IMG/VR virus record: IMGVR_UViG_3300036546_000271
DNA length: 64,000 nt
Source of the DNA: an uncultured virus (IMG/VR IMGVR_UViG_3300036546_000271)
Lineage: Duplodnaviria; Heunggongvirae; Uroviricota; Caudoviricetes
Reading direction: 5' to 3' (one strand)
Part shown: piece after piece, positions 1 to 64,000 of the stretch
Position numbering within the stretch: the first letter of the stretch is position 1
Layout: the number at the start of each line of letters is the position of its first letter
Made by a program: the position numbers and the translations under genes
The notes under the pieces: generated by a model
What the model was told of the DNA's origin: nothing
Seen by the model: the letters and a program-made list of their open reading frames with translations, nothing else
The model's database searches: none

Positions 1-241
1 AAGACTTGACACAAACTATAAGACAAAAGCTAATACCTGCAAATATACAGCAACCATCAAGTATAATTCAGATGATAAATCAAGTTTTAAATGCTATTAA
101 TATACCAAAACCAAAAGACTTGACACAAACTATAAGACAAAAGCTAATACCTGCAAATATACAGCAACCATCAAGTATAATTCAGATGATAAATCAAGTT
201 TTAAATGCTATTAATATACCAAAACCAAAAGACTTGACACA
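1..241 (+). repeat. 114-bp tandem repeat (38 aa), two perfect copies (1-114, 115-228) plus a partial third
   Basis: Identical units beginning AAGACTTGACACA at 1, 115 and 229. Confidence 0.95.
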
Positions 242-536
242 GATTGTGAAGCAAAAACTTATTCCAGCTGACTTTTCTCAAATCAGAGAGAATAATAACA
301 TGTCGGTGCCTTTGCCATCGTCAATCAAGCAAAATAGTCAAGATAATAAAGTCGAACAAGTGTCTCAAGATAAGAACATAAACATAAACATCAACGGAAA
401 TGGAAGTATAAAAATCAACCCGGAAGCCTCTAAAGAGGCAATGCTTAATATACTGCTTGAAAATGTCAAGCCAGTACTAATGAATATCTTGCAAGAAGAA
501 ATATTCGAGGAGGGAGAGTTGAGCTATGATTTCTAA
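6..536 (+). CDS. C-terminal end of probable tape measure protein (truncated by window edge)
   Basis: Directly upstream of the LysM/XkdP-like gene, same position as the tape measure gene at 46488-49580. Confidence 0.7.
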   Translation: MTQTIRQKLIPANIQQPSSIIQMINQVLNAINIPKPKDLTQTIRQKLIPANIQQPSSIIQMINQVLNAINIPKPKDLTQIVKQKLIPADFSQIRENNNMSVPLPSSIKQNSQDNKVEQVSQDKNINININGNGSIKINPEASKEAMLNILLENVKPVLMNILQEEIFEEGELSYDF

Positions 537-1188
537 ATACCAATACTGGTTTACATTTGATAACGAAAAAGAAAGACTAAGGCTCCCTGTCCTTCCTGAA
601 GAATTCTCTGTAAGCATTGGATCTAAGAATGAAAGTGTAGATGTTGCTGGTCTAGGCGAAACAACTATAAAACAAGACAGGCCAGCAATTACATTTTCTT
701 TTAGCTCCATATTTCCTGCTAGTGAATTTCCAGGAGTGGAATACGAAGATTTTCCACCACCAAGCACATGTATTGAGACTCTTATTAGGTGGAAAGAATC
801 TGAATATCCTATTCACTTTATAGTAACTGGAACTAAAATAAATATATTTGTAACTATCGAGAGTCTTGAATACAAGGAAATAGGTGGAGATGTCGGCACT
901 CTTCACTACTCAATAACCCTTAAAGAATTTAGACCTATTCAAGTCAACCAAATCAAAGTAAATACTAGCACCGGCACTGCCATAGTAAGGAATGAAACCA
1001 AAAGAACTGATAATAGGGTTCAATCAAAATTATATACAGTAGCTCCTGGAGACTATCTTTTCAAGATAGCAAAGAAAACTCTATCTGACCCTAGCAAATG
1101 GAAAGAAATAGCCTCTATAAATGGGCTAAAAGCTCCATACACTATCTATCCTAATCAAAAATTAAAACTACCAACAGATATAGGGTGA
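526..1188 (+). CDS. XkdP-like LysM-domain tail protein
   Basis: C-terminal LysM (YTVAPGDYLFKIAK...IYPNQKLKLP); position. Confidence 0.85.
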   Translation: MISKYQYWFTFDNEKERLRLPVLPEEFSVSIGSKNESVDVAGLGETTIKQDRPAITFSFSSIFPASEFPGVEYEDFPPPSTCIETLIRWKESEYPIHFIVTGTKINIFVTIESLEYKEIGGDVGTLHYSITLKEFRPIQVNQIKVNTSTGTAIVRNETKRTDNRVQSKLYTVAPGDYLFKIAKKTLSDPSKWKEIASINGLKAPYTIYPNQKLKLPTDIG

Positions 1189-1194
1189 TAATCT

Positions 1195-2163
1195 ATGATG
1201 GAATTTATACTTATTAAAAACAACAAGCCTTTAGATATCACTAATTTAGTTGAAAGTGTGACTTGGAGTGGTAGAAAGGGAGCTGCTGGAAGAATATTAA
1301 CAGCGACACTTATTAGCTCAAAAAACTATGGACATGACAGTATAAAAATAAATATTGAAGAAGGAATTTACTGTATTTTTAGATGGCAAAAGAAAGAACT
1401 ATTTAGAGGCATAGTTCTTAAGCAAGGAGCCAATAAAAGCAAAAAGGAACAGATAGTAGCAAGAGATAACTTAATATATTTTGCCAACAACACAGATACA
1501 TTCAACTACAAGAATATGTCTGCTAGTGAGATCTTCATCGATTGCTGTAATAGATTTAAAATAGCTTATGACAAAGTTGATGATACAGTTTATAAAATAC
1601 CTAATCTACCAAAAAGAGACGCTTCATTGTGGGATGTAATTCTCGATGCACTAAGCCAGACATATAAGGCCAATGGAGAAAGGTATTATTTAAAATCTGA
1701 ACTAGGGAAAATCAGTCTGTTTAAGAGAAAAAACTCATTGAAACAGTGGGTAATTAAAACTGGTAGCAATTTACTTGATTATGACTATTCAAAAAGCATT
1801 GAAGATATTAAGACTAGGATTAAATTAGTGAGCGATAATGGTACTGTTTTAGCCGAAGAAATTAACTCCGATCTTGAAGGTAAAATAGGTATATTTCAAA
1901 AAACTATCAAGCCTGATGACAAGCTCAATCAAGGACAACTTCAACAGATTATTAAAACTATACTAAAAGAAATAAGCACTACAAAACAAGACTTAAACCT
2001 AACTTGTATTGGAATACCAGATGCAATAAGTGGTATTGCTGTATATATATCAATACCCGAGCTAGGAATTAGAAGAAGTTTTTACGTTGATGAAGATAGT
2101 CACACTTTTAAGGGAAGATATCACGAAATGAAGTTAACCCTAAATTACACCAACGAATTGTAG
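1195..2163 (+). CDS. XkdQ/YqbQ-like baseplate hub protein
   Basis: 322 aa, follows the LysM gene; counterpart of 50250-51209. Confidence 0.75.
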   Translation: MMEFILIKNNKPLDITNLVESVTWSGRKGAAGRILTATLISSKNYGHDSIKINIEEGIYCIFRWQKKELFRGIVLKQGANKSKKEQIVARDNLIYFANNTDTFNYKNMSASEIFIDCCNRFKIAYDKVDDTVYKIPNLPKRDASLWDVILDALSQTYKANGERYYLKSELGKISLFKRKNSLKQWVIKTGSNLLDYDYSKSIEDIKTRIKLVSDNGTVLAEEINSDLEGKIGIFQKTIKPDDKLNQGQLQQIIKTILKEISTTKQDLNLTCIGIPDAISGIAVYISIPELGIRRSFYVDEDSHTFKGRYHEMKLTLNYTNEL

Positions 2164-2171
2164 GTGATGAT

Positions 2172-2600
2172 ATGAAAGCTACAAGCATTAAAGAAATAAT
2201 TCAAAGCATGCAAATAAAAGATATGGAGATATTAGAAGGTGTTGTAATATCAGAAGCTCCTTTGAATATAAAGCTTGCGAACAATGAAAAAATGGTTCTA
2301 GATGAAGATATCTTGATAGTTCCACAACACCTTACGGATTATAAAACTAAATTATCTTTTGCAGCTATAGCTGGAGCAGTACTTAGTTCAAAAACAAAAC
2401 CTGCCGGAAGTCATAATCACACTGTATCAGGAGTTGGAAGCACAAGTACTGTTGAGGACCATGAGCACGAACTTAATGATTTGCAATTAACTCAAGTTGA
2501 AGTAACTGTTCATAATGCACTAAAGAAGGATGAGAAAGTACTGCTACTGAGTTATAACAATAGCAAGATGTATTACGTTTTAGATAGGGTGGTGAAATAA
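2172..2600 (+). CDS. XkdR/DUF2577-like baseplate spike protein
   Basis: GVVISEAPLNI N-terminus, LKKDEKVLL...YYVLDRV C-terminus, His-rich insert. Confidence 0.7.
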   Translation: MKATSIKEIIQSMQIKDMEILEGVVISEAPLNIKLANNEKMVLDEDILIVPQHLTDYKTKLSFAAIAGAVLSSKTKPAGSHNHTVSGVGSTSTVEDHEHELNDLQLTQVEVTVHNALKKDEKVLLLSYNNSKMYYVLDRVVK

Positions 2601-2602
2601 CC

Positions 2603-3007
2603 ATGCCTTTAGATATACCTATAAACATAACTGAAATTGACAATGATTCAGAGGCAATACCTACAAAAACATATAAAATAGACTTTGAAAATGGTAGGAT
2701 CATCGGTAAAGTAGATGAGATAGAAGCAATAAAACAGTTTATTAAAAAAGCACTTAAAACTCCAAGGTTTAAGTGCTTAATTTATGATGGCCAATATGGA
2801 AGTGAAATCGATAATTTGATTAAGTCAGATTCTACTTTCCAGTTTATCGAAAGCGAGCTTCCAAGGGTGGTTGAAGATGCACTTATATACGACAAAAGAA
2901 TTCAAAAAGTATATGACTTCTCATTTGAACTGTCAAAAGAACAGTTATATATAAAATTTAAAGTTGACACAATATATGGCACTACTGAATATGAGGAGGT
3001 GATATAG
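2603..3007 (+). CDS. XkdS/DUF2634-like baseplate wedge protein
   Basis: KTYKIDFENG, EAIKQFIKKALKTPR, YGSE motifs; precedes baseplate J. Confidence 0.8.
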   Translation: MPLDIPINITEIDNDSEAIPTKTYKIDFENGRIIGKVDEIEAIKQFIKKALKTPRFKCLIYDGQYGSEIDNLIKSDSTFQFIESELPRVVEDALIYDKRIQKVYDFSFELSKEQLYIKFKVDTIYGTTEYEEVI

Positions 3008-3008
3008 A

Positions 3009-4070
3009 TTGTTCGAAGATAGAACCTATGAAAATATACTTCAAGAGTTTCTTGATATGGCACCTCCTGATATAGATACAAGACAAGGTAGTGTATATTA
3101 TGATGCTGTAGCTCCTGCAGCTTTTAAACTTGCTAAATTTTATGCTGATTTGCAAATGACCTTCGAGCTTGTATTTATAGATAGTACAGAAGGGGAATTC
3201 TTAACAGAAAAGGCAAAAGAGCATGGAGTTGAAAGACTGCCGGCAAAACCAGCTAAAAGACGGGTAACTTTTGAAGGAGTTATTCCAAACACCGGAGAGA
3301 GATTCTTTGCAGAGCAGCAATATTTTGTACTTAAAAACGATGATGAAATAGGACTATATGTAGAAGCTGAAGAACCAGGAGAAAGTGCTAACAATATTCC
3401 TATAGGTACAAAGTTAGTTCCTTTAAATAATATATTTGGACTTACCTCTTCTACTTTAGGAGAAGTAATAGAACCAGGAACAGAAGAAGAAAGTGACGAT
3501 GATTTAAAAAGAAGATTAAGAGAAAAAATAGCAGGTCCAGCTGAAAACGGAAACAAACAACACTATAAAACATGGTGCGAGGAAGTTGTTGGAGTCGGAA
3601 GGGCTAGAATATTTCCTCTTTGGGATGGGCCTAACACTGTCAAAGGTGTTCTGGTAGATACGCAAGGTTTGCCGGCTTCACAAACTGTAGTTGATTCAGT
3701 TCAGGAGTATGTTGATCCAGGAGCACAAGGCTTAGGAGAAGGAGTTGCTAATCTAGGTGCAAAATTTACAGCAGTAGCTGCAAATACATATAACATAGAT
3801 ATTTATTTTCAAGCTGTAGCAAAACAAGGAGCAACTCTCGATGATGTAAAAAATGAAGCTATTGAAGCTTTTACTGAATACTTCAAAGACATTACATTAA
3901 ATACTCCTGAAGGTGAAGACATGATTATAAGAGTATCGGCAATTGGAAATATAATCTATGAACTAGCTTCAGTGTTAGACTATAGCAATTTAACGATTAA
4001 TGGTGGCACTGCGAACATTCAAATAGATATTGAATCAGTTCCGGTGCTGGGGGTGGTGACTGTTGAATAA
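3009..4070 (+). CDS. Baseplate J-like (XkdT) protein
   Basis: GTEEESDDDLKRR and GNKQHYKTWCEEVVGV motifs. Confidence 0.9.
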   Translation: MFEDRTYENILQEFLDMAPPDIDTRQGSVYYDAVAPAAFKLAKFYADLQMTFELVFIDSTEGEFLTEKAKEHGVERLPAKPAKRRVTFEGVIPNTGERFFAEQQYFVLKNDDEIGLYVEAEEPGESANNIPIGTKLVPLNNIFGLTSSTLGEVIEPGTEEESDDDLKRRLREKIAGPAENGNKQHYKTWCEEVVGVGRARIFPLWDGPNTVKGVLVDTQGLPASQTVVDSVQEYVDPGAQGLGEGVANLGAKFTAVAANTYNIDIYFQAVAKQGATLDDVKNEAIEAFTEYFKDITLNTPEGEDMIIRVSAIGNIIYELASVLDYSNLTINGGTANIQIDIESVPVLGVVTVE

Positions 4071-4917
4071 CTATGATGAGATAAAAACATTTCTTCCTGA
4101 CTTTTATAATGACATTTTAGAAATGCAGTTGTATCTTCAGGCTCTTGGAGGCCAACTCGATAAAGCTGAAGAATCAAATATAAAAGTGCTTTTTAATAAT
4201 TTCATATATAGAGCTGATGAAGATGCAATCGAAAGACTAGAAAAATATTTGTATCTACCAATTGACAGAGAAAAGCCTCTAGAAGATAGAAGGCGTTTAG
4301 TAACTTCTTTCTTTGTTGGTTTCGGTAAAATGAGTGCTTCTAAAATAAAAGAAATTGTATATCAGTTTACAAATGCAATTCCAGATGTAAAGTTTGAAGA
4401 TAGCACCATATTTGTTGAAATTGAAAGAGGAGATACACAGTCTCTGTATTTAATCGATGTGGCCACTATCTTATCAAGAAGACTCCCGGCTCATCTTGAA
4501 TTTACTTTAAGTGTTAATATCACAGTGAATACAACTGTAGAAGTAAAATCTCATATTTATCCATTCAATTATAAACTTTGTGATGAGTTGATATGTGGTA
4601 CTTATCCAAGACCAGCATATTTAGGAGAAGTTGATAGAAATATAGTAAATGTATCAGCCAAGGAAGAAATCAATATATTTGATTACAGACTGTGTGGAAC
4701 TTACCCAATTAATACAACTATTGGTGATGTAGACATAGTATTGACGGAAATAAATGCCGACAGTAAAAACTACCCCTTTGACTATAAATTAGCCGGCACA
4801 AACCCAGATATAAGTACTTTGGGAGATATAAACAATATACAAGCAAGCACAGATGAAGCAACTAAAACAGTTGCTTTTTCTTATACCCTTTGTGGAACCA
4901 AAAGATGTGGTGAGTAA
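4063..4917 (+). CDS. XkdU/DUF2313-like tail protein with C-terminal Cys repeats
   Basis: Follows baseplate J; LEDRRR and LPAHL motifs; repeated F.Y.LCGT.P. Confidence 0.7.
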   Translation: MNNYDEIKTFLPDFYNDILEMQLYLQALGGQLDKAEESNIKVLFNNFIYRADEDAIERLEKYLYLPIDREKPLEDRRRLVTSFFVGFGKMSASKIKEIVYQFTNAIPDVKFEDSTIFVEIERGDTQSLYLIDVATILSRRLPAHLEFTLSVNITVNTTVEVKSHIYPFNYKLCDELICGTYPRPAYLGEVDRNIVNVSAKEEINIFDYRLCGTYPINTTIGDVDIVLTEINADSKNYPFDYKLAGTNPDISTLGDINNIQASTDEATKTVAFSYTLCGTKRCGE

Positions 4918-4930
4918 GGAGGTGAAGTAA

Positions 4931-5239
4931 TTGGCTAACTTTTGGAATGAAAGCTTTCTTCAGAAAATGCGTGACAAATGGCTAAAGTCAATTGCTTATG
5001 CTGAATATGTCATGAATGATGTAACCTATAGAGCTGACATACAGCAGAAAAAAATAGTAGGAGACACTATTGAAGTATATGTTGTCATTGATCATTCAGT
5101 TCAGGGAACAAATACTATCACAAAAATAAGACTGTATGACACAGATGGAACAATAGCAGGTGAAAGAACAGAAAATATTGTGAAAAGCAGCACTCAAGGT
5201 GTGCTGATTAAATTTGAATTCCCTTTGAAGGAGGTGTAG
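4931..5239 (+). CDS. Phage tail-associated protein
   Basis: Strong RBS; homologous to 53993-54292. Confidence 0.6.
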   Translation: MANFWNESFLQKMRDKWLKSIAYAEYVMNDVTYRADIQQKKIVGDTIEVYVVIDHSVQGTNTITKIRLYDTDGTIAGERTENIVKSSTQGVLIKFEFPLKEV

Positions 5240-5245
5240 CAATAA

Positions 5246-5692
5246 ATGAAACCATATAACAGAACAGTTTGGAAAGATCATGTTACAGACCCTGAAACAG
5301 GGCAGGTCATACAGGAAGGTACTCCAGAAAGTGCTACTAACTTCAACAATATAGAAACTGGTATATTTGCTAATGATTCATCTAGTTCAGTATTAATGCA
5401 GGAGGTAATGCAGCATAAAAGATTATTAGCTGACCTAGAGGGAGAAATGGGAGAAGTAACACTAACAAACAGTCAAGAGTATCCATTTAATAATTCAGAG
5501 CAAACTGTTTCCTTATCAAAGGCCAGAGATACTCTGAATTATAGGGTGGATGTTGAAATCGTGAGTGCTGTAGGCTTTCCTGGAAAAATTGAAGTATATG
5601 ACAAGCAGTTAAATGGTTTTAAAATCAAATTTACTGGCAGTGCATCTTCTGTCACTGTCAAATACATTGTTCAAGGAGGTATGTATCAATGA
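5246..5692 (+). CDS. Phage tail fibre-associated protein
   Basis: Homologous to 54293-54730 (PFNNS, DKQLNGFKI, VQGGMYQ). Confidence 0.65.
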   Translation: MKPYNRTVWKDHVTDPETGQVIQEGTPESATNFNNIETGIFANDSSSSVLMQEVMQHKRLLADLEGEMGEVTLTNSQEYPFNNSEQTVSLSKARDTLNYRVDVEIVSAVGFPGKIEVYDKQLNGFKIKFTGSASSVTVKYIVQGGMYQ

Positions 5693-6012
5693 TAGTCGTT
5701 GAAAAAAATGAAGGTACTAAAATTAATTATTCAGTTGAAGATACTAAATTAACATTAAGAGATGAGATGACTCTAGATTTAGAAAAATATGAAAGGGATT
5801 TTCCAGTGCATATTGATATATGCAAAAACAAGTTTGGAATGCTAACCTTTGAACTTAGCGAAAAGTATGTAGCTCAAATAGATATACCAGCTAGAGAATA
5901 TAATGAAGTTCAAAACGGAACTGATGAAGAAGGAAATCCGAAGATAGATAAAGTTCCGGTACCTTTCGATATGAATAAAGTAACACTAACATTATGGAGT
6001 TTGGAGGGATAA
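5689..6012 (+). CDS. Phage tail-associated protein upstream of the DGR target
   Basis: Homologous to 54895-55224 (EKN.G.KI.Y, IDIC.N, LTLW). Confidence 0.65.
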   Translation: MIVVEKNEGTKINYSVEDTKLTLRDEMTLDLEKYERDFPVHIDICKNKFGMLTFELSEKYVAQIDIPAREYNEVQNGTDEEGNPKIDKVPVPFDMNKVTLTLWSLEG

Positions 6013-6015
6013 TAA

Positions 6016-7071
6016 ATGACTAACTTTGATGATTTAAAACTATCAGTAGAAGCACTTTCGGGAGGAAAAAACACAGTATTATTTGATGATTTAGGCATGC
6101 CGAGCATTATGGTACCTATACCAAAGTTTAAGCTATCTGATGTAATAGATGGAGCTCCTCAAGAGACACATCCAGCATTCATTATCGATGGAGAAGAAAA
6201 AGATGTAATTTACATTTCTAAATATCAAAACATCGTAATGAATGACAGGGCATATTCACTACCTTATAAAGACCCTAAGGTTTATACAACTTTTGATCAA
6301 GCTGTTACTTATTGTAGGAACAAAGGACCAGGTTGGCATCTGATGACCAATGCAGAATGGGCAGCACTGGCTCTATGGTGTAAGAAAAACGGATTTATGC
6401 CAAGAGGAAATAACAGCTACGGCAAAGACCACAGTGCTACACACGAAAAAGGAGTACCAACGTATATCTATGACACCGATACAATCGCTAGAGTGGCCAC
6501 TGGTTCAGGGCCAGCTTCATGGGCTCACGATGGCACCAACGAAGGCATATTCGACCTAAACGGAAACGTATGGGAGTGGGTAGCTGGATTTAGACTTGCA
6601 GATGGAGAAATACAGGTGATTCCATACAATGAGGCTGCGAAAGATGATGCAAGCATGGCTTCTGACAGCACTCTATGGAAAGCTATCTTGCAAGATGGTT
6701 CTTTAGTTGCTCCTGGTACTGCAGATACTCTAAAAATTGATGGAGAAACTGCAACACCAAGTGGAATCAGAATCAATACAAGTGTAGTTAATCAAACAAC
6801 AGATGAAAATTATCTAAGCAAAACATTAGAAACCATAACAGCAGCTGACGGAGTAACTATACCAATGCTTTTAAAAGCTCTAGGTATTGCTCCTGTAGAC
6901 GCTAATCATGGAGGAGATAATGTGTGGGCTAGAAATAAAGGAGAAAGATTGCCGTTCCGTGGTGGCTACTGGATCGGCGGTTCCGATGCCGGGGTGTTTT
7001 CTCTGCACCTCAGCTACCCTCGTTCGGGCTCCAGTAGCAACATCGGCTTCCGTGCTGCTTACATTGGATAA
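6016..7071 (+). CDS. DGR target protein 1, Mtd-like with C-terminal C-type lectin/FGE-like variable domain (probable receptor-binding protein)
   Basis: WHLMTNAEW, DLNGNVWEW, RGG.W...GFR motifs; 3' end contains the VR. Confidence 0.92.
   Translation: MTNFDDLKLSVEALSGGKNTVLFDDLGMPSIMVPIPKFKLSDVIDGAPQETHPAFIIDGEEKDVIYISKYQNIVMNDRAYSLPYKDPKVYTTFDQAVTYCRNKGPGWHLMTNAEWAALALWCKKNGFMPRGNNSYGKDHSATHEKGVPTYIYDTDTIARVATGSGPASWAHDGTNEGIFDLNGNVWEWVAGFRLADGEIQVIPYNEAAKDDASMASDSTLWKAILQDGSLVAPGTADTLKIDGETATPSGIRINTSVVNQTTDENYLSKTLETITAADGVTIPMLLKALGIAPVDANHGGDNVWARNKGERLPFRGGYWIGGSDAGVFSLHLSYPRSGSSSNIGFRAAYIG
6949..7059 (+). repeat. DGR1 variable repeat (VR1), 111 bp
   Basis: Matches 7544-7654 apart from 11 substitutions, all opposite TR adenines. 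Confidence 0.97.
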
Positions 7072-7101
7072 TCTGTAATCTGAAAAACTGATAATCTGAA
7101 T

Positions 7102-7121
7102 AGGCTGACGATAGTCAGCCT
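7102..7121 (+). promoter_or_regulatory. DGR1 hairpin downstream of VR (AGGCTGAC-GATA-GTCAGCCT)
   Basis: Perfect 8-bp stem with a 4-nt loop; equivalent hairpin in DGR2. Confidence 0.85.
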
Positions 7122-7166
7122 TTAATATTTTTATGTAGTTAAATTTACAGCAAAAGAGGGTGCAAG

Positions 7167-7508
7167 ATGGCAACAGAAGAACTGAAAATATTGCAGAAAA
7201 CCTATGATATGATTCTTTATGCTAACATATGCCTGAAACAATTTCCAAAACATGAAAAACACGTACTTGCAGCAGACATTAGAAAATCTATGTATAAATT
7301 ACTTTCACTTATTATTGCAGCAAATAAAAAATACTATAAGAAAACAACTCTTCAAGAGATAGACATAGAACTTGATGTGTTAAGAACTTACATCCGATTA
7401 TCTATGGATCTAAAATACTTACCTATAAAGAAGTATGAGATATGGAGCAAAAAGCTCAATGAAATAGGTAAAATGCTAGGTGGCTGGATGAAATACGCTA
7501 AAAAATAA
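7167..7508 (+). CDS. avd: DGR accessory variability determinant
   Basis: 113-aa basic protein with FPKHEK and EIGKMLGGW motifs, between target and TR. Confidence 0.92.
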   Translation: MATEELKILQKTYDMILYANICLKQFPKHEKHVLAADIRKSMYKLLSLIIAANKKYYKKTTLQEIDIELDVLRTYIRLSMDLKYLPIKKYEIWSKKLNEIGKMLGGWMKYAKK

Positions 7509-7543
7509 TTTTGAATATATTACACAGGGAATGAGCCGTGTAA

Positions 7544-7654
7544 TTGCCGTTCCGTGGTGGCAACTGGAACAACGGTTCCAATGCCGGGGTGTTTTCTCTG
7601 AACCTCAACAACCCTCGTTCGAACTCCAGTAACAACATCGGCTTCCGTGCTGCT
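7544..7654 (+). ncRNA. DGR1 template repeat (TR1)
   Basis: AAC-rich copy of VR1 between avd and RT; 22 adenines. Confidence 0.95.
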
Positions 7655-7818
7655 CTACTCTCATTGTCAGAAGTTATAAGCTTAAGGGCTTATATCCAGT
7701 ACAGAGAGTGTAAAGGGGTTCATTTCCTTGCCTTATAGGCAAAAAACTTTATTACCATGGAAGCAGCTAGTAGCTTTTTAGTGAAGGATGCTACACATGG
7801 TATATTACTTAAGTAAAG

Positions 7819-8910
7819 GTGGCAGATATGAAAAGAATAAAGAATATCTATCCTGAAATATATGACTTTGAAAATCTTTATAAATCATATCTAGAAGCTA
7901 GAAAATCAAAAAGATTTAGAAGTGATGTATTAGAATTTGCTGCTAATCTAGAAGAAAATTTAATTGAGATACAAAATGAGCTTATATGGAAAACCTATGA
8001 GGTTGGAAGATATAGAGAGTTCTATGTATATGAACCGAAAAAACGGCTTATTATGGCTCTGCCTTTCAAAGATAGGATAGTTCAGTGGGCAGTATACAGA
8101 AAAATATTCCCTATATTCGATAAGCAGTTTATAAATGATTCATATGCTTGCAGAAAAGGCAAAGGAACACATAAAGCTGCAGATAGGCTCCAATATTGGC
8201 TTAAAAAAGTATCAAGAAAACCTCAAAAATGGCACTATCTTAAGCTAGATATATCAAAGTATTTTTATAGGATAGACCACAGTGTATTAATGGATATCCT
8301 CGAAAGAAAAATAGCTGACAAAGACCTACTTTGGCTACTAGATAAAATCATAAATAGTGAAGACATGAAATTTGGACTACCTTTGGGAGCAGATCCTGAT
8401 GAAGTATCTGATGATGATAGACTTTCTGATGTAGGTATTCCTATAGGAAATCTGACATCACAGATGTTTGCAAATCTCTATCTGAATGAGCTGGACCAGT
8501 ATTGTAAACATAAGTTAAGACTTAAATACTATATCCGGTACATGGATGATGTCATAATACTCCACTCTGACAAGAAATATTTACACGATGCAAAAGCAGA
8601 GATAGAGAGATTTTTAAATGAAAATCTTAAACTTCATCTAAATAATAAGACTGCTATTAGGCCAATAAATACCGGCATTGAATTCGTTGGCTTTAGGATA
8701 TGGCCAACCCATAGAAAGCTCAAAAAGAAAACAGCTCTTAAGATGAAAAAGAGAATTAAATATATCAAGAAAGCTTATGAAAGGGGTGATATAGACTTTG
8801 AAAAAGTAAATGGAACTATGCAGAGCTACTTTGGGATTATGAAACATTTTAATAGTTATAAGCTTAAAAACAAACTGCTAAGTGAGTTTGTTTTGATAAG
8901 AAAGCCATAA
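7819..8910 (+). CDS. DGR reverse transcriptase 1 (start may be ATG at 7828)
   Basis: LKLDISKYF, GIPIGNLTSQ and YIRYMDD motifs; no maturase/endonuclease extension. Confidence 0.95.
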   Translation: MADMKRIKNIYPEIYDFENLYKSYLEARKSKRFRSDVLEFAANLEENLIEIQNELIWKTYEVGRYREFYVYEPKKRLIMALPFKDRIVQWAVYRKIFPIFDKQFINDSYACRKGKGTHKAADRLQYWLKKVSRKPQKWHYLKLDISKYFYRIDHSVLMDILERKIADKDLLWLLDKIINSEDMKFGLPLGADPDEVSDDDRLSDVGIPIGNLTSQMFANLYLNELDQYCKHKLRLKYYIRYMDDVIILHSDKKYLHDAKAEIERFLNENLKLHLNNKTAIRPINTGIEFVGFRIWPTHRKLKKKTALKMKKRIKYIKKAYERGDIDFEKVNGTMQSYFGIMKHFNSYKLKNKLLSEFVLIRKP

Positions 8911-8923
8911 ACTACATGTATAT

Positions 8924-9466
8924 TTGACAGAAAGAAGGTGTATCATGGAACAATTTACACAATATATTGATAGAGCTGTAAGTGGAACTAAACCACTTTG
9001 GGGAACGGCAATAGCGACACTGTGTTATATAATGTTTCCTGAAAAAGCTTATCAGACAGCTGCGTTAGCAGTTGGAGGAGCTATATTACTAGATATCTTC
9101 ACTAAATACATTGCACTTTCATACCAAAGTCGTGGATTAAGAAATGCTATAAAACAACGAAAAATATTCAGCAAAACTTTGTGGGAAGGCACTAGAATCA
9201 AGCTAGTGTCTTATTTAGTTATAGCAATTCTTGCTGGACTTAGTTATAGAGTTACGATGCTTACACAAGTAAGTGTATTTTTGGCTACAGTGGTTTACTC
9301 AGTTATATTTCTTAGAGAAGCTCAGTCTATAATTGAAAATCTTATTGATGCAGGGGCAGATCTAAAGTGGCTCCTAATTTGGACAAAAAGAAAGCAAGAA
9401 CAGATACTAGAGAACGATATTAAAGAAAATGTATCGAATGGAAGTGATAATGTTGAAAAAATTTGA
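8924..9466 (+). CDS. Phage holin-family membrane protein
   Basis: Several hydrophobic segments, REAQSIIENL motif, upstream of endolysin. Confidence 0.7.
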   Translation: MTERRCIMEQFTQYIDRAVSGTKPLWGTAIATLCYIMFPEKAYQTAALAVGGAILLDIFTKYIALSYQSRGLRNAIKQRKIFSKTLWEGTRIKLVSYLVIAILAGLSYRVTMLTQVSVFLATVVYSVIFLREAQSIIENLIDAGADLKWLLIWTKRKQEQILENDIKENVSNGSDNVEKI

Positions 9467-10127
9467 GATTATTTCAGTTGATGATTTAATTAAAAGATTA
9501 GAGAATTACACATACAACCAATTGCACATTCATCACACATGGAAACCAGATCATTCTAATTTCAATGGCAACAATCATATCCAACTACAACAAGGTATGT
9601 ATAATTATCATACAAAACAACTAGGCTGGAGAGATATAGGCCAACATGTAACATTAATGCCAGATGGTACATTTGTCACAGGTAGAGATTTCTCGCAAAC
9701 ACCTGCAAGTATAAGAGGATGGAATGTAGGAGCTTTTGCAGTTGAAATGCTTGGGAATTTTGACAAGGATAGAGACAAGCTTAGAGGAAAACAGAAGGAA
9801 AGCATACTCAGACTATCAAAGTATTTTGGAGAGAGGTTTGGATACAACAGTATAAAGTTCCACAGAGAAGGTCCTGGAGTATTTAAAACGTGTCCAGGCT
9901 CATCAATAAATAAAGATGATTTTATAAAGGAGGTTAAATCAGTGGGTAAAGTTTTTACAGACGTAGATGATAATAGGTGGTCAGCTAGTTATATTGAAAA
10001 AGCGTACAAATTAGGGTTAATCAAAGGTAATGGAGATGGAACATTTAATCCAGAAGGACCATTGACCAGGGAGCAGGCAGCTGTATTAATGGTAAGGTTG
10101 TATGAATTAATTAAGGAGGGTGAATAA
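9429..10127 (+). CDS. Endolysin, amidase_2-type catalytic domain plus C-terminal SLH domain
   Basis: HIHHT, GWRDIGQH, KTCPG; FTDV...GLIKG.GDGTFNP...TREQAA SLH motif. Confidence 0.88.
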   Translation: MYRMEVIMLKKFEIISVDDLIKRLENYTYNQLHIHHTWKPDHSNFNGNNHIQLQQGMYNYHTKQLGWRDIGQHVTLMPDGTFVTGRDFSQTPASIRGWNVGAFAVEMLGNFDKDRDKLRGKQKESILRLSKYFGERFGYNSIKFHREGPGVFKTCPGSSINKDDFIKEVKSVGKVFTDVDDNRWSASYIEKAYKLGLIKGNGDGTFNPEGPLTREQAAVLMVRLYELIKEGE

Positions 10128-10447
10128 TGAATAGTGAAGCTATTATCCAAATAGGAACAATAATTATTGCTCTTATCGGAGCTGCAATAACTTATGTTGT
10201 AGTACCTTATGTGAAGAGTAAAACAACTTCAGAACAGTACAAAATGATTGAGTTTTGGGTTCGTGTAGCAGTTCAAGCTGCAGAACAATTATTCAATCAA
10301 CCAGGAATGGGCGAGCAGAAGAAACAATATGTGCTTAATTTCCTATCAGATAAAGGAATTAAGATGACAATGAAGCAGTTAGATGCATTAATCGAAGCAG
10401 CTGTCCAGGAGCTAAACAAAGGAAAGCTTCTTTCTAGTTCGAATTAA
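10127..10447 (+). CDS. LL-H-type phage holin
   Basis: N-terminal TM segment, AVQAAEQ, G.QKK, IEAAV motifs; homologous to 59412-59750. Confidence 0.8.
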   Translation: MNSEAIIQIGTIIIALIGAAITYVVVPYVKSKTTSEQYKMIEFWVRVAVQAAEQLFNQPGMGEQKKQYVLNFLSDKGIKMTMKQLDALIEAAVQELNKGKLLSSSN

Positions 10448-10451
10448 TCGG

Positions 10452-10489
10452 AAGACTAGGGCCAAATACAAAGGTCCTAGTCTTTTTTT
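10452..10489. terminator. Intrinsic terminator between the lysis module and the convergent HTH gene
   Basis: AAGACTAGGGCC...GGTCCTAGTCTT stem followed by a T run. Confidence 0.75.
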
Positions 10490-10683
10490 ATTTCCACCAA
10501 TTCTCCTATATCGCATCCAAAATACTCTGCAAACTTTTCTAATGTTCTAAGAGTTACATATTCATTTTTATTTATTTTAGCAATAACATCGTTAGATACC
10601 CCTATTTCTTTTCTAATATCCTGCCATTTTAAACCTCTCTCAATAACTTTTTCTCTCAATCTCTTATATGTTATCATTTGCAA
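10477..10683 (-). CDS. Cro/C1-type HTH regulator
   Basis: ITYKRL...VTLRTLEKFAEYFGCDIGELVE. Confidence 0.8.
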   Translation of the reverse strand: MQMITYKRLREKVIERGLKWQDIRKEIGVSNDVIAKINKNEYVTLRTLEKFAEYFGCDIGELVEIKKD

Positions 10684-10800
10684 CCCCCCTTATTACTACA
10701 TTTTATTTTATTACATAGATGTGGGCTTGTCTATATTTCTCGGTGTTTATGAAAAAATATAGATAAAATCGGAATACCGGACAAGTAATACTGCATAAAA

Positions 10801-10860
10801 TTAAACAAAGTTAAAAAAGTTTAAACACATAACTTAAACAAATTTAAAAATGTTTAAAAG
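10801..10860 (+). repeat. parC-like direct repeats: six TTAAA(C/A)A units in two groups of three with 10-bp period
   Basis: Units at 10801, 10811, 10821, 10834, 10844 and 10854, just upstream of the parM-like fragment. Confidence 0.5.
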
Positions 10861-10870
10861 GGGTGGTGAA

Positions 10871-11071
10871 ATGCTACTAGGTATCGACAAAGGTACTACC
10901 TACACAAAGACAGATAAAAAACTTTGTATTAGAAGCACAATAAGAAAATATAAAGATAATGATATTATGCTTAATGATGAAAAGATACTATTTGAAATGG
11001 GTGGACAGAAGTGGATAGTAGGAGAAAAAGGGAATTACTCAACTAGGAGAAGCTCCAATACCAAAAACTAA
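10871..11071 (+). pseudogene. N-terminal fragment of a ParM/StbA-family actin-like ATPase
   Basis: MLLGIDKGTTYTK phosphate-1 motif and WIVGE; truncated after ~57 aa. Confidence 0.65.
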
Positions 11072-11075
11072 TAAG

Positions 11076-12242
11076 ATGGGTAGAGTTTACTGGCCAAATA
11101 ATAAAAATATACTTGCACTGCCTAAGATAATTATTGGCCCTATGGGAGCCGGGAAAGATGAGTACACTATCAATTTTAGTGTAAATGCAGCTAAAAAAGG
11201 TGATGGATTAATCATATTTGACTATATTAAAAACTGTGAAATGACCAATAGAATAGCAAAACACGTTAATAACCCTATAGTAATTGATTTATCTAAAAAA
11301 GAAAACATATGTGCATTAGCATATCCGGAGGTTGAAATACCAGATGATGATTGGGGCAAATTAGAAGTTGCCAATATGATGTCGAGGCAAGTAGAATACT
11401 TAATAAATTCTCTTTCTGAAGAACCACTGTCACCAAGGATGTGTAGATACCTCGATGCAGCTTCAAAAGTTGTTTTTATACACGAAGATGCTAAAGTTAT
11501 GCATGTAATTGAAGTTCTGACTAATTGGAAGACAAGAAACGAATATATAAGAAAAGCTAAGTATTCAGGAATATTCAAAGAAAATGATATAGAACTCGTT
11601 GATTTGGATAGCCTACATGATAGAGATAGCTCAGGAAAGATAGTAGGTACTAGGGAATCAAGAATTGAAGGTATAATGGATAGAATTAATATATTGATGA
11701 AAGATATATATCTTAGAGCTATGGCTAATGCCGAGATAAATCATGATCATAATTTTAAAAAGTGGATGGATGAAGGAAGAACTGTTTTGATACAACTTCC
11801 TGAAAGCAAGTTCACAAATAAACAAGTTAAAGATACTATTGTTACCTACTTTATGTCTAGAGTTTGGTTTGCTACTTTGCAAAGGAAAAATCATGATAGA
11901 GTATGTCACGTCATTACTAATGAGACTCACCAGGTTCCAACTGCAGCTAAACTGATAAGCAATATTATCACAGAACCTCGCAAATTCGGTGTAGATTTCT
12001 ATTTTACTATCCACTACTTGAAGCAGTTCAAATTATTACACGATGCAATCAGGAGTGCTGGAGCTTCATATATGCTTTTAGCCGGAACTGAAAAAGAAAA
12101 CCTAAAAGAATTGGAGGAAGAACTAAAGCCTTTCACTATAAGTGAAGGTTTGAACCTAAAGCCATTCCACAGCCTTAATATTGTAAACTATGGAAATCAG
12201 TATGCTAAATTTGTAAGTAAATTACCTAAACCTATAGCTTAA
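11076..12242 (+). pseudogene. C-terminal part of a VirB4/TraG/HerA-like P-loop ATPase (5' end apparently deleted)
   Basis: GPMGAGKD Walker A, FDY, VITNETHQ (degenerate Walker B), PRKFG; frame runs upstream to ~11040 without an RBS. Confidence 0.6.
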
Positions 12243-12244
12243 TA

Positions 12245-12274
12245 TTGAATATATTTATATTATACTGATATAAT
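12245..12274 (+). promoter_or_regulatory. sigma-A-like promoter for miaB fragment 1 (TTGAAT, extended -10 TGATATAAT)
   Basis: Same TGATATAAT motif precedes the second miaB fragment. Confidence 0.55.
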
Positions 12275-12329
12275 AAGTTATGATATTATACAAACAATAA
12301 ACAAAAATAAAATAGATGGAGGAGCAACT

Positions 12330-12485
12330 ATGAGCAAAAGAAAGATAGTTTCAGTCTCACAAGAAGAACTTGAAAGACAAAAACAAATCATGAATGAACT
12401 GAGAAATAAAAATGAAGAATATTATAAACTTACTGGTAGGAGAAAAACCTTTTTTACTCAAACATACGGTTGTCCAGTGGTTTGA
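12330..12485 (+). pseudogene. miaB: 5' fragment of tRNA methylthiotransferase MiaB (MSKRK...TQTYGC, then PVV*)
   Basis: GGAGGAG RBS; homologous to 59832 fragment; ends at the TxGC(QMN) motif. Confidence 0.8.
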
Positions 12486-12490
12486 GTAAA
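12453..12490. other. att junction 1: TTTACTCAAAC-N16-GTTTGAGTAAA centred on TG 12471-12472
   Basis: Perfect 11-bp inverted repeat; CGGTTGTC core shared with junction 2; next to recombinase 3' end. Confidence 0.8.
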
Positions 12491-12552
12491 CATGATTTTT
12501 GATACATGTTGATTTAACTAGGTTTGTGGATAAACTCAAAATCAAAAATACA

Positions 12553-12577
12553 AAAGAAAAAGCCCTTTTTAAAGGGC
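12553..12577 (-). terminator. Probable terminator of integrase 2
   Basis: Minus strand GCCCTT...AAGGGC stem followed by TTTTTCTTTT. Confidence 0.6.
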
Positions 12578-14299
12578 CTATATATCTCTATATACAAATT
12601 TGTGCGTAAGACCATTTTTAAAGCATATAGCAGATACTTTACCATCATCCACTACAACCTTATCAACAACTGTATTCATAAAATCCTTAACTAGCTCCTT
12701 ATCTATAGTCATAACAATCTTTTTGTAGTTGATTGATTTTTTATTTATAAGCTCATTACTAATCATGAAATGACTAGCTTTCTGAAGAAAAGATATATCA
12801 TTATAAGCTACTTGATTGCTATTCTCCTCATGCAATTCTTGGAGCTTATTATTTATATCATCTATTTTACTTTTTAGCTTATGCTTTTGAAGCAGGAAAT
12901 CTTTCTCGGACATAGATTCTTCCGAGAATAAATATAGGTTTTGAAGTCTATCAATTGCTCTTTCATACTTTTCCTTTTCCTTTTTTAATATTTCCATTTC
13001 GGAAATATTTTCTTTTTTTGTCTTAGCTTCATCCTTCGGCACATCAAGAAGCACATTATCTAAATTAGAATAAAGAATTGAAATATAAATGCTTTCAAGT
13101 CCCTTAGTTTCAATTCCAGCTACTTTCTTAAATATTTTTCCGGATAAAAGTATCTTTTCCAGGTCTTTAAGGTTATGCTTTTTAGTCAGTTTTTGCTGTG
13201 CTTTAAGAAGGTTTGCAAGATAATTCATTACAAATGGTCCAAGTGTTACTTCGCTTATCATCTTTGCATCACAGCCCAGAGCTCTAGATTTGCCCTGACA
13301 ACGGTATATTGATGGTCTATATCCATCTTTACGTGGTTGATCCAGGCAAGCATTAAAACCACGGCCACATTTTTTACACTGAATAAGACCACTGAATACA
13401 TGGGTGTGAGTGTTTTTTCTAAGTAGAGCAGTATTCCTTGATGCATTAAAGTCCATTATTTTGTTACAGCTTTCCCATTGCTCCTTGGATATAATAGCCT
13501 CATGGTTATCATCTACAATTATCCATTCTGATTTATCTTTCTTTCTACCCCTAGCACTTTCTCTATAGTTGTATCTGTATGTACCTTTATAAAAAGGATT
13601 TCTTATGATATCTACCACAGTTTTACTTGTCCAGGTTCCACCACGTTTTGTTTTGATACTATTAGAATTGAGTATTTTCATGACCTGAAAGGCTGAACGG
13701 TGCTCTTCGTACTTATCATATATAAATCGAACCACCTTAGCTTCTTCTTCATCCGGAACAGGGAACTTCTTTTCATCATCCCATTTATAACCTAAAGGAC
13801 ATTGTGCTCCATTCCAGAGGCCTTTCTCTGCTCTTGAGAGCATAATAGAAGATACCCTTTCAGCTGTAAGTTTTCTTTCAAGCTCTGCAAATACCAAGAT
13901 TATTTTTAGCATAGCTTCTCCCATAGCTGTAGATGTATCGAATTGTTCATTTTTAGATATAAAAGTCACATTGTATTTTTTTAACTCCTCATACATCTCA
14001 GTAAAATCTTTAAGATTACGAGAGATTCTATCGATTTTCCATACCAGTAGGTGAGTGAACTCTCCATTTCTAATCCTTGTCATCATATCTTGGAAAGCAG
14101 GCCTGTCCATATTTTTCCCAGAATAGCCGGCATCTTCAAAAATTTCATAGTCATCGATACCCAAAAGATACTTTGAATAGTTAATAAGCTCCTTCCTTTG
14201 GAAGGGGAGAGAATCCCTGTCTAATTGATGATGTGTGCTAACTCTTATGTACAATGCTGCTTTTTTAATAAAAATCACCTTCCTTTTAAAAGAGTACAA
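12578..14299 (-). CDS. Large serine recombinase (integrase) of element 2; true start probably near 14269
   Basis: AALYIRVST catalytic Ser, DAGYSG, DRISRN, zinc ribbon CKKCG...YRC, coiled coil. Confidence 0.95.
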   Translation of the reverse strand: MYSFKRKVIFIKKAALYIRVSTHHQLDRDSLPFQRKELINYSKYLLGIDDYEIFEDAGYSGKNMDRPAFQDMMTRIRNGEFTHLLVWKIDRISRNLKDFTEMYEELKKYNVTFISKNEQFDTSTAMGEAMLKIILVFAELERKLTAERVSSIMLSRAEKGLWNGAQCPLGYKWDDEKKFPVPDEEEAKVVRFIYDKYEEHRSAFQVMKILNSNSIKTKRGGTWTSKTVVDIIRNPFYKGTYRYNYRESARGRKKDKSEWIIVDDNHEAIISKEQWESCNKIMDFNASRNTALLRKNTHTHVFSGLIQCKKCGRGFNACLDQPRKDGYRPSIYRCQGKSRALGCDAKMISEVTLGPFVMNYLANLLKAQQKLTKKHNLKDLEKILLSGKIFKKVAGIETKGLESIYISILYSNLDNVLLDVPKDEAKTKKENISEMEILKKEKEKYERAIDRLQNLYLFSEESMSEKDFLLQKHKLKSKIDDINNKLQELHEENSNQVAYNDISFLQKASHFMISNELINKKSINYKKIVMTIDKELVKDFMNTVVDKVVVDDGKVSAICFKNGLTHKFVYRDI

Positions 14300-14440
14300 T
14301 TATAATTATATAATTTCGCTTTTGCAAATAAAAGTCGATATATGTTGTCGATTTATGGAAGAAAAAGACGAGAAGTTTCGATATATCGAACAAATATTTT
14401 GCTATAATTATATATAGGAAAAACTTTCATATTTTTTCTG

Positions 14441-14491
14441 TTGAATTTTCAACATACCGGTGGTAAAATATACATATCGAATGTATGTTCG
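14441..14491 (+). promoter_or_regulatory. sigma-A promoter (TTGAAT-17-TAAAAT, extended TG) followed by a LexA/SOS box CGAATGTATGTTCG (14478-14491)
   Basis: One mismatch to the Firmicutes CGAAC-N4-GTTCG consensus, over the predicted start site. Confidence 0.65.
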
Positions 14492-14529
14492 GTATGTTCG
14501 CCAGTGGGAATGCCAAAGGGGGAATAGCA

Positions 14530-14643
14530 GTGAAAGAAAAATTTACAAAACTATTAAAGTTGATTAATGGCATGACAAGTGAAGAGGTAAAAAAATTCAA
14601 CGATTACATAGTTAATATTAATTATAAAAAAGAAAGCAACTAG
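14530..14643 (+). CDS. 37-aa small protein, candidate SOS-induced antirepressor
   Basis: AAGGGGGGA RBS, GTG start, downstream of the SOS-boxed promoter, convergent with the repressor. Confidence 0.5.
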   Translation: MKEKFTKLLKLINGMTSEEVKKFNDYIVNINYKKESN

Positions 14644-14671
14644 ATTACAATTAAATCAGTTGCTTTCTTTT
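14628..14671. terminator. Bidirectional hairpin/terminator, perfect 14-bp inverted repeat
   Basis: AAAAGAAAGCAACT ... AGTTGCTTTCTTTT overlapping the ends of two convergent ORFs. Confidence 0.7.
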
Positions 14672-15045
14672 GCTTTGTTTATTAACTCTGCTGCTAACAG
14701 AATCCTATCAAGTATCTTGTCCAGTGGCTCATCCTTTATATCTATACCTTTTTCTCTCATCCCATTAATAAATTCAATTATAAAAGCATTAGCTTTATCA
14801 AAATCATAGTCATCATCTATGTATCCTAATTCCACTAATAATTGTCTTAGGGTAGTATTAGTAGCTTTTGCTATTTTTTCTAAAGTTTCAATTGTAGGCA
14901 CAACTGGCTTTTTACTCCTGGAATCTATTCCCTTTTCTAAAGAAGCAACGTAACTGTGACTTAAATCACAAAGCTTTGCAAAATCCCTTAATGACAAATC
15001 TTTTTTATCTCTATATTCTTTTATGTAATCTCCCAGTGTTCTCAT
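14656..15045 (-). CDS. Phage CI-like Xre repressor without a peptidase domain
   Basis: HTH (LSLRDFAKLCDLSHSYVASLEKG), divergent from cro. Confidence 0.85.
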   Translation of the reverse strand: MRTLGDYIKEYRDKKDLSLRDFAKLCDLSHSYVASLEKGIDSRSKKPVVPTIETLEKIAKATNTTLRQLLVELGYIDDDYDFDKANAFIIEFINGMREKGIDIKDEPLDKILDRILLAAELINKAKESN

Positions 15046-15069
15046 AACAAGTCAACTCCTTAGATTAAA

Positions 15070-15203
15070 TGTAAGATATGTCTTACAATATTATTTTATA
15101 GTAAAATTAATTATTTTTCAAAAAAAAATATGAATAATTAGTACTGCATACTTGACATACTATGTAATGTATATTATACTTTTATTGTAAGATATACTGA
15201 ACA
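15070..15203. promoter_or_regulatory. Lysis/lysogeny switch: 18-bp TGTA-N11-ACA-type operators (15070, 15140, 15163, 15186) and promoter TTGACA-17-TATACT (15152-15180)
   Basis: 15070-15087 is the palindrome TGTAAGA-TATG-TCTTACA; three related sites are spaced 23 bp apart. Confidence 0.65.
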
Positions 15204-15220
15204 GATTCGGAGGTGTAAAA

Positions 15221-15466
15221 ATGTTGGCAAAACAGAAAGCAAACAAAGATTTTAAAAATAGAGTTAGAGAATTACGTTTAAAAAAGGATCTTACACAAGA
15301 AGAATTGGCTAATAAAGCTCATCTTACAAGACCTTATTTATCTGACATAGAAAGAAATATTTATCAACCAGGAACTCTAACAGCTATAAGATTAGCTGAC
15401 ATATTAGGCGTTACGGTGAAGCAGCTTTTTTTTGACGAATCTGTACAGCATACAGAACAACAGTAA
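15221..15466 (+). CDS. Cro-like HTH regulator
   Basis: LTQEELANKAHLTRPYLSDIERN HTH; first lytic gene. Confidence 0.85.
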   Translation: MLAKQKANKDFKNRVRELRLKKDLTQEELANKAHLTRPYLSDIERNIYQPGTLTAIRLADILGVTVKQLFFDESVQHTEQQ

Positions 15467-15976
15467 GCTTGTACATTTTTATTATCTCACATCCCAACAG
15501 CCAAAAAAAGTAGTAAATATTACCAAGAAATTTTATAGAAAGGATGAATAAAATGGATAAATATGTTGAGCAAAAACTTAAAGAGCTTCTCCAAAGATGC
15601 AAAAACAAGGCAGAGGAAGTAAAAGAAGAAAGTTCTGATGATTTTACTAAAGGATTCGAAGTCGGATCCACGATGGTTATATATGAACTAGAAGAGTTCA
15701 TCAAAACATACCTGGACTAAAGGAGGTGAAACAGAGTGGAGGATAAAGTGCCTTCAAAACTTGATATTCAAAAGACTTTAATAAAGGAGCTTAAGTCTGG
15801 AGCAAAACTTGAAATTAATATTAGACTTAAAACAACAAAGCCTGGACAAGTATTAGAGTCCTTAGACGATATAGAAGCTTCTTTTGAAAAGTTAATGAGC
15901 AACTTCATTTACAAGTAAAAATTCAGCTTACTTTAAAATATGGAAGGGGGGACAAGAAAAAGGAGAGTGAAAATAA

Positions 15977-16177
15977 TTGAAGCTGAAAATCAGAGAAGCA
16001 AGACTTAGTAAAGAAATGACAATTAATGAACTAGCAAAGAAAGCAGGTGTTTCAAAGAGTTTTATTAGCGACCTTGAAAACGGCAAATCCAAGAATATTT
16101 CACTGCTTAAGCTTTGCAAGATTTCCAAGGCACTTGATACAGATGTTACTGAACTTTTTACATGTGAAGATGAATGA
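15977..16177 (+). CDS. Xre-family HTH protein
   Basis: MTINELAKKAGVSKSFISDLENG. Confidence 0.85.
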   Translation: MKLKIREARLSKEMTINELAKKAGVSKSFISDLENGKSKNISLLKLCKISKALDTDVTELFTCEDE

Positions 16178-17266
16178 TAAAGGGGAGATAGCAGATGAAT
16201 GACATCCAAGAGAGAATAGATAGAATGTGGAAGTATCTTCGAGAAAATGGCATTCATTCTGAAGAAGAATTAGACAAAGCACTAGAGAAGATGCCAAAGC
16301 TTAATATAGGCATATTTGTATCACCACTTAAAGGAGGTGAAGAGTGTGCCACAGAGCCGACTAGATAGAGTAGATATCAAGATAACAGTTGACGCAAAAC
16401 TTAGTGGCGAGTTTGATAATATTCTATCCAGTGTTGATACTTGGAACTATAAAGAAGTAAATAATGGAAAAGTTATTTTCTATATAGATTTTAGAAGCGA
16501 TGTAGATGATGCAAAGAAAGATATAGAGAAGGTTCTAGATAAAGCTAAGGAAATACAAAAGATTTATGAAAGTGTTAAATATCCATATGAAGTTATAGAG
16601 ATGCTTAAGAAAAGAAAGGGGGCATAAAAGTGGAAAATTTACACGCCTTAGCCTATGCTGTACTAACATACAGAAGGTTAGAGGGCCAAGAGCATGATGA
16701 AGAGTGTTTTGCAAATGTAATGGAAGCTCTGATTAATACCATACCAGTTGAAGAAGCTGTGAAAAAGGCTTTTAAAAAGGGGGATAAAAATGCTTAGGGA
16801 AATGATTGAAAACAGAATAGGGAAGATTGATGATGATACTTTTGAAATGGCCTTAGATATGGCCACCGATGATATCAAGTTTAACCGAATCAGCTTTGGC
16901 AAGAGGACAAGCCTCAGTAAAGCATTAGAAATCATCATATCATGTGTAAATGTAGCCCAAAAAATAGAAAAAGGCAGCTCAGAGGAGCCACCAACCAACC
17001 AAGTTAATTATATCAGATATGGGCTACATAACACAATACCTATTATAGAAATTGCTTAGTAAAGAAGGTGAAGTTATGACTTTAAAAGAGAAGGTTGAAG
17101 AAATATTAAAGATTCAGATATCAGACGAAGACTTCAAAGAAGCCCATAGTTATGCAAAGCACAAGCTAGAATGGCAAAATAAGCACTTTGGAACTAATCA
17201 TGGAGAATATTATTTAATACTGCTTATTGCTGATACATACAGGGAGCAGCAGTTTTCTAAATATAC

Positions 17267-19255
17267 ATGGGAGTTATGCAAGGAAAGAATGAAAAAAGAG
17301 GAAGGAGTGGTTTTATGCTAATAAATATTAAAAGCCTAAGGCTTAAGAATTTCAAAGGCATAAAGGATTTGACTATAGACTTTGGCAAAACAACAAATAT
17401 ATTTGGAGACAATGCAACAGGAAAGACAACCTTATTCGATGCATTTACTTGGCTACTCTTTGATAAAGATAGCACAGACAGGAAAGATTTTGGAATTAAG
17501 ACCTATGATAGCAACGGTGAAGTAATCCATGGACTGGACCATGAGGTCGAAGGAGTATTAAAAGTAAATGGAGCAGAACTGATCCTGAAGAAAACGTATA
17601 AAGAAAAATGGACTAAAAGACGTGGAGAGGCAGAAAGACAGCTCACCGGTCATACAACAGAATACTATATCAACGATGTACCGGTAAAGAAAAAAGACTA
17701 CACCGATAAGATTAACGAACTAGTAGATGAAAATATATTTAAACTCGTAACAAATCCACTATATTTCAATATGAATCTGAACTGGAAAGACAGAAGAAAT
17801 ATCCTTCTAGAGGTGGTAGGAGATATATCAGACCAAGATGTAATGTCAGCAAGCGATAAACTAAAAAGACTTGAAGATCTACTTGGAGATAAGAGCTTGG
17901 AAGACTTTAAAAAGATGATCTTATCAAAGAAGAAAAAACTCAATGAGGAGCTAAAGTCCATACCTTACAGAATTGATGAGTTAAATAACTCAATTGAAGA
18001 TATAAATCCGGACACTTTGGACTTTAGAAAAAGAGGTATAGTAGCTGCTATTAAGCAGATTGAAGAAAGTCTTATGGATAATTCAAAGATGCACGAAGGT
18101 CTTATGAGGGAAAGGGACAAGCTATTTGAGCTTAAATCTAAGCTTAGAGAAATAGAATATAACGCTAAACTGGACGCAGAAAAACCATTAAGACAACTTC
18201 AAAATAGCTTAAAACAGACAGAAAATGAAAAGTCTCAACTGGATATGGAGCTCAATATGATAAACAATTCACTAGAAACCAAAGAGGACTTGATAAAAAC
18301 CATAGAAAAAGAGCTCATAGAGCTAAGGGAAAAATGGGACCAAGTAAACCAAGAAGAGCTTCATATACCTGAAGATAGCTTTATATGTCCAACCTGTAAA
18401 AGACCTTTTGAAGAGCATGATATAGAGCATAAGAAAACTGAAATGATGACAAACTTCAACCAAAATAAGTTAAAGAGATTAAATGAAATAAGCTCTACTG
18501 GTAAACGTAAAAAGGAAATGCTTGAAAAGATTAAAACAGAAGCTGAAAACCTCATGGCAAAGAAAAAATCTGTTTTATCAAGACTAGAAGCTTTAAATAA
18601 GACCATAGAGCAAAGAAGAGCAGAAGTAGAAAACTACAAACCGGTTGTAAATCTAGAGACTAACAAAGAATATATTCATATTCAAAATCAAATCAAAGAA
18701 CTTGAGCCAAAACTTTCATCGCCAGTACAAGCTGAAAAAGAAATCGAGGAGCATAAAGCTAAGAAAAAAGAGCTGGAAAGGGAACTTGAGGAGATAAATA
18801 ATAAATTAGCTCACCACGAGCACAACCAAAAGGCTAAAGAGAGAATCAAAGAGCTTATGAATAGAGAAAAAGAATTAGCAAATATGATAGCAGAACTAGA
18901 GGGTCAAGAATATCTATGCGAGGAGTTCATAAGAACCAAGGTGGACCTTTTAGAAAGTAGGATAAATAGCAAGTTTAAAAATGTACGATTTAAGCTATTC
19001 AACACCCTCGTTAATGGAGCACTCGACGAGTGTTGCGAAACACTTATAGACGGAGTACCATTCCAGGATGCAAACAATGCAGCAAAGATAAATGCCGGAA
19101 TAGACATAATAAATACACTTTCAAAATACTACAACTTTAGTGCACCGGTATTCATAGACAATAGAGAGAGTGTCAATGAACTTATAGACTGTGATAGCCA
19201 AATAGTTAACTTGATAGTAAGCAAAGACAAAACATTAAAGGTAGAGGTGGCATAG
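17267..19255 (+). CDS. SMC/Rad50-like AAA ATPase of the phage recombination module (start probably ~17315)
   Basis: LKNFKGI, GDNATGKTT Walker A, long coiled coil with CPTC hook, PVFIDNRE. Confidence 0.85.
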   Translation: MGVMQGKNEKRGRSGFMLINIKSLRLKNFKGIKDLTIDFGKTTNIFGDNATGKTTLFDAFTWLLFDKDSTDRKDFGIKTYDSNGEVIHGLDHEVEGVLKVNGAELILKKTYKEKWTKRRGEAERQLTGHTTEYYINDVPVKKKDYTDKINELVDENIFKLVTNPLYFNMNLNWKDRRNILLEVVGDISDQDVMSASDKLKRLEDLLGDKSLEDFKKMILSKKKKLNEELKSIPYRIDELNNSIEDINPDTLDFRKRGIVAAIKQIEESLMDNSKMHEGLMRERDKLFELKSKLREIEYNAKLDAEKPLRQLQNSLKQTENEKSQLDMELNMINNSLETKEDLIKTIEKELIELREKWDQVNQEELHIPEDSFICPTCKRPFEEHDIEHKKTEMMTNFNQNKLKRLNEISSTGKRKKEMLEKIKTEAENLMAKKKSVLSRLEALNKTIEQRRAEVENYKPVVNLETNKEYIHIQNQIKELEPKLSSPVQAEKEIEEHKAKKKELERELEEINNKLAHHEHNQKAKERIKELMNREKELANMIAELEGQEYLCEEFIRTKVDLLESRINSKFKNVRFKLFNTLVNGALDECCETLIDGVPFQDANNAAKINAGIDIINTLSKYYNFSAPVFIDNRESVNELIDCDSQIVNLIVSKDKTLKVEVA

Positions 19256-19604
19256 ATGATAAGTATCAAAATAACTATAGAAAGTTTTTCTAAAGAAACT
19301 GGCAGGCAACAAATGACACTAGGAGTTGAAGAACTCATACAACTAAACAAAATTCTAAATAAATTAAACGGAGAGTTTAACTTTAATAAATTTATTAAGA
19401 AAAATCAAGCAAACTTAAAAGATGTGGAGCAAGGACTGTTAATAAATGAACTCTGCAAAAGACCAGGAGTTCAATCCTTGATAGTTAAAAAAGGATGTGA
19501 ATATGGAATAATGCATGAAGATGAAAGAAAGACAAAAGAAAAAGTGGGCATTGGCCCTGCAAATATAATAATAATTTCTAATGATTTAGAAGGAGGAGAT
19601 ATAA

Positions 19605-20354
19605 ATGGCAAACGAGTTAATGTCAAAGGAAGTAAGCTTTAAGGTAAATGGAGAAGAGGTAAAACTTACAGGCAACACTGTAAAAAACTATTTAACAAGA
19701 GGAAATGATTCTGTAACAGACCAAGAAGTTGTAATGTTCATAAACCTTTGTAGATACCAAAAGCTAAATCCATTTTTAAACGAAGCTTACTTGGTAAAAT
19801 TCAAAGGAGCTCCGGCTCAAATTATAACTAGCAAAGAAGCTTATATGAAAAAAGCTGAAATGAACCCACAGTATGATGGGATGAGAGCAGGACTAATAGT
19901 TCAAAGAGAAAACAATATCATCGAAGTAGAAGGAAGCTTCACTTTAAAAGGAGACACCCTTTTAGGAGCATGGGCTGAGGTGTACAGGAAAGATAGAAAG
20001 TACCCATATGTAGCAAAGGTAAGTTTTGATGAATACAACAAAGGACAAAGTACCTGGAAGCAGATGCCTAAGACAATGATAAGAAAAGTCGCAATAGTAC
20101 AAGCCTTAAGAGAAGCCTTCCCTGTAGATCTTGGAGCTCTATATGTAGAAGAAGAGGCTCAAGCAGTAAGCGATGTTGAACATGAGGTAAAAGAAGAGAT
20201 TCAAAATAAGGCAAATTCAAAAACGATTAACTTCCCAAAGGACAATGTTAAGGATGTTGATTATAGAGAGGTCAATGACACTAAACCTGAAACAACTACA
20301 ACCAAAGATAAGAGAGCTGCAGAACAAATGAGCATTGAAGGACCAGGATTCTAA
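19605..20354 (+). CDS. RecT/Bet-family single-strand annealing protein
   Basis: LNPFLNEAYLVKF and W..MP.TMIRKVA..QALREAFP motifs. Confidence 0.9.
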   Translation: MANELMSKEVSFKVNGEEVKLTGNTVKNYLTRGNDSVTDQEVVMFINLCRYQKLNPFLNEAYLVKFKGAPAQIITSKEAYMKKAEMNPQYDGMRAGLIVQRENNIIEVEGSFTLKGDTLLGAWAEVYRKDRKYPYVAKVSFDEYNKGQSTWKQMPKTMIRKVAIVQALREAFPVDLGALYVEEEAQAVSDVEHEVKEEIQNKANSKTINFPKDNVKDVDYREVNDTKPETTTTKDKRAAEQMSIEGPGF

Positions 20355-21091
20355 TGAGGCTCAAGGTATTAGGTAGCAGCTCTTCGGGAAACTGCTACCT
20401 TCTTCAGAGCGAAACTGAAACACTGATACTAGAATGTGGCATAAAGTGGGATGAAGTTAAAAAGGCTTTAGATTTTAATATGGCCAGTGTAAGTTGCTGC
20501 CTTATAACCCATGAACATAAGGACCACTGTAAATATGCTAAAGATGTAATTAACTCAGGGATAGATATTTACCTCACTAAAGGAACCTTGGAAGCTTTAT
20601 CAATTACTAGCCATAGAGCAAAGATTATAAAGCCACTAGAGGCCTTTAAAATAGGTGAGTTTAATATACTACCCTTTGACACTAAACATGACAGCAATGA
20701 ACCAGTAGGCTTTCTAGTGCAGCACCATGAAATGGGAACTATGCTCTTTGCAACTGATACATATTACATCGAGTATAAGTTCCAAGACTTAAACCACATT
20801 CTAGTAGAATGCAACTACTCATTAGATATACTCAATCGAAATATAGAAAGTGGAAAAGTTCATCCCACTTTTAAAAATAGAGTGCTGCAGTCACACTTTG
20901 AACTTGAAAATGTAAAAAATTTTTTCAAAGCAAATGACCTGCATGATGTCAGAACTATAATGCTACTCCATCTATCCGATGGAAATAGCAATTCAGTAAG
21001 GTTTAAATCTGAAATAGAGAAGGTAACTGCCAAACAAGTTTATATTGCTGATAAAGGATTAGAAGTAGATTTAAGCTTATATCCTTTTTAA
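20354..21091 (+). CDS. MBL-fold metallo-hydrolase (probable exonuclease partner of Bet)
   Basis: GSSSSGNCY, THEHKDH, ATDT, ECNY, LLHLS. Confidence 0.88.
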   Translation: MRLKVLGSSSSGNCYLLQSETETLILECGIKWDEVKKALDFNMASVSCCLITHEHKDHCKYAKDVINSGIDIYLTKGTLEALSITSHRAKIIKPLEAFKIGEFNILPFDTKHDSNEPVGFLVQHHEMGTMLFATDTYYIEYKFQDLNHILVECNYSLDILNRNIESGKVHPTFKNRVLQSHFELENVKNFFKANDLHDVRTIMLLHLSDGNSNSVRFKSEIEKVTAKQVYIADKGLEVDLSLYPF

Positions 21092-21195
21092 GGACAAGCT
21101 CTTATTTGGCAGTATACCCCTATTGTAATTATTTCCATTAAGTATAAGAATTATACCTAATTTATAATATTTGTCCCCCTTTTGATTAACATAGA

Positions 21196-22164
21196 TTGGT
21201 GCCTGGGGAAACCCAGGTGCCACCCAACAAAGAAGGTGATAGCTTGAATTATTTAAAAGAGATTAACGCTTTCTATGATTGGCTCGAACTAAATTCATTG
21301 TCTACATCCAGTATTGTCTTATGGCACGCATTGATGCACATAAACAATAAGGCTGGATGGGCTAAAGAATTTACGGTAGCCACATCAGTGTTAAGCGTTA
21401 AGACTGGACTATCGGATAGAACAATACGAAATGCACGAAATGAATTAAAGCAAAAAGGAAGAATAGATTGGAAATCTAGAAGTGGAAACAAGTCAGCTAT
21501 ATATACAATCATTCCTTTGTCGGAAATAGTTTCCGGCAAATCTTCCGACAAAGGGTCAAAAAATCCCTTGCCGGAAATAAATGCCGGCAATCTTTCCGGC
21601 AATACTTCCGGGAGTGTTTCCGGCAATACTTCCGGGAGTGTTTCCGGCAATGTTTCCACATTAAATAAACTAAACAAAACTAAACTAACCAAAAACATAG
21701 CAGCAGAAGCTAATAGTGAATCCGATGTCCAAAATTTTACTGGTGAGGATGTGCCGACTACCCCTCCAGTAGAATTTCAAGATGATCTTAGCTTATTCGC
21801 TAATCAATTATGTGATATATACTCAACCATAACCTGTAGACAGATAACACCAGGTGAGGATATGAATATTTTTCAATTTGCACAGTCCCTTCGGGAATGT
21901 GATAGAGATATAGAGCTTATAAAAAAGACCATGGAAAGAGCAAATCAGAAATGGAAGCCTAAATACCATGGGGACCAAATCAGGAGCTTTAAATATTTTA
22001 TACCAGCCATAAAAGAAGCTCTTGCAGCAAAGGAGGCAAAACTAAATGCAGGCAATAAGGAGCATATTAACCAACCAATTCAGCAAGGAGAGCAAAACTC
22101 AAACGGAGGATACCAACCGAACAGTGGATTCAGAAGGTTTAAGGTTTATGATAACCAGTCTTGA
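21196..22164 (+). CDS. Phage replication initiator (true start probably TTG at 21244)
   Basis: NYLKEINAFYDW winged-helix N-terminus, internal iterons, followed by a DnaC-like loader. Confidence 0.8.
   Translation: MVPGETQVPPNKEGDSLNYLKEINAFYDWLELNSLSTSSIVLWHALMHINNKAGWAKEFTVATSVLSVKTGLSDRTIRNARNELKQKGRIDWKSRSGNKSAIYTIIPLSEIVSGKSSDKGSKNPLPEINAGNLSGNTSGSVSGNTSGSVSGNVSTLNKLNKTKLTKNIAAEANSESDVQNFTGEDVPTTPPVEFQDDLSLFANQLCDIYSTITCRQITPGEDMNIFQFAQSLRECDRDIELIKKTMERANQKWKPKYHGDQIRSFKYFIPAIKEALAAKEAKLNAGNKEHINQPIQQGEQNSNGGYQPNSGFRRFKVYDNQS
21516..21660 (+). repeat. Replication origin iterons inside the initiator gene (TTCCGG units, 12-bp period; 24-bp tandem duplication)
   Basis: TTTCCGGCAATACTTCCGGGAGTG twice plus direct and inverted TTCCGG copies, then an A-rich tract. 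Confidence 0.8.
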
Positions 22165-23005
22165 AGCCAAAGAGAAGGGTTACCCTACAGCTGAATCAAT
22201 ACCAAAACCTTTAAAATGCAAGTTTTGCAATAAACCACTTTACCATAGAGGGCTTATTAGTCCTAAAAACAAGATGGTGTGGAAGTGGATTCCACCAGAA
22301 AGGTGCAGTTGTGACAAGGCTCAAGAGTACTGGAGAAGATATGACCAGGAGCAAGAAAGGATCATGATTGAAACGGTCAAAGAAGAAGAACGAGAAAAGT
22401 TCAAAAAAAGAATTCAAAGGCTACTTGGTGAATCTGGCATTAAAAAAAGATTTTTAAACAGGACCTTTGAGAACTTCAAAGTTGACAAAGTAAACTCTAA
22501 TGCTTACAAGGTGGCAAAAACCTATGCTGAAGACTTTGAAAACTACAAGAAAAATGGAGAAGGTCTGTACTTTGTAGGAAGTTTTGGTACAGGCAAAACC
22601 CATCTTGCAGTGGCCATATCTATACACCTGATAAATAAAGGTGTACCAGTAATTTGCAAGACTTTAATAGACCTACTAGCCGATATAAAAAAGACCTTTG
22701 ACAGTAACCATATAAACGAGCATGAGATTTTGAATATATACAAGACAGTTGACCTTTTGGTAATAGATGACCTTGGAAAGGAGCTACCGACAGACTGGGC
22801 TATGGCAGCTCTATATTCGATTCTTAATGACAGATACGAAAACTGTCTACCGACCATAATCACAACTAACTATAACGATAAAGAGCTTATCGAAAGACTT
22901 AGCAGGAAAAGTGATACAAAAACTGCAGGAGCTATTGTCGACAGGCTCCATGAAGTATGCTTTCCGGTAGAAATGAACTGGCAAAGCAAAAGAACAGCTT
23001 ATTAA
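22046..23005 (+). CDS. DnaC/IstB-like helicase loader ATPase
   Basis: GSFGTGKTHLA, LLVIDDLGKE, PTIITTN; N-terminal Cys motifs. Confidence 0.9.
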   Translation: MQAIRSILTNQFSKESKTQTEDTNRTVDSEGLRFMITSLEAKEKGYPTAESIPKPLKCKFCNKPLYHRGLISPKNKMVWKWIPPERCSCDKAQEYWRRYDQEQERIMIETVKEEEREKFKKRIQRLLGESGIKKRFLNRTFENFKVDKVNSNAYKVAKTYAEDFENYKKNGEGLYFVGSFGTGKTHLAVAISIHLINKGVPVICKTLIDLLADIKKTFDSNHINEHEILNIYKTVDLLVIDDLGKELPTDWAMAALYSILNDRYENCLPTIITTNYNDKELIERLSRKSDTKTAGAIVDRLHEVCFPVEMNWQSKRTAY

Positions 23006-23275
23006 AAAACGGGGAGGTTGAATCATGGGAAAAAAGAGAAAATGCAGAATGACTGAAGAAGAAAGAGCTATTCATGATAAGGCTGTAAAAATAAGAAAAA
23101 TGACCGATAAGCAGCTTATTGACTATATTGATGATATTTATAAAACAGGCTATAGAGCAGGTGCGAAAAAAAACAGGATATCTCAGAATAAAATCATAGA
23201 GGAAATTGAAAAAATCAAAGGCATAGGACCAGTAACCCTTTCAAAGATAAAGCAAGTGCTGGAGGAAGTGAGGTA

Positions 23276-23788
23276 ATGGCATGGGCCAGCATTTATAGCA
23301 ACCGAGGTAAGCTCTTAGAGCAGATAATTGAAGTCACAAATAGGCAATATAAAAACCAGGGCATTGCCGAGGTTCAGAAAATAGCAACTCCTGTAAAAGT
23401 GCTGCATACCGATAGAAACGGGAAAATCCATGGCTTCTGGGAAAAGAAAAGCACCGTTGATTTTATAGGTGTTTGTAGTGGCATACCTATAGCTTTTGAT
23501 GCAAAAGAAACAACAGGGAAAAGCCTGAGGTTTGACAATATCCATAAGCACCAAATAGAGTTCATGACAAGATGGCAAAGAAATGGTGGACAGGCATTCC
23601 TGGTTGTATATTTCTCGGAGCTCAATAGATACTTCAGATTAAGTATTTTAGAGCTTTTGCAGTACTTGGAAAATCCATTTAAAACAAATAAAAAAAGCAT
23701 ACCAATTCGGTACTTTGAAGAGTACGCTGCAGAGATTAAAGAAGGAGAATGTTTTGTTTTAGATTATTTGAAAGGGTTAAGGAAGTGA
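23276..23788 (+). CDS. recU: RecU-family Holliday junction resolvase
   Basis: NRGK.LE, QKIATP, KSTVDFIG, FDAKET, HQIEF. Confidence 0.88.
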   Translation: MAWASIYSNRGKLLEQIIEVTNRQYKNQGIAEVQKIATPVKVLHTDRNGKIHGFWEKKSTVDFIGVCSGIPIAFDAKETTGKSLRFDNIHKHQIEFMTRWQRNGGQAFLVVYFSELNRYFRLSILELLQYLENPFKTNKKSIPIRYFEEYAAEIKEGECFVLDYLKGLRK

Positions 23789-23792
23789 TTCT

Positions 23793-24077
23793 ATGAACGA
23801 AAATCAGATATTATCACTGGCTATAAGACTATTTGGCCAACAAAAACAAAGAATCGTGGCCATAGAAGAAATGAGTGAACTTCAGAAAGCTTTGTGTAAA
23901 TTTGAAAGAAAACAAACTAATGAAAATATAAACTCTATAGCCGAGGAAATTGCAGACGTTGAGATAATGATTAAACAGCTTAAAATCATGTTTGGCATAG
24001 ATGATCAGGTGGAAGAAATCAAGGATTATAAAATTAAAAGACTCGAAAATAGAGTAAAGGGGGCTATCAAACTATGA
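23793..24077 (+). CDS. MazG-like nucleotide pyrophosphohydrolase
   Basis: EEMSELQKALCK...EEIADVEIM. Confidence 0.75.
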   Translation: MNENQILSLAIRLFGQQKQRIVAIEEMSELQKALCKFERKQTNENINSIAEEIADVEIMIKQLKIMFGIDDQVEEIKDYKIKRLENRVKGAIKL

Positions 24078-24721
24078 AAAAGCTTATCGTGATGGATAAA
24101 AATACTGGCGATACACTTGAAGATATTGAATTTTCAGGTGGGTATAATATTTTCTACACCAATACAACCGATGCTGGCAATATCAGAAAGATAAGAAAAC
24201 TAGACAATGGAAGGTTTGGAGACAGGCACTGGATAAAGAATTTATATTATAGACCTATAGCTGAAAAGTTAGTAGAGAAGTTTGAAGAACTAAAACATGT
24301 ACCAGTCAAGAAAATACTATTTATCGAAGATATGGAGTGGGAGAAACCCGATTCATTAAAACCTAAAAAACACTGGATGGCTAGGATAAAAAAAGCCACT
24401 AAAGAGCTTAATGCTATGACCGGATATGAATACATACTTGAAACCAGGAATTATTTTTTAGAGCAAATGAGTAGAGAGCAAGTTGTGGCACTTATATATC
24501 ATGAATTAAGACATATAGACCATTGGGGAGATTTAGTTCCTCACAATATAGAAGATTGGAGTAATATGGTGGCCACTCTTGGAACTGATTGGGCGACTAC
24601 TAAAGCACCAATTAAAGATATACTTGATGACGATTTTATTGCATGGAGAGAGCTCGATAAAGCGTCGAAACAACTCACGATTTATGATATGTCATCATCA
24701 GGATTAAAGGTTGTGAAATAG
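24074..24721 (+). CDS. Putative phage metallopeptidase
   Basis: LIYHELRHI HExxH motif followed by HNIED. Confidence 0.65.
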   Translation: MKKLIVMDKNTGDTLEDIEFSGGYNIFYTNTTDAGNIRKIRKLDNGRFGDRHWIKNLYYRPIAEKLVEKFEELKHVPVKKILFIEDMEWEKPDSLKPKKHWMARIKKATKELNAMTGYEYILETRNYFLEQMSREQVVALIYHELRHIDHWGDLVPHNIEDWSNMVATLGTDWATTKAPIKDILDDDFIAWRELDKASKQLTIYDMSSSGLKVVK

Positions 24722-24756
24722 ATTTTAATCTAAATAAAAGCAAAGGAGGATCATTA

Positions 24757-24987
24757 ATGAAAAACACACTTGGGGATTTAAACAATCATTTATTCGCTCA
24801 ACTAGAGAGACTGAGCGATGAAGACATAAAAGGCGACGACTTGAAGGAAGAAATTGAAAGAGCAAAAGCAGTTACACAAATCGCTACAAAGATAATAGAA
24901 AACGGAAGTTTAGTATTGCAGGCAAAGAGATTGCATGACAACCGAATGGATGCTGATCTAAAACTACCTAAGATGTTGGAGGGTTAA
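24757..24987 (+). CDS. Conserved phage protein preceding HNH endonuclease
   Basis: DLNNHLFAQLERL...EEIERAKA; strong RBS. Confidence 0.65.
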   Translation: MKNTLGDLNNHLFAQLERLSDEDIKGDDLKEEIERAKAVTQIATKIIENGSLVLQAKRLHDNRMDADLKLPKMLEG

Positions 24988-24989
24988 AA

Positions 24990-25586
24990 ATGCATTTTTA
25001 CAGCAATGAAGAAATAGAGTTCTTGAAAAAAATTTCTCCTGGAAAAACAAACAAAGAGATAACAAAATTATTCAATAAAAAATTCAATCTCAATCTAAGC
25101 GAAAAAGCTATCTCGGCAACAAGGAAAAGATATGGAATTAAAACTGGATCGGATGGAAAATTTAGAAGAGGCCATAAACCATGGAATAAAGGGTTAAAAG
25201 GAGTAGTTACAGGTGGAGTTCAAACACAGTTTAAAAAAGGTGACAAACCTCCTAATTGGGTACCAATAGGAACTGAAAGAGTAAGTAAAGACGGATATAT
25301 AGAAATAAAAGTTGCAGATGGTAGAAAGCAAAAGAATTGGAAGCCTAAGCACCATATTATATATGAAAAGTATAATGGCCCTATCCCAAAAGGACACGCA
25401 GTTATTTTTGGGGACGGAGATAAGAGAAATTTTGATATCAATAACTTAATCCTAGTATTAAGAAGACAGTTGTTGACGATGAACAGAAATAATTTAATAA
25501 AAAATGATGCAGATCTGACTAGAACAGGTGTTGTTATTGCTAACCTATACCAGAAAATAAGCGAAAGAAAGAATAATAAAAAATAA
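24990..25586 (+). CDS. HNH endonuclease (HNH_3-like)
   Basis: PWNKG, FKKG..P.N, PIGTER, H..IYE...GPIP.GH...F.DGDK.N....NL. Confidence 0.8.
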   Translation: MHFYSNEEIEFLKKISPGKTNKEITKLFNKKFNLNLSEKAISATRKRYGIKTGSDGKFRRGHKPWNKGLKGVVTGGVQTQFKKGDKPPNWVPIGTERVSKDGYIEIKVADGRKQKNWKPKHHIIYEKYNGPIPKGHAVIFGDGDKRNFDINNLILVLRRQLLTMNRNNLIKNDADLTRTGVVIANLYQKISERKNNKK

Positions 25587-25689
25587 GGAGGATTTGATAT
25601 GAAAATAAAGACAGTGGTAGAGAGAGCTGCCGAGTTTCTTAAAGAGAACCCAAGTCTTAAATACTACCAAGCAATCGAAAAGGCTAGGA

Positions 25690-26100
25690 GTGAGAAAAAT
25701 GAGATGGACAGAGGAGCAGTTTCAAGACTATCTTGCCAAGAAGACGGGAAATAAAAAGCCTAAAAAAAGAAGCAAGTACAATAACGAAAAGACAGTAGTT
25801 GATGGAATAAAGTTTGATAGCAAAAAAGAGGCTGAATATTACATTCAACTAAAGCTACTTAAAAAAGCAGGGGAGATAAGAGATATAGGTTTGCAGCCAA
25901 AGTTTGAGCTGCAACCTGGATTTGAAAAGAATGGCGTGAAATATCAACCAATAACATACATAGCAGATTTTGTAATAACCAATAATGACGGAACCACAGA
26001 AATAGTTGATGTGAAAGGAGTCGAAACACAAGTTTTTAAAATTAAGAAAAAACTTTTTGAATACATGTATCCAGATTTAAGTTTGAAGGTTGTTAAATAG
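25690..26100 (+). CDS. DUF1064-family nuclease-like protein
   Basis: SKYNN.K...DGIKFDSKKEA, Y.ADF, VDVKG. Confidence 0.85.
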   Translation: MRKMRWTEEQFQDYLAKKTGNKKPKKRSKYNNEKTVVDGIKFDSKKEAEYYIQLKLLKKAGEIRDIGLQPKFELQPGFEKNGVKYQPITYIADFVITNNDGTTEIVDVKGVETQVFKIKKKLFEYMYPDLSLKVVK

Positions 26101-26565
26101 GGAGGGGGGCAGATGGACAAGTATTGGAAAAATGCATCTGGATGTTACGATCCAACACTGGCTTCGGTAATAGAAAAAGAAAACTCTGCTGAAAAAGCTA
26201 ACAATAAAGCTAGAAACAAACAGGTGCACGATACAATCCAGGAGATAAAAAACATATTAAAAGAAAGAGATTTAGAACTAATAGAACGGATAAAGTTGAA
26301 AGATAAAAGGACTAATAAAAAATACAAGTAGGAGGCTAACTATGGATTTATTTAAAAAACTTCAACTCGAAATGGCCATAAAAGAACAAAGAAATATGTT
26401 GCCAGAGTTTTTGCAGCTATGCCAGGTAACAGCAGCTCAGATGAAAATGTACTATGATTCATTGAGAAACGTAGGATTTACAGAGGAGCAGGCGATGGAT
26501 TTGTTATCGTTTCATGGAATAGATGTTGGAAGAATATCTTATATGGACAAGGGAGGCCAGACAGA

Positions 26566-27024
26566 ATGATTGAGATTAGAGAAATTACATCGGAAGAGGC
26601 AAAAGCAATTATTGATAAATACGAACCAAGAGGCTTGTTTCATATAAAAGAAAAAGAGGTGCATGTTGGAATAGATAACACAACTGGAGATGCATGGGTT
26701 GAAGAATTCAGCACTAAAGAAGAATGCATATCATGGCTAAATCAAGAGAGGCCATTGAATAAAAGAGAGGTTTATAAAAAGGCCCTGGAGACCTGGGGCC
26801 AAGAGGCACAAATAACAATGGTATTCGAAGAAATGTCCGAGCTGCAAAAAGAATTATGCAAGGCACTTAGAGGAAATAAAGTCACTGGAAACATAGCAGA
26901 AGAGATAGCAGATGTAGAGATAATGCTGGAGCAGATGAAACTGCTATTCGGAATAGAAAGCCTAGTAAGAGCTAATAAGATATATAAGCTAGAGAGGCTG
27001 GATGAAAGACTAGAGGAGCAGTGA
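26566..27024 (+). CDS. Two-domain protein with C-terminal MazG-like domain
   Basis: EEMSELQKELCK...EEIADVEIM, paralogous to 23793-24077. Confidence 0.7.
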   Translation: MIEIREITSEEAKAIIDKYEPRGLFHIKEKEVHVGIDNTTGDAWVEEFSTKEECISWLNQERPLNKREVYKKALETWGQEAQITMVFEEMSELQKELCKALRGNKVTGNIAEEIADVEIMLEQMKLLFGIESLVRANKIYKLERLDERLEEQ

Positions 27025-28529
27025 AATGGAATTTAGTATTGCAGCATTACTACAATTAGCATTGATAATGTTTGTATTAATGATAACAGTAGGATCAGCA
27101 GCGATTATTTTATTTAGGATCTTATGGTGGATAATCTGGAGGGAGTGATGATGCAGTGGTTTACTTTGTAGCAGGATTGTTCTTAGGTTCGATTATTAGT
27201 TGGGTAAGCATGGCATTCATACTTAACTATATGATGGATAAATACGGAGGACGGTAAGACGAAAGAAGGGAGATAAATGCATTGTTATAGGTGTCACGGA
27301 AACATGATAGAAGTAACAATAGTCAATAAAAGAGGCCAGGAATATAGAGCGATAGTGTGTGTTGAGTGTGGGAGGCTTTATAGCAAAGATAGAATATTTA
27401 AAAATGGGAGATGGTGATGTTGAATAGGCAACAGAGAAGGAGAGTCCAAAAACTAACCGTTGAAGAGATAGAAGAAATCAAAAAGAAAGCAGCACTAGAC
27501 GCTATAAAATTTACAGTAGATGAATTTGAAAAGGTAATGAGAAGGGACTTCGGGTTTGGAGATAAGAGAATGGGAAGAGTGGCAAAGGGATTGTATGAAG
27601 GACTTGGACTTACTCCAGAGGATGTAGAAAAGCTATGAAAAAACTAATGGCAAAAAGAAAACTCAAAAGGAAATGCATTATCTGCAACAAAGATTTTCAA
27701 AAAGGAGATATCTATTACAGACACAGAGAAGTTGTCGAAGAAGATGGATCCATTTATGCTGGGGAGTACATCATATGCCCTAAGTGCAACTGGAAAGAGA
27801 AAAGGCAAATAGAAAGATATAAAGCATTTAAAGTAAAATGTGAACATCCAGACTGGGCAATAGAAACACACTATGATTACATACCTGGAGAATGTGTTAT
27901 GGAACCTAAATATGATTACTGCAGGCTGTGTGGAAAAAATGTATAGAGAATAAGGTGGTGTGATTATGTATGTATGTCCATATGCAACAGTAAACAAAAT
28001 AGGGCTTGCTTGTAAATATAAAGACGAGGCAATGGATGCAAATAGAGACTTAGGACTTATGGATGATCTAAGAGGAAAGAAATCTTATATAAAACCAATC
28101 GAACCAGCATGCCCGATCGATGTAAGGCGAGATGAAAGAGGAAACATAATATGCTGGCAAACCTTTGGTAAGGAGGATTGAAATGGGAACATTTATTCTA
28201 GGCTTGTTTATAGGAGGAACAATCGGAACGATTATGGTGGCCCTGCTTGCTGCAGCTAAGGATGAAGACAATCAAAGGGAGAATAGGAGGTAAAAACTAT
28301 GGCAATGAGTGAATATAAAGAAATTCATATGAAAAACAGCTATTAACAGAGGAGTTAATAAGAAGGATAGAGCGTGATGTTGAGATATATGTACTAAGCG
28401 AAACAGGGAATTTCATTAAGGTAAAACTAGGCCATAGCCAAATAGATCCTGGAGGAGTTCAATTAGAAGATATAAGTTTTATTGAGAGGTGACAGTAAAG
28501 GTGTTTAAAAAATTAGAAGTAATAGTTGC

Positions 28530-28604
28530 TTAAACGAAAAAATACACAACTATGACAATCTGCATCTAGCTTATTTAAAGGCTAGGAAAGGTAAGAAGTA
28601 CAGA
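28530..28604 (+). pseudogene. Relic of a DGR-type reverse transcriptase N-terminus
   Basis: Translates to LNEKIHNYDNLHLAYLKARKGKKYR, 12/21 identical to RT2 IYDFENLYQAYLEARKNKRYR; no in-frame start. Confidence 0.65.
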
Positions 28605-29266
28605 CAGTTAATAAATATGATTGGTCGAAGGAGCGTGAAGGAATATGCCAGATGTAATATCCAGCTGCACTCACAAAGCTAGAAAAGAACACCAATGCCA
28701 GCTATGTAACAGGAAGATAAATGCAGGAGAAGAATACGATAGACAGGTCAATAAATTCGACGGAACAGTATACACATTCAAGTCACATAAACAATGTTCA
28801 GAAATATCATCGCACCTATGGAACTATATTGATCCAGACGAAGGAATGACGGATGAGGACTTCATAGAAGGAGTGGGGTCTTATTGCTACAACTTTGTAT
28901 GTCCAGAGTGCACCGACAAGGAAGAGGGCGAGTATGGAGATTGCAAAAAGGACACTATAGAAGATTGCTTGTCCAGGATCCACGATAGATTGATTAAAAA
29001 GGGAAGTCCAAAGAGAGAAGGATATAAATGGGTAGACAGATAGAACCACAGGCAACAAAATACATTTATATTTTATATAAAGATAAAGAAATTGTATGTA
29101 TCGTAAACGCAGACGGAGCAATGCAGATGCTAAAAGAAGGTCTAGGAAATAAGAAAAGTTACGAACTATACAGATATCAGATAAATCAGTATGTTAGTCA
29201 AACAAAGAAAAAGATTACTGCAGCAGTCGATATTTATTATTAGAACAATGCAAAGGGGGTGGTAAA

Positions 29267-29492
29267 GTGCAATACTTCTCAAAGATAACCAGGATGAGAG
29301 AAACAGACGAAGGAACGGACCTTCTAGTTACCATACCAGGCGAAAAGCTAGGAAGACAGATCGAGAGAGTGGCATGAGAGGGTCCACAAAGAAGGAGAAG
29401 AGAAAATCTTTGAACTATACAAGATATATGGAATCGTCATAGATAAAGAAACTTTGGTGGATCTAGGATTGACGCACGAAGATATAACTTAG
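29267..29492 (+). pseudogene. Internally deleted DUF968/HNHc-like nuclease gene
   Basis: RBS plus GTG N-terminal piece joined out of frame to REWHERVHKEGEEKIFELYKIYGIVID...*. Confidence 0.45.
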
Positions 29493-29502
29493 GAGGGGTC
29501 AT

Positions 29503-30000
29503 ATGGAAGAAATGAGCTACAGACAAGTTGAAGGAATACTATACAATTATAAGATTATAAAAGCCTCCATAGAAAATAATAAATTAAAGCTGGAGAACTT
29601 AGAGTGGGAAGAGGACATAGACGATGGAGTAGGTGCCATATCATATGGAGAGCCAAGCTCCAAGACAAATAAAATAAGCAGAACAACTGAAATCATAGCT
29701 ATTAATAATATTGAGAAGAAAGACAAGGCCAGAAAAGAACTAAAAAGAAAGATTGCCATTGAGAGCAATAAGATAAAAATGATAGATAACGCATTAAACG
29801 CATTAACGGACCTGGAAAGGACGATAATCGAAATGTTTTACATAGAGAACCTGGAATGGTACAAGGTAGCTGGTAAAGTATGTTACTCGGAAGGTTGGTG
29901 TAAGGAGAAAAGAAAGGAAACCATCAATAGAATATTATACACAATCAATGGAACTGAGCATAAAAAGACCAAAAATGAACAAAAAGTTGACGATTTATAG
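29503..30000 (+). CDS. ArpU/RinA-like late transcriptional activator
   Basis: AL..L...ERTIIEMFY sigma-like HTH; sits before the packaging module. Confidence 0.75.
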   Translation: MEEMSYRQVEGILYNYKIIKASIENNKLKLENLEWEEDIDDGVGAISYGEPSSKTNKISRTTEIIAINNIEKKDKARKELKRKIAIESNKIKMIDNALNALTDLERTIIEMFYIENLEWYKVAGKVCYSEGWCKEKRKETINRILYTINGTEHKKTKNEQKVDDL

Positions 30001-30348
30001 AGGAAACAATTACCATTAAGGAAGAAAGAGGTGGTAAAATGTTAATATGTAGTAGTACGGAAGAGACAAAAGATTAAGGGATGTGTCACACGACAGGCAC
30101 ATCTCTTTTATTATGCTTAAAATGAGGGGTGGGATATATGGCAAAAATAGGGGACCAGTTAAAGAATAAGGATAAAGAAACCTATAATGAGCTTAAGCAG
30201 CTCTTTAAGGATACCAATAAAGACAACAACAAGGAAAAGAATAAAGAAAAAATCGAACTAGGGGATTCAATAGAAAATCTAATGAGGCATGACAGCCATA
30301 AGAGGATAGGCAGAAGAGTAAGACAGGTTAAATGGGGAGGGAAGAGTT

Positions 30349-30648
30349 TTGAAGATACCAGAAAAAATAATCATTAGTGGTATAGAGTATGAGGTAATAA
30401 AAACAGAAGGTCCATTGGTTGTAGACGGATACCAGGTATATGGAATGATAGATTATAACAATAGAAAGATAAAGCTGGATACCAAAATCCAGGATGAGCA
30501 AGGAGTAAAGAGCACATTCATCCATGAGGTACTACACGGAATAGTATTTGATAGACAGATAGATTGGAAGAATTACGGAGAAGAGACTATAATCGAGCAA
30601 CTCTCCAGGGGACTGTACTCTATATTAAAAGACAATGACCTTGTTTAA
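30349..30648 (+). CDS. Small HExxH metallopeptidase-like protein
   Basis: TFIHEVLHGI. Confidence 0.6.
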   Translation: MKIPEKIIISGIEYEVIKTEGPLVVDGYQVYGMIDYNNRKIKLDTKIQDEQGVKSTFIHEVLHGIVFDRQIDWKNYGEETIIEQLSRGLYSILKDNDLV

Positions 30649-30675
30649 TGGCCATACAATAGGTGGTGAAATACT

Positions 30676-32004
30676 ATGGATATAAATATGCAGGTTATCA
30701 ATATAGAAAGATTAAATCCAGCAAAATATAATCCTAGGGTAGATTTAAAGCCAGGGGATCCAGAATATGAGAAACTCAAGAGATCAATAAAAGAGTTTGG
30801 ATATGTAGAGCCTATAGTATGGAACTCCAGGACAGGAAATGTAGTAGGAGGACACCAGAGACTAAAGATACTCAAGGATGAAGGGTATAAAGAGGTCAAT
30901 GTTAGTGTAGTTGATTTATCAGACAGCCAGGAGAAGGCATTAAACATTGCACTCAATAAAATTAGTGGTGACTGGAACGAGGAAAAGCTTAGTGAGATAT
31001 TCAAAGACCTCCAGGAAGATATGGACATCGATGTAGAGCTAACAGGTTTTGAAATAGAGGAAATAAATGATATAGTGGCCAACTTCGATACCACAGAGGC
31101 AGAAGAGGACGACTTTGACATAGAAGAGGAATTGGAGAAGGAAGAACCACCGACTACCCAGGCAGGTGACCTGTGGCTCCTGGGGAAACATAGATTATTG
31201 TGTGGAGACAGTACCAATGGAGAAGATGTGGCCAGGCTAATGGATGGGAAACAAGCAGACCTATTATTAACTGACCCTCCATACAATGTGAACTACGAAA
31301 GCGACAGTGGTATGAAAATTGAAAATGATAACCTAGGGAATGATGATTTTTATAATCTACTCCTAGGAGCCTTTACCAATATGTATGAGGTAGCAAAGGG
31401 AGGTACTCCGATATACATATTCCATGCTGATACAGAGGGGTATAACTTTAGAAAGGCATTCACCAATGCAGGTTTTAAACTATCCCAAGGATTGGTATGG
31501 GTAAAGAACTCTCTAACTATAGGGAGACAGGACTACCAATGGAGACACGAATCCATTCTATATGGGTGGAAAGAAGGTGCAGCTCATAAATGGTATGGAA
31601 AGAGGGATAAGAATACTGTCCTGGAGAGCGATATCGATATAGAGAACTTAAGCAAGAAAGAATTGATAGAGCTAGTAGAAAAGCTTTTAGAGGATATCCC
31701 AGAGACAACAATCAGATTCGACAGACCTACCAAGAATGAACTACACCCTACAATGAAACCTATAGGGTTATTAGGATATATAATTAAGAACTCCAGCATT
31801 GAAGGAAATTTGATAGTAGATTTATTTGGAGGCAGTGGCAGCACTTTAATTGCAAGTGAACAAATGAATAGAATATGCTACACCATGGAAATGGATCCGA
31901 GGTATTGTGACGCTATAGTAAAAAGATACACACAGACTGCAGGGGACGACAAAATAAAGGTTATTAGAGAAGGGCATGCAATACCTTATGGAGAGATAAG
32001 ATAG
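30676..32004 (+). CDS. ParB-like N-domain fused to a DNA N6/N4 methyltransferase
   Basis: YNPR, VGGHQRL, HRLLCGDST, TDPPY, HPTMKP, DLFGGSGST. Confidence 0.92.
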   Translation: MDINMQVINIERLNPAKYNPRVDLKPGDPEYEKLKRSIKEFGYVEPIVWNSRTGNVVGGHQRLKILKDEGYKEVNVSVVDLSDSQEKALNIALNKISGDWNEEKLSEIFKDLQEDMDIDVELTGFEIEEINDIVANFDTTEAEEDDFDIEEELEKEEPPTTQAGDLWLLGKHRLLCGDSTNGEDVARLMDGKQADLLLTDPPYNVNYESDSGMKIENDNLGNDDFYNLLLGAFTNMYEVAKGGTPIYIFHADTEGYNFRKAFTNAGFKLSQGLVWVKNSLTIGRQDYQWRHESILYGWKEGAAHKWYGKRDKNTVLESDIDIENLSKKELIELVEKLLEDIPETTIRFDRPTKNELHPTMKPIGLLGYIIKNSSIEGNLIVDLFGGSGSTLIASEQMNRICYTMEMDPRYCDAIVKRYTQTAGDDKIKVIREGHAIPYGEIR

Positions 32005-32028
32005 AGGACCTTAATGAGGTTCTTTTTT
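32005..32028 (+). terminator. Intrinsic terminator after the methylase gene
   Basis: AGGACCTT-AAT-GAGGTTCT followed by a T run. Confidence 0.55.
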
Positions 32029-32288
32029 AATGCTCTGGATAAGGGGTGATGATATGGAAGATAGAGCTAAAAACATTAATCAGATTGAGAAGTCCATATT
32101 CAAAGCTGCCATAGGATATGAATATGAGGAAAGTGAAATAAAAGCTAACAAGAGAGGCAACACAACAGAAATTAAGAAGGTTAAGAAACATAAACAGCCA
32201 GATGTTAAAGCAGCACTGGCTTACTTAAATATTTTTTGTAGAAAGTGAAGACATAATAGAAGAGCTTAAACGAGTTGGAGGGAGGGGT

Positions 32289-33158
32289 ATGAGCAATGAC
32301 ACTAAATGGCTAGAGATAAAGAAGGAATACTTAAAGAGGACCGTTGACGGAGAAAAGGTCGTACTAAGTGATTTAGCAAAGAAATATGGTGTGAAAGTTA
32401 CCACTCTTAGATCTAGAAAGAGCCGAGAGAAGTGGGATGAGTTCCTAGAGAATGTTGCAACGAATTTGAGCAACGAAAGCAACACCGTTGCAACGGAAGA
32501 CGACGAGAAGAGCAACGAGACCGACAAGTCGCCCAAAAAGGCAAGCAGTAAAGCCGATACAGACTCCAAGGCAAAGGAAAAGATAAAGAGGAGTATCGGG
32601 CAACTGGGCAACAAAAATGCCATAGGGAACAAGGGTGGCCACGGAGCACCGAAGGGAAACAAAAGAGCCGAAAAGCATGGGTTTTATTCGAAGCATCTTC
32701 CGGATGAGACGATGGAGCTGTTCAACGACTTGGAAGAGGCTAATCAATTGGACCTCTTGTGGGACAGTATTAAACTTAAGTATGCTGCTATCATAAGAGC
32801 ACAAAAGATAATGTTTGTTAAAGACAAAGAAGACATGACAGAATATCTTAAGAAGCATAAAGTTATAAAAGGCATGAGCTTTACAGAGGAGAAAGAGTGG
32901 GAACTACAATTTGCATGGGATAAATACGCAACATTTTTAAATGCACAATCAAGAGCTATGGCAGAGCTTAGGAGTTTAATAAAATCTTACAACGAGCTAG
33001 TAGATAAAGGATTGGCCACTAAAGAGCAGGAGCTAAGAGTGCAGAGGTTACAACTAGAAATAGATAAAATGGTTGGAGATGATGCAGGCAAAGAAACAGA
33101 GGAATGGGTAAAAGCAATAGAAAAAATAGCAGCAAAGAGACGTGGTAAAGATGGATAA
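32289..33158 (+). CDS. Terminase small subunit
   Basis: N-terminal HTH, GNKNA.GN.GG.GAPKGN..A.KHG, FAWDK. Confidence 0.85.
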   Translation: MSNDTKWLEIKKEYLKRTVDGEKVVLSDLAKKYGVKVTTLRSRKSREKWDEFLENVATNLSNESNTVATEDDEKSNETDKSPKKASSKADTDSKAKEKIKRSIGQLGNKNAIGNKGGHGAPKGNKRAEKHGFYSKHLPDETMELFNDLEEANQLDLLWDSIKLKYAAIIRAQKIMFVKDKEDMTEYLKKHKVIKGMSFTEEKEWELQFAWDKYATFLNAQSRAMAELRSLIKSYNELVDKGLATKEQELRVQRLQLEIDKMVGDDAGKETEEWVKAIEKIAAKRRGKDG

Positions 33159-34560
33159 AGCATTAATAACACTGCTAGATAATTACTGGAATAATCCAGT
33201 GTGGTTTGCAGAAGATATGCTAGAGTTTTACCCAGATCCATGGCAGGAAAAAGTGTTGATGGATATAGCTAAATACCCAAAAGTAAGTGTGCGTTCTGGA
33301 CAAGGTGTAGGTAAAACAGGATTAGAAAGTATAGTTATAACCTGGTATTTATGCACAAGGCCATTCCCTAAGGTAATAGCAACAGCTCCTACAAGACAAC
33401 AATTGTACGATGTTTTATGGGCAGAGATAGCAAAATGGTTATCTGGTTCCAAGGTAGACAGGCTATTAAAATGGACCCAGACTAAAATATACATGAATGG
33501 ATACAAAGAAAGATGGTGGGCTACAGCAAGGACTGCAGTAAGGCCAGAAAACATGCAAGGTTTCCATGAGGATTATATGTTATTTGTAGTAGATGAGGCC
33601 TCTGGTGTTGCTGATCCAATCATGGAGGCTATATTAGGCACGTTGACAGGTCATGAAAACAAACTACTTTTATGCGGAAACCCTACAAAAACAAGTGGAA
33701 CTTTCTATGATAGCCATAACAGAGATAGAGATACATACAGAACACACAAAGTATCCTCTCTGGATAGCCCAAGAACATCCAAGGAAAACATTGAGATGCT
33801 AAAAAAGAAATATGGAGCAGATAGCGATGTGTTCAGAGTAAGAGTTCTAGGAGAATTTCCAAAAGGAGAGGCTGACTCTCTTATTTCATTAGAGGCAGCA
33901 GAACAGGCAGCAGAAACAGTAGTCGACATTTCTAATAGCTATACCTTGGATGTAGGTGTTGATGTTGCCAGGTTTGGAGATGATAAAACGATCATTGCTC
34001 CAAAGATAGGAAATAGAGTCCTACCACTACAGCAATACTCCAAGAAAGATACCATGGAGACTACAGGAAATATTATTAAGACGGTGGAGCACTTAAAGAA
34101 AGTCCATACACAGATCAATAAAATTGTTATCAAGATAGATGATGATGGTCTAGGCGGTGGAGTAACTGACAGGCTTAGAGAGGTAAATAGGCAGAAGGGG
34201 CTAGGCTATATCATAATTCCTATAAAAAATGGCTCTAAAGCAAAAGATAGCGACCATTATTATAATAAAGCTGCAGAGATGTGGGACACTCTTAGGGAAT
34301 TATTGGAGGAGAATTTATCGAAATTCCTTCAAGGAGAACCAGGATTGATAGAATTGCCTAAAGATGAAAAATTAATTAAGCAGTTATCTAATAGAAAATA
34401 CAAAATAGACAGCAAAGGAAGAATTGAATTAGAGAGCAAGGATGAATTTAAAAAGCGAATTGGTGAGTCTCCAGATAGAGCAGACGCTGTGATATATTCG
34501 TTTGCCAAAGAAGGATACACAGACTTATCTATGTTGAAGGGAGGGAAGGTATATGGTTAA
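33142..34560 (+). CDS. Terminase large subunit
   Basis: RSGQGVGKT, VVDEASGV, GNPT, GVDVARFGDD, SPDRADA. Confidence 0.93.
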   Translation: MVKMDKALITLLDNYWNNPVWFAEDMLEFYPDPWQEKVLMDIAKYPKVSVRSGQGVGKTGLESIVITWYLCTRPFPKVIATAPTRQQLYDVLWAEIAKWLSGSKVDRLLKWTQTKIYMNGYKERWWATARTAVRPENMQGFHEDYMLFVVDEASGVADPIMEAILGTLTGHENKLLLCGNPTKTSGTFYDSHNRDRDTYRTHKVSSLDSPRTSKENIEMLKKKYGADSDVFRVRVLGEFPKGEADSLISLEAAEQAAETVVDISNSYTLDVGVDVARFGDDKTIIAPKIGNRVLPLQQYSKKDTMETTGNIIKTVEHLKKVHTQINKIVIKIDDDGLGGGVTDRLREVNRQKGLGYIIIPIKNGSKAKDSDHYYNKAAEMWDTLRELLEENLSKFLQGEPGLIELPKDEKLIKQLSNRKYKIDSKGRIELESKDEFKKRIGESPDRADAVIYSFAKEGYTDLSMLKGGKVYG

Positions 34561-36052
34561 AAACCTGCTTGCAAAGCCATACCAGTGGTTTAAGAAAAGA
34601 ATATCTGGAGAAATGATGAGAGTAAGCGGCACCACATTTACAACATATACTCTTGATAGTTCCAAAGTTGACTATAGATTAGCTAGAGAGTTATATCAAA
34701 ATAAGAATAAAAAATATGAGCTTGGTTCAGCTTTTGTAAAACCAGTCATCAACTCAACAGTGGGTTTTATGGGAGTACCTCACTTCACAATAGAGGATGA
34801 AGAGGCACAAGAACTATTAAATGACTTTGTGCTTGAAAACACATCTAAAATGATAAGAACTCATAGCAATGCTCTTAAATTAGGAGACTGTTATGTATGG
34901 ATTACTAGGGAGAAAAGAAACAATCCTCTGTATCCAGAGAAAAAAGAAAGACTCATATATAACATCATCCCTCCAGAAGAAGTGAAAGATATCATACTAG
35001 ATCCTATAACAAGGGAGCCTATAGCTTATATCTTAGAGAGTAAGCATGAATGGACAGGAATAGATGGTAGCAGAAAAACTGTAACTATAAAGCAACATAT
35101 AACAGCTGACGAGAGACGCATAGAAATTGCAGGAGACAAACCGGAGGGTATTGAACCAGGAACTTTTCCGAATACTTGGGGATTTATACCCATTATCCAT
35201 TTTAAGAACGAACCAGATGAAACAATGAAATATGGCCAAAGCGATATAGAGCCTATAGAACCATACATAAAAGCTTACCACGATGCAATGCTTCATGCAC
35301 TTAAAGGCTCCAAGATGCACAGTACGCCAAAGCTAAAATTAAAACTCAAAGATGTAGCTGCATTTTTAGCCAATAATTTTGGTGTAGAGGATCCTGCGAA
35401 GTTTGCAAAAGAAGGAGGCACAATAAACTTAGATGGCCATGAGATATTATTTTTAACCGAAGATGAAAATGCAGAGTTTATAGAAGTTAAAAGCTCTACA
35501 GGAGACGCAAAAGTTCTTCTTAAAATGCTTTTCTACTGCATAGTAGACATAACGGAGACTCCAGAATTTGTATTTGGAGTACATACACCATCAGCTTTAG
35601 CCAGTGTAAAAGAGCAAATGCCTATCATGGTTAATAAGATAAGGAGAAAAAGAGAGCAGTTCGCAGAACAATGGCAACTCTTAGCACGAATGGTTCTTGC
35701 GATGTCAAGTCAAGTTAGAGGATATAAATTCTCTGACTATACCGTGTCTTTAGGTTGGGATGAAGTTGACCCGAGGGACGATAAGGCAATGTCTGAAACA
35801 CTTAAAAATATAACATCAGCTTTAGATATTGCATTAAATTCTAACATGATATCAGAGGAGTCTGCGGTAAATTTCCTTTCTAAATTCATAGATACCATGG
35901 GAGACTATCTATCAGATGATCCAGAGGTTGCTGGAGAAAGAGAAAAGATAATGAGAACTAGAAGGTTAAGAAACAGATTTCGAGATTATGAAGGATGGGT
36001 AGATGAGGTTACTGAGATAGATGAAGCTTTAGCAGGTGATGGCGATGAGTAA
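34553..36052 (+). CDS. Portal protein (SPP1 gp6-like)
   Basis: 499 aa after terminase; GFIPIIHFKN...G.SD. Confidence 0.85.
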   Translation: MVKNLLAKPYQWFKKRISGEMMRVSGTTFTTYTLDSSKVDYRLARELYQNKNKKYELGSAFVKPVINSTVGFMGVPHFTIEDEEAQELLNDFVLENTSKMIRTHSNALKLGDCYVWITREKRNNPLYPEKKERLIYNIIPPEEVKDIILDPITREPIAYILESKHEWTGIDGSRKTVTIKQHITADERRIEIAGDKPEGIEPGTFPNTWGFIPIIHFKNEPDETMKYGQSDIEPIEPYIKAYHDAMLHALKGSKMHSTPKLKLKLKDVAAFLANNFGVEDPAKFAKEGGTINLDGHEILFLTEDENAEFIEVKSSTGDAKVLLKMLFYCIVDITETPEFVFGVHTPSALASVKEQMPIMVNKIRRKREQFAEQWQLLARMVLAMSSQVRGYKFSDYTVSLGWDEVDPRDDKAMSETLKNITSALDIALNSNMISEESAVNFLSKFIDTMGDYLSDDPEVAGEREKIMRTRRLRNRFRDYEGWVDEVTEIDEALAGDGDE

Positions 36053-37046
36053 AAAAGGCATTGACCGCTTAATACAAGAGAGTGGTCCATATAAAAAATG
36101 GGCACTGCAGCAAAGAAAGGAATTTATGGAGCTAAGACTAGACCAAGAGCAGGATATTAGAGAAATGTATGAAGATATATCTAGGAGAATATCACTGCAG
36201 ATAGCAGAAGGCAATCTAAAACCTTTTGACGAGACTAGACTTAGAAGAATACAAAGTGAAATTAAAAAAATGATTGATGATTTAAACAACCAACTAACTT
36301 TTAATTTTGATAAGTACATTAAGAAGAACGTAGAAACCGGTTCTTTTTATTCTAAGCAAGTAACAATAGATTTGGTCGAGAAAGCAGGAATAACCAAGAT
36401 AAGTAAAACGATAATAGAAAATACATTTTACAAAATGAATGCAGATGCAGTAGAAGCTATGTGGTCAAGGAGTAGATATGGACTTAAACTAAGTGAGCAT
36501 ATATGGAACAAGAACAGAAACTACAGAAAAAATATCAACAACATACTAGTATCTGGTGTAGCAAGCGGAGAGGATTGCGTAACTGTAGCTAGTGCTATAG
36601 AAAAATACGTAAAGAAAGGCTCTAAAACATTTGCTGAGTCTTACCTGAACATGCAAGCGAGAATGCCAGGCAGAGTTCCAGATGATATATGTTACGAATC
36701 TCTAAGATTAGCAAGAACAGAAATGACATCAGCATATGGAATGGGGACTATTAAATCGGCTTCTCTTAATCCAGCAAGTAGAGGAATTAAATACATATTA
36801 TCCGCCAGCCATCCTAAATATGATATTTGCGACGTAATATGTACAGCGGATAAACATGGACTTGGCCCAGGCGGATATCCTTTAAACTTAGCACCAGATT
36901 ATCCTTTTCATCCTAACTGTCTATGCATAATGACTACAATAAATGAAGAGCCAGAAGAGCTACTTAACAGATTAAAGGCTTGGGAGAAGAATCCTTCATC
37001 TCAACCAGATTTAGAAGAGTGGTATCAACAAAATTATGCCACATAG
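36036..37046 (+). CDS. Minor head morphogenesis protein (SPP1 gp7/Mu F-like)
   Basis: LSEHIW, RLARTE, C..C, HPNCLC. Confidence 0.85.
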   Translation: MMAMSKKGIDRLIQESGPYKKWALQQRKEFMELRLDQEQDIREMYEDISRRISLQIAEGNLKPFDETRLRRIQSEIKKMIDDLNNQLTFNFDKYIKKNVETGSFYSKQVTIDLVEKAGITKISKTIIENTFYKMNADAVEAMWSRSRYGLKLSEHIWNKNRNYRKNINNILVSGVASGEDCVTVASAIEKYVKKGSKTFAESYLNMQARMPGRVPDDICYESLRLARTEMTSAYGMGTIKSASLNPASRGIKYILSASHPKYDICDVICTADKHGLGPGGYPLNLAPDYPFHPNCLCIMTTINEEPEELLNRLKAWEKNPSSQPDLEEWYQQNYAT

Positions 37047-37068
37047 CTAAAGGAGGTGAAAACAAATA

Positions 37069-38451
37069 ATGAAGGTAAAAGTATTAGCTGGTGAACAAAG
37101 AATTGCTAGAGGAGAAATAGACAATGTAAATGCTATGTTGACAAGTATTGCTCCAGGAGACATACCTTTAGCGAAAAACGTTGATATTGAGCAAATGAAA
37201 CAGTTGGACGATGATCCGCTGGAAGTAGTTGTGGAAATACCAGCAGGAAAGAGTAAAAGAGGCTGGAATTATACTCCTAAAGCTCTAAAAGATATAGTTG
37301 ATTACACTATAGAGCATACTCTAAATGGCTTTCTTGGACACCAAAAAGCAGAAGACATATCTACAGAGTTTGTTCCTCCGGTAACTCACTGGATAGGAGC
37401 TGAAATGAGAGGAAATAATGCTTATTTTAGAGGCTTGATCGACGCAGATGCCAAGAGTTTAAAGCGTTGGATAAGAACCAAGAGAATTCAAGAAGTAAGT
37501 ATATTTGGCTTTCCAGATTTAAAAAAGAATCAAATAACAGGAGAAATGGATGTAGTAGGATATGAACCGCTATCTATAGACTGGACTCCTTTGCATCGTC
37601 CAGGCATGCCAACGAAGATTGTGGGCATGGAAATGAATGATATAGCAGGAGAACAATTAGATGGTACATTTGAAAAGCTAAGAAACGATTTAAGAGAAGC
37701 TGCAAAAGTATACTTCAACGCTAATGGAAATGGTAGCTATGTATGGGTAAAAAGCATTCGATATGATAACAACACAGTCATAGTAGAGCATGAACAGCAA
37801 GGACAACCGACTAAGTTATACAGCATTCCATTTACTATAGATAATCAAGAGGTAAAACTAGGCGAAAAGACAGAGGTGGTTGAGAAAAGAGTTTATGAAC
37901 CTGCATCACCTGCAGGAGAAATTAATAAAGGAGGTAATAATATGGACTTCAAAGAATTGATAAGCAATTTAAATGGCCTACTTCAAACCGGAAAGGTAAC
38001 ATACAACCAGGTACTTGGAGAAATGGCTATTACACCAGAAAAGTTAGCTGGTGAAATGGAAGAAATCAAAGAAGCCATAGAAGCTAAAGATACTCTTGAC
38101 AAGGTAAAAGAGGCTTTAGGAGTTAGTGGAGAAATGGATGTAGTTGAAGCAGCAAAAGAAAGCAAAAAAGCACTAGAGGAATCTACCAAAGACAATCTTT
38201 CTAAGACAATAGATAAGGTTGTACAAGAAAAAGTAACAGGAGAAATGGCCCAAGGTCTAGTTAAAAAAATGTTAAAAGTCGATGAAGGAGCCACAGAAGA
38301 GATTATTGCAGGCGAAGTTGACAAGATTCTTGCAGATGATCTGATGAAAAAAATTCTTTCAGACACACATGTCGACCAAGGAGCAGGGGTTGGAATAACC
38401 TCAAGCAAGACTACAAGTGGAAATCTAAGGTTTAAAAAAGCTCATATTTAA
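37069..38451 (+). CDS. Prohead protease/scaffold protein
   Basis: SKRG.NY, GFLGH, VSIFG protease-like N-half; acidic AGE(M/I)-repeat C-half. Confidence 0.7.
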   Translation: MKVKVLAGEQRIARGEIDNVNAMLTSIAPGDIPLAKNVDIEQMKQLDDDPLEVVVEIPAGKSKRGWNYTPKALKDIVDYTIEHTLNGFLGHQKAEDISTEFVPPVTHWIGAEMRGNNAYFRGLIDADAKSLKRWIRTKRIQEVSIFGFPDLKKNQITGEMDVVGYEPLSIDWTPLHRPGMPTKIVGMEMNDIAGEQLDGTFEKLRNDLREAAKVYFNANGNGSYVWVKSIRYDNNTVIVEHEQQGQPTKLYSIPFTIDNQEVKLGEKTEVVEKRVYEPASPAGEINKGGNNMDFKELISNLNGLLQTGKVTYNQVLGEMAITPEKLAGEMEEIKEAIEAKDTLDKVKEALGVSGEMDVVEAAKESKKALEESTKDNLSKTIDKVVQEKVTGEMAQGLVKKMLKVDEGATEEIIAGEVDKILADDLMKKILSDTHVDQGAGVGITSSKTTSGNLRFKKAHI

Positions 38452-38588
38452 TTTAAAGACCAGCTAGTAAAAGTCAATAGAAAAACAGAAAAAATTTTTA
38501 AAAAATAAAACTGTAAAAAAGAGTACACTTAATAAGCCAAAGTCAAACACGAACATTAGCTAATTTAAGAGTAATTTAATAATTAGAA

Positions 38589-39881
38589 TTAAGCTACTAA
38601 AGAGAGATGAGAATTGTAGGCTTTACGATGCTCATCTGGAGTTCTTAAAACAAAGGGAGTATTATCTCTAAGTACTGCAAATATGATGTTAGATATTTTG
38701 TGCATAACAGCACCAAGAGCAACCATTTTGGGCTTTGAAGTTTTCTTTTTATCATAATATTCCTTAAGTACTGGATTGTTAGGATTACCTGATTTAGAGC
38801 CTCTGACAGATACTAGAGCTACAGTAAAAAGAACTCTCCTAGCAAGTCTAGAACCACGCTTAGACATTGAAACTTTAGTTCCTTTAAATTTACCAGACTC
38901 CTTAACAGCAGGGTCAATACCAAAGTAAGCGTAAAGCTGTTTAGGCTTTTTAAAAGCTGAAAAATCACCAATCTCACACATTAGTGTAACAGCTGAGATA
39001 AAGCCAACACCTTTGATAGATTCAAGTAAATGTATTTGCTTAATAAAAAGATGTGATTCATGCTTAACAGTAAAATCTTTGATAGATTTTAAAATAGCTT
39101 CTATCTTAGAATTGAAGATTTCTATAAATTCAATATTAAGTTGTATGATTTGAAAAACCGAATTTAAGTTTTGTCCGAAGGACTTAGAAAGCGTGGCAGC
39201 ATCTATCAATGCATTGTACTTACGTTTTGCGTAATTTAAGCCCTTACGAGAGTTTAAAGCTATTAAAGATATAATTTCATCTTTAGGAGCTTTAAGTATA
39301 GCATCAGGTGTTTTATAGGTTTTAAGTATTAACAGTGATGTCTTGCCCGTAAGGCTAGAAAAAACTTTGCTATAACTAGGAAAAACTAAGCGAAGCTCCT
39401 TATGTAGTTTATTAACATAAGCAGTTTTAGAATCAACAAGATGATAATATTCCCTAGTAAGTGAACGCAAGTTAATTACAATGTCTGGTGGAATTACAGA
39501 GGTCTTTAAATCATGAGTATAGGCAGTTTTAGCAATACGCAAAGAATCATTTTTATCATTTTTTACTTTTCTAATACCTGCATTTTTGTTAGAATCAGTA
39601 ATAAGAGGATTGAGTACAAAAACCTCAAATCCTGATTCTTTCAGGTAGCAGAAGAGTGGGAAATGGTAGATTCCCGTAGATTCTAGAAAGATGCGAACTT
39701 TCATAGAATTAGACTCTTCTGCTTTTTTAATTGTAGAAACAGTCTTTTCAAGGGAATCAATACTATCATGAGTAACTTTAAAAGGTTTTACTACGGGTTT
39801 GTGATCAGGTGTAAGTATTGATATCCAGCTAAAATCAGCTCCAACATCAATACCGACACTGATAAAATCAAAATAATACAT
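38589..39881 (-). CDS. IS110-family DEDD recombinase/transposase
   Basis: VGIDVG, LESTGIYH, KNDKNDS, LLESIKGVG, YFGIDP...ESG, SKRG. Confidence 0.95.
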   Translation of the reverse strand: MYYFDFISVGIDVGADFSWISILTPDHKPVVKPFKVTHDSIDSLEKTVSTIKKAEESNSMKVRIFLESTGIYHFPLFCYLKESGFEVFVLNPLITDSNKNAGIRKVKNDKNDSLRIAKTAYTHDLKTSVIPPDIVINLRSLTREYYHLVDSKTAYVNKLHKELRLVFPSYSKVFSSLTGKTSLLILKTYKTPDAILKAPKDEIISLIALNSRKGLNYAKRKYNALIDAATLSKSFGQNLNSVFQIIQLNIEFIEIFNSKIEAILKSIKDFTVKHESHLFIKQIHLLESIKGVGFISAVTLMCEIGDFSAFKKPKQLYAYFGIDPAVKESGKFKGTKVSMSKRGSRLARRVLFTVALVSVRGSKSGNPNNPVLKEYYDKKKTSKPKMVALGAVMHKISNIIFAVLRDNTPFVLRTPDEHRKAYNSHLSLVA

Positions 39882-39899
39882 TTATGTTGCTCCTTTCAT

Positions 39900-40100
39900 C
39901 AAGTAGTGACATAAGAGATCCATTTAAACAGTGAGTACACAACCTAGCATGTGACACAGGTATACCGAAAACCGGTCCCAACCAGCCAACTCATAAATCA
40001 TCACTGAATGGAGTAATCGTCTTTATTGCGGGTATAGAAACCTGTAGGCTTCGCCCTAGGAGGTGATCATTTTTCCTCTTATTCAGTAATAGAATAACTA
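39900..40100 (-). ncRNA. Candidate IS110 bridge RNA in the non-coding end (boundaries approximate)
   Basis: Contains CCTCCTAG (target flank plus core), then TGCTAG/TGTACT (donor junction), in structured context. Confidence 0.55.
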
Positions 40101-40263
40101 AAGAATTGACTGGTGTCTATACCGGATTTAAATATTAAGTTTTAAAGGCAAGAACACGAACAATAAATTCGAATATAAAATTGTTGTTCATGTGTAAAAC
40201 TCAATAAATAAAGAAATGATGTAACTTTTTGTTACAAATATATTGTACTAGGAGGAGTAAAAA

Positions 40264-40677
40264 GTGACATATATAGGACAACCAATACCAAGTACACAGG
40301 TATCTATTGCAAGAGCAAAGGTGGGGGATGGCAAGTCAGTAAAAGTTACAGTTCCGGCCGAAACAATTATTCAGGCACAAACCTTTGTATTACTTGATGG
40401 CTTTTTTGGATTGGCAATGGATAGCGTAGAAACTGGAGCAGGTGAAACTGCAGAAGTAACTCTATCAATCGAACAAGCAGAATATGAAACTGACAATATC
40501 GTTACTACTGATGCATTCGATAAGGGAGATAAAGTCTATTGGGATGGCAGTAAGTTTACAACTGCTGCAGATGATGGTGGAACTCCCGCTACAGAGTACC
40601 GACTTGTAGGAAGGGTAACAGCTAGTAAAGATGCAAGCAATGTAATTCGTTTTATATTGCTTCCACAACAAGGATAA
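40264..40677 (+). CDS. Capsid decoration/cement protein (DUF2190-like)
   Basis: FFGLA, F.KGDKVYWD; directly before the major capsid gene. Confidence 0.7.
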   Translation: MTYIGQPIPSTQVSIARAKVGDGKSVKVTVPAETIIQAQTFVLLDGFFGLAMDSVETGAGETAEVTLSIEQAEYETDNIVTTDAFDKGDKVYWDGSKFTTAADDGGTPATEYRLVGRVTASKDASNVIRFILLPQQG

Positions 40678-40693
40678 TAAGGAGGAAGGATAA

Positions 40694-41728
40694 ATGTTTA
40701 AAGTAATTAGCCAAGATACGCTTTTAGAACAAAGAAGAAAACAAAGTGTAGAAGAAAAAGTTCCATTCGTAGTAGCTGGAGAAGTTGACTATGCAGATAA
40801 AAAAATTGTTAATGGGGAAATGGAGCTTTTAGACTTCAACAAACCTCTAGGGGAAATGATTAACTTTGGTTCAGTTTCAGAATTAAAAGAGTTGCTAAGA
40901 AAGGTGGTTCTTGATGTAGAACTTGGCAAAGAGCAGGTTCAGTTATTGTATAAACCAATATATGATGAAATATCAGACCCAAACCTTCCAGAAGTATTGG
41001 ACGCAAAGTGGGCATTGTCCGGAAGTTGTGTATTCTTAGAACATATGGAAGGTGACGAGGTTAAATTCGGCAGCATTGCTGCAGAACAAGGGCCAACTGC
41101 TAGAATCAGAACATATTCTACAGGATTTGAATACACAAAGAAAATGATAGACTTTAATGAGACTTTCAAAGTTGAAATGCTTAATAAATCTATGGGTGAA
41201 GCTTATAATGCGTTGCTAAATCACCTACACTTATATCCAATTATCAACTTTAATTACAAAGCTGCAAATAAAACAGCTTTCCAAGGTTCAGATGGAGATC
41301 CAGTTTGGTTAGGGATGTATAAAACATTAGCTCAAGCAGTAAAAGACTCTAGAGCTGCTAAAAGACCAGGCACTGTATTACTAGCTAATTCAGCTGATGC
41401 CATGGATATCGAAATGGCTCTTAAAGGTGGACATCAAATCAACGGAACTGTATATCCAGCTATTCCAGGAATCAATTCTGTAATCTATTATGATGGCTGG
41501 AATGTTACTGTAGGAAAGAAAAGCTACGAGTACAAAGGTGTAGATCCTGGAAAGGCTTATTTAATAAGACCTAAGAGAGGATTTAAAGAGCTTATTAAGA
41601 AAGACTACACTGTTGAAACTGGGAATAAAGATGTTTCTAGATTGATAGAAGAGCAAATTGTAGCATACTGTTATAGAGGAGTATTTGCAGCAGTCGAAGA
41701 AAATGTTCAAGAAATCACATTGAGATAA
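40694..41728 (+). CDS. Major capsid protein
   Basis: 344 aa, strong RBS, EG.EVKFG motif, position in head module. Confidence 0.8.
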   Translation: MFKVISQDTLLEQRRKQSVEEKVPFVVAGEVDYADKKIVNGEMELLDFNKPLGEMINFGSVSELKELLRKVVLDVELGKEQVQLLYKPIYDEISDPNLPEVLDAKWALSGSCVFLEHMEGDEVKFGSIAAEQGPTARIRTYSTGFEYTKKMIDFNETFKVEMLNKSMGEAYNALLNHLHLYPIINFNYKAANKTAFQGSDGDPVWLGMYKTLAQAVKDSRAAKRPGTVLLANSADAMDIEMALKGGHQINGTVYPAIPGINSVIYYDGWNVTVGKKSYEYKGVDPGKAYLIRPKRGFKELIKKDYTVETGNKDVSRLIEEQIVAYCYRGVFAAVEENVQEITLR

Positions 41729-41734
41729 TGTCTT

Positions 41735-43976
41735 TTGATAGGCATTATCTCTTTTAGTTTAGGAGGGTTCCCAATGGATGATATAGCAAAATTACAACTT
41801 TATCTAAACGATAAAGAAGGGAAAATATTCTCTCCAGAGGAACTACAAATGCTCCTCGACGAAGCAGAATGTTTATATTGTGCTGTAGCAGAAGGGTGGA
41901 GTTTAATTGCAACTAGACTAAACTTACAAGAAACTAAAAGATATACTGTTGGCACAGAAACATATGAAAAAGCTAGCGTAGATGATCAGATTAAAGCTGC
42001 ATTAAGAAACGCAGCCTATTTCAAATCAAAATGCACATGCAATAAATCTGTAGGAAGCTTTATTTTAAAGTCTAGTGCAGAGGTGGGATTATAATGGTTT
42101 CGCCTGAAAGAAGAAAGCAAGATATTATCAACGCCATAGAAGAAAGCCCTACAGAGATAACTATAAGATTATCTACTCGAAAGATTGTGGAGGGTGCATG
42201 GTCAATTGATGATATATCTAAGACTTTAAATGTGAGGATTTTCCAGCAAAGAAATTCAGAGGTTTCATCTATAAGCGACACAAAAGGTACTGCTGATACG
42301 AGTAAAAAATATGGCATGCTAGCAGACTATATGGCTGACTTAAAAGATGCGTCAAATGAAAAAATTGAATTTGACTCACCTTATGGGAGAATGGAAATTG
42401 TAGCTGTGTATCCGCAAATAGTGAAAGGGGAAATCTGTGGGTACCAATGTGAATTAAAGAGGGTGAGCTAACATGGGTATAAGCGATAATGCTAATAGGT
42501 ATTTAACAGATAAAGTAGCAGGGATGCATACAATTTTATTAGACTTTGCTGGAATAGTTGAATCAGAAGCAAAAAGAAATGCAAATCCAAGATATTGGAA
42601 AACCAATACTAATCATGCAACTCAAGCACTTCATGCAGGAGTAGAAGGTAGAGGTAGAGATTTAACTCTTTATTTATCTCATGGCGTTAAATATGGCAAG
42701 TATCTGGAAGAAGGTACTCCGCCTCATGTAATCAAGCCTAAGAAAAAGCCGTTTTTACAATTTCGAGTCAATGGTCAGTTTGTAAGAACAAAAAAAGTAA
42801 ATCATCCAGGTACTAAACCAAGACCTTTATTAGAAGATACATTAAGGGGCAATAAAGCAAGGCTGGAGAGAAACATCATAAACTGGTGGTCAAATGAGTA
42901 AAATTGGGGTGATTAAATGAGAGCAGGAGCAAGAAAACAAATACTAGACAATGTAATCACTCTAAAAGATTGCTATGAACCAAATGTCCCTAGGAAGTCA
43001 ACCGAGAAACCATATGCTGTAGTGGTGCAAGGAGCCGATACATCAAGACGAGATCCAACAAGCTTCCAAAGAACATTAGAAGTGTGGCTGTATTGCGATA
43101 TAGGAACATTCCAGACATTAGATAGTTTAATGATAGAGACAATAGAGGCTCTGAACCTAAAAACATTCACGGATCCTAACACAGGACTATCGTATACAGC
43201 TAAGTTCAATAGCACAATCGGCCAAGATATGGTAGATGAAGAATGGGGTGCTATAGTCAGAGGATTAAGCTTTTCTGTCATAGCATTATATGAGACACAT
43301 GCAACAAATGATACATGGGAAAATGCTACAGCTGATTTCATAGAAAGTACAGTTGGTACAGTTTCTTATAGAGGAGCTTGGAGAGAAGATTTCCAGGTTC
43401 CTTCTGTTTTATGCAGAACTATAAGTAAAGCTACTGAGCCATTTAACTACAATTCTTTTAGAGAAAATAGAGATATAAGAATCCATGTGGTTAGCGATAA
43501 CCAAAATGAAGTTAATCAAATCATAGATGCGATAGAACATGAACTTATTAGAGCTATAAAAATACCGTTAGAAATAGATAATCGAAGATACTTAACCATA
43601 AAATCCATTCGTGAGGATAGAAATAATGATATGCTGGGAGCTGGCCAAGTGACTGTAAGTATGACGAGGATAAACAGCATCCAAAGAGACGAGGTTTATA
43701 TAGAGAAAATCTATAGTAGAGGACAAGTTAGCGAGGAGGTTTAATATGAGTGTAAATAAAAAAACCGCTAAAACATCATCACCTGCAGAACATGAGTACC
43801 CAATAGTAGAGCTAATCATTAATTGTGAAGCTCTCACTGGGTACAAAAAAGAAGTTGCACAAGGAGCTTTATTTGATTGCAAAAAAGAGAAAATGACTAA
43901 AAAAGAATTTCAAACCAAGGTAAAAGAATTTTTAAAAAAGAAAGTAAATCAATCACATAAGAAGGAGGTTAAATAA
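41735..43976 (+). other. Head-tail joining and tail completion genes (41735-42094, 42094-42471, 42473-42901 HK97 gp10-like, 42917-43744, 43746-43976)
   Basis: Between capsid and sheath; YGKYLEEGT...HPGT.PRP motif in 42473-42901. Confidence 0.7.
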
Positions 43977-45409
43977 TGGCTAGCGGAAAATGGTCAGAAA
44001 CCGACAGACCTATAAGACCTGGGTTTTACAACAGATTTAAAGCTGCAGCACTTGCGAGGATACAGATGGGCAAACGTGGAATTGTTGCAATGCCGGTAAA
44101 GGCTAACTGGGGCCCAGCAAAAGAGGTCGTTCAAATTACATCCGAAAAAGATCTTATCGATAATTTTGGCAATGACATGAATTATTCAGCATATAAACTA
44201 GGTCGACTTGCACTGCTTGGTCAACCTAAAGAATTATTATTATACAGAATGGTAGATGGCACTGAAAAACCAGGCACATTAACATTAAAGGCACTTATAG
44301 AATCCACTGAAACCGACGCAATAAAACTTGATACTAAATACCCTTCATCTAGACCTTTTAAAATATCAGTAGCACCTAATATTGTAGATGATACAACAAC
44401 TGACATCTCTTTATACGAAGGGACAAAACTTATATATGTATTCAAAGGTTTGTCTGGAACCCCAAATGAAATTACAGCAGCTATAAATGAAGATGAAGGC
44501 AATAAGTGGCTTAAAGCAACTTCTTTGCTTACGGACCATTCAAATCCAATAACCCCAACTAGTATTGCAGCTACAAACATGACTGGTGGAAATGCTGGAG
44601 TATCTGGCATAACATCAGAACATTATGTTGAAGCAATGACAGCTTTTGAAGGTAGAAAATTCAATGGATTTACTCTTGATGGAGTAACAGACCCAGCCAT
44701 ACACACAACTGTAAGAGGATGGGTAGAAAGAAACAGGGATAATGGTAAGAAAATAAGGGCTTATCTAGGAGGAACCTCAGAAGAAACAATTACAGAAGCA
44801 AACAACAGGTCTAAGAGCATAAATTACGAAGGTATTATTAATGTTGGAGCAACAGGTGGGATACTTGACGGAATTGAATATACTCCAGCAGAAACCGCAG
44901 TATATATTTGTGCATTAGGGGAAGGTCAAAGCATGAAAGAGTGCTTATGCAACCAAACAACAGTATTCCAAGATGTTACTAAGCATTTGAGTAATGAAGA
45001 AATAGAGGAAGCTCTGCTCTCTGGAACGTTGATATTAAGATATGATGACGGAGCAGTAATTATAGAAGACGATGTAAACACACTCAAGAGCTATGGACAA
45101 GACCAGAATGAAATTTGGGGATACTTAAGAGCTATCAGATTTATGGATATGGTAGACGAGGATACATCTTTTACTGGCAACAGACAATACGTTGGAAAGG
45201 TTTTAAACGGAAGAACAGGCCAACTTGCTGTACTAACAGCACTTAAGGCATACTTTGAAACCCTACAAGGGGAGCTTATAGAAGATTTCACAGTAGCAAT
45301 AGATGAGGAACTTCAAAAGAATGCTGCAAACGATGAGTTCTTCTGGATGTGGGATGCTAAATACATCAATGTCATGAAGAAGATCATGGGTACTGGTTAT
45401 ATTAGATAA
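43976..45409 (+). CDS. Tail sheath protein (XkdK-like)
   Basis: RPGFY, RGIVA.P....WGP, I..DVNTL; followed by tube gene. Confidence 0.9.
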   Translation: MASGKWSETDRPIRPGFYNRFKAAALARIQMGKRGIVAMPVKANWGPAKEVVQITSEKDLIDNFGNDMNYSAYKLGRLALLGQPKELLLYRMVDGTEKPGTLTLKALIESTETDAIKLDTKYPSSRPFKISVAPNIVDDTTTDISLYEGTKLIYVFKGLSGTPNEITAAINEDEGNKWLKATSLLTDHSNPITPTSIAATNMTGGNAGVSGITSEHYVEAMTAFEGRKFNGFTLDGVTDPAIHTTVRGWVERNRDNGKKIRAYLGGTSEETITEANNRSKSINYEGIINVGATGGILDGIEYTPAETAVYICALGEGQSMKECLCNQTTVFQDVTKHLSNEEIEEALLSGTLILRYDDGAVIIEDDVNTLKSYGQDQNEIWGYLRAIRFMDMVDEDTSFTGNRQYVGKVLNGRTGQLAVLTALKAYFETLQGELIEDFTVAIDEELQKNAANDEFFWMWDAKYINVMKKIMGTGYIR

Positions 45410-45425
45410 AAAGGAGGAATGAAGC

Positions 45426-45836
45426 ATGTCATTTAATCCAGATAGAGCCTTTTATGGCTCTTTTTCTAAATTATTAATGGACGGAGAATGGCAAACTAAT
45501 GCCAATCACGTAGAGGCAAGAGTTGAAATGTCTAAGGGAGAATTAGACGTAATAGGAGACAACTGGACCAGATATAAAAAAGGACAATTAAAAGGTTCTG
45601 GTACTTTCTCTGGTTACAAAGTTACTTCTAAAATGATTGAGCAAGGTTTTGAAAGGTTTGAGCTGATTGTATCATTAGAAGATCCAGAGGCTTATGGTCA
45701 CGAAAGAGTAAGGCTTAAAAATTGTATGGCCGATAGTATTCAATTAGCAAATGTAACAAGCGGAGAAATCATCGAAGAAGAAACTCCGTTTACATTTGAG
45801 GGCTATGAATTATTAGATGCAGTTACTGCAGAATAA
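45426..45836 (+). CDS. Tail tube protein (XkdM-like)
   Basis: GSGT...KVTS, L.DPEAYG.ER, EEETPFTF. Confidence 0.9.
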   Translation: MSFNPDRAFYGSFSKLLMDGEWQTNANHVEARVEMSKGELDVIGDNWTRYKKGQLKGSGTFSGYKVTSKMIEQGFERFELIVSLEDPEAYGHERVRLKNCMADSIQLANVTSGEIIEEETPFTFEGYELLDAVTAE

Positions 45837-45849
45837 GAAAGGAGAATGA

Positions 45850-46290
45850 GTGATGTTAGAAAATAAGGGAAAAGATTTAAAAACTCAAGAAGAAGTTGAA
45901 ATGGCAGAAGAGGATATCATTAATAAACTTATGGAGCCTACAGATGTACCAGAAAAAACTTACAAAATAGAAAGATTAGGAATAACAGTAACGTTGAAAG
46001 GTTTAAGCGAAAGGGAAATACAAAGAATAAGAAAGGAATGCACAACAGAAAGAAAACATAGAGGACAGAGGATCAAAGAACTTAATGAGGAAGAATTTAA
46101 TGCAGCTCTAATAGAAAAAGCCACCGTAAAACCAAATTGGAGCGATAAAAGACTACTGGACAAACTTTCACTTTCTTCCGGAAGAGAAGTAATAAAAAGG
46201 AAATTATTAGCAGGAGAAATGGTAGCTCTAGGAGATAAAGTTATGGAGCTTTCTGGATTTGATGATGATCTTGAAGAGGTAAAAAACTAA
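45850..46290 (+). CDS. Tail assembly chaperone (XkdN-like) with -1 frameshift extension to 46487
   Basis: LLAGE...ELSGF...VKN end; slippery A-AAA-AAC at 46281-46287. Confidence 0.85.
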   Translation: MMLENKGKDLKTQEEVEMAEEDIINKLMEPTDVPEKTYKIERLGITVTLKGLSEREIQRIRKECTTERKHRGQRIKELNEEEFNAALIEKATVKPNWSDKRLLDKLSLSSGREVIKRKLLAGEMVALGDKVMELSGFDDDLEEVKN

Positions 46291-46487
46291 TAGGTCGGGG
46301 TTCTTTCGTTACACATCTTTACAACTTGTTTGTAAAGCATAACATGGATCCCGACTTTGTCATGTCTAGAAGCGATATGGGAAGAAAACTTCTTTTTGCC
46401 TTTTCAGAGTATGAAGCTGAGCAAGAGAAAAAAGCTAGAGAAAAAACTGAAAGAGAAAGAAAAAAAGGTAAGAGGGGAGGGAGATAA

Positions 46488-49400
46488 TTGGCTGAACAAG
46501 AAATCTATCGCTTAGAAGTCAACGTTGGAATAAGTGGAGACGAAAGAACCAGGAGAAGGCTCTCCGCTATGGACAGATATGCTGAAAGAAGCGAAAGAAG
46601 AATGAGGCAGTTGGACAGGATGGAAGCAAGTCCGGCTGTAAGGCTTGAAGATAGATTATCCTCCCCACTTAATAAAGTTGAAAGCAGGATAGGTGCATTT
46701 GCTAAAAGGGCAGTAAAGAAATTTGCCGCAGTTGCTACCGCTGGTGCTGTGCTATTAGGTGGCTTTGGGCTAGGTTCCACGATGCAAACCTACATGGAGT
46801 TTGAACAAGGAATGAAAAATGTGCAGGCCACAACAATGGCTACGGAAGCTGAAATGGTCAAACTCACTGATACAGCTAGAAATCTTGGAGCTACAACTAT
46901 TTTCACTGCCAAAGAAGCAAGCGATGGAATGAACTACTTGGCCATGGCAGGCTTTGAAACCAATGAAATCATAGAGGCAATGCCAGGGCTTTTAGATTTA
47001 GCTGCAGCAAGTGGATCTGACTTGGCGGTTACATCGGATATAGTAAGTGATGCCTTGACAGCGTTCAATATGACTGCCAAAGATACAACTCACCTTGCCG
47101 ATATAATGGCTAAGGCTAGCTCATCAGCAAATACGAATGTAGAACTCTTGGGCGAGTCTTTTAAATATGCTGCAGCTCCTGCAACTGCTTTTGGAATGTC
47201 TGCAGAAGAAACAACTGCTGTGCTTGCTAAAATGGCTGATGCAGGAATAAAGGGCTCTATGGCAGGTACTGCACTTAGAGGTGCATTGACAAGACTATCA
47301 AAACCTCCTAAAGAAGCAGCTAAATGGCTAGACAAACTAGGAGTTTCTATCGCTGGTACCGATGGCAAAATAAGACCTTTCAACGATATACTAGGAGACA
47401 TGAGAAGCTCCATGAAAGACCTAACTCAGGAGCAACGACAACAAGCTATAGCCAGCATTTTTGGACAAGAAGCTATGTCTGGTATGCTTGCGGTGTTAAA
47501 CACCAGCACGAAAGATTTTGACTCATACGTTGAAAGTCTTAAAAACGCAGAAGGTGCAGCCCAAAAAATGGCTAATATAAAAATGGATAGTTTAAGTGGT
47601 CAATTTGAAATTCTTAAATCTGCAATTAACAATGTAAAACTAGAGTTAGGAGACAGACTAGCTCCTTATACCAAAGATTTTGTTCAATGGGCCATAGATA
47701 ATCTTCCTAATGTTGCAGATAAAATAGTTGAAATTGTAGACAAAACTATTGAATTTGGCACTAAGACATATCCGTATGTTTTAAGTTTTATAAATCTATT
47801 AAAAGAAATGTCTCCACTTTTGGCTGGAATCAGTGCAGCATTACTCACTTTGAAAGTAGGAAGTATAATAATTGGATTGGCTGGAGCATTTTCAACGTTA
47901 ACAGGAGCTATAGCTGTAGTTACTACTGGAGCAGCTGCAGCCACACCTGCTGTTACATCCTTGGCTTCAACTATAACCTTTCTAACTGGACCAGTTGGAA
48001 TGATAGCATTAGCAATAGGCGCCCTAGTAGCTATAGGAGTTCTCCTATGGAAGAACTGGGACACCATAAAAGAAAAAGCCGGACAATTAGCTGAGTGGCT
48101 AGGAGATAAGTGGAACAGCATAAAAGAGTGGACCTCTAATGCATGGGATAATGTAAAAAATACGGTATCGGACAAATGGAACAGTCTAAAAGAAACTGTC
48201 ACAGGTATAGGGCCAGCTATAAAAGATGGTGTATTGAATACCTGGGATAAAGTAAAGACTGGAACAGCTAATAAGTGGGATAGTATTAAATCCACTGTGT
48301 CTGATGGTATTACCAAGGCAAAAGAAATAGTAACAAGTGTAATATCCAACCTTCCAAGTCATACTATAGAATCATTTACGAAGATGAAGGACGGAATACT
48401 CTCTGTCTTTGAAGGAATTAAAAATATCTTTAGTGGATACTGGAAGATCATTAAAAATATCTTTATGGGAGCCATGCTTGTATTAATAGACATAGTTACC
48501 CTTGATTTTGACAGCCTTAAAAAAGATATCGCTAACATCTGGAATAATATTAAAGATGGATTTAGTCAAATATGGGGAGGAATAAAACAGGTATTCTACG
48601 GAGCAGGCGAATATATAAAAGGATATCTAAATTTATTATGGGAAAGCCTTAAAAATGGAATATCTATCGTTTGGACAGCTATAACAAATTTCTTTGTCAG
48701 CACCTGGGAGGATATAAAAACTAGAGCTGTTGAAGGCTGGAATTCCTTTAAAGAAGGAATAGCTAATATCATAACAAGCTCTATCGAATGGATCAAAGGA
48801 GCTTGGAACGGAGCGGTCGAATGGTTTTCAACATTACCGAGTAGATTGTACGAAAAAGGAGTGGCAATGTTCAGCTCTTTAAAAGATGGTTTAGCAAGCA
48901 TGAAAGAATCCGCGGTTTTAAAGGCTAAAGAGGTCGGAACTAGCATTGTAGAAAAAGTTAAATCTCTTCCAGGAGAAATGCTTGACATAGGAAAAAACAT
49001 CATGAAAGGATTAGCTAATGGAATTAAATCTATGATTACAGCTCCGATAAACGCTGCTAAAGATGTAGCCTCTGGAATTGCTGAAAAAATAAGAGACAAG
49101 CTTAAAATACACTCTCCTTCAAGGTTAATGATGGAGTATGGTGGATTTACAACAGAGGGATTAGCTGAAGGTATGGAAAAAGAAATTCCCAAACTCGAAA
49201 CTGTTGTGGGAACTACCCATAAAGTTATTACAGATGAAGGAGAAAATAAAAAAAGCTTGATGAAAAACTTCTTTGGCATGACGCTCCCAAAGGCGGAGAA
49301 GTTAAAAGAAATTCCTTTCTTTCAAAAAGTCGTAGAAAAAACAAAAAAAATAAAACCTTATATTACAAAATCAGAATCTGACGAACCTCAAAGCGACATT

Positions 49401-49580
49401 CCGGTTGTAGCTGCAGCTGGATCCGGAGGAGGAAACTCGTATTACATTAATATAGACAACATAGATGTGAACTTAGACAGGGCAGAAAACGGAGACAATG
49501 AAGATATTTATGAAATCGTCCAAGAAGCTCAAGAGGAATTTGGAAGAAAACTCCTAGAAGCTCTAAGAGATAAAAAATAG
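46488..49580 (+). CDS. Tape measure protein (TP901-type core)
   Basis: 1030 aa, FEQGMKNVQA, GIKGSMAGTALR, Trp-periodic repeats, IHSPSR. Confidence 0.93.
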   Translation: MAEQEIYRLEVNVGISGDERTRRRLSAMDRYAERSERRMRQLDRMEASPAVRLEDRLSSPLNKVESRIGAFAKRAVKKFAAVATAGAVLLGGFGLGSTMQTYMEFEQGMKNVQATTMATEAEMVKLTDTARNLGATTIFTAKEASDGMNYLAMAGFETNEIIEAMPGLLDLAAASGSDLAVTSDIVSDALTAFNMTAKDTTHLADIMAKASSSANTNVELLGESFKYAAAPATAFGMSAEETTAVLAKMADAGIKGSMAGTALRGALTRLSKPPKEAAKWLDKLGVSIAGTDGKIRPFNDILGDMRSSMKDLTQEQRQQAIASIFGQEAMSGMLAVLNTSTKDFDSYVESLKNAEGAAQKMANIKMDSLSGQFEILKSAINNVKLELGDRLAPYTKDFVQWAIDNLPNVADKIVEIVDKTIEFGTKTYPYVLSFINLLKEMSPLLAGISAALLTLKVGSIIIGLAGAFSTLTGAIAVVTTGAAAATPAVTSLASTITFLTGPVGMIALAIGALVAIGVLLWKNWDTIKEKAGQLAEWLGDKWNSIKEWTSNAWDNVKNTVSDKWNSLKETVTGIGPAIKDGVLNTWDKVKTGTANKWDSIKSTVSDGITKAKEIVTSVISNLPSHTIESFTKMKDGILSVFEGIKNIFSGYWKIIKNIFMGAMLVLIDIVTLDFDSLKKDIANIWNNIKDGFSQIWGGIKQVFYGAGEYIKGYLNLLWESLKNGISIVWTAITNFFVSTWEDIKTRAVEGWNSFKEGIANIITSSIEWIKGAWNGAVEWFSTLPSRLYEKGVAMFSSLKDGLASMKESAVLKAKEVGTSIVEKVKSLPGEMLDIGKNIMKGLANGIKSMITAPINAAKDVASGIAEKIRDKLKIHSPSRLMMEYGGFTTEGLAEGMEKEIPKLETVVGTTHKVITDEGENKKSLMKNFFGMTLPKAEKLKEIPFFQKVVEKTKKIKPYITKSESDEPQSDIPVVAAAGSGGGNSYYINIDNIDVNLDRAENGDNEDIYEIVQEAQEEFGRKLLEALRDKK

Positions 49581-49590
49581 GAGGTGGAAC

Positions 49591-50244
49591 ATGGACGTAT
49601 ATATTAAAACAGACGAGGAAACCTTTCACTTTCCAGTCAATCCTTTCTCTATATCTATCAATGGAGGGAAAAAGTATGACACTTTTGACATATTATATAA
49701 AGGTGAAAGAGATTTTCCTGCAAAAAAGGCTAAAAAAATAAAAACTATGACATTGGACACTATGTTCCCCTTTGAATATGAACCTTATTGCAGATATAAA
49801 AACATTCCTAGTCCAGATGAGGCCGTTAAAAAGATAATGAGCTGGTGTGAATCAGAAGCTATGGTTCGTTTGATAATTACGGACTATAGCTTTAATGAAA
49901 CCGTGAATATATCAGATTATCAAGTTAGTGAAAGTGGTCAAAACCAAAGAGACAAATACATAACTCTGGATATTAGGGTTGTCAACGAAGATGGAACTAG
50001 TTCCACAACAACCATCGAAGGAATTACAGCAAAATCACCAGCTCCAAAATTGAAAGAAACAAGACCCAAACCACAACAGCCTAAAGTATATGTAGTTAAA
50101 AAAGGAGATAGCCTCTGGAAGATTTCTAAAAAAATATATGGAAGTGGCTCAAAACATAATGATATTTATGTGGCCAATAAAGATACTATCGGAAATAATC
50201 CTGGTGCAATTTATCCTGGGCAAAAACTTATAATGCCTGTGTAG
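49591..50244 (+). CDS. XkdP-like LysM tail protein
   Basis: FPVNP N-terminus; YVVKKGDSLWKISK...IYPGQKL. Confidence 0.88.
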   Translation: MDVYIKTDEETFHFPVNPFSISINGGKKYDTFDILYKGERDFPAKKAKKIKTMTLDTMFPFEYEPYCRYKNIPSPDEAVKKIMSWCESEAMVRLIITDYSFNETVNISDYQVSESGQNQRDKYITLDIRVVNEDGTSSTTTIEGITAKSPAPKLKETRPKPQQPKVYVVKKGDSLWKISKKIYGSGSKHNDIYVANKDTIGNNPGAIYPGQKLIMPV

Positions 50245-50249
50245 GGTAG

Positions 50250-51209
50250 GTGAAAGAAATGTACACTGTTATATTAAGAGGGAATATAAAGCTAAATAAT
50301 GTTTTAGAAATATCTTTAAGCGAATCTATTGACTCTATTGCCTATACTGCACATGTAAAAATTGTTGTGCCTCAAAACCTTCCTCTGATGGAAGGAGACA
50401 CTATTGAAATAATTAAAAACGAGGATCCAGGAAAATGGACTGTTTTCAAAGGGGTTATATGGGTCAAAAACACTGATACAATTCATAACAAAATTGGAAG
50501 CTTAACCTGCAAAGAAAGAACTATTTATATCGAAAAAAGCGAAGATGAATATCTCTTTAATGCTGGTACAACAGCAACACAAAGAGCAAAACAAATGTGT
50601 AGAGATTGGGGGATACCTATAGGTAATTTTGCTGATACAGGTATCCCTCTGTCAAAAACGCCACCGAAAATAGATACAATTTATGGCATGATGCTGGATG
50701 ATTTAAGAGAGACCGCTGAAAAAGGAGGCGGTCTTTTTAGATATCGAATGCAAAATAAATTAGACTTAATCCAGATAGGCAGCAATGAAGTTGTCCACGA
50801 TATAAGTGAAGTGTTAGAAAATATAGGTCAACTTGGCAGTCTTGAAGGAGCTATATCTAAAGTCAAAGTTCTTGGAAAAAAAGAAGAAGGAACAAAATCT
50901 CCAGTGCTTGGTGTTTTTGAAAAAGACACAGACAAAATAGGCACCTTGCAAAAAGTTATCCAGGATGAAAAAATCCAAGATGTTGGCACTGCCAAAAATA
51001 AAGCCGAAGCTTTGTTTTCTAGAGGCGAAGGAAGGATAACGGTAAGAGGAACAGATATTCCAGATATAAGAGCCGGAGATAAGGTTAAAATTAATGGTTT
51101 TTATGTGTATGTAACTAGTGTAGTACACAAACTTGGCGAACCAGGAAGCATGGAACTAGCACTAGAGTCTATAGAACAGATAAGGAGGAAGTACTATGCA
51201 GATAGTTGA
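50250..51209 (+). CDS. XkdQ-like baseplate hub protein
   Basis: Position, size, IRAGD motif. Confidence 0.75.
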   Translation: MKEMYTVILRGNIKLNNVLEISLSESIDSIAYTAHVKIVVPQNLPLMEGDTIEIIKNEDPGKWTVFKGVIWVKNTDTIHNKIGSLTCKERTIYIEKSEDEYLFNAGTTATQRAKQMCRDWGIPIGNFADTGIPLSKTPPKIDTIYGMMLDDLRETAEKGGGLFRYRMQNKLDLIQIGSNEVVHDISEVLENIGQLGSLEGAISKVKVLGKKEEGTKSPVLGVFEKDTDKIGTLQKVIQDEKIQDVGTAKNKAEALFSRGEGRITVRGTDIPDIRAGDKVKINGFYVYVTSVVHKLGEPGSMELALESIEQIRRKYYADS

Positions 51210-51603
51210 TGAAATAGCAAGAGAATTGAATAAAAAGCAAAAAAGTGCCATAGGAAAAGCCTTGTTCAACACTGGTCTAGTGCTAGGAACTGTGACTGGT
51301 CCTAATAAAGTAAAATTGGATAATTTCAAATATGAAGTGACTTGTTTGTTTTTAGAATATGTGACCAGAAAACACAAACGAATTGTAACGATATCTCACG
51401 ACGAAATGACAGAAAGAGATTTAGGAGATAAAACAGAATATGATTACTTAGACACAGATGACAAAGCTCCCCCATACACAAGTTATAAGCATAGTTTTGT
51501 GGAGTTGAAGTTTGAGGATGTTCTAAAGGCAGGAGATAGAGTCCTGGTAGCCGTTGTTAACAACGGTTCTGATCATGTCGTGTTGGGGAGGGTTGCAGAA
51601 TGA
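51196..51603 (+). CDS. XkdR-like baseplate protein
   Basis: GTVTG, LKAGDRVLVA...VVLGRV. Confidence 0.65.
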   Translation: MQIVDEIARELNKKQKSAIGKALFNTGLVLGTVTGPNKVKLDNFKYEVTCLFLEYVTRKHKRIVTISHDEMTERDLGDKTEYDYLDTDDKAPPYTSYKHSFVELKFEDVLKAGDRVLVAVVNNGSDHVVLGRVAE

Positions 51604-52064
51604 CAAACCTCTTTCCGGAAAATATGGATTTTGAAATAACAGATATGACAGAAAGCGAAAGTGAAAGTGTTGAAAATTTCAAAAAAACATATGCTTTTGA
51701 CTTTGAAAAAGGAGATTTTATAAGAGGACCAGATGGAAAAATCATTTTAGTGAACAGACTCGAGGCATACAAGCAATGGTGTCAAAAGGTGCTACTAACA
51801 AAGAGAGGTAAACACCTTTCGTATACGCACCTTTATGGCCAAGAATACTACAAATTAATCGGACAAGATATCAGTAAATCAGCAATAGAACTAGAGGTTG
51901 AAAGAATGACCAGGGAAGCTCTTATGGTCCATCCATATACTAAAAAAGTTGAAAATTTTGATTTTGAATGGGATAAAAACGAAGAAATCTTATATTTCAC
52001 TTTTGATGTTATGACAGTTATGGATGAGCTGTTTACTATTGAGCATGTAGAAGAAATGAGGTGA
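51600..52064 (+). CDS. XkdS/DUF2634-like baseplate protein
   Basis: FDFEKGDF, EAYKQW..K.L.T.R, YG.E. Confidence 0.8.
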   Translation: MTNLFPENMDFEITDMTESESESVENFKKTYAFDFEKGDFIRGPDGKIILVNRLEAYKQWCQKVLLTKRGKHLSYTHLYGQEYYKLIGQDISKSAIELEVERMTREALMVHPYTKKVENFDFEWDKNEEILYFTFDVMTVMDELFTIEHVEEMR

Positions 52065-52068
52065 TGAA

Positions 52069-53199
52069 ATGGAAAGAGAATTAAAAATGCCGGATTTTCT
52101 TCAAGAGGACGCTGATACCATCCATAATAGAATGCTAGAAAACGCACCCCTAGATATTAACCTTGTGGAAGGTGATTTTTTTTGGGATGCAACAAGACCT
52201 ACTGCAGAAGAAAAAGCAGAACTTCTACAGATAAAGCTTCAAAATATATTAAAACTTGCATTTCCTCAAACAAGTTACGGACAGTATCTAGATTTTTTAG
52301 GAGAATTTAAAGATGTATACAGGAAGCCTCCCACTAAGGCAACTGGATACATAAAAGTAACTGGTAGCATTGGAGCGTATATGCCAAAGGATACGATTAT
52401 ATATACAGAGTCGTATGACGGACCTTCTATAGGATTTGTAGTTTTAGAATCTACGGAAGTAGATGAAAATGGAGAGGCGATGGTTAAAGTTGAATGCACA
52501 GAACCAGGAGTGATTGGCAATGTAGCTTCAAATACAATTAAAATACCAGAAAAAGATATTCCTGGCATAAAAACAATAACTAATCCGGAGTCTTTAACAG
52601 GAGGAACAGGAGAAGAAGACGACGAGGCTTTTAGAGAAAGAGTATTAGCTGCCTATGATGAAAGTCTAAGTGGATCAGATAGCGATTATAAAAGATGGGC
52701 CTTACAGGTACCAGGAGTCGGGCAAGCATACGTCATTTCAGAATGGGAAGGTTTTGGAACTGGAACAACTAAGCTTCTTATAATGGACTCTAATGGGCAA
52801 CCTGCGAATGAAACATTGATATCACAGGTGCAAGAATATATAGCTCCACTGGTAGAAAAAAATAGAGGAGGCTTAGCTCCTGTAAATGCAAATGTAACTG
52901 TATCAGCACCAGATGTAATTATTATAAATATATCTGTAAGTCTAATCTTTAAAGATGGTTACGAAAATTCTGCAGTCATTGAAAACTTGAAAGAAAATAT
53001 AAAAGAATACCTTAGCACAATTGAAATAACAACTGATGATGAGAATGCTGAATATGTCTATAAAGAAGCTATAGGACATGTCATATTGAGTACACCAGGT
53101 GTAAAAATATATAGCAACTTAACAATTAACGGAGGAACAGATCCAATATTAGTGCCTTTAGGAGAAGTTCCAGCTTTAGGAGAGGTGTCTATATTATGA
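52069..53199 (+). CDS. Baseplate J-like protein
   Basis: GGTGEEDDEAFRER, DYKRWALQVPGV. Confidence 0.9.
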   Translation: MERELKMPDFLQEDADTIHNRMLENAPLDINLVEGDFFWDATRPTAEEKAELLQIKLQNILKLAFPQTSYGQYLDFLGEFKDVYRKPPTKATGYIKVTGSIGAYMPKDTIIYTESYDGPSIGFVVLESTEVDENGEAMVKVECTEPGVIGNVASNTIKIPEKDIPGIKTITNPESLTGGTGEEDDEAFRERVLAAYDESLSGSDSDYKRWALQVPGVGQAYVISEWEGFGTGTTKLLIMDSNGQPANETLISQVQEYIAPLVEKNRGGLAPVNANVTVSAPDVIIINISVSLIFKDGYENSAVIENLKENIKEYLSTIEITTDDENAEYVYKEAIGHVILSTPGVKIYSNLTINGGTDPILVPLGEVPALGEVSIL

Positions 53200-53993
53200 T
53201 AACTTCTTCTAAAGGAAAACAAATGTTTCAAGCAGTAAGTCCTATATATTATCAATCGATTATAATGCAATCTATTTTTCAAGTCATAGGAACAGAATGG
53301 GAAGATATAGATAAAATAGTAGACGAGATATTATTGCAGTTATTCCCACAAACAGCTACTTGGGGTTTAAGGTATTGGGAGGAACTTTTAAATATACCAG
53401 CAAACGAATCAATTCCCATAGAAAAAAGAAGATCCTTAGTAATGACTAGAATAAAACTCAGAGCACCAATGACACCAGCAAGAATATCAAGTGCAGTAAA
53501 ATCTTTAGCGGGTCAAATTGCAGATTTTGTAGAGGTAGTCGAAAACGTTGAACCTCATGTATTTAGAGTTGTTCTAGGAGCTAAAGAAAGCGGGATTGAT
53601 TACTTAAGCATTTATAGAGAGATAAAAAGAATAAAACCCTCTCATGAAAGCTTCTATTTAGGTAATAGCTACCTAAGATCCTTTAGTTTGAATGGAAAGT
53701 ATATACGTGGTTTTTCTAAAATTCAACATACAATAGGTACATTTGTATGCAGTAAAGATGATGTTGAATTTTTAGCCACAAAAGGATATAGAAGAGTTGA
53801 GGATATCACAATAGAGAAAAACAGAATATATGGAACATCGGATCCTTTGGTATGTAGCGAAAAATTAATACACACAACCGAAGGTTTTTTAGATAAAAGC
53901 ATAATGGACCAGCAAGTGAGTAGCTCAACTGGAACCTCAAACCCTTTGGTTTGTAGTAAGAACCTCAAGTATACAAGAATAGAGGTGGTGTAA
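53196..53993 (+). CDS. XkdU/DUF2313-like tail protein
   Basis: QLFPQTATWGL..WE, IKPSH. Confidence 0.85.
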   Translation: MITSSKGKQMFQAVSPIYYQSIIMQSIFQVIGTEWEDIDKIVDEILLQLFPQTATWGLRYWEELLNIPANESIPIEKRRSLVMTRIKLRAPMTPARISSAVKSLAGQIADFVEVVENVEPHVFRVVLGAKESGIDYLSIYREIKRIKPSHESFYLGNSYLRSFSLNGKYIRGFSKIQHTIGTFVCSKDDVEFLATKGYRRVEDITIEKNRIYGTSDPLVCSEKLIHTTEGFLDKSIMDQQVSSSTGTSNPLVCSKNLKYTRIEVV

Positions 53994-55224
53994 TGAATAA
54001 TTATGGAATTCAAAGAATTTTAGACAGTATAGAGCTGATGGTTAAAGAGGCAAGGGTAACATTTTCTGATGGCAACAAAGAAATGATCCCTATAAGGAAA
54101 GTAGAAAGAGAAAATGAAACTATAAGAATATTTTTCTACATCCCTGCAGAGCAAACCGCTCAAACTATAACAAGAGTAGAGCTCATAGATAATAGAGGTT
54201 CGGTTATAGATGAACAGACTGATGTAGTTGAAAAAGCTAAAAGGCAAGGTTTTATGACTGCTTTTGAATACACGTATAGCGAGGTGAATTAGATGTACGA
54301 TATTATCAAGTGGTATGATGAAGTAAAAGACCAAAACGGAAATCTTTTACAAGAAGGAACTTTGCATGATGAAGTCAATATGAACCGTATGGAAGAAGGG
54401 ATATACCAAGCGAATCTATTGGCTTCAATGTTAGTTCAAAAAGAGCTTCAACAGAAAAAAGTATTAGCAGCATTGGAAGGAGAGACGGGTCAAATTACTT
54501 TGACTAATAGCGAAACATTTCCTTTCAATAATTCCGTTCAGACTATAGCAATGGAAAAGCAGAGAGATGCTTTGGACTATAGAGTTTCTGTTGAAGTTAT
54601 ATCTAGTGATGGTGTTGTTGGAGATATCATAATCTCTGATAAGCAGCTAAATGGTTTTAAAATCGAATACACAGGTAGTGCTACAAGTGCAACTATTAAA
54701 TATTACGTCCAAGGAGGCATGTATCAATAATGGCTAATGTTATACTTAAAAGCGATGATAGAAAACAAAGAGAAAGACAAATTTTAAAGGATTTTGGATA
54801 TAGTTCTAATACAGCTAGTAAAGAAGCTAGAGAAAAAGCTGAATATATAGCAGAAAAAACTATGGAAATCAAGAAAAGTTGGGGGTGTAAGTAGATGAAT
54901 GTGATTGAAAAAAATGCAGGTCCTAAGATTGAATATAAACAAGAAAGTGAAAGCATAATTTCATTTAGAGATGAATTATTTTTAAATCTTGAAAAATGCG
55001 AAAGAGACTATCCTGTGCAAATTGATATATGTGAAAATGAAGATGGAATACTAACTACAGGCATTTCAAAGAAATATATAGCTCAAATAGAAATACCAGC
55101 ACGAAAATACAGTGAAATTCCAATACAAGAAACAGGAACTGAAATCGAGGGAGAATCAATAAAGCTCGAGCCAGTTCCTTTTTCAATGGACAATATAATA
55201 TTAACATTATGGGCGATAAAATAA
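53993..55224 (+). other. Four small tail-fibre-associated genes (53993-54292, 54293-54730, 54730-54894, 54895-55224)
   Basis: Three are homologous to 4931-6012; 54730-54894 (54 aa, MANVILKSDDRK...) is translationally coupled and absent from element 1. Confidence 0.7.
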
Positions 55225-55236
55225 GGAGGTTATAAC

Positions 55237-56301
55237 ATGAATTATGATATGCTAAAACTTGCGGTAGAAGGACTTAGTGGAGGAAAAAACACTATTTTGT
55301 TAGATGATAGAGGTATGCCAAGCTTTATGGTTAGATTTCCTAAATTAAAAGATTCTGACCTGGTAGATGGTGCTACGCAGGATACTCACGATGCATTTAT
55401 AGTCGATGGTGTAGAAAAAGACTTTTTCTATGTTTCTAAATACCAAAACATAGTAAAAGATGATAGAGCATACAGTTTGCCACTAATGGATCCAAGGGTA
55501 TATGTGAACTTTGACCAGGCTAAAAACTATTCCGAAAACAAAGGATTAGGATGGCATCTTATGACAAATGCCGAGAGAGCAGCTATAGCTTTATGGTGTA
55601 AAAAGAACGGTTTTATGCCTCGTGGGAATAACGATTATGGCAAAGACGTATCTGCCCCTCATGAAAAAGGTATTGTTACTTATAAATATACAAGTGGTGA
55701 GACTGAATTAGATGGTAGAGTTGCTACTGGTTCTGGCCCTGCAAGTTGGGCACATGACGGTACAACAGATGGAATCTATGATTTAAACGGGAACGTCTGG
55801 GAATGGTTTGGAGGCTACAGACTTGTAGATGGGGAAATTCAAATCATCCCATATAATAATGCTGCTATGCAAGTAAATCAAGATCCAGATAGCACTCTTT
55901 GGAAAGCGATTATGCCAGACGGTTCATTAGTTGAACCAGGAACAGCTGGAACTCTTAAATACGACGCAACTAATGCAGATGGCAGTGGTGGAATTCAAAT
56001 TGGAACAGATGTTGTTAATCAAACAACTGGAGACCCATATGCAGCTCAAACATTAGAAACTATAGCTGCAAAATCTGGAATTACAATACCAAATATCATG
56101 AAAACTTTAGCTTTAGCTCCTATAGACTCTGACCACGGAGGAGATTACCTGTATATGAGAAACCTTGGAGAGAGACTTCCGTCTTTCGGTGGCTGCTGGC
56201 ACAGCGGTTCTTGGGCTGGTGTGTTTGCGGTGTACCTCCCCCACCCTCGCTCGTACTCCCTCAGCAGTATCGGTTTCCGCTCCGCTTATATTGAACTGTA
56301 A
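55237..56301 (+). CDS. DGR target protein 2, Mtd-like with C-terminal variable lectin-type domain
   Basis: Homologous to 6016-7071 throughout; contains VR2. Confidence 0.92.
   Translation: MNYDMLKLAVEGLSGGKNTILLDDRGMPSFMVRFPKLKDSDLVDGATQDTHDAFIVDGVEKDFFYVSKYQNIVKDDRAYSLPLMDPRVYVNFDQAKNYSENKGLGWHLMTNAERAAIALWCKKNGFMPRGNNDYGKDVSAPHEKGIVTYKYTSGETELDGRVATGSGPASWAHDGTTDGIYDLNGNVWEWFGGYRLVDGEIQIIPYNNAAMQVNQDPDSTLWKAIMPDGSLVEPGTAGTLKYDATNADGSGGIQIGTDVVNQTTGDPYAAQTLETIAAKSGITIPNIMKTLALAPIDSDHGGDYLYMRNLGERLPSFGGCWHSGSWAGVFAVYLPHPRSYSLSSIGFRSAYIEL
56176..56286 (+). repeat. DGR2 variable repeat (VR2), 111 bp
   Basis: Matches 56744-56854 apart from 14 substitutions, all opposite TR adenines. Confidence 0.97.
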
Positions 56302-56331
56302 TCTGAAATCTGTAAAACTGATAATCTGAGT

Positions 56332-56351
56332 AGTCCTGCGATAGCAGGGCT
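56332..56351 (+). promoter_or_regulatory. DGR2 hairpin (AGTCCTGC-GATA-GCAGGGCT)
   Basis: 8-bp stem with one G:T pair; same GATA loop and position as DGR1. Confidence 0.8.
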
Positions 56352-56361
56352 TTATATAGCA

Positions 56362-56718
56362 TTGGAGGTTGCAATATTGAAGCAAGATTTCAAGATACTT
56401 CAAAAAACTTATGACATGATACTTTATGGCAATATATGTTTAAAGCAGTTTCCGAAATTTGAAAAACACGTAATGTCAGCGGATATACGAAGTTCCATGT
56501 ACAAATTATTAAACCTTATAGTTAGAGCTAATAAAAAATATTACAAGAAAACTACTTTACAAGATATAGATATAGAACTAGAAGTTTTAAGAACATATAT
56601 AAGACTTGCAGCGGATCCAAAACTAAAATATTTACCGCTTAAGAAATATGAAAATTGGAGCAAAATGCTTAACGAGATTGGTAGAATGTTAGGAGGGTGG
56701 ATGAAATCCACTAAATAG
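56362..56718 (+). CDS. avd: DGR accessory variability determinant
   Basis: Homologous to 7167-7508; EIGRMLGGW. Confidence 0.92.
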   Translation: MEVAILKQDFKILQKTYDMILYGNICLKQFPKFEKHVMSADIRSSMYKLLNLIVRANKKYYKKTTLQDIDIELEVLRTYIRLAADPKLKYLPLKKYENWSKMLNEIGRMLGGWMKSTK

Positions 56719-56743
56719 GTATAATATGGGGAATGGATCGTAA

Positions 56744-56854
56744 CTTCCGTATTTCGGTGGCAACTGGAACAACGGTTCTAGGGCTGGTGTGTTTGCGGTG
56801 AACCTCAACAACCCTCGCTCGAACTCCAACAACAGTATCGGTTTCCGCTCCGCT
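56744..56854 (+). ncRNA. DGR2 template repeat (TR2)
   Basis: AAC-rich copy of VR2; 22 adenines. Confidence 0.95.
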
Positions 56855-57030
56855 CATTTTCATAGTCAGAAGGCAAGCGGCTCAAGGGCACTTGTTCAGC
56901 ACATGAAAATAAGGGGTCCATTTCCCTGCCGATAAGGCAAAAAATTATATTGCTATGAAAACAGTTAGTAGGTTAATTCTCGAAAGGTGTTACACATAGC
57001 ATTTAAATACAACATGGAGATGACGAGAAA

Positions 57031-58170
57031 ATGAAAAGATATGGCAATATATATAAACAAATATATGATTTCGAAAATTTGTACCAGGCCTATTTAGAGG
57101 CAAGAAAAAACAAAAGGTACAGAGCTGACGTTTTAGAATTTAGTGCAAACTTAGAAGAAAACCTCATAGAAATTCAAAATGAATTGATATGGAAAGAATA
57201 TGAGGTTGGAAGATATAGAGAGTTCTATGTATATGAACCTAAAAAAAGGCTTATAATGGCACTCCCTTTTAAGGACAGAGTGGTTCAATGGGCGATTTAT
57301 AGAGTATTAAACCCAATATTTAATAAAACCTTTATAGAGCATAGTTATGCATGCAGAAAATGGAAAGGAACTCACAAAGCAGCAGATAAATTGCAGGATT
57401 GGCTTAGGAAACTAGATAGAAAACCAATTAAACACTACTATCTCAAAATGGATATATCAAAATATTTCTACAGAGTAGATCATGACGTTGCATTAAATAT
57501 CCTTGAAAGAAAAATAAAAGATAAAGACGTGATTTGGCTGCTAGAAAAGATTATCAAGAGCAAACAAAAGCCATTTGGATTGCCATTGGGTATGGAGCCT
57601 GGAGATTGCCCTAAGCATATGAGGTTGTATAACAAAGGAATGCCTATAGGCAATCTAACAAGCCAGCTCCTGGCAAACATATATCTCAATGAACTGGATC
57701 AATTCTGTAAACACGACCTAAGGATTAAGTATTACATCAGATATATGGATGACTTTATTATTTTACACCATGATAAGAAATATTTACACAGGTTAAAAGT
57801 GGAAATAGAAAGCTTTTTAAACAGCCAACTTAAACTGCATCTCAATAAAAAGACTTGCATTAGGCCTATAAGCTTAGGCATAGAGTTTGTAGGTTTTAAA
57901 ATATGGCCAACCCATAGGAAATTAAAGAAAAAATCGGCTATCAAAATGAAAAGAAGACTTAGGTATTTAAAGAAGGCATATGCCAGAGGGGAGGTTGCTT
58001 TAGATGAAATAAATGCAAGCATACAAAGTTATTTAGGGATACTGCAACATTGTAATAGTTATTCTCTCAAAAAGTCTATTTTTAAAGACTTGATTTTTAC
58101 AAAGGACAAAATAAAAGAGTTCGCTAATAAAGGTATAGAGCAAGAAAACTCCAGTGGCTCACAAACATAA
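57031..58170 (+). CDS. DGR reverse transcriptase 2
   Basis: LKMDISKYF, GMPIGNLTSQ, YIRYMDD. Confidence 0.95.
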   Translation: MKRYGNIYKQIYDFENLYQAYLEARKNKRYRADVLEFSANLEENLIEIQNELIWKEYEVGRYREFYVYEPKKRLIMALPFKDRVVQWAIYRVLNPIFNKTFIEHSYACRKWKGTHKAADKLQDWLRKLDRKPIKHYYLKMDISKYFYRVDHDVALNILERKIKDKDVIWLLEKIIKSKQKPFGLPLGMEPGDCPKHMRLYNKGMPIGNLTSQLLANIYLNELDQFCKHDLRIKYYIRYMDDFIILHHDKKYLHRLKVEIESFLNSQLKLHLNKKTCIRPISLGIEFVGFKIWPTHRKLKKKSAIKMKRRLRYLKKAYARGEVALDEINASIQSYLGILQHCNSYSLKKSIFKDLIFTKDKIKEFANKGIEQENSSGSQT

Positions 58171-58184
58171 ATTGGAGGTGTATT

Positions 58185-58439
58185 ATGGACCAGACGCTTT
58201 GTAACGAAAAACATAAAAGAATTGAAGAAAGATTGGAAATACAAGATAGAAGATTAAACAATCACTCGGAAAGACTTGATAAAATAGAACAGCTTCAATC
58301 AAGGACAGAGGCTCAAATTTCTAGTCTCTGCGACCAAATCAAGTCACTTGTTACAACAATGAGGTGGTTTATAGGATTGTTAGTAGGAGCTTTTGTAAGC
58401 TTCTTTTTTTATGCAGTTCAACAAAGTCTTTTTAAATAG
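58185..58439 (+). CDS. XhlA-like lysis-associated membrane protein
   Basis: Coiled coil (RLNNHSERLDKIEQ) plus C-terminal TM segment, before endolysin. Confidence 0.75.
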   Translation: MDQTLCNEKHKRIEERLEIQDRRLNNHSERLDKIEQLQSRTEAQISSLCDQIKSLVTTMRWFIGLLVGAFVSFFFYAVQQSLFK

Positions 58440-58445
58440 GAGGTT

Positions 58446-59162
58446 TTGAAAATGAAAGTGATTATAGACCCAGGGCACGGAGGGAAGGATCCTGGTGGTG
58501 GAAGTAATAACTATTGGTTAGAAAAAGATAAAACATTAGAAATATCGTTATATCAATTGAAAAGACTCAAAGAGCTTGGGATAGATGTAGAAATCACAAG
58601 AGATAAAGACATATATTTAGGCCCTACTGAAAGAACAAAGATAGTAAGAAATTCTAATGCCGACATATGCATTTCAAACCATATAAATGCAGGAGGCGGT
58701 GAAGGTGCTGAAACGATACACAGTATTTTTTCAGATGGCAAGTTGGCAACTATCATTCTGAATAAAATGGTGGCTGCAGGACAGAAAAAAAGAAGAGTCT
58801 TTTGCAAAAAAAGCTCAAGATGGCCTGGAAAGGACTATTATTACATGCACAGGCAAACTGGCAATGTGGAAACTGTTATAGTAGAGTATGGGTTCGCAGA
58901 CAATGAAAATGATACAGAAAGAATAAAAAAGCATTGGAAAGAATATGCTGAGGCAGTTATTAGAGCCATATGTCAATATGCAGATATTCCATACTCAAAT
59001 CAGGCTAAAGAAGATAAAGCAGATGGACCGAGTCCGTGGGCTAAGGAAGCTTGGGAAAAATCTATTAGGATAGGTCTAAATGATGGAGCAGGAGCTAAAA
59101 ATCCTGTAACAGAAGAGCAACTTATGGTTTTCTTCGATAGACTTGGGCTATTAGACAGATAA
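58446..59162 (+). CDS. Endolysin, N-acetylmuramoyl-L-alanine amidase (amidase_3)
   Basis: IDPGHGGKDPG, EKD, ISNHINAGGG.G.E, IVEYGF. Confidence 0.92.
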   Translation: MKMKVIIDPGHGGKDPGGGSNNYWLEKDKTLEISLYQLKRLKELGIDVEITRDKDIYLGPTERTKIVRNSNADICISNHINAGGGEGAETIHSIFSDGKLATIILNKMVAAGQKKRRVFCKKSSRWPGKDYYYMHRQTGNVETVIVEYGFADNENDTERIKKHWKEYAEAVIRAICQYADIPYSNQAKEDKADGPSPWAKEAWEKSIRIGLNDGAGAKNPVTEEQLMVFFDRLGLLDR

Positions 59163-59170
59163 AGGGGTGA

Positions 59171-59437
59171 TTGCAAATGAAAAAGAAAATGGAGTTTTCT
59201 AAAATCTTAGCGATAATTATAACCATACTGTTTGTAGTAAGTATAATTTTTGTATTTGCAGTGTGGTATTTTGAAAACAGGCTTGGAACAGAAATTCTTT
59301 CTTATGTTGCAATGCCTTTTGGCGTTGTTATAAGCGGGTATTTTGCAAAGGCGGGCTTTGAGAACCATAGAAAAATCAATAATGCAGGCAAAGAAATCGT
59401 AAAGTTTAATAATGAGGAGGAATATTATAATGGATAA
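59171..59437 (+). CDS. Small two-TM membrane protein (holin-like)
   Basis: EFSK.I, two hydrophobic helices, Y..KA..EN. Confidence 0.6.
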   Translation: MQMKKKMEFSKILAIIITILFVVSIIFVFAVWYFENRLGTEILSYVAMPFGVVISGYFAKAGFENHRKINNAGKEIVKFNNEEEYYNG

Positions 59438-59750
59438 TAATGCTGTAATAGAAATTGGGACTATCATAATCGCTCTTATAGGTGCGGTTATAACGTATAT
59501 AGTTACACCATACATCAAAAGCAAGACCACCGCAGAGCAATACAAAAATATAGAGTTTTGGGTTAGGTTTGCAGTTAAAGCTGCAGAACAAATATTCAAC
59601 CAGCCAGGTATGGGAAATAAAAAGAAACAATATGTCATTGACTTTTTAACCAGCAAAGGCATAAACATAACACTTGATGAGTTGAATGTATTGATTGAAG
59701 CTGCAGTCCAAGAACTGAATTTAGAAAAAAGAGATTTGACCAGGGAATAA
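59412..59750 (+). CDS. LL-H-type holin (start probably ~59430)
   Basis: Close homolog of 10127-10447. Confidence 0.8.
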   Translation: MRRNIIMDNNAVIEIGTIIIALIGAVITYIVTPYIKSKTTAEQYKNIEFWVRFAVKAAEQIFNQPGMGNKKKQYVIDFLTSKGINITLDELNVLIEAAVQELNLEKRDLTRE

Positions 59751-59766
59751 TCCCTGGTCTTTTTTA
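59738..59766 (+). terminator. Late operon terminator
   Basis: GACCAGGGA-ATAA-TCCCTGGTC followed by a T run. Confidence 0.85.
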
Positions 59767-59779
59767 ATTTAAAGAATTT

Positions 59780-59801
59780 TGATATAATAATTTGATATAA
59801 T
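59780..59801 (+). promoter_or_regulatory. Tandem extended -10 elements (TGATATAAT twice) for miaB fragment 2
   Basis: At 59780-59788 and 59793-59801, upstream of a GGAGGAG RBS. Confidence 0.55.
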
Positions 59802-59831
59802 AAATAATACAAAATTTAAGGAGGAGAATAA

Positions 59832-59984
59832 ATGAGCAAAAGGAAGGAAATAAATGTATCTAAAAACGAACTAGCTAAGCAGCAAATTTATATAGATAAA
59901 ATAAGAAAGATGAACGACGAATACTACAAAAGAACAGGCAAGAGGAAAAAACATCTCACTCTAACGTTCGGTTGTCAGATGAAC
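59832..59984 (+). pseudogene. miaB: 5' fragment of MiaB (MSKRK...LTFGCQMN), reading on into unrelated sequence to 60068
   Basis: TFGCQMN is the N-terminal signature of MiaB-type methylthiotransferases. Confidence 0.85.
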
Positions 59985-59996
59985 TCACTGAGATGT
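59951..59996. other. att junction 2: ACATCTCA-N30-TGAGATGT centred on TG 59973-59974
   Basis: Perfect 8-bp inverted repeat with the same symmetry centre (Cys codon) as junction 1. Confidence 0.75.
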
Positions 59997-60017
59997 ATTT
60001 TTATTTCCCAACTTTCA

Positions 60018-61733
60018 TCACTTTCTATAAACAAACCTATGGGTAATTCCATTCACAAACTCAATTGACGATATGCGTCTATCCTCCTCTATAGTTATGT
60101 TTTTGATAACACACCTCATGAAATCCTGGAGCAACTCTTTGTCTACCATTTTTACAATTTTGTTGTAGTTAATAGGTTTATTTGTGGCAAGGTTTTGAGC
60201 AATAAGATACTGAGTTGCTTTTTTTATAAAACTCAAATCATGACCTGGAAGGCTCTTTGCATATTCCTGGGTCCTTTTTTTAATTTTTGTATTTATACTA
60301 TTTATCCTTTTTTCTATATCTTGCTTTTTTATTAAGTAATTTTTTTCTGACATACCTTCATCGCTGAACAGATATAAATCTTCTAATCTTTTCAAAGCTC
60401 TTTCAAACTTCTTCTTTTGAGATTTTAAAGACTCAAGCTCTGTGTCTTTTTCAATGCTCTTAATTTCATCTTTCTGGTCAAACAATATATTACCAGTACT
60501 TTTTAATAAAATATCGTATGTGGTTTTTAAATCCTGCGGAATAATTCCAGCAACATTTTTAAATGCCGGACCTTTTAACAAAATCCTCTCAACTTCTTTT
60601 TCTGTGCCTTTCGTTCCATAAGTATTGATAAAATTATTTGCTTTTACTAGGTTGGCGATATAATTGATAATAAATGGTCCAAGCTTAACCTCTCCAATGC
60701 TCCCGCTGCATGTCCTATATTTCTTTTTGTTATGAACGTAATTATAACACCTATACACAGATGGTCTGTATCCATCAGATCTAGGACGGTCAACAGTGGC
60801 TATATAATTTTTATTACATTTGCCACAAGTTATTAATCCCTTGAAAACATGTGTATGGTTTTTTAGAGTTCTATCAGATCCTCTGCCATGTGCATTGGAA
60901 TCCATTATAGCGTTGCATTTTTCATACTGAACTTTTGAAATAATAGCGGGATGATTGTCTTCGACCACAACCCATTCTTCCTCAGGACGAATTTTTCCAT
61001 GTGGACTATATCTGTAGTTGTATCTATAGGTTCCTATATAAAATGGATTCCTAATTACATCAGCTATAGTTTTTGTGGTCCAATGTCCATTCCTTTTGGT
61101 GCGTATTCCACGCTCCTCTAAAAGATGTTTCACTTCTCCTGTAGATCTAGTTTTTTCATACGAATCAAAAATAAAACGAACTGTTTCGGCCTCTTTTTCA
61201 TTGATTACAGGAAACTTTGTTTCTTCATCAAAATCATATCCAAGAGGAACTGGAGCTCCGTTCCATAAACCTTTCTCTGCTCTAGATAGCATTATAGAGT
61301 AGACTCTCTCTGCAGCTAACTTCCTTTCAAGTTCTGCGAATACTAGGATTATCTTAAGCATTGCCTCTCCCATAGCAGTGGATGTGTCAAATTGTTCATT
61401 TTTGGATATAAAAGTAATATTATGCTTTTTTAGCTCCTCATACATTTCAGTGAAGTCTTTTAAATTTCTTGATATACGATCTATTTTCCAGACCAAGAGA
61501 TGGGTAAATTCTCCATCTCTTATCCTTTTCATCATTTCCTGGAATTTTGGACGATCTGTGTTTTTACCACTATAACCAGCATCTTCAAACACTTCATAGT
61601 TATCTATGCCTAACAAGTATTTAGAGTAATTGATGAGCTCCTTCCTTTGGAAGGGAAGGGAATCTTTATCCACTTGATGATGGGTTGACACTCTTATGTA
61701 TAAAGCTGCTTTGTTTTCTGTGTTTTTATCCAT
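60018..61733 (-). CDS. Large serine recombinase (integrase) of element 3
   Basis: Close homolog of 12578-14299; catalytic domain nearly identical, C-terminal domains diverged. Confidence 0.95.
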
Positions 61734-61761
61734 ATTACAAGACCCCCTTTGTTTTATTTAA

Positions 61762-62253
61762 TTACCACGAAATATTCTTAGCTTCTTTAACTTTAGCTCC
61801 ATCAACAATTGTGTGTTCTGGCGAAGACCCAACAACTACAAGCAAGTTATAATAATCATACAATTCTCCTAAATAGTCATTTTTAGGTGGCTCAAGCTCA
61901 TCTCCATCATTATAAAAAGCAACACCAGATGATAAAGCTCTTACAAAGCTATCCGCTAATTCTCTAGCTGTTTCTTCGTTTATTGAAGCTCCAACTTGTA
62001 TAGCCATAGATATCGTCTTATCTTCTTTATTTACTTCAACATGTGCATCTTTAACTTCATCATAGCCCAATATTATGTCATAAGCGTGTTTCATTGCCGC
62101 ATCTGATATTTCCGGTAATTGCACATTTTCTTCTGTAACAGTTTTATCTGTTGGCTGACCTTCATTTTTTTTCTCATCTGGTCCCCCAATAAAAAGCGAT
62201 AAAACAATTAGAAAAGCGGTGACACCTAATAATATTTTTAATACTTTTTTCAT
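61762..62253 (-). CDS. Membrane-anchored acidic protein, possible superinfection exclusion factor
   Basis: MKKVLKILLGVTAFLIVLSLFIGG anchor with AAGGGGGA RBS; between integrase and repressor. Confidence 0.55.
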   Translation of the reverse strand: MKKVLKILLGVTAFLIVLSLFIGGPDEKKNEGQPTDKTVTEENVQLPEISDAAMKHAYDIILGYDEVKDAHVEVNKEDKTISMAIQVGASINEETARELADSFVRALSSGVAFYNDGDELEPPKNDYLGELYDYYNLLVVVGSSPEHTIVDGAKVKEAKNISW

Positions 62254-62288
62254 TTTTAAATATCCCCCTTTTAAAATATTTTTTAAAA

Positions 62289-62488
62289 ATTTGCGTCGGT
62301 TTAGCAGACACAAACCCTAATTTGTGTCGGTTTAACAGATACTATTGCGTCGGTTTAACAGAATCAAATCAATTCACTGTGTCGGTTTAAACGAGGCAAA
62401 ATATTTTGCACTATCGGTTTAACAGACACAAAACACCATTTGCGTCGGTTTAGCAGACACAAACCCTAATTTGTGTCGGTTTAACAGA
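62289..62488. repeat. Array of seven 14-bp repeats GTCGGTTTA(A/G)CAGA with an adjacent AT-rich tract
   Basis: Copies at 62295, 62326, 62349, 62381, 62413, 62444 and 62475; 51-bp duplication 62289-62339 / 62438-62488. Confidence 0.92.
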
Positions 62489-62585
62489 ACATATATTATC
62501 TATCTTATCTATTATATATATTAATAATAAATAGATAGATATGATATGTATTAATAAGAATAACAAAAAGATTTAAGATTTAAAA

Positions 62586-63218
62586 TTAAACTTTAAATTT
62601 AACATGAATGACTTTGCCAATAATTTGTACATAGCCAGATTCAACATCGCTAGACTTAAAAACCATAGGTTTATATTTAGGGTTTTCTGGTTGAAGAATG
62701 ACAGAGTCATTAGTTTTTAATACTCTTTTTAGAGTAGCTTCATCTCCATTCACTAAAACAACAGCAATTTCGCCATTATCCACATCAGATTGCTTTCTAA
62801 CATAAACAAGATCGCCGTCATAAATTCTAGCACCTATCATACTATCTCCATTAACTCTTAAATAGAAGAATTCACCGTTTTGAGCTTCTGATACATCGAC
62901 ATACTCATAGCCTTCAATATTCTCAGCAGCAAATATAGGTTCTCCAGCTTTGATCACTCCTAGAATTGGGATAGAAATAGTATCGTTCAGCTCAATAATA
63001 TCCTTCAAATCTTCGTTCCTTTTATTTGTTTTACCAATAAGGTAATCAATAGAAACACCGAAGAAATCTGACAATGCTCTTAAAGTCTTTATGTCTGGTT
63101 CTCTTTCTTTGAGTTCGTACTTAGATATAGTAGTATTTCTTACGTTTAATATTTTTGCTAAATCCTTTTGAGTCAAACCTTTTTCAGTTCTTAATAATTT
63201 TAGCCTTTTAGAAAACAT
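62586..63218 (-). CDS. LexA/CI-type self-cleaving repressor (HTH plus S24 peptidase)
   Basis: LTQKDLAKIL HTH, KAG cleavage site, GDSM, EATLK. Confidence 0.92.
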   Translation of the reverse strand: MFSKRLKLLRTEKGLTQKDLAKILNVRNTTISKYELKEREPDIKTLRALSDFFGVSIDYLIGKTNKRNEDLKDIIELNDTISIPILGVIKAGEPIFAAENIEGYEYVDVSEAQNGEFFYLRVNGDSMIGARIYDGDLVYVRKQSDVDNGEIAVVLVNGDEATLKRVLKTNDSVILQPENPKYKPMVFKSSDVESGYVQIIGKVIHVKFKV

Positions 63219-63250
63219 AATTTTCCACCTCCTTTTATTTAAATTTTATA

Positions 63251-63367
63251 TTTCCCATATCGGGAAATCAAGAAAATAAATTATTATCCCCAAAAAGGGA
63301 ATTTAGACTTGACTTTCCCATAACGGGGATATATAATTATTACAAAGACGTTCCCCATAACGGGGAT
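63251..63367. promoter_or_regulatory. Four 17-bp operators (T(T/C)CCC-N5-GGG(A/G)A) at 63251, 63286, 63314, 63351, with promoter TTGACT-17-TATAAT (63309-63337)
   Basis: Palindromic repeats between divergent repressor and cro; one fills the promoter spacer. Confidence 0.85.
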
Positions 63368-63381
63368 ATGGAGGTGATCAA

Positions 63382-63600
63382 ATGTATGAGCGTCTAAGAG
63401 AATTAAGAACAAATAACGGCTATACACTACAGCAAATGTCAAATCTTCTAGGATACTCTTCTCCAAACGCATACGCAAGAAAAGAAAAAGGAGAGAGAAG
63501 ATTTACTATCGAAGAGGCTATGAAAATATCGAAACTTTTTAAAAAGCCAATTGAAGAAATTTTTTTTGAAGATGAAATCCCCAATAAGGGGACTGATTAG
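63382..63600 (+). CDS. Cro-like HTH regulator
   Basis: YTLQQMSNLLG...KEKGERRFT..EA..I..LF...IEEIFF. Confidence 0.88.
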   Translation: MYERLRELRTNNGYTLQQMSNLLGYSSPNAYARKEKGERRFTIEEAMKISKLFKKPIEEIFFEDEIPNKGTD

Positions 63601-63700
63601 ACAATCAACTTAATAAAAGGGGACAAGTTAATTATCTCATATATAAATACCACAAAAAAAGATGTAATTTATGGAAATGTTGGAAGGGAGGTGAGATGCA

Positions 63701-63886
63701 ATGGACAGATACAAAAGAGCTCTTAAGTATTTAATAACCAATAACTGTACAAGCCTACAAGAACCATGCGAAAAGTTCTTTGAGGATTATCCAGGAGAAA
63801 AACTCAATGAGATTATAGAGAGACTCACATTTGAAGAAGGATTAGAACCTAGCGAATTTTTATACCACCTAGGGTATGTAAAGTAA
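63701..63886 (+). CDS. Hypothetical phage early protein
   Basis: GGGAGGTGA RBS; follows cro. Confidence 0.55.
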   Translation: MDRYKRALKYLITNNCTSLQEPCEKFFEDYPGEKLNEIIERLTFEEGLEPSEFLYHLGYVK

Positions 63887-64000
63887 AATCCAATAGATAT
63901 TTAAAAGAAGGGGGAACGATAAATTGGATAAAGTTCAAAAACTAAAAGATTACATGGAAAAAGAGTTTGGCATCACTCCTCAAAATATAGATGAAAAACT

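Follow-up and report, generated by a model that had tools for sequence, protein, structure and literature searches.

The window, i.e. the whole stretch of 64,000 nucleotides that was analysed (uncultured virus, IMG/VR record IMGVR_UViG_3300036546_000271), contains two complete diversity-generating retroelements (DGRs), each with target gene, Avd, template repeat (TR) and reverse transcriptase (RT), located in two related prophage tail modules. The genes and repeats are as follows, VR being the variable repeat.

6016..7071, + strand: DGR1 target gene with an FGE-sulfatase / C-type-lectin-like fold, phrog_2889 (Pfam PF03781, PHROGs)
6948-7059, + strand: VR1 in the DGR1 target gene (direct repeat with TR1)
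7102..7121, + strand: hairpin downstream of VR1 (8-bp stem, GAUA loop, then a U-rich run)
7167..7508, + strand: avd1, accessory variability determinant (Pfam PF22296 bAvd, E = 3.7e-36)
7543..7654, + strand: TR1 (11 mismatches to VR1, 11/11 at TR adenines)
7819..8910, + strand: DGR1 reverse transcriptase, RT1 (Pfam RVT_1)
55237..56301, + strand: DGR2 target gene, a CLec-type target by Pfam (PF03781)
about 56175-56286, + strand: VR2 in the DGR2 target gene, 568 nt upstream of TR2
56362..56718, + strand: avd2 (Pfam PF22296; 79% identity to Avd1)
56743..56854, + strand: TR2 (14 mismatches to VR2, 14/14 at TR adenines)
57031..58170, + strand: DGR2 reverse transcriptase, RT2 (Pfam RVT_1)

Both loci thus have the make-up of Avd-type DGRs: an RT beside the TR, TR/VR differences at adenines only, and an Avd together with a target of C-type-lectin/FGE fold. 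The VR ends 12 nt before the stop codon of the target gene, i.e. at the 3' end of the target, and the TRs lie 165-175 nt upstream of their RT genes. RT1 and RT2 each match Pfam RVT_1 with E = 1.1e-23 and are 70% identical to each other, and their alignment contains the motif IGNLTSQ, which we take to be typical of DGR RTs. This alignment starts at residue 4; the RT1 reading frame opens at GTG 7819, and ATG 7828, behind AAGGUGG (7816-7822), is the likely start. The hairpin at 7102..7121 may, judged from its sequence, be either a DGR target-site hairpin or a terminator; its counterpart in DGR2 (56332-56351) has an identical loop and compensatory changes in the stem. An open reading frame of 64 aa (7544-7738), which overlaps TR1 and the spacer, was regarded as spurious because conservation there follows the pattern of a paired RNA.

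A preliminary description of the window, made by comparing the two DGRs, had proposed that the RNA around each TR folds into five stems, (a) to (e), and all five were found in both DGRs at the positions given there. They are listed here together with the segments that connect them.

7526..7537, + strand: DGR1 stem (a), 5' strand, AGGGAAUGAGCC; putative upstream strand of a Stop duplex (pairing, covariation)
7654..7663, + strand: DGR1 helix (b), putative template-side strand; U7654 pairs with A7714 in the family register (covariation)
7666..7702, + strand: DGR1 inner hairpin, composed of b2 (2 bp, 7666-7667 / 7701-7702) and stem (c) (RT-14 alignment, covariation, RNAalifold)
7704..7714, + strand: DGR1 helix (b), putative primer-side strand, ending in a conserved AAA (covariation)
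7715..7716, + strand: DGR1 GG linker between the primer-side strand and the putative Stop duplex (G7715 in 60/62, G7716 in 61/62 sequences)
7717..7728, + strand: DGR1 stem (a), 3' strand, GGUUCAUUUCCU (pairing, covariation, RNAalifold)
7729..7746, + strand: DGR1 stem-loop (d), 7729-7741, followed by an A-run (RT-14 alignment, pairing counts)
7742..7752, + strand: DGR1 single-stranded A/U-rich linker (unpaired in the RT-14 consensus and in MFE folds)
7753..7802, + strand: DGR1 long interrupted stem-loop (e) (RT-14 alignment, covariation)
56728..56739, + strand: DGR2 stem (a), 5' strand, GGGGAAUGGAUC (pairing)
56854..56912, + strand: DGR2 helix (b), 56854-63 / 56903-12, enclosing stem-loop (c) (9/10 paired)
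56913-56914, + strand: DGR2 GG linker (sequence)
56915..56926, + strand: DGR2 stem (a), 3' strand, GGUCCAUUUCCC (pairing)
56927..57001, + strand: DGR2 stem-loop (d), 56927-56939, A-run to 56944, single-stranded linker and stem-loop (e), 56951-57001 (RT-14 alignment, MFE fold, sequence)

As a check, the preliminary description had named an alignment of homologous avd-RT intergenic regions. We aligned 62 non-redundant regions (<95% identity) with MAFFT without structure input, which gave an alignment (A1) of 531 columns. This alignment was analysed by counting paired cells, by shuffled controls and controls in which pairing partners were slid, and by a G-test/APC ranking of all 56,616 column pairs. 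In the complete structure of 48 pairs, 84.6% of the cells are paired, compared with 65.7% after shuffling (0/500 reach the observed value, in a control that ignores phylogeny) and 41-53% when partners are slid by 1-3 columns. In the structure-blind ranking, stem pairs fill ranks 1-29. Covariation is strong and present in all proposed helices. These are thus real structures whose pairing is maintained by selection. Single-sequence MFE folds of both DGRs each contain (a), (b), (c), (d) and (e); however, the folding z-scores are modest (DGR1, z = -2.32, with 4/200 shuffles folding as well; DGR2, z = -1.40, 16/200). Since this thermodynamic signal is weak, the case rests on covariation.

Stem (a), described beforehand as a 12-bp long-range helix closing the TR, forms 12/12 standard pairs in each DGR, with positions 1 and 9 changing from A-U to G-C between the two. 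Its 5' strand begins 18 nt past the avd1 stop and lies 5 nt ahead of TR1; in DGR2 it follows the avd2 stop codon by 9 nt, and two relatives (L005 and L068) have it within avd. Among the 62 sequences, 94.8% of 733 cells pair, compared with 77.7% in the shuffled controls (0/500 reach the observed value) and 41-63% with slid partners. Both sides change in 10/12 pairs, and 144 cells carry two-sided changes where 40.8 are expected. Six of the 12 pairs stand within the top 28 of the structure-blind ranking (ranks 8, 9, 11, 12, 16 and 28), and RNAalifold recovers all 12 de novo. Three pairs are nearly invariant, namely pair 2 (G-C in 58/62), pair 3 (G-C in 62/62) and pair 4 (G.U in 57/62). A VR was found for 57/62 relatives. 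TR/VR homology ends within -2 to +5 nt of the U that pairs with the conserved A of helix (b) in 56/57 relatives. The homology sets in -1 to 11 nt beyond the 5' strand of stem (a) in 48/57, and 18-27 nt beyond it in 8/57, which carry an insert.

For helix (b), pairing at the positions proposed earlier stands in both DGRs, but in DGR1 the proposed register is 2 nt off that of the family. There, ACUCUC (7657-7662) and GAGAGU (7704-7709) are 6/6 paired, or 7/7 with U7656.G7710; in DGR2, AUUUUCAU (56856-56863) pairs with AUGAAAAU (56903-56910), which coincides with the family register. The latter extends to U7654-A7714 and includes the pairs at covariation ranks 1 and 4. In DGR1 it has 3 non-pairs in 10, the register shifted by 2 nt pairing 7/7, and both can form because of CU/AG repeats. 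Applied to the whole family, the proposed register pairs in 14-39 of about 60 sequences; the family register from the all-pairs ranking was therefore used instead. Likewise, a naive contiguous 15-bp version of stem (e) fitted the structure-blind alignment poorly and was replaced by the family register. In the 62 sequences, helix (b), helices 2-3 of the structure, is 75-78% paired, with one position unpaired in 46/62. Its conserved A pairs with U in 57/62 and forms a standard pair in 62/62. The nucleotides at this end of the helix are strongly conserved as well: C7653 in 60/62, U7654 in 58/62, A7713 in 61/62 and A7714 in 57/62 relatives.

The remaining stem-loops lie inside and downstream of these helices. 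In DGR1, stem (c) pairs 7673-7681 with 7688-7696 around the loop UUAAGG; its pairs stand at covariation ranks 2, 3, 7, 26 and 29, and those of b2 at 23 and 65. Stem-loop (d) (helix 6) is 79% paired, and the adenosines behind it are nearly invariant (A7743 in 58/62, A7744 in 61/62). Stem-loop (e), helices 7-9, is 82-96% paired, with ranks 17, 38 and 43 for its outer and 5 and 13 for its inner part.

Most of this fold is not new. Stems (b) to (e) are the helices of the Rfam family RT-14 (RF02921), to whose consensus both copies align over the full model (1-144) above the gathering score of 48.1, with 92.2 bits (7653-7800) and 64.4 bits (56853-56999); stems (c), (d) and (e) of the preliminary description are thereby borne out in both DGRs. 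The RT-14 model covers the RNA only from the 3' end of the TR onwards and thus lacks the 5' strand of stem (a). The 3' strand of this long-range duplex corresponds to model positions about 66-83, which are annotated as a conserved single strand. Duplexes closing the TR have also been predicted already: in the available part of a preprint by Handa et al. (10.1101/2023.10.23.563531), which describes the cryo-EM structure of the RNP with the DGR RNA of Bordetella phage BPP-1, cPRT Stop duplexes are predicted for 207/278 Avd-bearing DGRs, with Bacillota examples in the legend of Fig. 5c. These 207 DGRs, listed in Fig. S18/Table S3 of the preprint, may already include the RNA class described here. 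As far as that part of the preprint goes, the Stop duplex was observed by cryo-EM in BPP-1 and, for other DGRs, was predicted only by single-sequence folding (10.1101/2023.10.23.563531). Our literature search found no paper naming both RT-14 and diversity-generating and, within the portions of the sources it covered, no covariation analysis of the TR-closing helix. In the main text of Weinberg et al. 2017 (PMC5737381), as far as available, RT-10 alone is assigned to a DGR, and about the other RT-associated RNAs the text only speculates.

The BPP-1 RNA provides the closest comparison. From 5' to 3', both RNAs have an upstream strand, the TR, a stem-loop, a primer strand (putative in the window) ending in A, a 2-nt linker, the 3' strand of an 11-12-bp duplex, a short stem-loop, adenosines, a single strand, a long interrupted stem-loop and the RT gene. 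In BPP-1, avd369-379 AGGGCAGGCUG pairs with Sp59-70 CGGUUCUGUCCU, followed by the stem-loop GCUUCGGC and GAA; the 3' strand is preceded by the primer strand ...GGUCA and the linker GC (G57 C58). In DGR1, the corresponding strands are AGGGAAUGAGCC / GGUUCAUUUCCU, with ...GUAAA and the linker GG in front of the 3' strand and a stem-loop and AAAAAA behind it. The first four duplex pairs are identical (A-U, G-C, G-C, G.U), pairs 2-4 being at the positions of the BPP-1 G:C receptors for A-minor adenosines. In both RNAs only a few nucleotides separate the duplex from the TR start, and the priming A of BPP-1 (Sp A56) is paired to U, as is its proposed analogue A7714 in the family register. There are also differences: the 5' strand lies inside avd in BPP-1 but after the avd stop in both DGRs of the window, the BPP-1 duplex has a bulged U63, and the BPP-1 loop is UNCG whereas that of stem (c) is of the UAAG type. 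Moreover, TR/VR homology runs 16 nt past the priming site in BPP-1 (TR118-134) but ends at the predicted priming site in the window. Phage_DGR (RF03022, formerly RT-10), the Rfam family of the BPP-1 spacer with a gathering score of 50 bits, matches BPP-1 itself with 104.7 bits and has no match with E up to 1 in 7400-7900 or 56600-57100; the case for homology to BPP-1 is therefore built on shared architecture and short motifs. According to the available part of the preprint, the parts of the BPP-1 RNP that match elements of the window (order, linker, conserved A and post-hairpin adenosines) are required for cDNA synthesis (10.1101/2023.10.23.563531).

We consider it probable, at roughly 0.85, that the avd-to-RT transcript of each DGR is the scaffold RNA with which RT and Avd produce adenine-mutagenised cDNA, most likely in the manner of BPP-1. 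The five elements would then map one to one onto those of BPP-1: (a) onto the cPRT Stop duplex, (b) onto the template:primer duplex, (c) onto the Avd-binding stem-loop, (d) onto the Stop stem-loop and (e) onto the RT-binding stem-loop. In helix (b), A7714 (A56912 in DGR2) would be paired with U7654 (U56854), and these adenosines are the predicted priming nucleotides, whose 2'-OH would start cDNA on the next template base, C7653 (C56853). The RNA would thus prime itself in cis, from the 2'-OH of its own conserved A. Because helix (b) can form in either of two registers in DGR1, the priming nucleotide there is uncertain within A7712-A7714. By position and shape alone, stem-loop (c), inside (b), is proposed to bind Avd and stem-loop (e) to bind the RT; the linker 7742..7752, by position only, is the proposed equivalent of the 'Thumb Ring', which together with (e) would hold the RT. 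Past the GG linker, the 3' strand of stem (a) would reach across the whole TR to the 5' strand 3-5 nt upstream of it, and stem (a), stem-loop (d) and A7743/A7744 are proposed to form the 'Stop' element, with these two adenosines as the A-minor adenosines, docking into duplex pairs 2 and 3, which are invariant G-C. This element would set the geometry of the primer and halt the RT where the TR begins, with 3' ends of the cDNA expected opposite 7538-7542. If reverse transcription is confined precisely to the TR in this way, only the VR-homologous segment would be mutagenised.

The helices could instead be real RNA structures that serve gene expression, by affecting stability or processing of the avd-TR-RT transcript or by controlling translation of the RT, and stem-loop (e) does end 13 nt before the ribosome-binding site of the RT gene. 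It leaves this site and the start codon uncovered, however, and in most relatives stem (a) encloses the VR-homologous TR to within a few nucleotides, which would be pointless for an expression element. Together with the match to the BPP-1 RNP in element order, 2-nt linker, conserved A and post-hairpin adenosines, this makes a role in gene expression unlikely. A function of the complementarity in DNA, cDNA or the antisense strand, for example as a cruciform or single-stranded DNA hairpin in retrohoming or recombination, is less probable again. DGR target sites reportedly use DNA hairpins downstream of the VR, as Guo et al. are said to have described in 2011, and a hairpin of that kind is present at 7102-7121. 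Stem (a), however, contains 123 G.U but 8 A.C cells, and its pairing falls from 94.8% on the + strand to 79.1% on the complement, where the near-invariant G.U at pair 4 would become an A.C mismatch; the structure is thus that of the + strand RNA. Finally, it is scarcely credible that the covariation is an artefact of ancestry or alignment and the stems chance complementarity: the relatives do share ancestry, many of them coming from similar gut phage lineages, the shuffling does not correct for this and the z-scores are weak, but the alignment was built without structure, background column pairs evolved on the same tree and still leave the top 29 ranks to stem pairs, a slide of one column lowers the pairing of stem (a) to about 62%, its positions show up to 5-6 standard pair types, and stems (b) to (e) are already part of an independently curated Rfam model.

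The scaffold RNA proposed here for RT and Avd also resembles retron msr/msd RNA in being a structured RNA beside its RT, and in retrons the 2'-OH of an internal nucleotide primes cDNA on the same RNA (PMC8867640, as far as available). However, retrons prime from a guanosine and lack a TR/VR pair, Avd and adenine mutagenesis, and the sequences of their helices are unrelated to those in the window.

How far the fold extends was assessed with other Rfam families and distant loci. When 19 relatives were compared with Rfam, 3 matched RT-14 alone and 1 matched RT-14 and RT-9, while 12 matched no family though they align to the same fold. The window lies below the gathering scores of both RT-9 and RT-17; RT-17 (RF03020), a separate model, reaches 21.8 and 20.2 bits over (d)-(e), compared with a gathering score of 40.4. 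In loci of RT-9 (RF03080; L034, L036, L042 and L045), the closing duplex is likewise AGGG.../...UCCU, with a hairpin and adenosines behind it, although their RTs are only 35-39% identical to RT1 and RT-9 is a separate covariance model. The preliminary description was thus right in assuming a conserved DGR RNA fold but too narrow in confining it to one Firmicutes class: BPP-1 and RT-9 loci share this architecture, including the first four pairs of the duplex that closes the TR. A strict scan of the sequence upstream of the RT for GGG...YCC duplexes, requiring a minimum of 10-11 of 12 pairs, gave hits in 5/20 distant loci (RT identity <45%; Saccharibacteria, Patescibacteria, Geobacter, Prevotellaceae and others, whose TRs may lie elsewhere) and 2 hits in 40 control scans. 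Convincing duplexes were present only in three loci of RT-9 type, which does not establish the strict duplex signature as universal. We see an even chance that RT-14, RT-9, Phage_DGR and perhaps RT-17, together with the unmatched Clostridia-phage variants that make up the majority, are one homologous RNA. Its invariant core, from Bordetella phage to Clostridia prophages, would consist of the priming A, a 2-nt G-rich linker, a TR-closing duplex beginning N-N, G-C, G-C, G.U, a hairpin and AA.

The significance of these results is modest, and the picture of how DGRs work is unchanged. RT-14, listed in Rfam only as an RT-associated sRNA, would gain a function as DGR scaffold RNA, and its conserved 'single-stranded' segment turns out to be one strand of a long-range helix that reaches across the TR. 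The analysis also predicts, in two gut-type prophage DGRs, which adenosine primes, which base is templated first and where the RT stops, and the bracketing duplex suggests a simple way to delimit TRs. For the Stop duplex, strong natural covariation is now supplied. In BPP-1, according to the available part of the preprint, compensatory restoration of the avd:Sp duplex failed to rescue cDNA synthesis (10.1101/2023.10.23.563531), so pairing alone may not be the whole function of the duplex. If the families are indeed one RNA, natural covariation would show that the pairing of the Stop duplex is itself selected, which the BPP-1 compensatory mutants did not demonstrate, and a model including the 5' strand would allow TR borders and the start of the cDNA to be read directly from sequence.

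Two complete DGRs are present in the window, with the identical gene order target, avd, TR and RT:

Features of the two DGR cassettes
6016-7071, DGR1 target gene, FGE-sulfatase / C-type-lectin-like (PF03781)
7167-7508, DGR1 avd (PF22296, bAvd)
7543-7654, DGR1 template repeat TR1 (VR1 at 6948-7059)
7819-8910, DGR1 RT (RVT_1)
55237-56301, DGR2 target gene
56362-56718, DGR2 avd
56743-56854, DGR2 template repeat TR2
57031-58170, DGR2 RT

TR1 differs from VR1 at 11 positions and TR2 from VR2 at 14, and each of these is an adenine in the TR. The two RTs are 70% identical, the two Avd proteins 79%. Both cassettes lie between baseplate/tail genes and holin/endolysin genes (PHROGs) and thus belong to two related prophage tail modules. 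These modules (3009-10447 and 52069-59437, about 49 kb apart) are syntenic, with baseplate phrog_6, tail phrog_521, phrog_7177, phrog_9010 and phrog_8734 on the tail side, followed by the target (phrog_2889), Avd, RT and holin/endolysin; this arrangement suggests two related prophages or one large duplication. Mechanical ORF calling lets RT1 begin at GTG 7819, a codon that overlaps a Shine-Dalgarno-like AAGGUGG (7816-7822); judging from the sequence, the ATG at 7828, which aligns with the start of RT2, is the more probable start. About 30-40 nt past the stop codon of each target gene there is an 8-bp hairpin (7102-7121 and 56332-56351) with the same GAUA loop, followed by a U-rich run. Three to four compensatory changes separate the stems (AGGCUGAC/GUCAGCCU in DGR1 vs AGUCCUGC/GCAGGGCU in DGR2), and the hairpins could be DGR target-site hairpins as in the Bordetella phage BPP-1 or plain intrinsic terminators.

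The preliminary description had proposed that five stems around the TR, (a) to (e), form a conserved RNA fold in both DGRs. Stem (a) closes the TR, (b) lies at its 3' end and encloses (c), and (d) and (e) follow downstream. Every stem was found where it had been placed. Stem (a) consists of 12 standard pairs out of 12 both in DGR1 (AGGGAAUGAGCC 7526-7537 / GGUUCAUUUCCU 7717-7728) and in DGR2 (GGGGAAUGGAUC 56728-56739 / GGUCCAUUUCCC 56915-56926), and pairing is kept through two double-sided changes between the copies. All five stems occur in the minimum free energy folds of both 285-nt RNAs, with folding energies modestly better than those of shuffled sequences (z = -2.32 for DGR1, -1.40 for DGR2). 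Stems (b) to (e) are exactly the helices of the Rfam family RT-14 (RF02921), which matches at 7653-7800 with 92.2 bits and at 56853-56999 with 64.4 bits (gathering score 48.1), so that four of the five initial observations rediscover a curated family. Stem (a) is absent from the RT-14 model, which begins at the final TR bases and annotates the segment forming the 3' strand as conserved and unpaired. Sub-threshold matches to another family, RT-17 (7724-7842, 21.8 bits; 56922-57006, 20.2 bits; gathering score 40.4), cover stem-loop (e) and the CCUU-hairpin-AAAA core; these matches hint that RT-17 may be another DGR spacer family.

Relatives of RT1 were collected from species-representative genomes (56 loci) and IMG/VR (80 of 124), giving 136 loci. 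In 111 of these, an Avd match lay upstream of the RT, which itself began 300 nt or more into the locus. The gap between avd and RT measured 200-520 nt in 105 of the 111, and the six with other gaps (L002, L007, L037, L067, L069, L079) were excluded. Adding both copies from the window brought the set to 107 intergenic regions, 85 of them distinct, and clustering at 95% identity reduced these to 64. The two distant sequences L051 and L056 failed to align and were removed, and the remaining 62 were aligned with MAFFT L-INS-i, blind to structure. One IMG/VR contig of 4651 nt (L057) encodes an RT listed as 100% identical to RT1 (99.7% by tblastn, with the first query residue set to M), which begins 235 nt into the locus and leaves an upstream part too short for use.

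Covariation was ranked by a G-test with APC correction over all 56,616 pairs of columns with good occupancy. Pairs of stem (a) rank 8, 9, 11, 12, 16 and 28, with two further pairs at 506 and 683; the other four vary too little, if at all, to covary. Stem (c) holds ranks 2, 3, 7, 26 and 29, a 2-bp helix b2 ranks 23 and 65, stem (d) ranks 49, 52 and 71, and stem (e) ranks 17, 38 and 43 (outer part) and 5 and 13 (inner part). The remaining high-ranking pairs are adjacent columns within the TR, where the signal stems from coding or dinucleotide effects. Helix (b) takes ranks 1 and 4, but in a family register that differs from the one first drawn for DGR1. The complete structure of 48 pairs is formed in 84.6% of 2898 cells of alignment A1 (62 sequences, 531 columns), compared to 65.7% after shuffling (0 of 500 shuffles reach the observed value) and 41-53% when the partner strand is slid. 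For stem (a) alone the figures are 94.8% of 733 cells, 77.7% (0/500) and 41-63%. Double-sided changes occur in 10 of its 12 pairs (reached by 8 of 500 shuffles) and in 144 cells, where 40.8 are expected. Unguided RNAalifold on A1 recovered all 12 stem (a) pairs as well as stem (c). Stem (a) is strand-specific: since it contains 123 G.U but 8 A.C cells, its pairing would drop from 94.8% to 79.1% if the complement were the folded strand. This is a real structure, formed by RNA of the + strand.

Handa et al. (preprint, 10.1101/2023.10.23.563531) describe the BPP-1 particle of RT, Avd and RNA as seen by cryo-EM; in it, an avd:Sp duplex between avd and the spacer (avd369-379 / Sp59-70, “cPRT Stop”) closes the TR. 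This duplex is directly followed by a short stem-loop (Sp71-78) and by A80/A81, which make A-minor contacts to G:C pairs at the adjoining duplex end. Two nucleotides upstream of the Stop duplex lies the template:primer duplex (TR117-129 / Sp47-56), which ends in A56, the nucleotide that primes cDNA synthesis on TR G117, and which encloses the Avd-binding stem-loop Sp3-33; downstream come the “Thumb Ring”, which is single-stranded, and the RT-binding stem-loop, which is long and interrupted (same preprint). The BPP-1 record reads AGGGCAGGCUG in the upstream strand and ...UAGGUGGUCA GC CGGUUCUGUCCU GCUUCGGC GAA... in the spacer, the window AGGGAAUGAGCC upstream and ...GAGAGUGUAAA GG GGUUCAUUUCCU UGCCUUAUAGGCA AAAAA... 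in the spacer. Element order, spacing and the first four duplex pairs (A-U, G-C, G-C, G.U) are common to both. However, the Rfam family of the BPP-1 spacer does not match the window significantly, the window's 5' strand follows the avd stop codon (in the relatives L005 and L068 it lies inside avd), and its TR/VR homology stops at the predicted priming site, whereas that of BPP-1 continues 16 nt beyond.

Several of these positions are conserved among the 62 sequences. Stem (a) pair 2 is G-C in 58, pair 3 G-C in all 62, and pair 4 G.U in 57. Of the AAGG preceding the duplex, A7713 is kept in 61, A7714 in 57, G7715 in 60 and G7716 in 61; of the adenosines after hairpin (d), A7743 in 58 and A7744 in 61. 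The pair A7714-U7654 is U-A in 57, C-G in 4 and U-G in 1, and the template bases before U7654 are C7653 (60/62) and an invariant G7652. If the RNA is read as BPP-1-like, the VR-homologous TR should sit between the two elements, and this is borne out. Of the 62 relatives, 57 have a VR that could be identified (none was found in L016, L034, L036, L068 and L120), with mismatches solely at TR adenines in 45. Measured from the U that pairs with the conserved A, the end of the homology lies at -2 to +5 nt in 56 of 57; in the exception, L073, an indel interrupts the segment. It starts -1 to 11 nt past the 5' strand of stem (a) in 48, 18-27 nt past it in eight that have an insert there, and 45 nt past it in L013, whose segment is truncated. 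One lineage (L001, L008, L058, L059, L064, L065, L071; A1 columns 22-46) has an 18-27-nt AUAGAGGAC-like insert between the Stop-duplex 5' strand and the TR, and much larger (d) and (e) domains. Oscillospiraceae/Faecalibacterium-type loci (L017, L018, L021, L023 and similar; A1 columns 171-200) carry an additional hairpin between the template strand and stem-loop (c) and a far shorter stem-loop (e) capped by GAAA, and match no Rfam family at gathering score.

From these observed features (helices, covariation, conserved unpaired bases and TR bracketing), a mechanism can be proposed by analogy with BPP-1. The 2'-OH of A7714 (A56912 in DGR2) would prime cDNA synthesis on C7653 (C56853), stem-loop (c) would bind Avd, stems (a) and (d) with the adenosines would halt the RT at the TR's 5' edge and fix the geometry of priming, and 7742-7752 with stem-loop (e) would hold the RT. 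Helix (b) of DGR1 can adopt two registers, that of the family (7 of 10 pairs, up to U7654-A7714) or one shifted by 2 nt (7 of 7), which is that of the preliminary description and of Rfam; by the same analogy, the priming nucleotide of DGR1 could be any of A7712-A7714. One helix (b) position of the family register is unpaired in 46 of 62 sequences and may be the counterpart of non-standard pairs in BPP-1.

RNAs RT-1 to RT-19 were found near RT genes by Weinberg et al. (2017, PMC5737381), who attributed RT-10 to the DGR of BPP-1 and speculated on a DGR role of other RT-n families. The Handa preprint reports putative Stop duplexes, from single-sequence MxFold2 predictions, in 207 of 278 Avd-bearing DGRs and mentions a Bacillota example in the legend of Fig. 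5c (10.1101/2023.10.23.563531). This kind of RNA is therefore already known. Within the literature searched, three points appear to be unpublished: that RT-14 is this DGR scaffold, that its conserved segment annotated as “unpaired” forms one strand of a helix across the TR, and that this helix covaries extensively in nature. An Rfam scan of 19 relatives gave RT-14 at gathering score in four (one of them also with RT-9), RT-9 in four, and no family in 12, though all of these align to the common fold; Rfam families thus cover only fragments of one broader RNA class. In a strict motif scan of 20 distant DGR loci of other phyla, the signature was convincing only in RT-9-type loci. The relative L009 also contains a type-P5 twister ribozyme match (RF02684, 5998-6058, - strand, 50.9 bits, gathering score 37.6), ~3.5 kb downstream of its DGR RT. 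The initial observation is confirmed, and its interpretation as a conserved DGR RNA fold is supported by the covariation in 62 aligned avd-RT intergenic regions and by an architecture that parallels BPP-1. The RNA described here belongs to a known kind and is now better delimited.

Follow-up and report, generated by a model that had tools for sequence, protein, structure and literature searches.

The 64-kb window, the whole stretch of metagenomic DNA analysed here, holds segments of three related phage genomes in head-to-tail order. The two junctions between them (J1 and J2) are most simply intact attachment sites (P–P') lying between differently immune phages, and each includes a phage cassette that would keep the host gene miaB working after integration; we give this reading a probability of about 0.65. 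To judge from their DNA, two of these related phages carry a spare start of miaB near the integrase gene, so that insertion into miaB need not kill the gene.

Phage units in the window

The late genes of unit 1 encode a LysM protein, a YQBQ-like protein, baseplate J, a Mu gp48-like protein, a DGR target with its reverse transcriptase, holins and an SLH protein, and the last ORF is 388 aa long. Unit 2 has early and replication genes (an HTH repressor-like gene at 14656-15045 on the minus strand, an SMC-like ATPase, RecT, replication genes and a methylase) and late genes for terminase, portal, capsid, sheath, tape measure, baseplate, DGR, amidase and holin. Between 17.4 and 58.4 kb it is collinear with provirus G416 at 67-75% nucleotide identity, and the only break in this match is the IS110 stretch. 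The early part of unit 3 contains a 183-aa minus-strand ORF, seven 24-nt repeats, operator-like repeats, a small HTH ORF and a LexA-like cI repressor (62586-63218, minus strand). These segments belong to different phages rather than being repeats of one, with 65-71% nucleotide identity between unit 1 and the matching part of unit 2. The DGRs of units 1 and 2 each combine an RVT_1 match with an adjacent template/variable repeat pair (VR 6948-7059 / TR 7543-7654 and VR 56166-56292 / TR 56734-56860, respectively), and the mismatches lie at TR adenines in 11 of 11 and 15 of 20 cases.

Integrases 2 and 3 are 60% identical in protein (~75% between the genes at the nucleotide level). PF00239, PF07508 and PF13408 scored above the cut-off in both, and both lengths fall in the large serine recombinase range of ~450-700 aa. 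Integrase 2 shares 55% identity with the integrase of phiCT19406C, and integrase 3 shares 76% amino acid identity with that of G416. Both would catalyse attP × attB recombination, as the attL, attR and attP sequences of their relatives suggest.

Table 1 Features of the 64-kb window, with positions counted from its first nucleotide.
Feature	Position	Strand	Basis or details
Late (right) part of unit 1	1..12242	+	Pfam; nucleotide identity to unit 2 and G001
Promoter-like site TTGAAT-18-TATAAT, TG ahead of -10 (extended -10)	12245..12274	+	Consensus match 10/12, function predicted
RBS GGAGGAG, unit 1	12318-12324	+	Sequence
MiaB N-terminal fragment 1	12330..12485	+	ATG 12330; 48 codons up to Cys codon 12471-12473, then PVV and stop
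attP-like site J1	12443..12500	.	Inverted arms 12443-12463 / 12480-12500, 21 nt, 86% complementary
Terminator-like hairpin 3' of integrase 2	12560..12579	-	Hairpin scan
Large serine integrase 2, 573 aa	12578..14299	-	Pfam Resolvase, Recombinase, Zn_ribbon_recom
Unit 2 body	14300..59750	+	Pfam; collinearity with provirus G416
IS110-family insertion within unit 2 structural genes	38340..40234	-	Transposase 38589-39881; Pfam DEDD_Tnp_IS110 and Transposase_20
Terminator between holin gene and miaB' cassette	59738..59759	+	Terminator scan
Two TGATATAAT copies, extended -10 motifs	59780-59788, 59793-59801	+	Read from sequence
RBS GGAGGAG, unit 2	59820-59826	+	Read from sequence
MiaB N-terminal fragment 2	59832..60068	+	ATG 59832; 48 codons up to Cys codon 59973-59975
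attP-like site J2	59946..60001	.	Inverted arms 59946-59958 / 59989-60001, 13 nt, 92%
Large serine integrase 3, 571 aa	60018..61733	-	Pfam Resolvase, Recombinase, Zn_ribbon_recom
Early (left) part of unit 3	61762..64000	.	Pfam, repeat scan

The two junction cassettes

A preliminary description of this DNA had reported a unit of promoter, RBS, MiaB N-terminus broken at a Cys codon and minus-strand serine integrase at 12330 and again at 59832; both coordinates were confirmed. The two fragments, said there to be homologous but diverged, are identical at 24 of the 48 residues up to the Cys, and near the break their DNA has only CGGTTGTC in common. Fragment 1 is an ORF of 51 codons (MSKRK...TQTYGC and three further residues). 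The ORF of fragment 2 (MSKRK...) keeps QMN past the Cys before running into unrelated residues, and overlaps the 3' end of integrase 3 in antisense. The promoter calls in both units are consensus matches, and their number is no higher than in shuffled sequence; at 59780..59801 the promoter scan listed solely a weaker TTGATA-18-AATAAT.

Over its full length, fragment 2 is 61% identical (51 aa) to the N-terminus of a 476-aa protein (P0002) whose score on the MiaB equivalog TIGR01574 is 532 bits against a cut-off of 355, with the model starting at residue 40. In this way fragment 2 shows homology to the UPF0004 strand at the MiaB N-terminus, where GCQMN holds the first cluster-ligating Cys; fragment 1 retrieved no homologue when used as the sole query. 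The first Cys of GCQMN ligates the cluster in MiaB. Neither ORF has the full-length MiaB architecture (UPF0004, radical SAM and TRAM). Both are fragments and not genes: the likeness to MiaB ends with the Cys in fragment 1 and with QMN in fragment 2. No host half-site, host gene, host DNA or miaB body was found within the 64-kb window, so the placement of the array at miaB is putative for this DNA.

Both junctions show imperfect symmetry about a non-palindromic central TG, as expected of attP, and this TG (T12471 G12472 at J1, T59973 G59974 at J2) forms bases 1 and 2 of the Cys codon. An exact 50-mer across J1 had no match in IMG/VR. J2 is spanned by contigs from three data sets (X1, X2 and X4) and by the JGI contig L053.

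Crossover and gene repair in related proviruses

Proviruses with sister integrases (53-59% identity) are located at mtaB, behind dnaJ-prmA-rsmE. The bases common to attL and attR are TG alone in three of five mtaB-type pairs (Tepidibacter thalassicus, Tissierella simiarum and Oceanobacillus) and GGTTG in provirus G003, in an alignment of which three rows were re-centred by eye. In three relatives (L020, L021 and L033) the third codon base comes from the phage arm, and the stranded Cys codon becomes TGA. Together with the dyad centres of J1 and J2, the TG overlaps support the earlier proposal of recombination at the Cys codon in this family of phages.

The other half of that proposal, that the phage brings a promoter and an N-terminus which are fused in frame to the gene body, is also supported by the relatives. 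An element-borne start codon and N-terminus in frame at attR was seen in X3, another metagenome, in G003 and in five mtaB genomes; this was judged on the relatives, as the window itself is without a gene body. A 14,768-nt contig of X3 (contig 16) matches the window, apart from 126 differences, between 54001 and 59983, fragment 2 included, and past 59983 it proceeds in frame into EHDSEKLAG and continues for 1739 nt. A second X3 contig (contig 18, 5067 nt) carries MKKYIIETW(GC) ahead of the P' arm of unit 3 (P'3) and integrase 3. In G003, the stranded host fragment (MIKFDD...ETWG and a stop) adjoins the integrase gene, and ~45 kb away a 455-aa ORF, MNFDID...STFGCQMNEEDSE, is preceded by TATGATATAAT and an RBS and scores 566 bits on TIGR01574. 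At the far ends of the mtaB-type proviruses, an intact MtaB has a new N-terminus together with a promoter and an RBS, and phiCT19406C has the identical cassette type at both record ends. G004 combines an attL, with a host aminotransferase gene upstream, with an attP that has its own promoter and N-terminus. The attL-side flank of another relative, L010, contains defence-type genes.

It is very improbable that the MiaB-like fragments are mere attP recognition arms, with lysogens losing MiaB or depending on excision. Although the ~28 bases before the TG lie in inverted repeats, so that the coding sequence is partly constrained by the integrase, and the conserved G-K/R-R-K-K codons coincide with a run of A at the arm's outer edge, the cassette is ~230 bp long and far exceeds an att arm. 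It also has a terminator ahead, an extended -10 and a consensus RBS five bases from the ATG. Moreover, its open frame continues into that of the gene body at each attR observed (X3, G003 and the five mtaB genomes), giving full-length fused ORFs that score above the equivalog cut-off for MiaB or MtaB. The fused gene, which has promoter-like and RBS motifs, may be expressed and active.

Intact attachment sites or hybrid scars

Where the preliminary description is not supported is in the origin of the junctions. It had interpreted them as hybrids left when the next phage entered a regenerated target. On such a model, three prophages would have been inserted serially by site-specific recombination at miaB, with the P arm plus host B' (attR) acting as a new attB and with J1 and J2 being P(n)–P'(n+1) scars. 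Its integration at the Cys codon and its phage-borne promoter and N-terminus are supported, but stacking through a regenerated target is not supported by the arms, the symmetry or the gene linkage. J1 and J2 both have phage-type arms on either side, each matching the integrase to its right, and are therefore most simply intact attP and not scars of serial integration.

Mirror complementarity of the arms as found is 20/30 at J1 and 17/30 at J2, whereas pairing them as the elements' own attP under the stacking model gives 14/30 and 13/30. Random centres gave 7.8 +/- 2.5; the re-paired arms are still far over chance, so the symmetry argument is a question of degree. The outer recognition motif of large serine integrases lies ~5 bp farther from the centre in attP than in attB half-sites. 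By eye, we counted ATGA at +20 in the P' arms of J1, two Tepidibacter proviruses, Tissierella, Oceanobacillus and G004, and at +15 in the B' arms of three mtaB attR and the loose end of X3; G003 has AAGA at +20 versus +15.

Genes on the two sides of a junction are linked in single proviruses. In G001, an integrase 2-like gene (85% nucleotide identity) is linked to late genes like those of unit 1 (88% over 201-6413), and in G416 (92% complete) the integrase 3-type gene is linked to the body collinear with unit 2, late genes included. X3 also links the unit 2 late genes with integrase 3, and linkage of integrase 2 to the unit 2 late genes was seen in 0 of the 3 relatives examined. Phage mosaicism means that the linkages in G001 and G416 (about 70-88% nucleotide identity) are no proof for close relatives in this sample. 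The better symmetry as found and the linkage in single proviruses are as expected if each junction is the attP of one phage, and both point away from hybrids; the outer ends of the array lie beyond the window.

Serial insertion is also difficult to reconcile with X3, in which the B–P'3 and P2–B' junctions are equally deep (61.2 for contig 18 and 61.4 for contig 16), fitting one prophage with J2 as its attP, although each contig could instead derive from a prophage or a strain of its own. On the attL side, the flanks in 13 of 13 relatives (8 genome contigs and 5 from IMG/VR) consist of non-phage genes with no second phage end, and attR is not known to be a substrate for integration by large serine integrases. 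What serial insertion would account for is the mimicry of the host N-terminus by the phage, with the core GGTTGTC retained and the QMN codons too in J2, and the presence of three distinct phages with different immunity genes, as superinfection of a lysogen requires. The IS110 copy in unit 2, which suggests a long stay in the cell, and the occurrence of J2 in four data sets with small differences, as an inherited arrangement would show, are also in its favour. On balance, we regard serial insertion as unlikely.

A doubtful explanation of another kind is that the 64-kb order (late1-attP-int2...late2-attP-int3) is an assembly walk among co-occurring circular or excised related phages of the shale-gas sample, two or more of which would share stretches that let the assembler pass between genomes, so that no molecule of this order need exist. 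The window is metagenomic, with X1 and X2 as possible source data sets, every independent contig bridging J2 stays inside the expected content of one phage (int3...late2), and G416, an integrase 3-type phage with a unit 2-like body almost throughout, makes shared stretches plausible. The comparable parts of the units are, however, only 65-75% identical, which is too diverged for k-mer crossing there. Read depth is even over J2 (11.9-13.1 in X1 and 13.0-14.8 in X2), and Logan contigs of X1 (19,029 nt) match the window across 43.3-62.3 kb.

Proposed mechanism

What the sequences show directly is how the units are built, where the TG centres lie and that relatives carry in-frame fusions; that the promoters are active, that the fused MiaB functions and how the head-to-tail order arose are inferred. 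Under the intact-attP reading, each unit would represent the stretch around the attachment site in a temperate contractile-tailed phage, whose large serine integrase would exchange strands at the TG with which the codon for the first Fe-S-ligating Cys in miaB begins. The end of a phage cassette made up of a terminator, an extended -10 promoter, an RBS and 48 MiaB-like codons would serve as the left (P) arm of attP. Integration would strand the host promoter and 5' end beside the integrase gene, reading into the phage P' arm, and would join the phage promoter and N-terminus in frame to the miaB body; we propose that the enzyme would as a result still be produced, from the phage promoter. The union of three different phage genomes at intact attP sites is itself unusual and needs an extra event, for which a tandem array or cointegrate formed by homologous recombination and the integration of a multimer are candidates. 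The ms2i6A37 modification would depend on the promoter of the last prophage; this dependence would hold for every lysogen of the family, even with one prophage, and is not special to a stack.

A more speculative idea is that the phage-built miaB 5' end is a working attB at which immune-distinct relatives pile up, with the promoter of the last phage driving ms2i6A37, and, more broadly, that serine integrases repeatedly reach the first-Cys TG of miaB, mtaB and rimO and are retargeted together with a matching spare N-terminus. If true, all three bacterial methylthiotransferase paralogues would be targets.

Comparison with known systems

Tandem accretion of integrative elements occurs with SCCmec at rlmH. 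As in the available accounts of streptococcal ICE/IME accretion, several recombinase-bearing elements lie there head to tail at one conserved gene end, but the internal junctions of such arrays are usable hybrid att sites, whereas those described here look like intact attP. The Listeria phage A118 is a serine-integrase prophage in comK. A118 in comK and, in the accounts available, SPbeta in spsM likewise have a large serine integrase with an attB inside a protein-coding gene; there the gene is inactive until excision, whereas here a substitute 5' end would keep it whole.

The closest named phage is the Clostridium phage phiCT19406C (KM983332), to which the integrase identity given above refers. 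At both ends of its record there is a hairpin with a promoter region, an RBS and a MiaB-like N-terminus whose last residues are WGCQM, and one end runs into a P' arm beside the integrase gene. It differs in its shorter N-terminus and in being a single prophage, and in KM983332 the annotated 38-bp attL/attR are placed not at the Cys codon but at the hairpin, ~150 bp upstream. Judged by title or abstract, none of nine papers appears to treat this attachment site.

The dusA-specific islands and prophages replace the 5' end of a tRNA-modification gene with their own sequence (Farrugia et al. 2015, PMC4482086). As described in the accessible text, putative -10/-35 sites are found before and after insertion, and excision restores the original gene (PMC4482086). 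Those systems differ in using tyrosine integrases, in occurring in Proteobacteria, in the gene concerned and in their short replacement (PMC4482086).

The closest published case is the Burkholderia phage JC1 in rimO. According to the accessible text of that report, the serine recombinase of this Bcep22-like phage targets the 5' end of rimO, a member of the MiaB/RimO methylthiotransferase family, and the phage provides, in frame, a start ATG with new initial residues; the authors predict a functional RimO (PMC9144972). JC1 differs from the phages described here in the gene (rimO, not miaB), in the host phylum and in its integrase, which is only 19% identical (E = 0.05). Its attP lies upstream of the integrase gene and here downstream, and no phage genomes are joined as they are in the window. 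JC1 supplies ~10 codons, with no promoter described in that text (PMC9144972), versus 48 codons and a promoter-like site here. Its attP region (OM283127) reads MSKKYSIGIVSLGC up to the break and then P, with the palindrome CTCGGG-TG-CCCGAG centred on the TG of the equivalent first Cys codon.

Phage units in the window

The window (64 kb, 35% G+C) consists of phage DNA only, and a sequencing-run index assigns it to shale-gas metagenomes. Its three units are 65–75% identical to one another wherever comparison was possible, so the window is not one phage repeated; integrases 2 and 3 share 60% identity.

Features of the three phage units and their joins
Feature	Position (nt)	Strand	Remarks
Unit 1, late end	1-12242		Contractile-tailed phage; baseplate J, Mu gp48-like, diversity-generating retroelement (DGR), holins
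Unit 1 DGR	6016-8910		VR 6948-7059, TR 7543-7654
MiaB N-terminal fragment 1	12330
Join J1	~12471
Unit 2	12578-59750		Complete phage genome, ~47 kb; serine integrase at one end, amidase and holin at the other
Integrase 2	12578-14299	-
IS110-family element	38340-40234		Between structural genes of unit 2
IS110 transposase	38589-39881	-
Unit 2 DGR	55237-58170		VR 56166-56292, TR 56734-56860
MiaB N-terminal fragment 2	59832
Join J2	~59973
Unit 3, start	from 60018		Integrase, then LexA-like repressor
Integrase 3	60018-61733	-
24-nt repeat, seven copies	62291-62494		Core GTCGGTTTAACAGA, spacing 23-32 nt; between 183-aa ORF and cI-like repressor
19-nt motif, three copies	63251-63369		TTTCCCATAACGGGGATAT, partly palindromic; between divergent cI-like and cro-like genes

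Both DGRs show mismatches between VR and TR at TR adenines (11/11 in unit 1, 15/20 in unit 2). Differences of other runs from the window cluster at 56183-56239, and the contigs of run X2, a possible source of the window, end at the unit 2 VR and TR, as expected for an active, variable VR. The Logan contigs of X2 and of X1, the other possible source run, also end at the 24-nt repeats of unit 3, which are perhaps protein-binding iterons. The 19-nt motifs look like operators.

MiaB fragments and the crossover point

A unit of promoter-like site, RBS, MiaB N-terminus broken at a Cys codon and minus-strand serine recombinase, as the preliminary description had claimed, is present at both joins. The two fragments are indeed homologous but diverged, agreeing at 24 of 48 residues. 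Fragment 2 matched one longer protein, a full MiaB of 476 aa, with 61% identity across all 51 residues. The MiaB equivalog model, with a cut-off of 355 bits, gave this protein a score of 532 and begins at its residue 40; fragment 2 therefore comprises a non-core extension of ~39 residues and the first nine core residues, the Cys being the last. For fragment 1, none of 10 candidates among longer proteins of the protein collection gave a score, and its likeness to fragment 2 suggests that it is likewise a MiaB N-terminus.

The claim that integration occurs at the Cys codon was borne out, as the dyad centre and the attL/attR overlap in relatives both place the exchange at its TG. The inverted arms, 21 nt at J1 (86%) and 13 nt at J2 (92%), are centred on TG, the first two bases of the Cys codon, and mirror complementarity over 30 nt was 20 at J1 and 17 at J2, versus 7.8 +/- 2.5 at random centres. 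Among relatives with both prophage ends known, compared after three rows were re-centred by eye, attL and attR overlap by TG only in Tepidibacter thalassicus, Tissierella simiarum and Oceanobacillus, by TAGGATG in T. formicigenes and by GGTTG in the IMG/VR provirus G003. In three proviruses (L020, L021 and L033), at a place ~100 nt beyond the integrase, the stranded host miaB copy reads TGG GGT TGA, with a stop exactly at the former Cys codon; the base after TG, an A, thus comes from the phage arm.

A substitute 5' end carried by the phages

That the phage supplies a putative promoter and a new N-terminus was demonstrated in relatives. A 14.8-kb contig of run X3, which belongs to another study, tracks window 54001-59983 with 126 differences, then continues with TGAGCATGATTC, giving ...FGCQMN-EHDSEKLAG in frame, and extends for 1.7 kb. 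In a second X3 contig with the same depth, MKKYIIETW(GC) precedes the P' (right phage) arm and integrase 3. Provirus G003 has a stranded fragment beside the integrase; a full MiaB, scoring 566 bits, lies ~45 kb from it, and its N-terminus differs from the stranded one and is preceded by TATGATATAAT and an RBS. The IMG/VR contig G004 has both forms: an attL (host arm B with P') with a host aminotransferase gene upstream, and an attP (phage arms P and P') where the same P' arm is preceded by another promoter and N-terminus, diverged from the first. This 46.7-kb metagenome contig (loci L035 and L037) runs from host DNA through attL and the entire phage to attP, repeats 82 nt from the start of the integrase side, and looks like an assembly wrapped from the integrated into the circular form. 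An origin of the fragments as duplicated host DNA was dropped, as the G004 attP and the X3 fusion show them to be phage-borne.

In the deposited record of phage phiCT19406C (KM983332), whose integrase is 55% identical, the cassette is found at either end (L001 1-230, L002 1818-2004). The annotated attL/attR, 38 bp long, lie at a terminator hairpin; judging from the sequences, the real crossover point appears to be ~150 bp downstream of it, at GGTTGTCAAATG within a MiaB-like N-terminus that both ends carry. The record end of FP_Brigit has no MiaB fragment. Six IMG/VR provirus records (G001, G002, G011, G012, G013 and G416) end at gene boundaries short of attR, and a MiaB protein search of five of them gave no match, the same search having also overlooked fragments present there.

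The joins resemble intact phage attachment sites

The joins had been described as a stack built through a regenerated target, the P arm of one unit being joined to the P' arm of the next. At J1 this would combine the P arm of unit 1 with the P' arm of unit 2, whose own attP would be P2 with P'2. The symmetry of the arms as found, the apparently phage-type right arms and linkages seen in single proviruses do not support this, and we consider stacking unlikely. Symmetry is greater in the pairs as found (20 and 17 of 30) than after re-pairing (14 for P2 with P'2, 13 for P1 with the P' arm beside integrase 3). Serine integrases follow a 5-bp rule that distinguishes att arms. Read by eye, ATGA lies at +20 in the P' arms of J1, Tepidibacter, Tissierella, Oceanobacillus and G004, and at +15 in gene-side arms, namely those of X3 and of three attR sites (P with host arm B') at mtaB; the right arms of the window's joins appear phage-type, which argues against stacking.

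The linkage across the joins was also found again in single proviruses. G001 has an integrase 2-like gene (85% nt) together with late genes like those of unit 1 (88% nt over 201-6413). G416, 92% complete, has an integrase of the integrase 3 type (76% aa), and its body is collinear with unit 2 over 17.4-58.4 kb, the only gap being the IS110 copy, which it lacks. The two X3 contigs fit one prophage with integrase 3 on the left and the unit 2-type late genes on the right, with an attP that is exactly J2. J2 is bridged by contigs from X1, X2 and X4 and by one JGI contig (L053); these fit a single phage with integrase 3 and unit 2-type late genes, and therefore show a phage attP and not a stack. 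A second phage end was absent from the attL-side flank in all 13 relatives for which that flank was examined. The exact J1 50-mer was not found in IMG/VR, and the fragment alignment search returned no relative from IMG/VR and only one JGI contig.

With J1 and J2 read as intact attP sites, an extra event is needed to link three distinct phage genomes through them. Circular genomes could have been joined to a related resident by homologous recombination, consistent with the RecT encoded by unit 2, or a cointegrate could have integrated. A crossing of the assembler between co-occurring relatives is a further candidate, which we consider unlikely. The IS110 copy absent from G416 and the even depth across J2 both speak for real, cell-resident DNA.

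miaB and mtaB as targets among relatives

The IMG/VR scan gave 20 loci, 16 of them with at least 40 nt beyond the integrase; of the latter, nine had a MiaB-type fragment that breaks off at the Cys codon, one an MtaB-type fragment and six nothing recognisable. Among 10 loci from genome contigs, MtaB-type fragments (ending ..VAFYTLG) prevailed (7, versus 1 MiaB-type and 2 with neither). The MtaB assignment is supported by rsmE, prmA and dnaJ upstream and by a fused ORF of 454 aa whose score against the MtaB equivalog is 472 bits. In each of the five genomes examined on the mtaB side, the intact gene has a longer, new N-terminus together with an RBS and a promoter-like region, the new starts being placed at or beyond the far prophage end. 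At L038-L042, the phage-borne MtaB N-termini exceed the stranded host ones by 20-30 residues; ahead of the TLGC strand, three have ..YKKYGRKKT.. or ..KSKKT.., resembling a stretch in the window's miaB cassettes, and the A-run encoding these lysines coincides with the P arm's outer edge.

In Oceanobacillus jeddahense (G009 contig C2, 964-1102 kb; L009 and L041), a stranded mtaB 5' end lies beside the integrase, the only one of this family in the genome, and the intact mtaB lies 138 kb away, reflecting either a very large element or a rearrangement. In a Peptostreptococcaceae genome (L010, 12004-15521), AAA_15/AbiEii-type and GmrSD-type genes form a defence-like island beyond the integrase, with no recognisable mtaB 5' fragment there; the phage-type start of MtaB is found at a distance of 44 kb. 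In a sample of the class of Tissierella simiarum (399 genomes scored with three candidates each, two left unscored), the integrase was present at E <= 1e-120 in three genomes, and no scored genome had two copies.

Comparison with known systems

With miaB and mtaB, the few genes for tRNA or ribosome modification that serve as phage landing sites gain two members. Lysogens would have a universal tRNA-modification enzyme with a phage promoter and a phage-encoded N-terminus. One integrase family targets the same codon of paralogous enzymes, as does a very distant integrase at rimO, a natural retargeting between related sites with known attP, attL and attR sequences that is useful to serine-integrase engineers. 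The sequences also suggest a correction to the att annotation of phiCT19406C, and metagenome contigs with intact attP sites can mimic prophage stacks.

Replacement of the 5' end of a target gene is described for dusA islands (PMC4482086) and for JC1, a serine-recombinase phage in the methylthiotransferase gene rimO (PMC9144972); a table row in PMC9658991 lists rimO as the site of a Variovorax prophage that has a serine recombinase. The attP of JC1 reads MSKKYSIGIVSLGC|P, and its palindrome, CTCGGG-TG-CCCGAG, has at its centre the Cys codon that also marks the window junctions. The JC1 recombinase is only 19% identical. A literature search with thin coverage of subscription journals yielded no serine-integrase site in miaB or mtaB, and neither gene is mentioned in the main text of a 2026 provirus-border survey. 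New here are the larger cassette and the targeting of one codon across paralogous genes.

Follow-up and report, generated by a model that had tools for sequence, protein, structure and literature searches.

A symmetric repeat within a phage-borne miaB fragment is very probably the intact attachment site of a serine-integrase phage

The window analysed here is a 64,000-nucleotide stretch of tailed-phage DNA recovered from a shale-gas metagenome. At two junctions in it, J1 and J2, a plus-strand copy of the 5' end of miaB is followed by the minus-strand gene of a large serine recombinase, Int(B) at J1 and Int(C) at J2; the 47.5-kb interval between the junctions is called 'element 2', and the phages to which the two integrases belong are called beta and gamma (Table 1). 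The reading frame at J1 (12330..12485, 51 codons) encodes a product that ends ...FFTQTYGC-PVV*, and this fragment aligns with the miaB N-terminal segments of eight related loci, with T45, G47 and C48 invariant. Phage holin and lysis genes lie upstream of both miaB fragments according to Pfam, namely holins at 8924..9466 and 10127..10447, and an amidase (58446..59162) and a holin (59412..59750) just upstream of the 59832 fragment.

Table 1. Positions of the features of the 64-kb window, with the evidence for each
Feature	Position	Strand	Evidence or remarks
Late/lysis (right) end of phage beta, with tail and holin genes, an SLH-domain protein, cargo and the miaB 5' surrogate	1..12471	+	Synteny with provirus G001; X3 contigs
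Promoter-like site upstream of phage-borne miaB start	12245..12274	+	TTGAAT-18-TATAAT with TG, 10/12; consensus match only
Phage-borne miaB 5' surrogate, 48 codons to Cys48	12330..12473	+	With the site unrecombined, the reading frame stays open up to its stop at 12485
P half-site, putative left arm of attP	12442..12471	+	Dyad element TTTACTCAAAC; -20..-1 identical to attR left arm of G102 prophage
Central (crossover) dinucleotide TG, predicted	12471..12472	.	Dyad axis; X3 contig ends; common cores of attL/attR
P' half-site, putative right arm of attP	12472..12501	+	Dyad element GTTTGAGTAAA; outer motif CATGATT 12491-12497
Left (integrase and early) part of phage beta	12472..24720	+	X3 contig; synteny with G001
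Terminator-like hairpin 3' of integrase gene	12560..12579	-	Terminator scan
Int(B), large serine recombinase, 573 aa	12578..14299	-	Pfam Resolvase 126.9, Recombinase 99.2, Zn_ribbon_recom 33.6 bits
Gamma-type early/late genes, lysis genes, miaB surrogate	24721..59972	+	Synteny with G003/G002; X1/X2 contigs
Second phage-borne miaB 5' surrogate, KKHLT-type arm	59832..59975	+	Left arm carries CATCTCA 59952-59958
Axis (TG) of second attP-like site	59973..59974	.	Right arm TGAGATG 59989-59995
Int(C), large serine recombinase, 571 aa	60018..61733	-	Domains; 60% identical to Int(B)

Large serine recombinases carry a coiled-coil insert in the zinc-ribbon domain and recombine attP with attB without host factors. 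The product of 12578..14299 is a large serine integrase because it combines Resolvase, Recombinase and zinc-ribbon domains, for which Int(B) and Int(C) score 126.9 and 130.8 bits (PF00239), 99.2 and 89.4 bits (PF07508) and 33.6 and 34.0 bits (PF13408), with all PF07508 and PF13408 scores above the curated cut-offs. Both proteins have a YIRVST motif near the N-terminus, the serine of which we take to be catalytic. Int(B) forms a beta clade with the integrases of the IMG/VR provirus G001 (91% identical) and of genome G102 (79-80%), and Int(C) forms a gamma clade with those of G003 (82%), G002 (77%), G007 (about 66-67%) and G194 and G292 (82%).

At J1, the exact reverse complements TTTACTCAAAC (12453-12463, plus strand) and GTTTGAGTAAA (12480-12490) are 11 bp long and enclose a 16-bp spacer, and the dyad axis runs between T12471 and G12472, the first two bases of codon 48 (TGT, Cys). 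A preliminary description of this DNA, made from its letters alone, had reported a perfect 11-bp inverted repeat centred on the TG of the Cys codon; we confirm the repeat and find that its symmetry reaches further than was reported, extending beyond the 11 bp to 20/30 positions overall and 18/22 in the outer part (-30..-9). J1 therefore presents imperfect inverted-repeat half-sites around a non-palindromic TG, with the stop codon of the integrase gene 106 bp to the right. Its core region reads TACGGTTG, and TTCGGYTG occurs at J2 (59967-59974), not at J1. The same description found the attP that excision of 'element 2' would generate to be less symmetric, with left arms alike at 7/8 positions (ACTCTAAC in the 59832-fragment arm versus ACTCAAAC in the J1 arm), and this holds: the 59832-fragment arm joined to the J1 right arm gives a dyad of just 14/30 (12/22 outer) versus 20/30 for J1.

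The 11-mer of J1 has no other exact copy in the window, and allowing up to one mismatch yields three matches, two of which are the J1 arms themselves. Perfect inverted repeats of at least 11 bp with spacers of 2-20 bp occur at four loci in the window; 100 first-order Markov simulations gave a mean of 0.77 such loci, with one or more in 43. A repeat of this kind is thus not rare on its own. What does lie beyond chance at J1 is that its axis is the crossover point set independently by related attL/attR pairs and that 41 of its consecutive bases are those of a relative's rebuilt attP.

These relatives came from a profile of the miaB 5' fragment run on 112 genomes of the family that contains the closest genomic relatives, with matches in 106/112. 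In seven genomes (G006, G007, G008, G009, G059, G065 and G102) a second strong copy of the fragment adjoins a related integrase, and we therefore regard them as lysogens; a third row for G006 is an overlapping contig of the same locus. Extending the search to 401 genomes of the order brought in two more, G194 and G292, both with a single prophage in a complete chromosome and an integrase 82% identical to Int(C). The far ends of the IMG/VR proviruses G001-G005 are all trimmed before their own miaB arm, one of them stopping in the promoter of the surrogate.

G102 is the only beta-clade prophage for which both ends were recovered. It is a single prophage with host genes (AsnA, YetF and others) on its left side; in its attL the host arm KKHLTVTYGC precedes a right arm that is nearly the same as window 12472-12501, and in its attR the phage's own arm, with the same end as the left arm in the window, precedes the body of miaB. 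When the attP of this prophage is rebuilt from the attR left arm and the attL right arm, J1 agrees with it at 54/60 positions, including an identical run of 41 nt from -20 to +21, but agrees with the G102 attL at only 49/60. The attP predicted from excision of 'element 2' matches the G102 attL at 51/60 versus 47/60 for the G102 attP. In the gamma clade, the phage's own attR arm is of the KKHLT type, with CATCTCACT at -22..-14, in G007, G194 and G292, which are 3/3 gamma prophages with both ends recovered; the host arms of these genomes (KKVMIVTYGC, KKYIIITYGC and RKYIVLTYGC) differ from the KKHLT phage arm. The arm to the left of each integrase in the window is of the kind that 1/1 beta and 3/3 gamma prophages with both ends recovered carry as their own. 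The preliminary description had proposed to ask of homologous integrases whether the arms follow their own phage's miaB fragment or the one upstream, and the answer is clear for the window: the arm just upstream of each integrase is the own arm of that clade's phages.

Dyad scores over the outer 22 positions are 18 for J1 and 16 (G102), 14 (G007), 18 (Clostridium phage phiCT19406C), 14 (G194) and 12 (G292) for the rebuilt attPs, and the corresponding attLs score 13, 9, 13, 8 and 8. We considered symmetry in the same register as a general test for attP and rejected it, since it fails for the distant clades G009, G008, G059 and G065 (at most 53% integrase identity), which show weak dyads of 7-8/23 at this axis. 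In sites of the G009 type, the core held in common with attB runs to +10, and the dyad seems to be centred 2-3 bp to the right.

The cores common to attL and attR are GGTTGTC in G102 and TGTC in G007, and in Clostridioides difficile CD160 the crossover lies at G(+1) or to the left of it, the CD160 right arms differing already at +2. Because these cores, the dyad axis and the ends of the X3 contigs described below, which overlap solely in TGTC (12471-12474), all point to the same place, we locate the crossover at TG. The crossover at TG 12471-12472 proposed in the preliminary description accordingly survives, with related attL/attR pairs confining it to TGTC and one clade to G(+1) or to the left of it. 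An apparent stack of three miaB-fragment copies in CD160 was discarded, as two of the copies are overlapping contigs of one attL and the genome carries a single prophage.

We compared Logan contigs of three public runs with window 10001-30000: X1, which may be the source run, X2, a second run from shale, and X3, a metagenome of soil produced in a different study. In X3, a 44,433-bp contig (record 15) consists of 26 unlike letters, window 12471-24720 (as 12471-15553 plus 15551-24720), 30,592 unlike letters and window 10001-11044, and a second contig spans 11044-12474 and stops there; identity to the window is 95-99%. Because the X3 contigs place the 12471 and 12474 ends in one unit, the two sides of J1 are the two ends of one phage. 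Provirus G001, which has the normal order from int to late genes, tells the same: its right end is 88% identical in DNA to window 201-6413 versus 69% for the corresponding part of 'element 2', and it matches Int(B) and window 16190-23977 at 77-85%, the stretch 16190-23977 itself at 77-80%. Both flanks of J1 thus belong to one phage genome by X3 contigs and by G001 synteny. In X1, a single contig from about 8007 to 16773 passes J1 unbranched and with 0 differences, but such contigs drop rare variants, so that a minority integrated form is compatible with it.

J2 is symmetric about the same TG as J1, a point absent from the preliminary description, with CATCTCA (59952-59958) and TGAGATG (59989-59995) placed around the axis 59973|59974. 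J2 agrees with the rebuilt attPs at 48/60 (G194 and G292) and 44/60 (G007), and with attLs at 40/60 (G194) and 42/60 (G292). Beyond their matches to Int(C), proviruses G003 and G002 keep the order of the window from about 25 to 58.4 kb, at 67-81% identity. The J2 dyad of 13/22 in the outer part is no better than those of the attLs of G102 and phiCT19406C (13 each), and the case for J2 therefore rests on arm identity and synteny, not on symmetry. On those grounds J2 (59973|59974) is likewise very probably the attP of a phage, gamma, of the Int(C) clade. A megablast of both junction regions against phage records gave no match, an exact 20-mer of P'(C) gave two matches in the metagenome collection, both unrelated and by chance, and degenerate right-arm patterns in IMG/VR recovered two known loci and one unrelated attL.

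With the sequence identity of J1, the unity of its two flanks elsewhere, the domains of the integrase and the crossover interval all directly observed, we consider it very probable that the 38-bp repeat at J1 is the core of the intact, unrecombined, cognate attP of a temperate phage, beta, that inserts into miaB, and not the joint of two stacked prophages. J1 is not a hybrid joint because the DNA to its left is the late/lysis end of beta and the DNA to its right the integrase/early end of beta. The competing account, serial integration, would have a phage B use as attB the attR of a resident phage A, made up of A's miaB arm and the host body, so that each recoded arm became the next landing pad. 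It draws on real likenesses: the gamma-type arm (59832 fragment) agrees at 22-25/30 with the native left arms found in the genus that hosts the G102 prophage, and since those eight native arms agree mutually at 25-29/30, a gamma attR is a plausible attB for a beta integrase; attB and attP left arms are also alike in register, and the CD160 left arms are identical. Yet it predicts a KKHLT arm beside P'(B), where the window has the beta clade's own arm, so that the left arm does not come from an element other than that of the right arm; X3 shows the J1 flanks as opposite ends of a single phage, and a single provirus, G001, matches them; in 'element 2', Int(B) comes together with an arm and late genes of the gamma clade; and the 64-kb window contains no host gene or flank. 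We regard a hybrid junction as very unlikely, and the stacking of prophages in miaB, as the preliminary description had assumed, is not shown by a window that lacks host flank. Counting against the attP reading, the window has no host flank, no attB and no circular closure, and its DNA may be a free circle, a concatemer or a tandem array. The further limits on that reading (a single beta prophage, the J2 dyad of 13/22, the weak distant dyads and possibly poor discrimination by the left arm) do not restore the hybrid junction. Another account, in which J1 is a palindrome arisen by chance, or else a terminator or operator with no role in recombination, would fit with the four perfect 11-bp inverted-repeat loci in the window. 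The only terminator call in 12150..12650, however, is that at 12560-12579, after the integrase gene, with none at the repeat; the axis is the crossover mapped in relatives; and the conservation of 41 nt extends to a genome with an integrase just 79% identical. The X3 contig ends, the match to the G102 attP and the attL/attR cores rule this possibility out for practical purposes.

Of the two readings offered earlier, the first, an intact attP-like site together with prophages that are chimeras made by homologous recombination, stands as regards both the attP and the chimera (clade arms, X3, synteny); as for how the chimera arose, homologous recombination is one possibility and an assembly path through shared sequence is just as likely. 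The second, in which each recoded miaB arm is a new lock recognised by another integrase and orders the stack, finds no support at J1, where the left arm is the beta clade's own.

From each junction being the attP of its own clade, it follows that 'element 2' is chimeric: sequence comparisons indicate that it is the left part of one phage (beta) joined to the right part of another (gamma), with the switch at 24720/24721, at the stop codon of ORF 24074..24721, a phage metallopeptidase gene. In X1, the contig graph branches at 24737-24816, where the window's left context and a second one (record 7) enter the contig 24787-30000; record 6 leads from beta-early sequence past 24720 as far as 24816 without a single difference. 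Set against the main X1 contig, the window has differences at 24855, 25359, 25370 and 25371, and equals it over 25372-30000. The X2 contig that joins at 24737, of gamma type but with diverged early genes, has a depth of about 13, and window-identical pieces from 10-24 kb have a depth of about 5. The depths in X1 and X2 gave no consistent copy number at the 24.7-kb branch.

Two intact attP sites 47.5 kb apart imply either a real recombinant molecule or an assembly path through common sequence. If J1 is taken as an intact attP, it is a serious possibility, somewhat short of an even chance, that both attPs lie on one real molecule formed by homologous recombination between beta and gamma, as a circular co-integrate or as a beta circle in a gamma prophage or tandem. 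X1 record 6 crosses 24720 without differences, so the joint of beta-early and gamma-type DNA exists in reads; the variants at 24855, 25359, 25370 and 25371 suggest a second, distinct gamma-type copy; and a joint at a gene boundary is typical of phage mosaics. Against a single molecule, the late regions of the window (left of J1 versus 'element 2') are only 66-71% identical and no recombination substrate was seen between them, the X2 depth is about 5 for beta-early versus about 13 for gamma-type DNA, the X1 depths are 11.5 + 12.8 into the joint versus 15.2 out of it, and the window equals the shared contig over 25372-30000, which makes the linkage from 24.7 kb to J2 putative. On the same premise, it may equally well be that the assembly strung together two phages present side by side and unintegrated (as circles or concatemers), by way of near-identical sequence that they share, and that 'element 2' is not one molecule. 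The metagenomic origin of the window agrees with such a path, as do the X1 branch at 24737-24816 with its second left context (record 7) into the same right contig, the unequal depths of beta and gamma in X2, and the X3 beta phage, which continues past 24720 into 30.6 kb unlike the window; the original assembly, however, has variants of its own at four positions to the right of the joint, and X1 record 6 spans the joint. Each topology accounts for part of what is seen at 24.7-25.4 kb (the branch, the depths and the four variant positions), and we put the odds at about equal.

The register of the half-sites bears on how attP and attB are told apart. The motif bound by the zinc-ribbon domain lies at bp 16-24 in attP and 11-19 in attB according to Rutherford et al. 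(2013, PMC3783163). CATGATT stands at +20..+26 in P'(B) versus +15..+21 in the host B' arm of G102, an arm that encodes the conserved QMNEHDSE, and the first base of TGAG in the gamma clade is +16 in P' versus +11 in B'. The right arms thus appear to follow the 5-bp shift between attP and attB that the same paper (PMC3783163) describes for serine integrases. The left arms have no clear shift: host and phage arms of the beta clade share TTACTNNAAC in the same register, and C. difficile CD160 has one and the same left arm in host and phage. A left-arm shift of 5-6 bp was rejected as a rule, as it is seen only in G007, where TCTCACT is displaced by 6 bp (-14..-8 versus -20..-14), and is absent from G102, phiCT19406C and CD160. 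These arms suggest that the left arm may discriminate poorly between attB and attP, and for this reason the 'element 2' arm joined to the J1 right arm could still be a working attP.

Taken as an attP, J1 suggests the following route of integration. A dimer of Int(B) would bind the mirror-image half-sites P (12442-12471) and P' (12472-12501) and would cleave the central TG (12471-12472), with strand exchange against an attB in host miaB that is predicted to lie at the first Cys codon of the conserved G-C-Q-M-N motif. The P arm itself belongs to the unit of putative phage promoter and 48-codon replacement for the miaB 5' end, and after integration the host miaB body would be fused to, and driven by, the phage copy. 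The proposed restoration of miaB is seen, in relatives, only as an open reading frame. The frame across the G102 attR, in which the phage copy is fused to miaB, has 477 aa with UPF0004, Radical_SAM and TRAM domains, and open frames of 483-495 aa contain the miaB fragments that run on into the miaB body in G006, G007, G008, G009, G059, G065 and G102. The element thus appears to bring a promoter-like site, a start and the first codons, and the target frame is open in lysogens.

The gamma arm, of the KKHLT type, resembles the native attB left half-site of the host genus used by beta phages: the gamma arm in the window agrees with native host arms at 22-25/30, and the phage arm of G194 differs from the host arm of G099 at 2/30 positions. 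KKHLT host arms were considered as scars left by gamma phages and dismissed, as 8/8 species of the group carry the arm with synonymous variation. It is conceivable, though we think it doubtful, that phages which overwrite the miaB 5' end re-key the site for one another, giving an ordered, integrase-specific stacking of which the window is not an example. If so, the attR of a gamma lysogen would be a ready-made attB for beta and closed to a second gamma, attP x attR recombination being barred, and a real stack junction would show a KKHLT arm beside P'(B).

Removing the stacked-prophage reading eliminates a false lead: the window gives no evidence of successive stacking, and the symmetric repeat requires no new mechanism. 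Read as an attP, J1 is an ordinary feature of a miaB-inserting serine-integrase phage that carries its own replacement gene start. It belongs to a family of Clostridia phages that enter miaB and keep the gene open by bringing its 5' end, present in at least 7/112 species genomes of one family; literature searches turned up no earlier account of such a family. The two related but distinct pairs of serine integrase and attP (60% identical integrases), whose attB lies in a conserved gene motif, could feed the development of orthogonal recombinase tools, and the identical CD160 left arms, together with phage arms that mimic the attB halves of other hosts, bear on how serine integrases discriminate substrates from products.

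Symmetric attP sites of serine integrases are textbook knowledge. The attP of the Listeria phage A118/LI integrase offers the same picture of a pseudo-palindrome of about 50 bp near int with a 2-bp crossover at the centre of the dyad, and its outer motif is set 5 bp more distally than that of attB, a feature that is found here in the right arm only (Rutherford et al., 2013, PMC3783163). The A118-type integrase has the same Resolvase, Recombinase and zinc-ribbon domains as Int(B), with only 31.3% identity over 71% of the length. J1 differs from the A118 site in that its left half-site lies within coding sequence, the replacement miaB 5' end, and in that the left arms have no clear 5-bp shift. 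Closer to J1 is Clostridium phage phiCT19406C (KM983332, a C. tetani prophage), whose integrase is 55% identical and which has the same miaB target (the Cys codon of GCQMN) and the same TG axis. It carries a diverged copy of the miaB 5' end, and its rebuilt attP has a 15-bp perfect dyad at -30..-16; the arm sequences differ from those of J1, and its record marks as attL/attR a 38-bp direct repeat about 140 nt upstream, not the crossover. Literature searches found no paper on the miaB attachment site of phiCT19406C and nothing on tandem-prophage arrays with attP, and at the level of titles and listings they found no paper describing miaB as a serine-integrase target. The integrases associated with dusA are tyrosine recombinases. 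Int(B) and Int(C) are serine recombinases and fall outside the DusA-associated family by their Pfam domains, and the dusA elements target dusA, not miaB. The logic is nevertheless the same in the dusA-specific islands and prophages, reported by Farrugia et al. (2015, PMC4482086) as carrying a novel integrase family: insertion into the 5' end of a tRNA-modification gene, with that 5' end replaced by the element.

Comparison of the half-sites (arms) beside the TG crossover bears on where the phage-borne starts of miaB came from. For the gamma clade of miaB-targeting phages, we compared the phage arm of prophage G194 (locus L097) with the native host miaB arm of G099 (locus L082) and with positions 59944-59973 of the window, and found that the G194 arm and the native arm of G099, which belongs to another host genus, differ at 2 of 30 positions. 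The arm of the beta clade (FTQTYGC) resembles those native to C. difficile-type hosts and to G063, with agreement at 22-26 of 30 positions. The miaB starts on phages appear to be copies that were picked up from other hosts. In the Peptacetobacter-type prophage G059 (locus L047), the left arm of attL is identical to the phage-borne arm of G009 at 29 of 30 positions. Both G059 and a second such prophage, G008 (locus L003), carry about 2.2 kb between the right arm and the integrase gene; the integrase-proximal part of this gap in G008 is taken up by a long open reading frame.

The integrase family is not limited to miaB, because two relatives with 45-48% identity (L010 and L011) are located at other targets, one inserted within a cyclophilin-like gene (...IFHRVIPDFMIQGG followed by phage) and the other directly after a different housekeeping ORF. 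The record of phiCT19406C (KM983332; L012, L013) begins inside host DNA, and its annotated attL/attR are a 38-bp terminator-like direct repeat, some 140 nt upstream of where the integrase arm joins on.

In the window, several genes separate the holin from the miaB surrogate (the phage-borne 5' start of miaB), and gamma has no counterpart of these genes at the corresponding place. The copy of the beta phage in the soil metagenome X3 differs in sequence from the window at 11044.

Genes at 10477-12242 of the window
Feature	Coordinates	Strand	Pfam search
HTH gene	10477..10683	minus	
73-aa ORF	within 10477-12242		
388-aa ORF	within 10477-12242		zero matches

The mosaic joint within 24720-24816, where the beta left part gives way to gamma-type genes, coincides exactly with a stop codon. 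The 80 bp past the joint, which hold a ribosome-binding site and the start of a 76-aa ORF, are about 95% shared with a second left context in X1, a possible source run of the window. Separately, in the other shale run, X2, a low-depth contig (2.8) passes from position 18689 through 31 other letters and then returns to 12855.

In C. difficile CD160 (contigs L001, L038 and L053), alignment of the host and phage miaB 5' regions revealed 4 differences in about 250 nt, with zero across the final 80-odd nt up to the crossover. Because the two copies match up to the crossover, attL equals attP and attR equals attB by sequence. Serine integrases distinguish products from substrates through both half-sites, a rule with which such equivalence of sites in CD160 is difficult to reconcile.

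Follow-up and report, generated by a model that had tools for sequence, protein, structure and literature searches.

The insertion sequence and its recombinase gene

The window (the whole stretch of 64,000 nucleotides of viral DNA that was analysed) contains an intact insertion sequence of the IS110 group at 38457..40251 on the minus strand, made up of 1793 bp and a second copy of the core dinucleotide and delimited by contigs with an empty site and by conserved ends. The element splits an operon of head genes, with an upstream ORF at 37069-38451 on one side and decoration and capsid genes on the other. Its recombinase (transposase) gene, 38589..39881 on the minus strand, encodes 430 amino acids and is preceded on the same strand by the ribosome binding site GAAAGGAGC (39889..39897). 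The protein contains the domains PF01548 (DEDD_Tnp_IS110, 8.8e-31), spanning residues 9-168, and PF02371 (Transposase_20, 7.7e-23), spanning residues 284-376. Among the bridge recombinases of solved structure, phmmer matched ISCro4 (9t56) best with 4.2e-16, and IS621 (8wt6) with 1.2e-15. Residues D12, E67, D109, and D112 align with the D/E/D/D residues of ISCro4, and the motif SMSKRGS (338-344), whose serine we take to be the catalytic one, aligns with the MSKAGH of the same protein. A passage on S241 in PMC11208158 also speaks for regarding this serine as catalytic. By sequence criteria the element is an ordinary-type member of the IS110 family, belonging to the IS110 group of bridge-RNA recombinases. 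By analogy, recombination activity with an RNA and a circular intermediate are predicted for it.

Megablast of the insertion sequence against phage records gave no match, and against plasmids only two (27% coverage, 78.6%), to annotated IS110 transposases. A pattern scan with a 19-mer of the left end yielded two loci in viral contigs, which represent one phage and one insertion, and six loci in metagenome contigs, where the element is present only in L057 (full copy) and L053 (flank only). L052, L054, and L056 represent a single unrelated sequence, and L055 represents a second one. A search of five host genomes found no copies beyond those already known and gave weak matches to left ends of other IS110-type elements. 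The relatives form a clade found mostly in clostridial-type anaerobes; one of them, L035, has an internal deletion and an IS length of 1443.

Ends of the element and the pre-insertion site

In two contigs of a phage with 97-98% identity, one of 28 kb (run X4) and one of 24 kb (run X5, both from study P3 and neither a run flagged as a possible source), position 38456 is joined directly to 40250, skipping 1793 bases with two ambiguous bases at the joint. An IS-free phage relative (L059) agrees, reading catatttaat-aaa-AG-gaggaa at the place of insertion. The right-end block TTGAC..TAGCTGG(T/A)CT is kept in 37 of 49 related loci and in the window (38/50 sources), divergence among the related loci starts directly after the CT of this block, and the right end runs through GACCAGCTAG to 38457. 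From the joint in the contigs, its agreement with L059, and the conservation of the right-end block through GACCAGCTAG it follows that the core is the dinucleotide AG/CT; the pre-insertion site ends ...TTTAA, followed by the core AG and then GAGGAG....

At the right end the core stands at 38457..38458 (minus strand; CT in the sense of the IS, AG on the plus strand) and at the left end at 40250..40251 (minus strand), where it also provides the first two bases of the Shine-Dalgarno (SD) sequence AGGAGGAG of the decoration gene. The right end (38459..38477, minus strand) comprises the left donor AGCTGGT at 38459-38465 and a -35 box TTGACT at 38472-38477. The left end, which is the right donor (40242..40249, minus strand), consists of AG and the -10-like hexamer TACAAT. 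The left junction CT|AGTA(C/T)AAT is conserved among the relatives, CT ends 25 of 25 of their parsed left flanks, and relatives with a left end CTTG or CTCG still have only CT in common at their junctions. The right target flank …CATATTTAATTTAA (38440..38456, plus strand) lies just past the stop codon of the upstream ORF. With two ambiguous bases at the joint and CT at both junctions the target duplication does not go beyond the short core, and among the 25 longest of 52 inverted pairs none links both ends as terminal inverted repeats would.

The original prediction had located CTAG at both ends of the element, and the letters are indeed found at 38464-38467 and 40248-40251, but its reading of them as a 4-nt core is refuted by the right-end block, by L059, and by the contigs joining 38456 to 40250. 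In the empty site that it proposed, GACCAG-CTAG-GAGGAG, the part GACCAG-CTAG belongs to the conserved right-end block of the IS. The circle junction, given earlier as TTA-CTAG-TACA, would instead read ...GCTGGT-CT-AGTACA... when deduced from these ends. In such a circle the -35 box TTGACT (38472-38477) would sit 17 nt from TACAAT (40242-40247), forming a putative circle promoter. No contig with a circle junction was reported in the contig comparison that gave the results for runs X3, X4, and X5.

A predicted bridge RNA in the left end

A bridge RNA is predicted at 39930..40086 on the minus strand, conserved in 28 distinct relatives, with a fold of two modules and covariation. Its 5' end probably lies near 40086, as suggested by an internal promoter-like site, TAGACA-17-TATTCT at 40091..40119 (minus strand), which was recognised by its match to the consensus; transcription and the position of both ends are presumed. 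Both promoter hexamers are kept in the family alignment, and most relatives have TATAAT. On the plus strand no promoter was found that would read out of the left end towards the decoration gene.

The fold was tested on 29 distinct aligned sequences (the window and 28 relatives) with a named structure of 28 pairs which was modelled on the target loop. In this structure 86.9% of the cells were paired compared to 30-48% in slid controls, and 72 cells had changed on both sides as opposed to 30.5±5.7 in shuffled alignments (0/500), with double changes in 13 pairs. The target loop is enclosed by an outer stem (helices 1-2) with the 5' half CUGAAUAAGAGG at 40075..40086 and the 3' half CUCCAUUCAG at 40004..40013, both on the minus strand, in which pair 16-82 shows 13 double changes. 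Its inner stem-loop at 40030..40056 (minus strand; helices 3-4) is formed by GGG...CCC around AAGCCU/AGGUUU, and all four pairs of helix 4 have changes on both sides. The inner stem-loop of the donor loop (39958..39979, minus strand; helices 6-7) contains pair 121-134, which is GC in 17, CG in 7, and UA in 4 sequences. The outer stem of the donor loop is weak, with helix 5 paired to 72.9% and pair 106-164 unpaired in 25 of the 29 sequences. Compensatory changes thus support, at the level of the alignment, a structured RNA with two internal loops in the non-coding left end that precedes the recombinase gene. Unguided RNAalifold returned only the inner stems and a pairing of the donor guide with ACC..G from invariant columns, and was replaced by the named structure. 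In Rfam the region 38300-40400 had seven matches to unrelated families with E values of 0.79-9.7, all far below the gathering scores.

The conserved fold agrees with the earlier claim of a bridge RNA in the left end whose target loop precedes its donor loop. The letters quoted in that claim are present, i.e., CTAGGAGG at 40056-40063, GGCTTCGCC at 40047-40055, and the reverse complements of TGCTAG (39944-39949) and TGTACT (39934-39939). A GGC-GAA-GCC hairpin, which had been put forward as a structural element, gives way to the stem GGG...CCC enclosing AAGCCU/AGGUUU as the conserved covarying fold.

The left target guide and the Shine-Dalgarno sequence

The 5' strand of the target loop contains the left target guide GAUCACCUCCU at 40058..40068 (minus strand), the last two bases of which pair with the core. 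The guide is identical to 11 nt of the 3' tail of 16S rRNA (11/11 bases); in G003 the 16S gene ends with the 13 nt GGATCACCTCCTT, as seen in both loci examined (2 of 5). The corresponding left target at 40252..40266 on the plus strand consists of the SD remainder GAGGAG, a spacer, and the GTG start codon of a Phage_cement_2 decoration gene (40264-40677). Compared to the pre-insertion site, the guide of the window has six contiguous matches (CCTCCT, core included) and one more, or 8/12, with a mismatch at position -7. CCTCCT occurs once in the 368-nt non-coding end.

Very strong covariation of guide and flank among the relatives carries the test beyond this occurrence. Over the positions -10 to -3 of 25 distinct insertion sites, 151 of 200 cells agree with the guide of the same copy; with shuffled flanks the mean was 113.2±5.6 with a maximum of 135, and none of 10,000 shufflings reached 151/200. 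The covariation is position-specific at -9 to -4. These statistics omit L002, L026, L030, and L031, in which the bridge RNA is present and unparsed, as well as six loci in which the flank was cut or could not be located. The guide variants CACUCCU, UCCCCCU, ACCCCCU, and UUCCUCCU vary in step with the flank of each copy, and between elements otherwise 95-100% identical the guide is re-tuned among the SD variants GGAGG, GGGGG, and GGAGTG. Among the near-identical elements L012-L021 the guide is either UCCCCCU or CACUCCU, and 7/8 are located at matching flanks; in L016 the guide fits the flank only with an offset of two bases. In 19 of the 25 sites an ORF with a length of 50 codons or more, or one cut off by the end of the locus, begins 4-23 nt past the core, in 17 of these 19 at 13-15 nt; a long ORF behind the flank is absent from the other 6/25.

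These comparisons support the view that the guide at 40058-40068 is aimed at the SD sequence of the decoration gene, which the original prediction had proposed for about 40056-40068. The check that it had suggested, for GGAGG-type flanks at other copies, was positive in the 25 insertions of relatives. Of the 8-nt match on which it had been based the agreement of guide and target stands, but its length was counted too high, since the last two RNA bases, AG, match the first two bases of the IS itself and not the target.

The right target guide, the handshake bases, and the donor loop

The segment 40019..40029 (minus strand) contains the right target guide GCAAUAAAG at 40021-40029 and the handshake bases AC at 40019-40020, and in the window the UAAAG of this guide matches the core and three bases, TTA. 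Over the 25 sites contiguous matches from the core numbered 43 as compared to 29.3±3.3 in shuffled pairings (2/10,000), and position +1 matches in 23/25, L005 and L036 being mismatched even there. Overall the right guide scores 75/175 matches versus 61.4 shuffled, a modest excess which rests on A/T-rich sequence, and it is the short and weaker one of the two target guides. Both handshake bases fit in 19 of 26 loci including the window, fail in five, and half-fit in two, a count resting on few independent events because the agreement follows lineages. The weak right target guide described earlier, ACAGGT against CCAGCT, was placed wrongly, as CCAGCT is the right end of the IS itself, i.e., the left donor read by GGCUGGU; the actual guide is GCAAUAAAG.

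In the donor loop the left donor guide GGCUGGUU (39980..39987, minus strand) matches 6/7 bases of AGCTGGT at the right end. It is nearly invariant in the family and therefore unsuited to a covariation test, and with UU/UG opposite CT its pairing with the core is not clean. In the 3' strand of the loop (39943..39957, minus strand) CUAG at 39944-39947 pairs with the core CT and the first two bases of the left end, and the two covary as CTAG/CUAG, CTTG/CAAG, and CTCG/CGAG. G39943 (39943, minus strand) is the handshake base for the C preceding the target core. The assignment of TGCTAG to donor reading was thus correct, albeit for a partly different reason, namely that CUAG pairs with the core and two left-end bases. 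UGUACU (39934-39939) was considered as right donor guide for AGTACA and rejected: in relatives with the ends AGTATA, TGTATA, and CGTATA it shows no corresponding change, and its ACU is part of the outer stem. The earlier view of TGTACT as matching the circle junction is not supported.

Proposed mechanism and alternative explanations

We estimate a probability of roughly 90% for the whole proposal of an intact, IS621-like IS110 element with a bridge RNA directed to an SD sequence. In this estimate the boundaries, the empty site, the guide-flank covariation, the RNA fold, and the homology to solved bridge recombinases were counted as observations, and transcription, the RNA ends, activity of the window copy, and the circle promoter were presumed.

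According to the proposal, transcription of the left end, ahead of the recombinase gene, would yield an RNA of ~160-190 nt that folds into two stem/internal-loop modules. The 5' strand of the target loop, GAUCACCUCCU, would repeat the top strand across the left target and the core. Its pairing partner would therefore be the bottom strand, the sense strand for the SD of the neighbouring gene. The 3' strand, ..UAAAG, would pair with the core and one to three (in the window three) A/T-rich bases upstream of the SD. The donor loop would read the joined ends of the element itself, GGCUGGU with AGCTGGT and CUAG with the core and AG. The handshake bases, AC after the right target guide and G after the right donor guide, would complement the bases before the core in the other DNA partner, in agreement with the strand-exchange model of IS621. 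Recombination at the core would then place the insertion at the 5' edge of the SD, the recombinase gene being read away from the target gene. Both the SD AGGAGGAG and the distance from it to the GTG start codon would be preserved, in line with the earlier claim of an intact ribosome binding site, since both stay with the gene. The clade of relatives would do likewise, with guides re-tuned to GGAGG, GGGGG, and GGAGTG.

It is unlikely that this architecture is right but that the copy in the window is an inactive relic, left by a one-off imperfect (half-site) insertion. The guide mismatch at -7, a right side of only the core and three bases, and the internal deletion in the relative L035 would fit this idea. 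The recombinase ORF, however, has its full length, both domains, and the aligned acidic residues, and the RNA modules are intact and conserved. Furthermore, in run X3 pieces of 100% identity to the element adjoin other flanks and have their loose ends at 38457 and 40251, and an identical guide is carried by the independent copy L057, which is inserted at a different CTCCTCCT site. As the phage occurs with and without the element at 97-98% identity, the insertion is recent.

The C/U-rich segment might also act as an anti-SD on the ribosome binding site GAAAGGAGC of the transposase itself and control its translation, the flanks being due to a choice by the protein or to survival of harmless insertions. 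CCUCCU does complement the AGGAG of this site on the same strand ~160 nt downstream, and selection could favour intergenic insertions upstream of genes. This explanation is nevertheless highly improbable: the segment varies with the flank while nearly all relatives keep GAAAGGAG as the transposase site, selection on insertions alone is not expected to produce position-specific covariation at -9 to -4, and the minimum-energy fold of the whole left end leaves the segment unpaired with the ribosome binding site.

The complete anatomy of the original prediction, with its CTAG core, its empty site, and a right target guide that is merely weak, can be practically dismissed, for although CTAG is present at both ends and CUAG in both RNA loops, it needs GACCAGCTAGGAGG in the empty site, which the joint of 38456 to 40250 refutes, L059 is also without GACCAGCTAG, this sequence is within the right-end block conserved in 38/50 sources, and the CTTG/CTCG relatives keep only CT in common.

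Implications of a proposed RNA guide directed to the Shine-Dalgarno sequence

With a bridge RNA directed to the SD as the preferred reading, the clade may have evolved a left guide which copies the anti-SD tail of 16S rRNA. That this is both real and not yet described has in our opinion slightly less than an even chance. A clade-wide guide mimicking the anti-SD appears to be undescribed in the literature searched, and among the matches listed, titles and abstracts contain no link of a bridge RNA to the SD; the natural targets tabulated in the supplements of the bridge-RNA papers may already include SD-type ones. One of the listed papers mentions the SD in connection with a riboswitch. SD-associated insertion as such is already described for IS900/IS901, and a guide of the present kind may offer an RNA-based reading of the homing of these elements to translation-initiation signals.

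No other short conserved motif is as widespread as the SD in low-GC bacteria and the phages that infect them, and an anti-SD guide would open thousands of sites per genome to the element. If the guide does copy the anti-SD, every strong ribosome binding site in a low-GC genome, plasmid, or phage would therefore become an orientation-locked landing pad in which the ribosome binding site survives. All sites of this kind would be intergenic with fixed orientation and a spared ribosome binding site, which makes for a plausible strategy. Near-identical elements with different guides at correspondingly different sites would represent a natural programming of bridge RNAs, the counterpart of their reprogramming in the laboratory. 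For annotation it matters that IS110 boundaries can be miscalled because of chance palindromes such as CTAG, and that a poor match of a right target can mean that the donor end of the element itself was taken for a flank.

Two bolder ideas may be added. The element could uncouple the downstream gene from the operon promoter and thus serve gene control. It is a long shot that the exposed CCUCCU loop of an abundant bridge RNA binds SDs of mRNAs in trans and competes with ribosomes.

Comparison with known systems

Elements of the IS1111 group have subterminal inverted repeats, which the IS110 type lacks, and their guide RNA is encoded downstream of the transposase. In the window, by contrast, the RNA lies upstream of the transposase, and of 52 inverted-repeat pairs the 25 longest include none that connects the ends. 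Common to both are the transposase superfamily and an RNA-guided choice of site, described for the IS1111 group with its seekRNA in the passages available from PMC11187229. ISCro4 (PDB 9t56) and CazIS110-1 of Caloranaerobacter azorensis (bioRxiv 10.1101/2025.10.25.684509) are experimentally studied IS110 bridge systems; the description of CazIS110-1 in the excerpted text mentions no ribosome binding site or SD as a target.

The reference architecture is that of the bridge recombinase and bridge RNA of IS621 from E. coli, as given in the excerpts of Durrant et al. 2024 (PMC11208160) and Hiraizumi et al. 2024 (PMC11208158). Going by these excerpts the element of the window resembles IS621 in the RuvC-like DEDD and Tnp domains, in an RNA located in the left end with the target loop preceding the donor loop, and in the DNA strands read by each loop, the bottom one by its 5' strand and the top one by its 3' strand. 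It further shares a CT core common to all four pairings and a right target guide that is short; its handshake positions likewise come immediately 3' of the AG that pairs with the core, and in both systems a right-end -35 box would meet a left-end -10 in the circle. The protein is distant, however, with a phmmer value of 1.2e-15, a best stretch confined to the C-terminal domain, and 430 instead of 328 amino acids. The RNA of the window also has an internal promoter-like site, and the pairing of its left donor guide with the core is not clean. While IS621 targets REP elements (PMC1525189), the natural target in the clade of the window is the SD of genes.

IS900/IS901 of Mycobacterium avium, members of the IS110 family which insert between the SD and the start codon (PMC2942039), are likewise aimed at translation-initiation regions. 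By that description they differ from the clade of the window, in which insertion takes place at the 5' border of the SD and 13-15 nt ahead of the start codon; the SD stays attached to the gene because the insertion is at this border and not between SD and start. The clade also differs in its hosts, which are low-GC anaerobes and a phage, and in a link between guide RNA and SD that is supported by covariation.

Boundaries and Core of the Element

The insertion sequence occupies positions 38457-40251 on the minus strand, the core being counted twice, and the core is CT (AG on the plus strand). These limits follow from the right end, from the left flanks, and from sites lacking the element. In a comparison set of 49 related loci, drawn from species-representative genomes, a block TTGAC-N-TAGCTGG(T/A)CT lies downstream of the transposase at 37 loci, as it does in the window, and divergence starts only past the final CT; the remaining 12 loci are, for the most part, truncated at contig ends or distant relatives. 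Every one of the 25 left flanks parsed in full is closed by CT, which is followed by (A/T/C)GTA(C/T)AAT. Among public contigs compared with positions 38200-40500, two of the same phage, from the metagenome runs X4 (28 kb) and X5 (24 kb) of one study, pass straight from 38456 to 40250; 1793 bases are missing, and 2 bases at the joint can be assigned to either side. A more distant phage free of the element, L059, whose decoration protein is 83% identical, has a site reading ...catatttaat-aaa-AG-gaggaataaact-ATG. The pre-insertion target reads ...TTTAA, the core AG, and then GAGGAGTAAAAA-GTG. The insertion point is the 5' edge of the Shine-Dalgarno (SD) sequence, and the SD AGGAGGAG (40250-40257) remains attached to its gene. 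No inverted repeats linking the two element ends were present among the 25 longest of 52 pairs.

The original prediction had bounded the element by CTAG, with the empty site GACCAG-CTAG-GAGGAG. The right side of this reading is wrong, its supposed flank falling inside the conserved right-end block, and a CTAG core is refuted by this conservation, by the X4 and X5 contigs, and by L059.

As the same phage occurs with and without the element, 12 of 507 flanking bases differing between the X4 and X5 contigs and the window, the insertion is recent and polymorphic. The phage without the element was seen in X4 and X5 (soil/subsurface metagenomes), where contig depth is high (57 and 400; 38200-38456 and 40250-40500), and the phage bearing it in shale-gas runs and two IMG/VR contigs (L050/L058 and L051/L134).

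Recombinase and State of the Copy

On one side the element is neighboured by a phage reading frame without Pfam match (37069-38451), on the other by a Phage_cement_2 decoration gene (40264-40677) and then the capsid gene. Its own reading frame of 430 amino acids (38589-39881, minus strand) matches the Pfam families DEDD_Tnp_IS110 (8.8e-31) and Transposase_20 (7.7e-23) and shares homology with two bridge recombinases of solved structure, ISCro4 (9t56, 4.2e-16) and IS621 (8wt6, 1.2e-15), with whose counterparts D12, E67, D109, D112, and the SMSKRGS motif align.

This copy may have been active recently: reading frame and RNA are intact, the phage is found in both states, and the metagenome run X3 contains pieces 100% identical to the element that adjoin other flanks and have their loose ends at 38457 and 40251. 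L035:1130-2571, the closest relative in an Alkaliphilus MAG (85% identical ends), has an internal transposase deletion; at 1443 bp versus about 1800, with bridge RNA intact and both ends kept, it may be a nonautonomous copy.

The Predicted Bridge RNA

A 368-nt left end is kept in the relatives, from a promoter-like site through to the transposase ribosome binding site. The former, TAGACA-17-TATTCT/TATAAT (40119 to 40091, minus strand), was detected by a promoter scan and is itself conserved. For the fold, 29 distinct sequences were aligned and a named structure of 28 pairs was counted. In this structure 86.9% of the cells are paired, compared with 30-48% when partners were slid by 1-3 columns; two-sided changes amount to 72 cells versus 30.5±5.7 in shuffled controls (0/500), and the covariation score is 0.333 versus 0.03-0.14. 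The predicted fold consists of two alike modules, each with an outer stem, an internal loop, and then GGG-hairpin-AUACC(C/U). In the second module pairing of the outer stem is weak, at 72.9%; RNAalifold without guidance yielded the inner stems only, and an Rfam search of the region gave no match. The GGC-GAA-GCC hairpin proposed originally is replaced by GGG...CCC enclosing AAGCCU/AGGUUU, the inner element that is conserved in the first module.

Several further observations concern the left end. In X3, contig depth is very high (324 and 292) over the short stretches 40048-40124 and 40202-40278, and a joint from 40087 to 40226 skips 138 bases at depth 823, pointing to a related element, or a miniature derivative, that is abundant and has a shorter left end. 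On the plus strand, along which phage late transcription runs, a terminator-like hairpin with T-run (40051-40066) overlies the guide region. A single site of this kind is what chance would give for the region, but it could strengthen any polar effect on the decoration and capsid genes. In three contigs of genome G002 (C33, C2, and C34; L144, L146, and L147) a weak match (72-74%) is confined to the RNA segment of the donor loop, which indicates that this genome holds further, more distant IS110-type left ends.

Target Loop

In IS621 the 5' strand of the loop has the sequence of the left half-site top strand plus core, and the 3' strand can pair with the core and right half-site (PMC11208160). 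By these rules and by guide-flank covariation the left target guide is assigned to GAUCACCUCCU (40058-40068, minus strand). The left target of the window reads ...TACTCCTC-CT in the sense of the element and is matched by the guide at six contiguous positions including the core; -8 also matches, -7 does not, and 8/12 positions agree in all. These six positions uphold part of the 8-nt match first proposed, the last two bases of which (AG) match the element's own first two bases rather than the target.

At positions -10 to -3 of 25 distinct insertion sites, left guide and flank agree in 151 of 200 cells. Flanks shuffled among the elements gave 113.2±5.6 agreeing cells with a maximum of 135, none of 10,000 shuffles reaching 151, and the excess is located at -9 to -6 and -4. 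This agreement between sequences is the decisive evidence for the putative left target guide. Ten RNA-bearing loci stand outside the count: in L002, L026, L030, and L031 the guide register was not parsed, and in L009, L036, L042, L025, L027, and L040 the flank was cut or not found. L030 and L031 have 9-base guide-flank matches. Eight elements are near-identical apart from their guides: L012, L015, L019, and L020 combine the guide AUUCCCCCU with flanks ..TCCCCCT, and L014, L016, L017, and L021 combine AUCACUCCU with ..CACTCCT, L016 excepted. The window's guide also occurs in an independent copy, on the metagenome contig L057, whose site is TTTCTCCTCCT.

At the left junction of L016 (~1090-1104) the flank AATCACTCC-CCT fits its guide only with a 2-base offset (extra CC before the core), and the insertion could be slipped or off-register. 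L014, L016, L017, and L021, four copies of a Tissierellia-type element, come from a record titled Varibaculum timonense (MGYG-HGUT-02421) and labelled actinomycete; the neighbouring matches are all Tissierellaceae/Anaerosalibacter, and the record name may not fit its content.

The C/U-rich segment might alternatively be a cis-acting anti-SD directed at the transposase ribosome binding site. This leaves unexplained that the segment tracks the flank of each copy whereas the binding site remains GAAAGGAG, and in the minimum-energy fold the two are not paired.

For the right target guide of the proposed bridge RNA, GCAAUAAAG (40021-40029, minus strand) is the candidate, in which AG pairs with the core and UAA with the three bases of the target that come next. 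Right-side pairing is short family-wide: counted contiguously from the core, matches sum to 43 versus 29.3±3.3 (2/10,000), position +1 matches in 23/25 versus 18.6 by cross-pairing, and all seven positions give 75/175 versus 61.4±4.2. The right flank of L005 (past locus position 2928) starts CGTCCCCCTACG, which includes the target-like motif GTCCCC(C)T of the element itself; the element may have as its neighbour another site resembling the target, or what is left of a different copy.

Donor Loop

The right target guide had been called weak because it was compared with CCAGCT, which is not target: it is the left donor, formed by the right end of the element itself (38457-38465, AGCTGGT-CT in the sense of the element). 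This is read by GGCUGGU(U) (39980-39987, minus strand), which pairs with it in 6 of 7 bases, is almost invariant and thus beyond the reach of covariation, and has no clean pairing with the core. Of two strings matched earlier to the circle junction, TGCTAG is real, its CUAG (39944-39947) pairing with the core CT and the first two left-end bases and becoming CAAG or CGAG where the left end starts TG or CG; TGTACT shows no co-variation with the element end and lies partly inside the outer stem.

The handshake positions described in PMC11208158 lie directly 3' of each AG that pairs with the core and comprise two bases. Those of the target loop, AC (or UC), are complementary to the donor GT (or GA) preceding the core; both bases fit at 19 of 26 loci, neither at 5, and one at 2, following lineages. 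In the donor loop the G after AG is invariant and matches the C preceding the core in 24 of 25 targets.

Shine-Dalgarno Targets

On the opposite strand the 25 flanks start AGGAGG, AGGGGG, AGGAGTG, and similar. At 19 of the 25 sites the core is followed, 4-23 nt on, by the start of an open reading frame that has 50 codons or more or runs off the locus; for 17 of these 19 the distance is 13-15 nt. The six others are L005, L014, L016, L038, L039, and L047. The transposase points away from the target gene at every site. The guide of the window is identical to 11 bases of the 16S rRNA 3' tail, which makes it an anti-SD mimic, pairing in DNA with the SD sense strand. GGATCACCTCCTT was found five times in the complete genome G003, host of a relative, and closes the SSU rRNA match in both loci scanned (2/5). 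The 3' ends of its 16S genes (L149-L153) have the guide's 11 bases on the top strand, then TT, and would by sequence be a near-target for such elements; no insertion at a 16S gene 3' end was seen among the collected sites.

Relation to Known Systems

All strings quoted in the original prediction were found in the window at their coordinates, and its central claim, a bridge RNA aimed at an SD, is borne out by guide-flank covariation at 25 sites; boundaries, core, empty site, hairpin, and donor assignments were corrected. Every sequence-testable defining feature of an IS110-group bridge system was found in the element, and the proposed bridge-RNA mechanism is considered to apply with a probability of about 90%. 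The element shows a neat natural targeting logic.

In the article texts covered by a full-text search, no link between bridge RNAs and the SD was found. SD-associated insertion is already known in the IS110 family: PMC2942039 describes ISs inserting between SD and start codon and credits Doran 1997 and Inglis 2003. In contrast to these, the junction here is on the other side of the SD. With the ends joined at one core, TTGACT (38472-38477) would be 17 nt from TACAAT (40242-40247), a predicted circle promoter resembling IS621, where a natural sigma-70 promoter has its -35 box in the joined RE-LE donor (PMC11208160).
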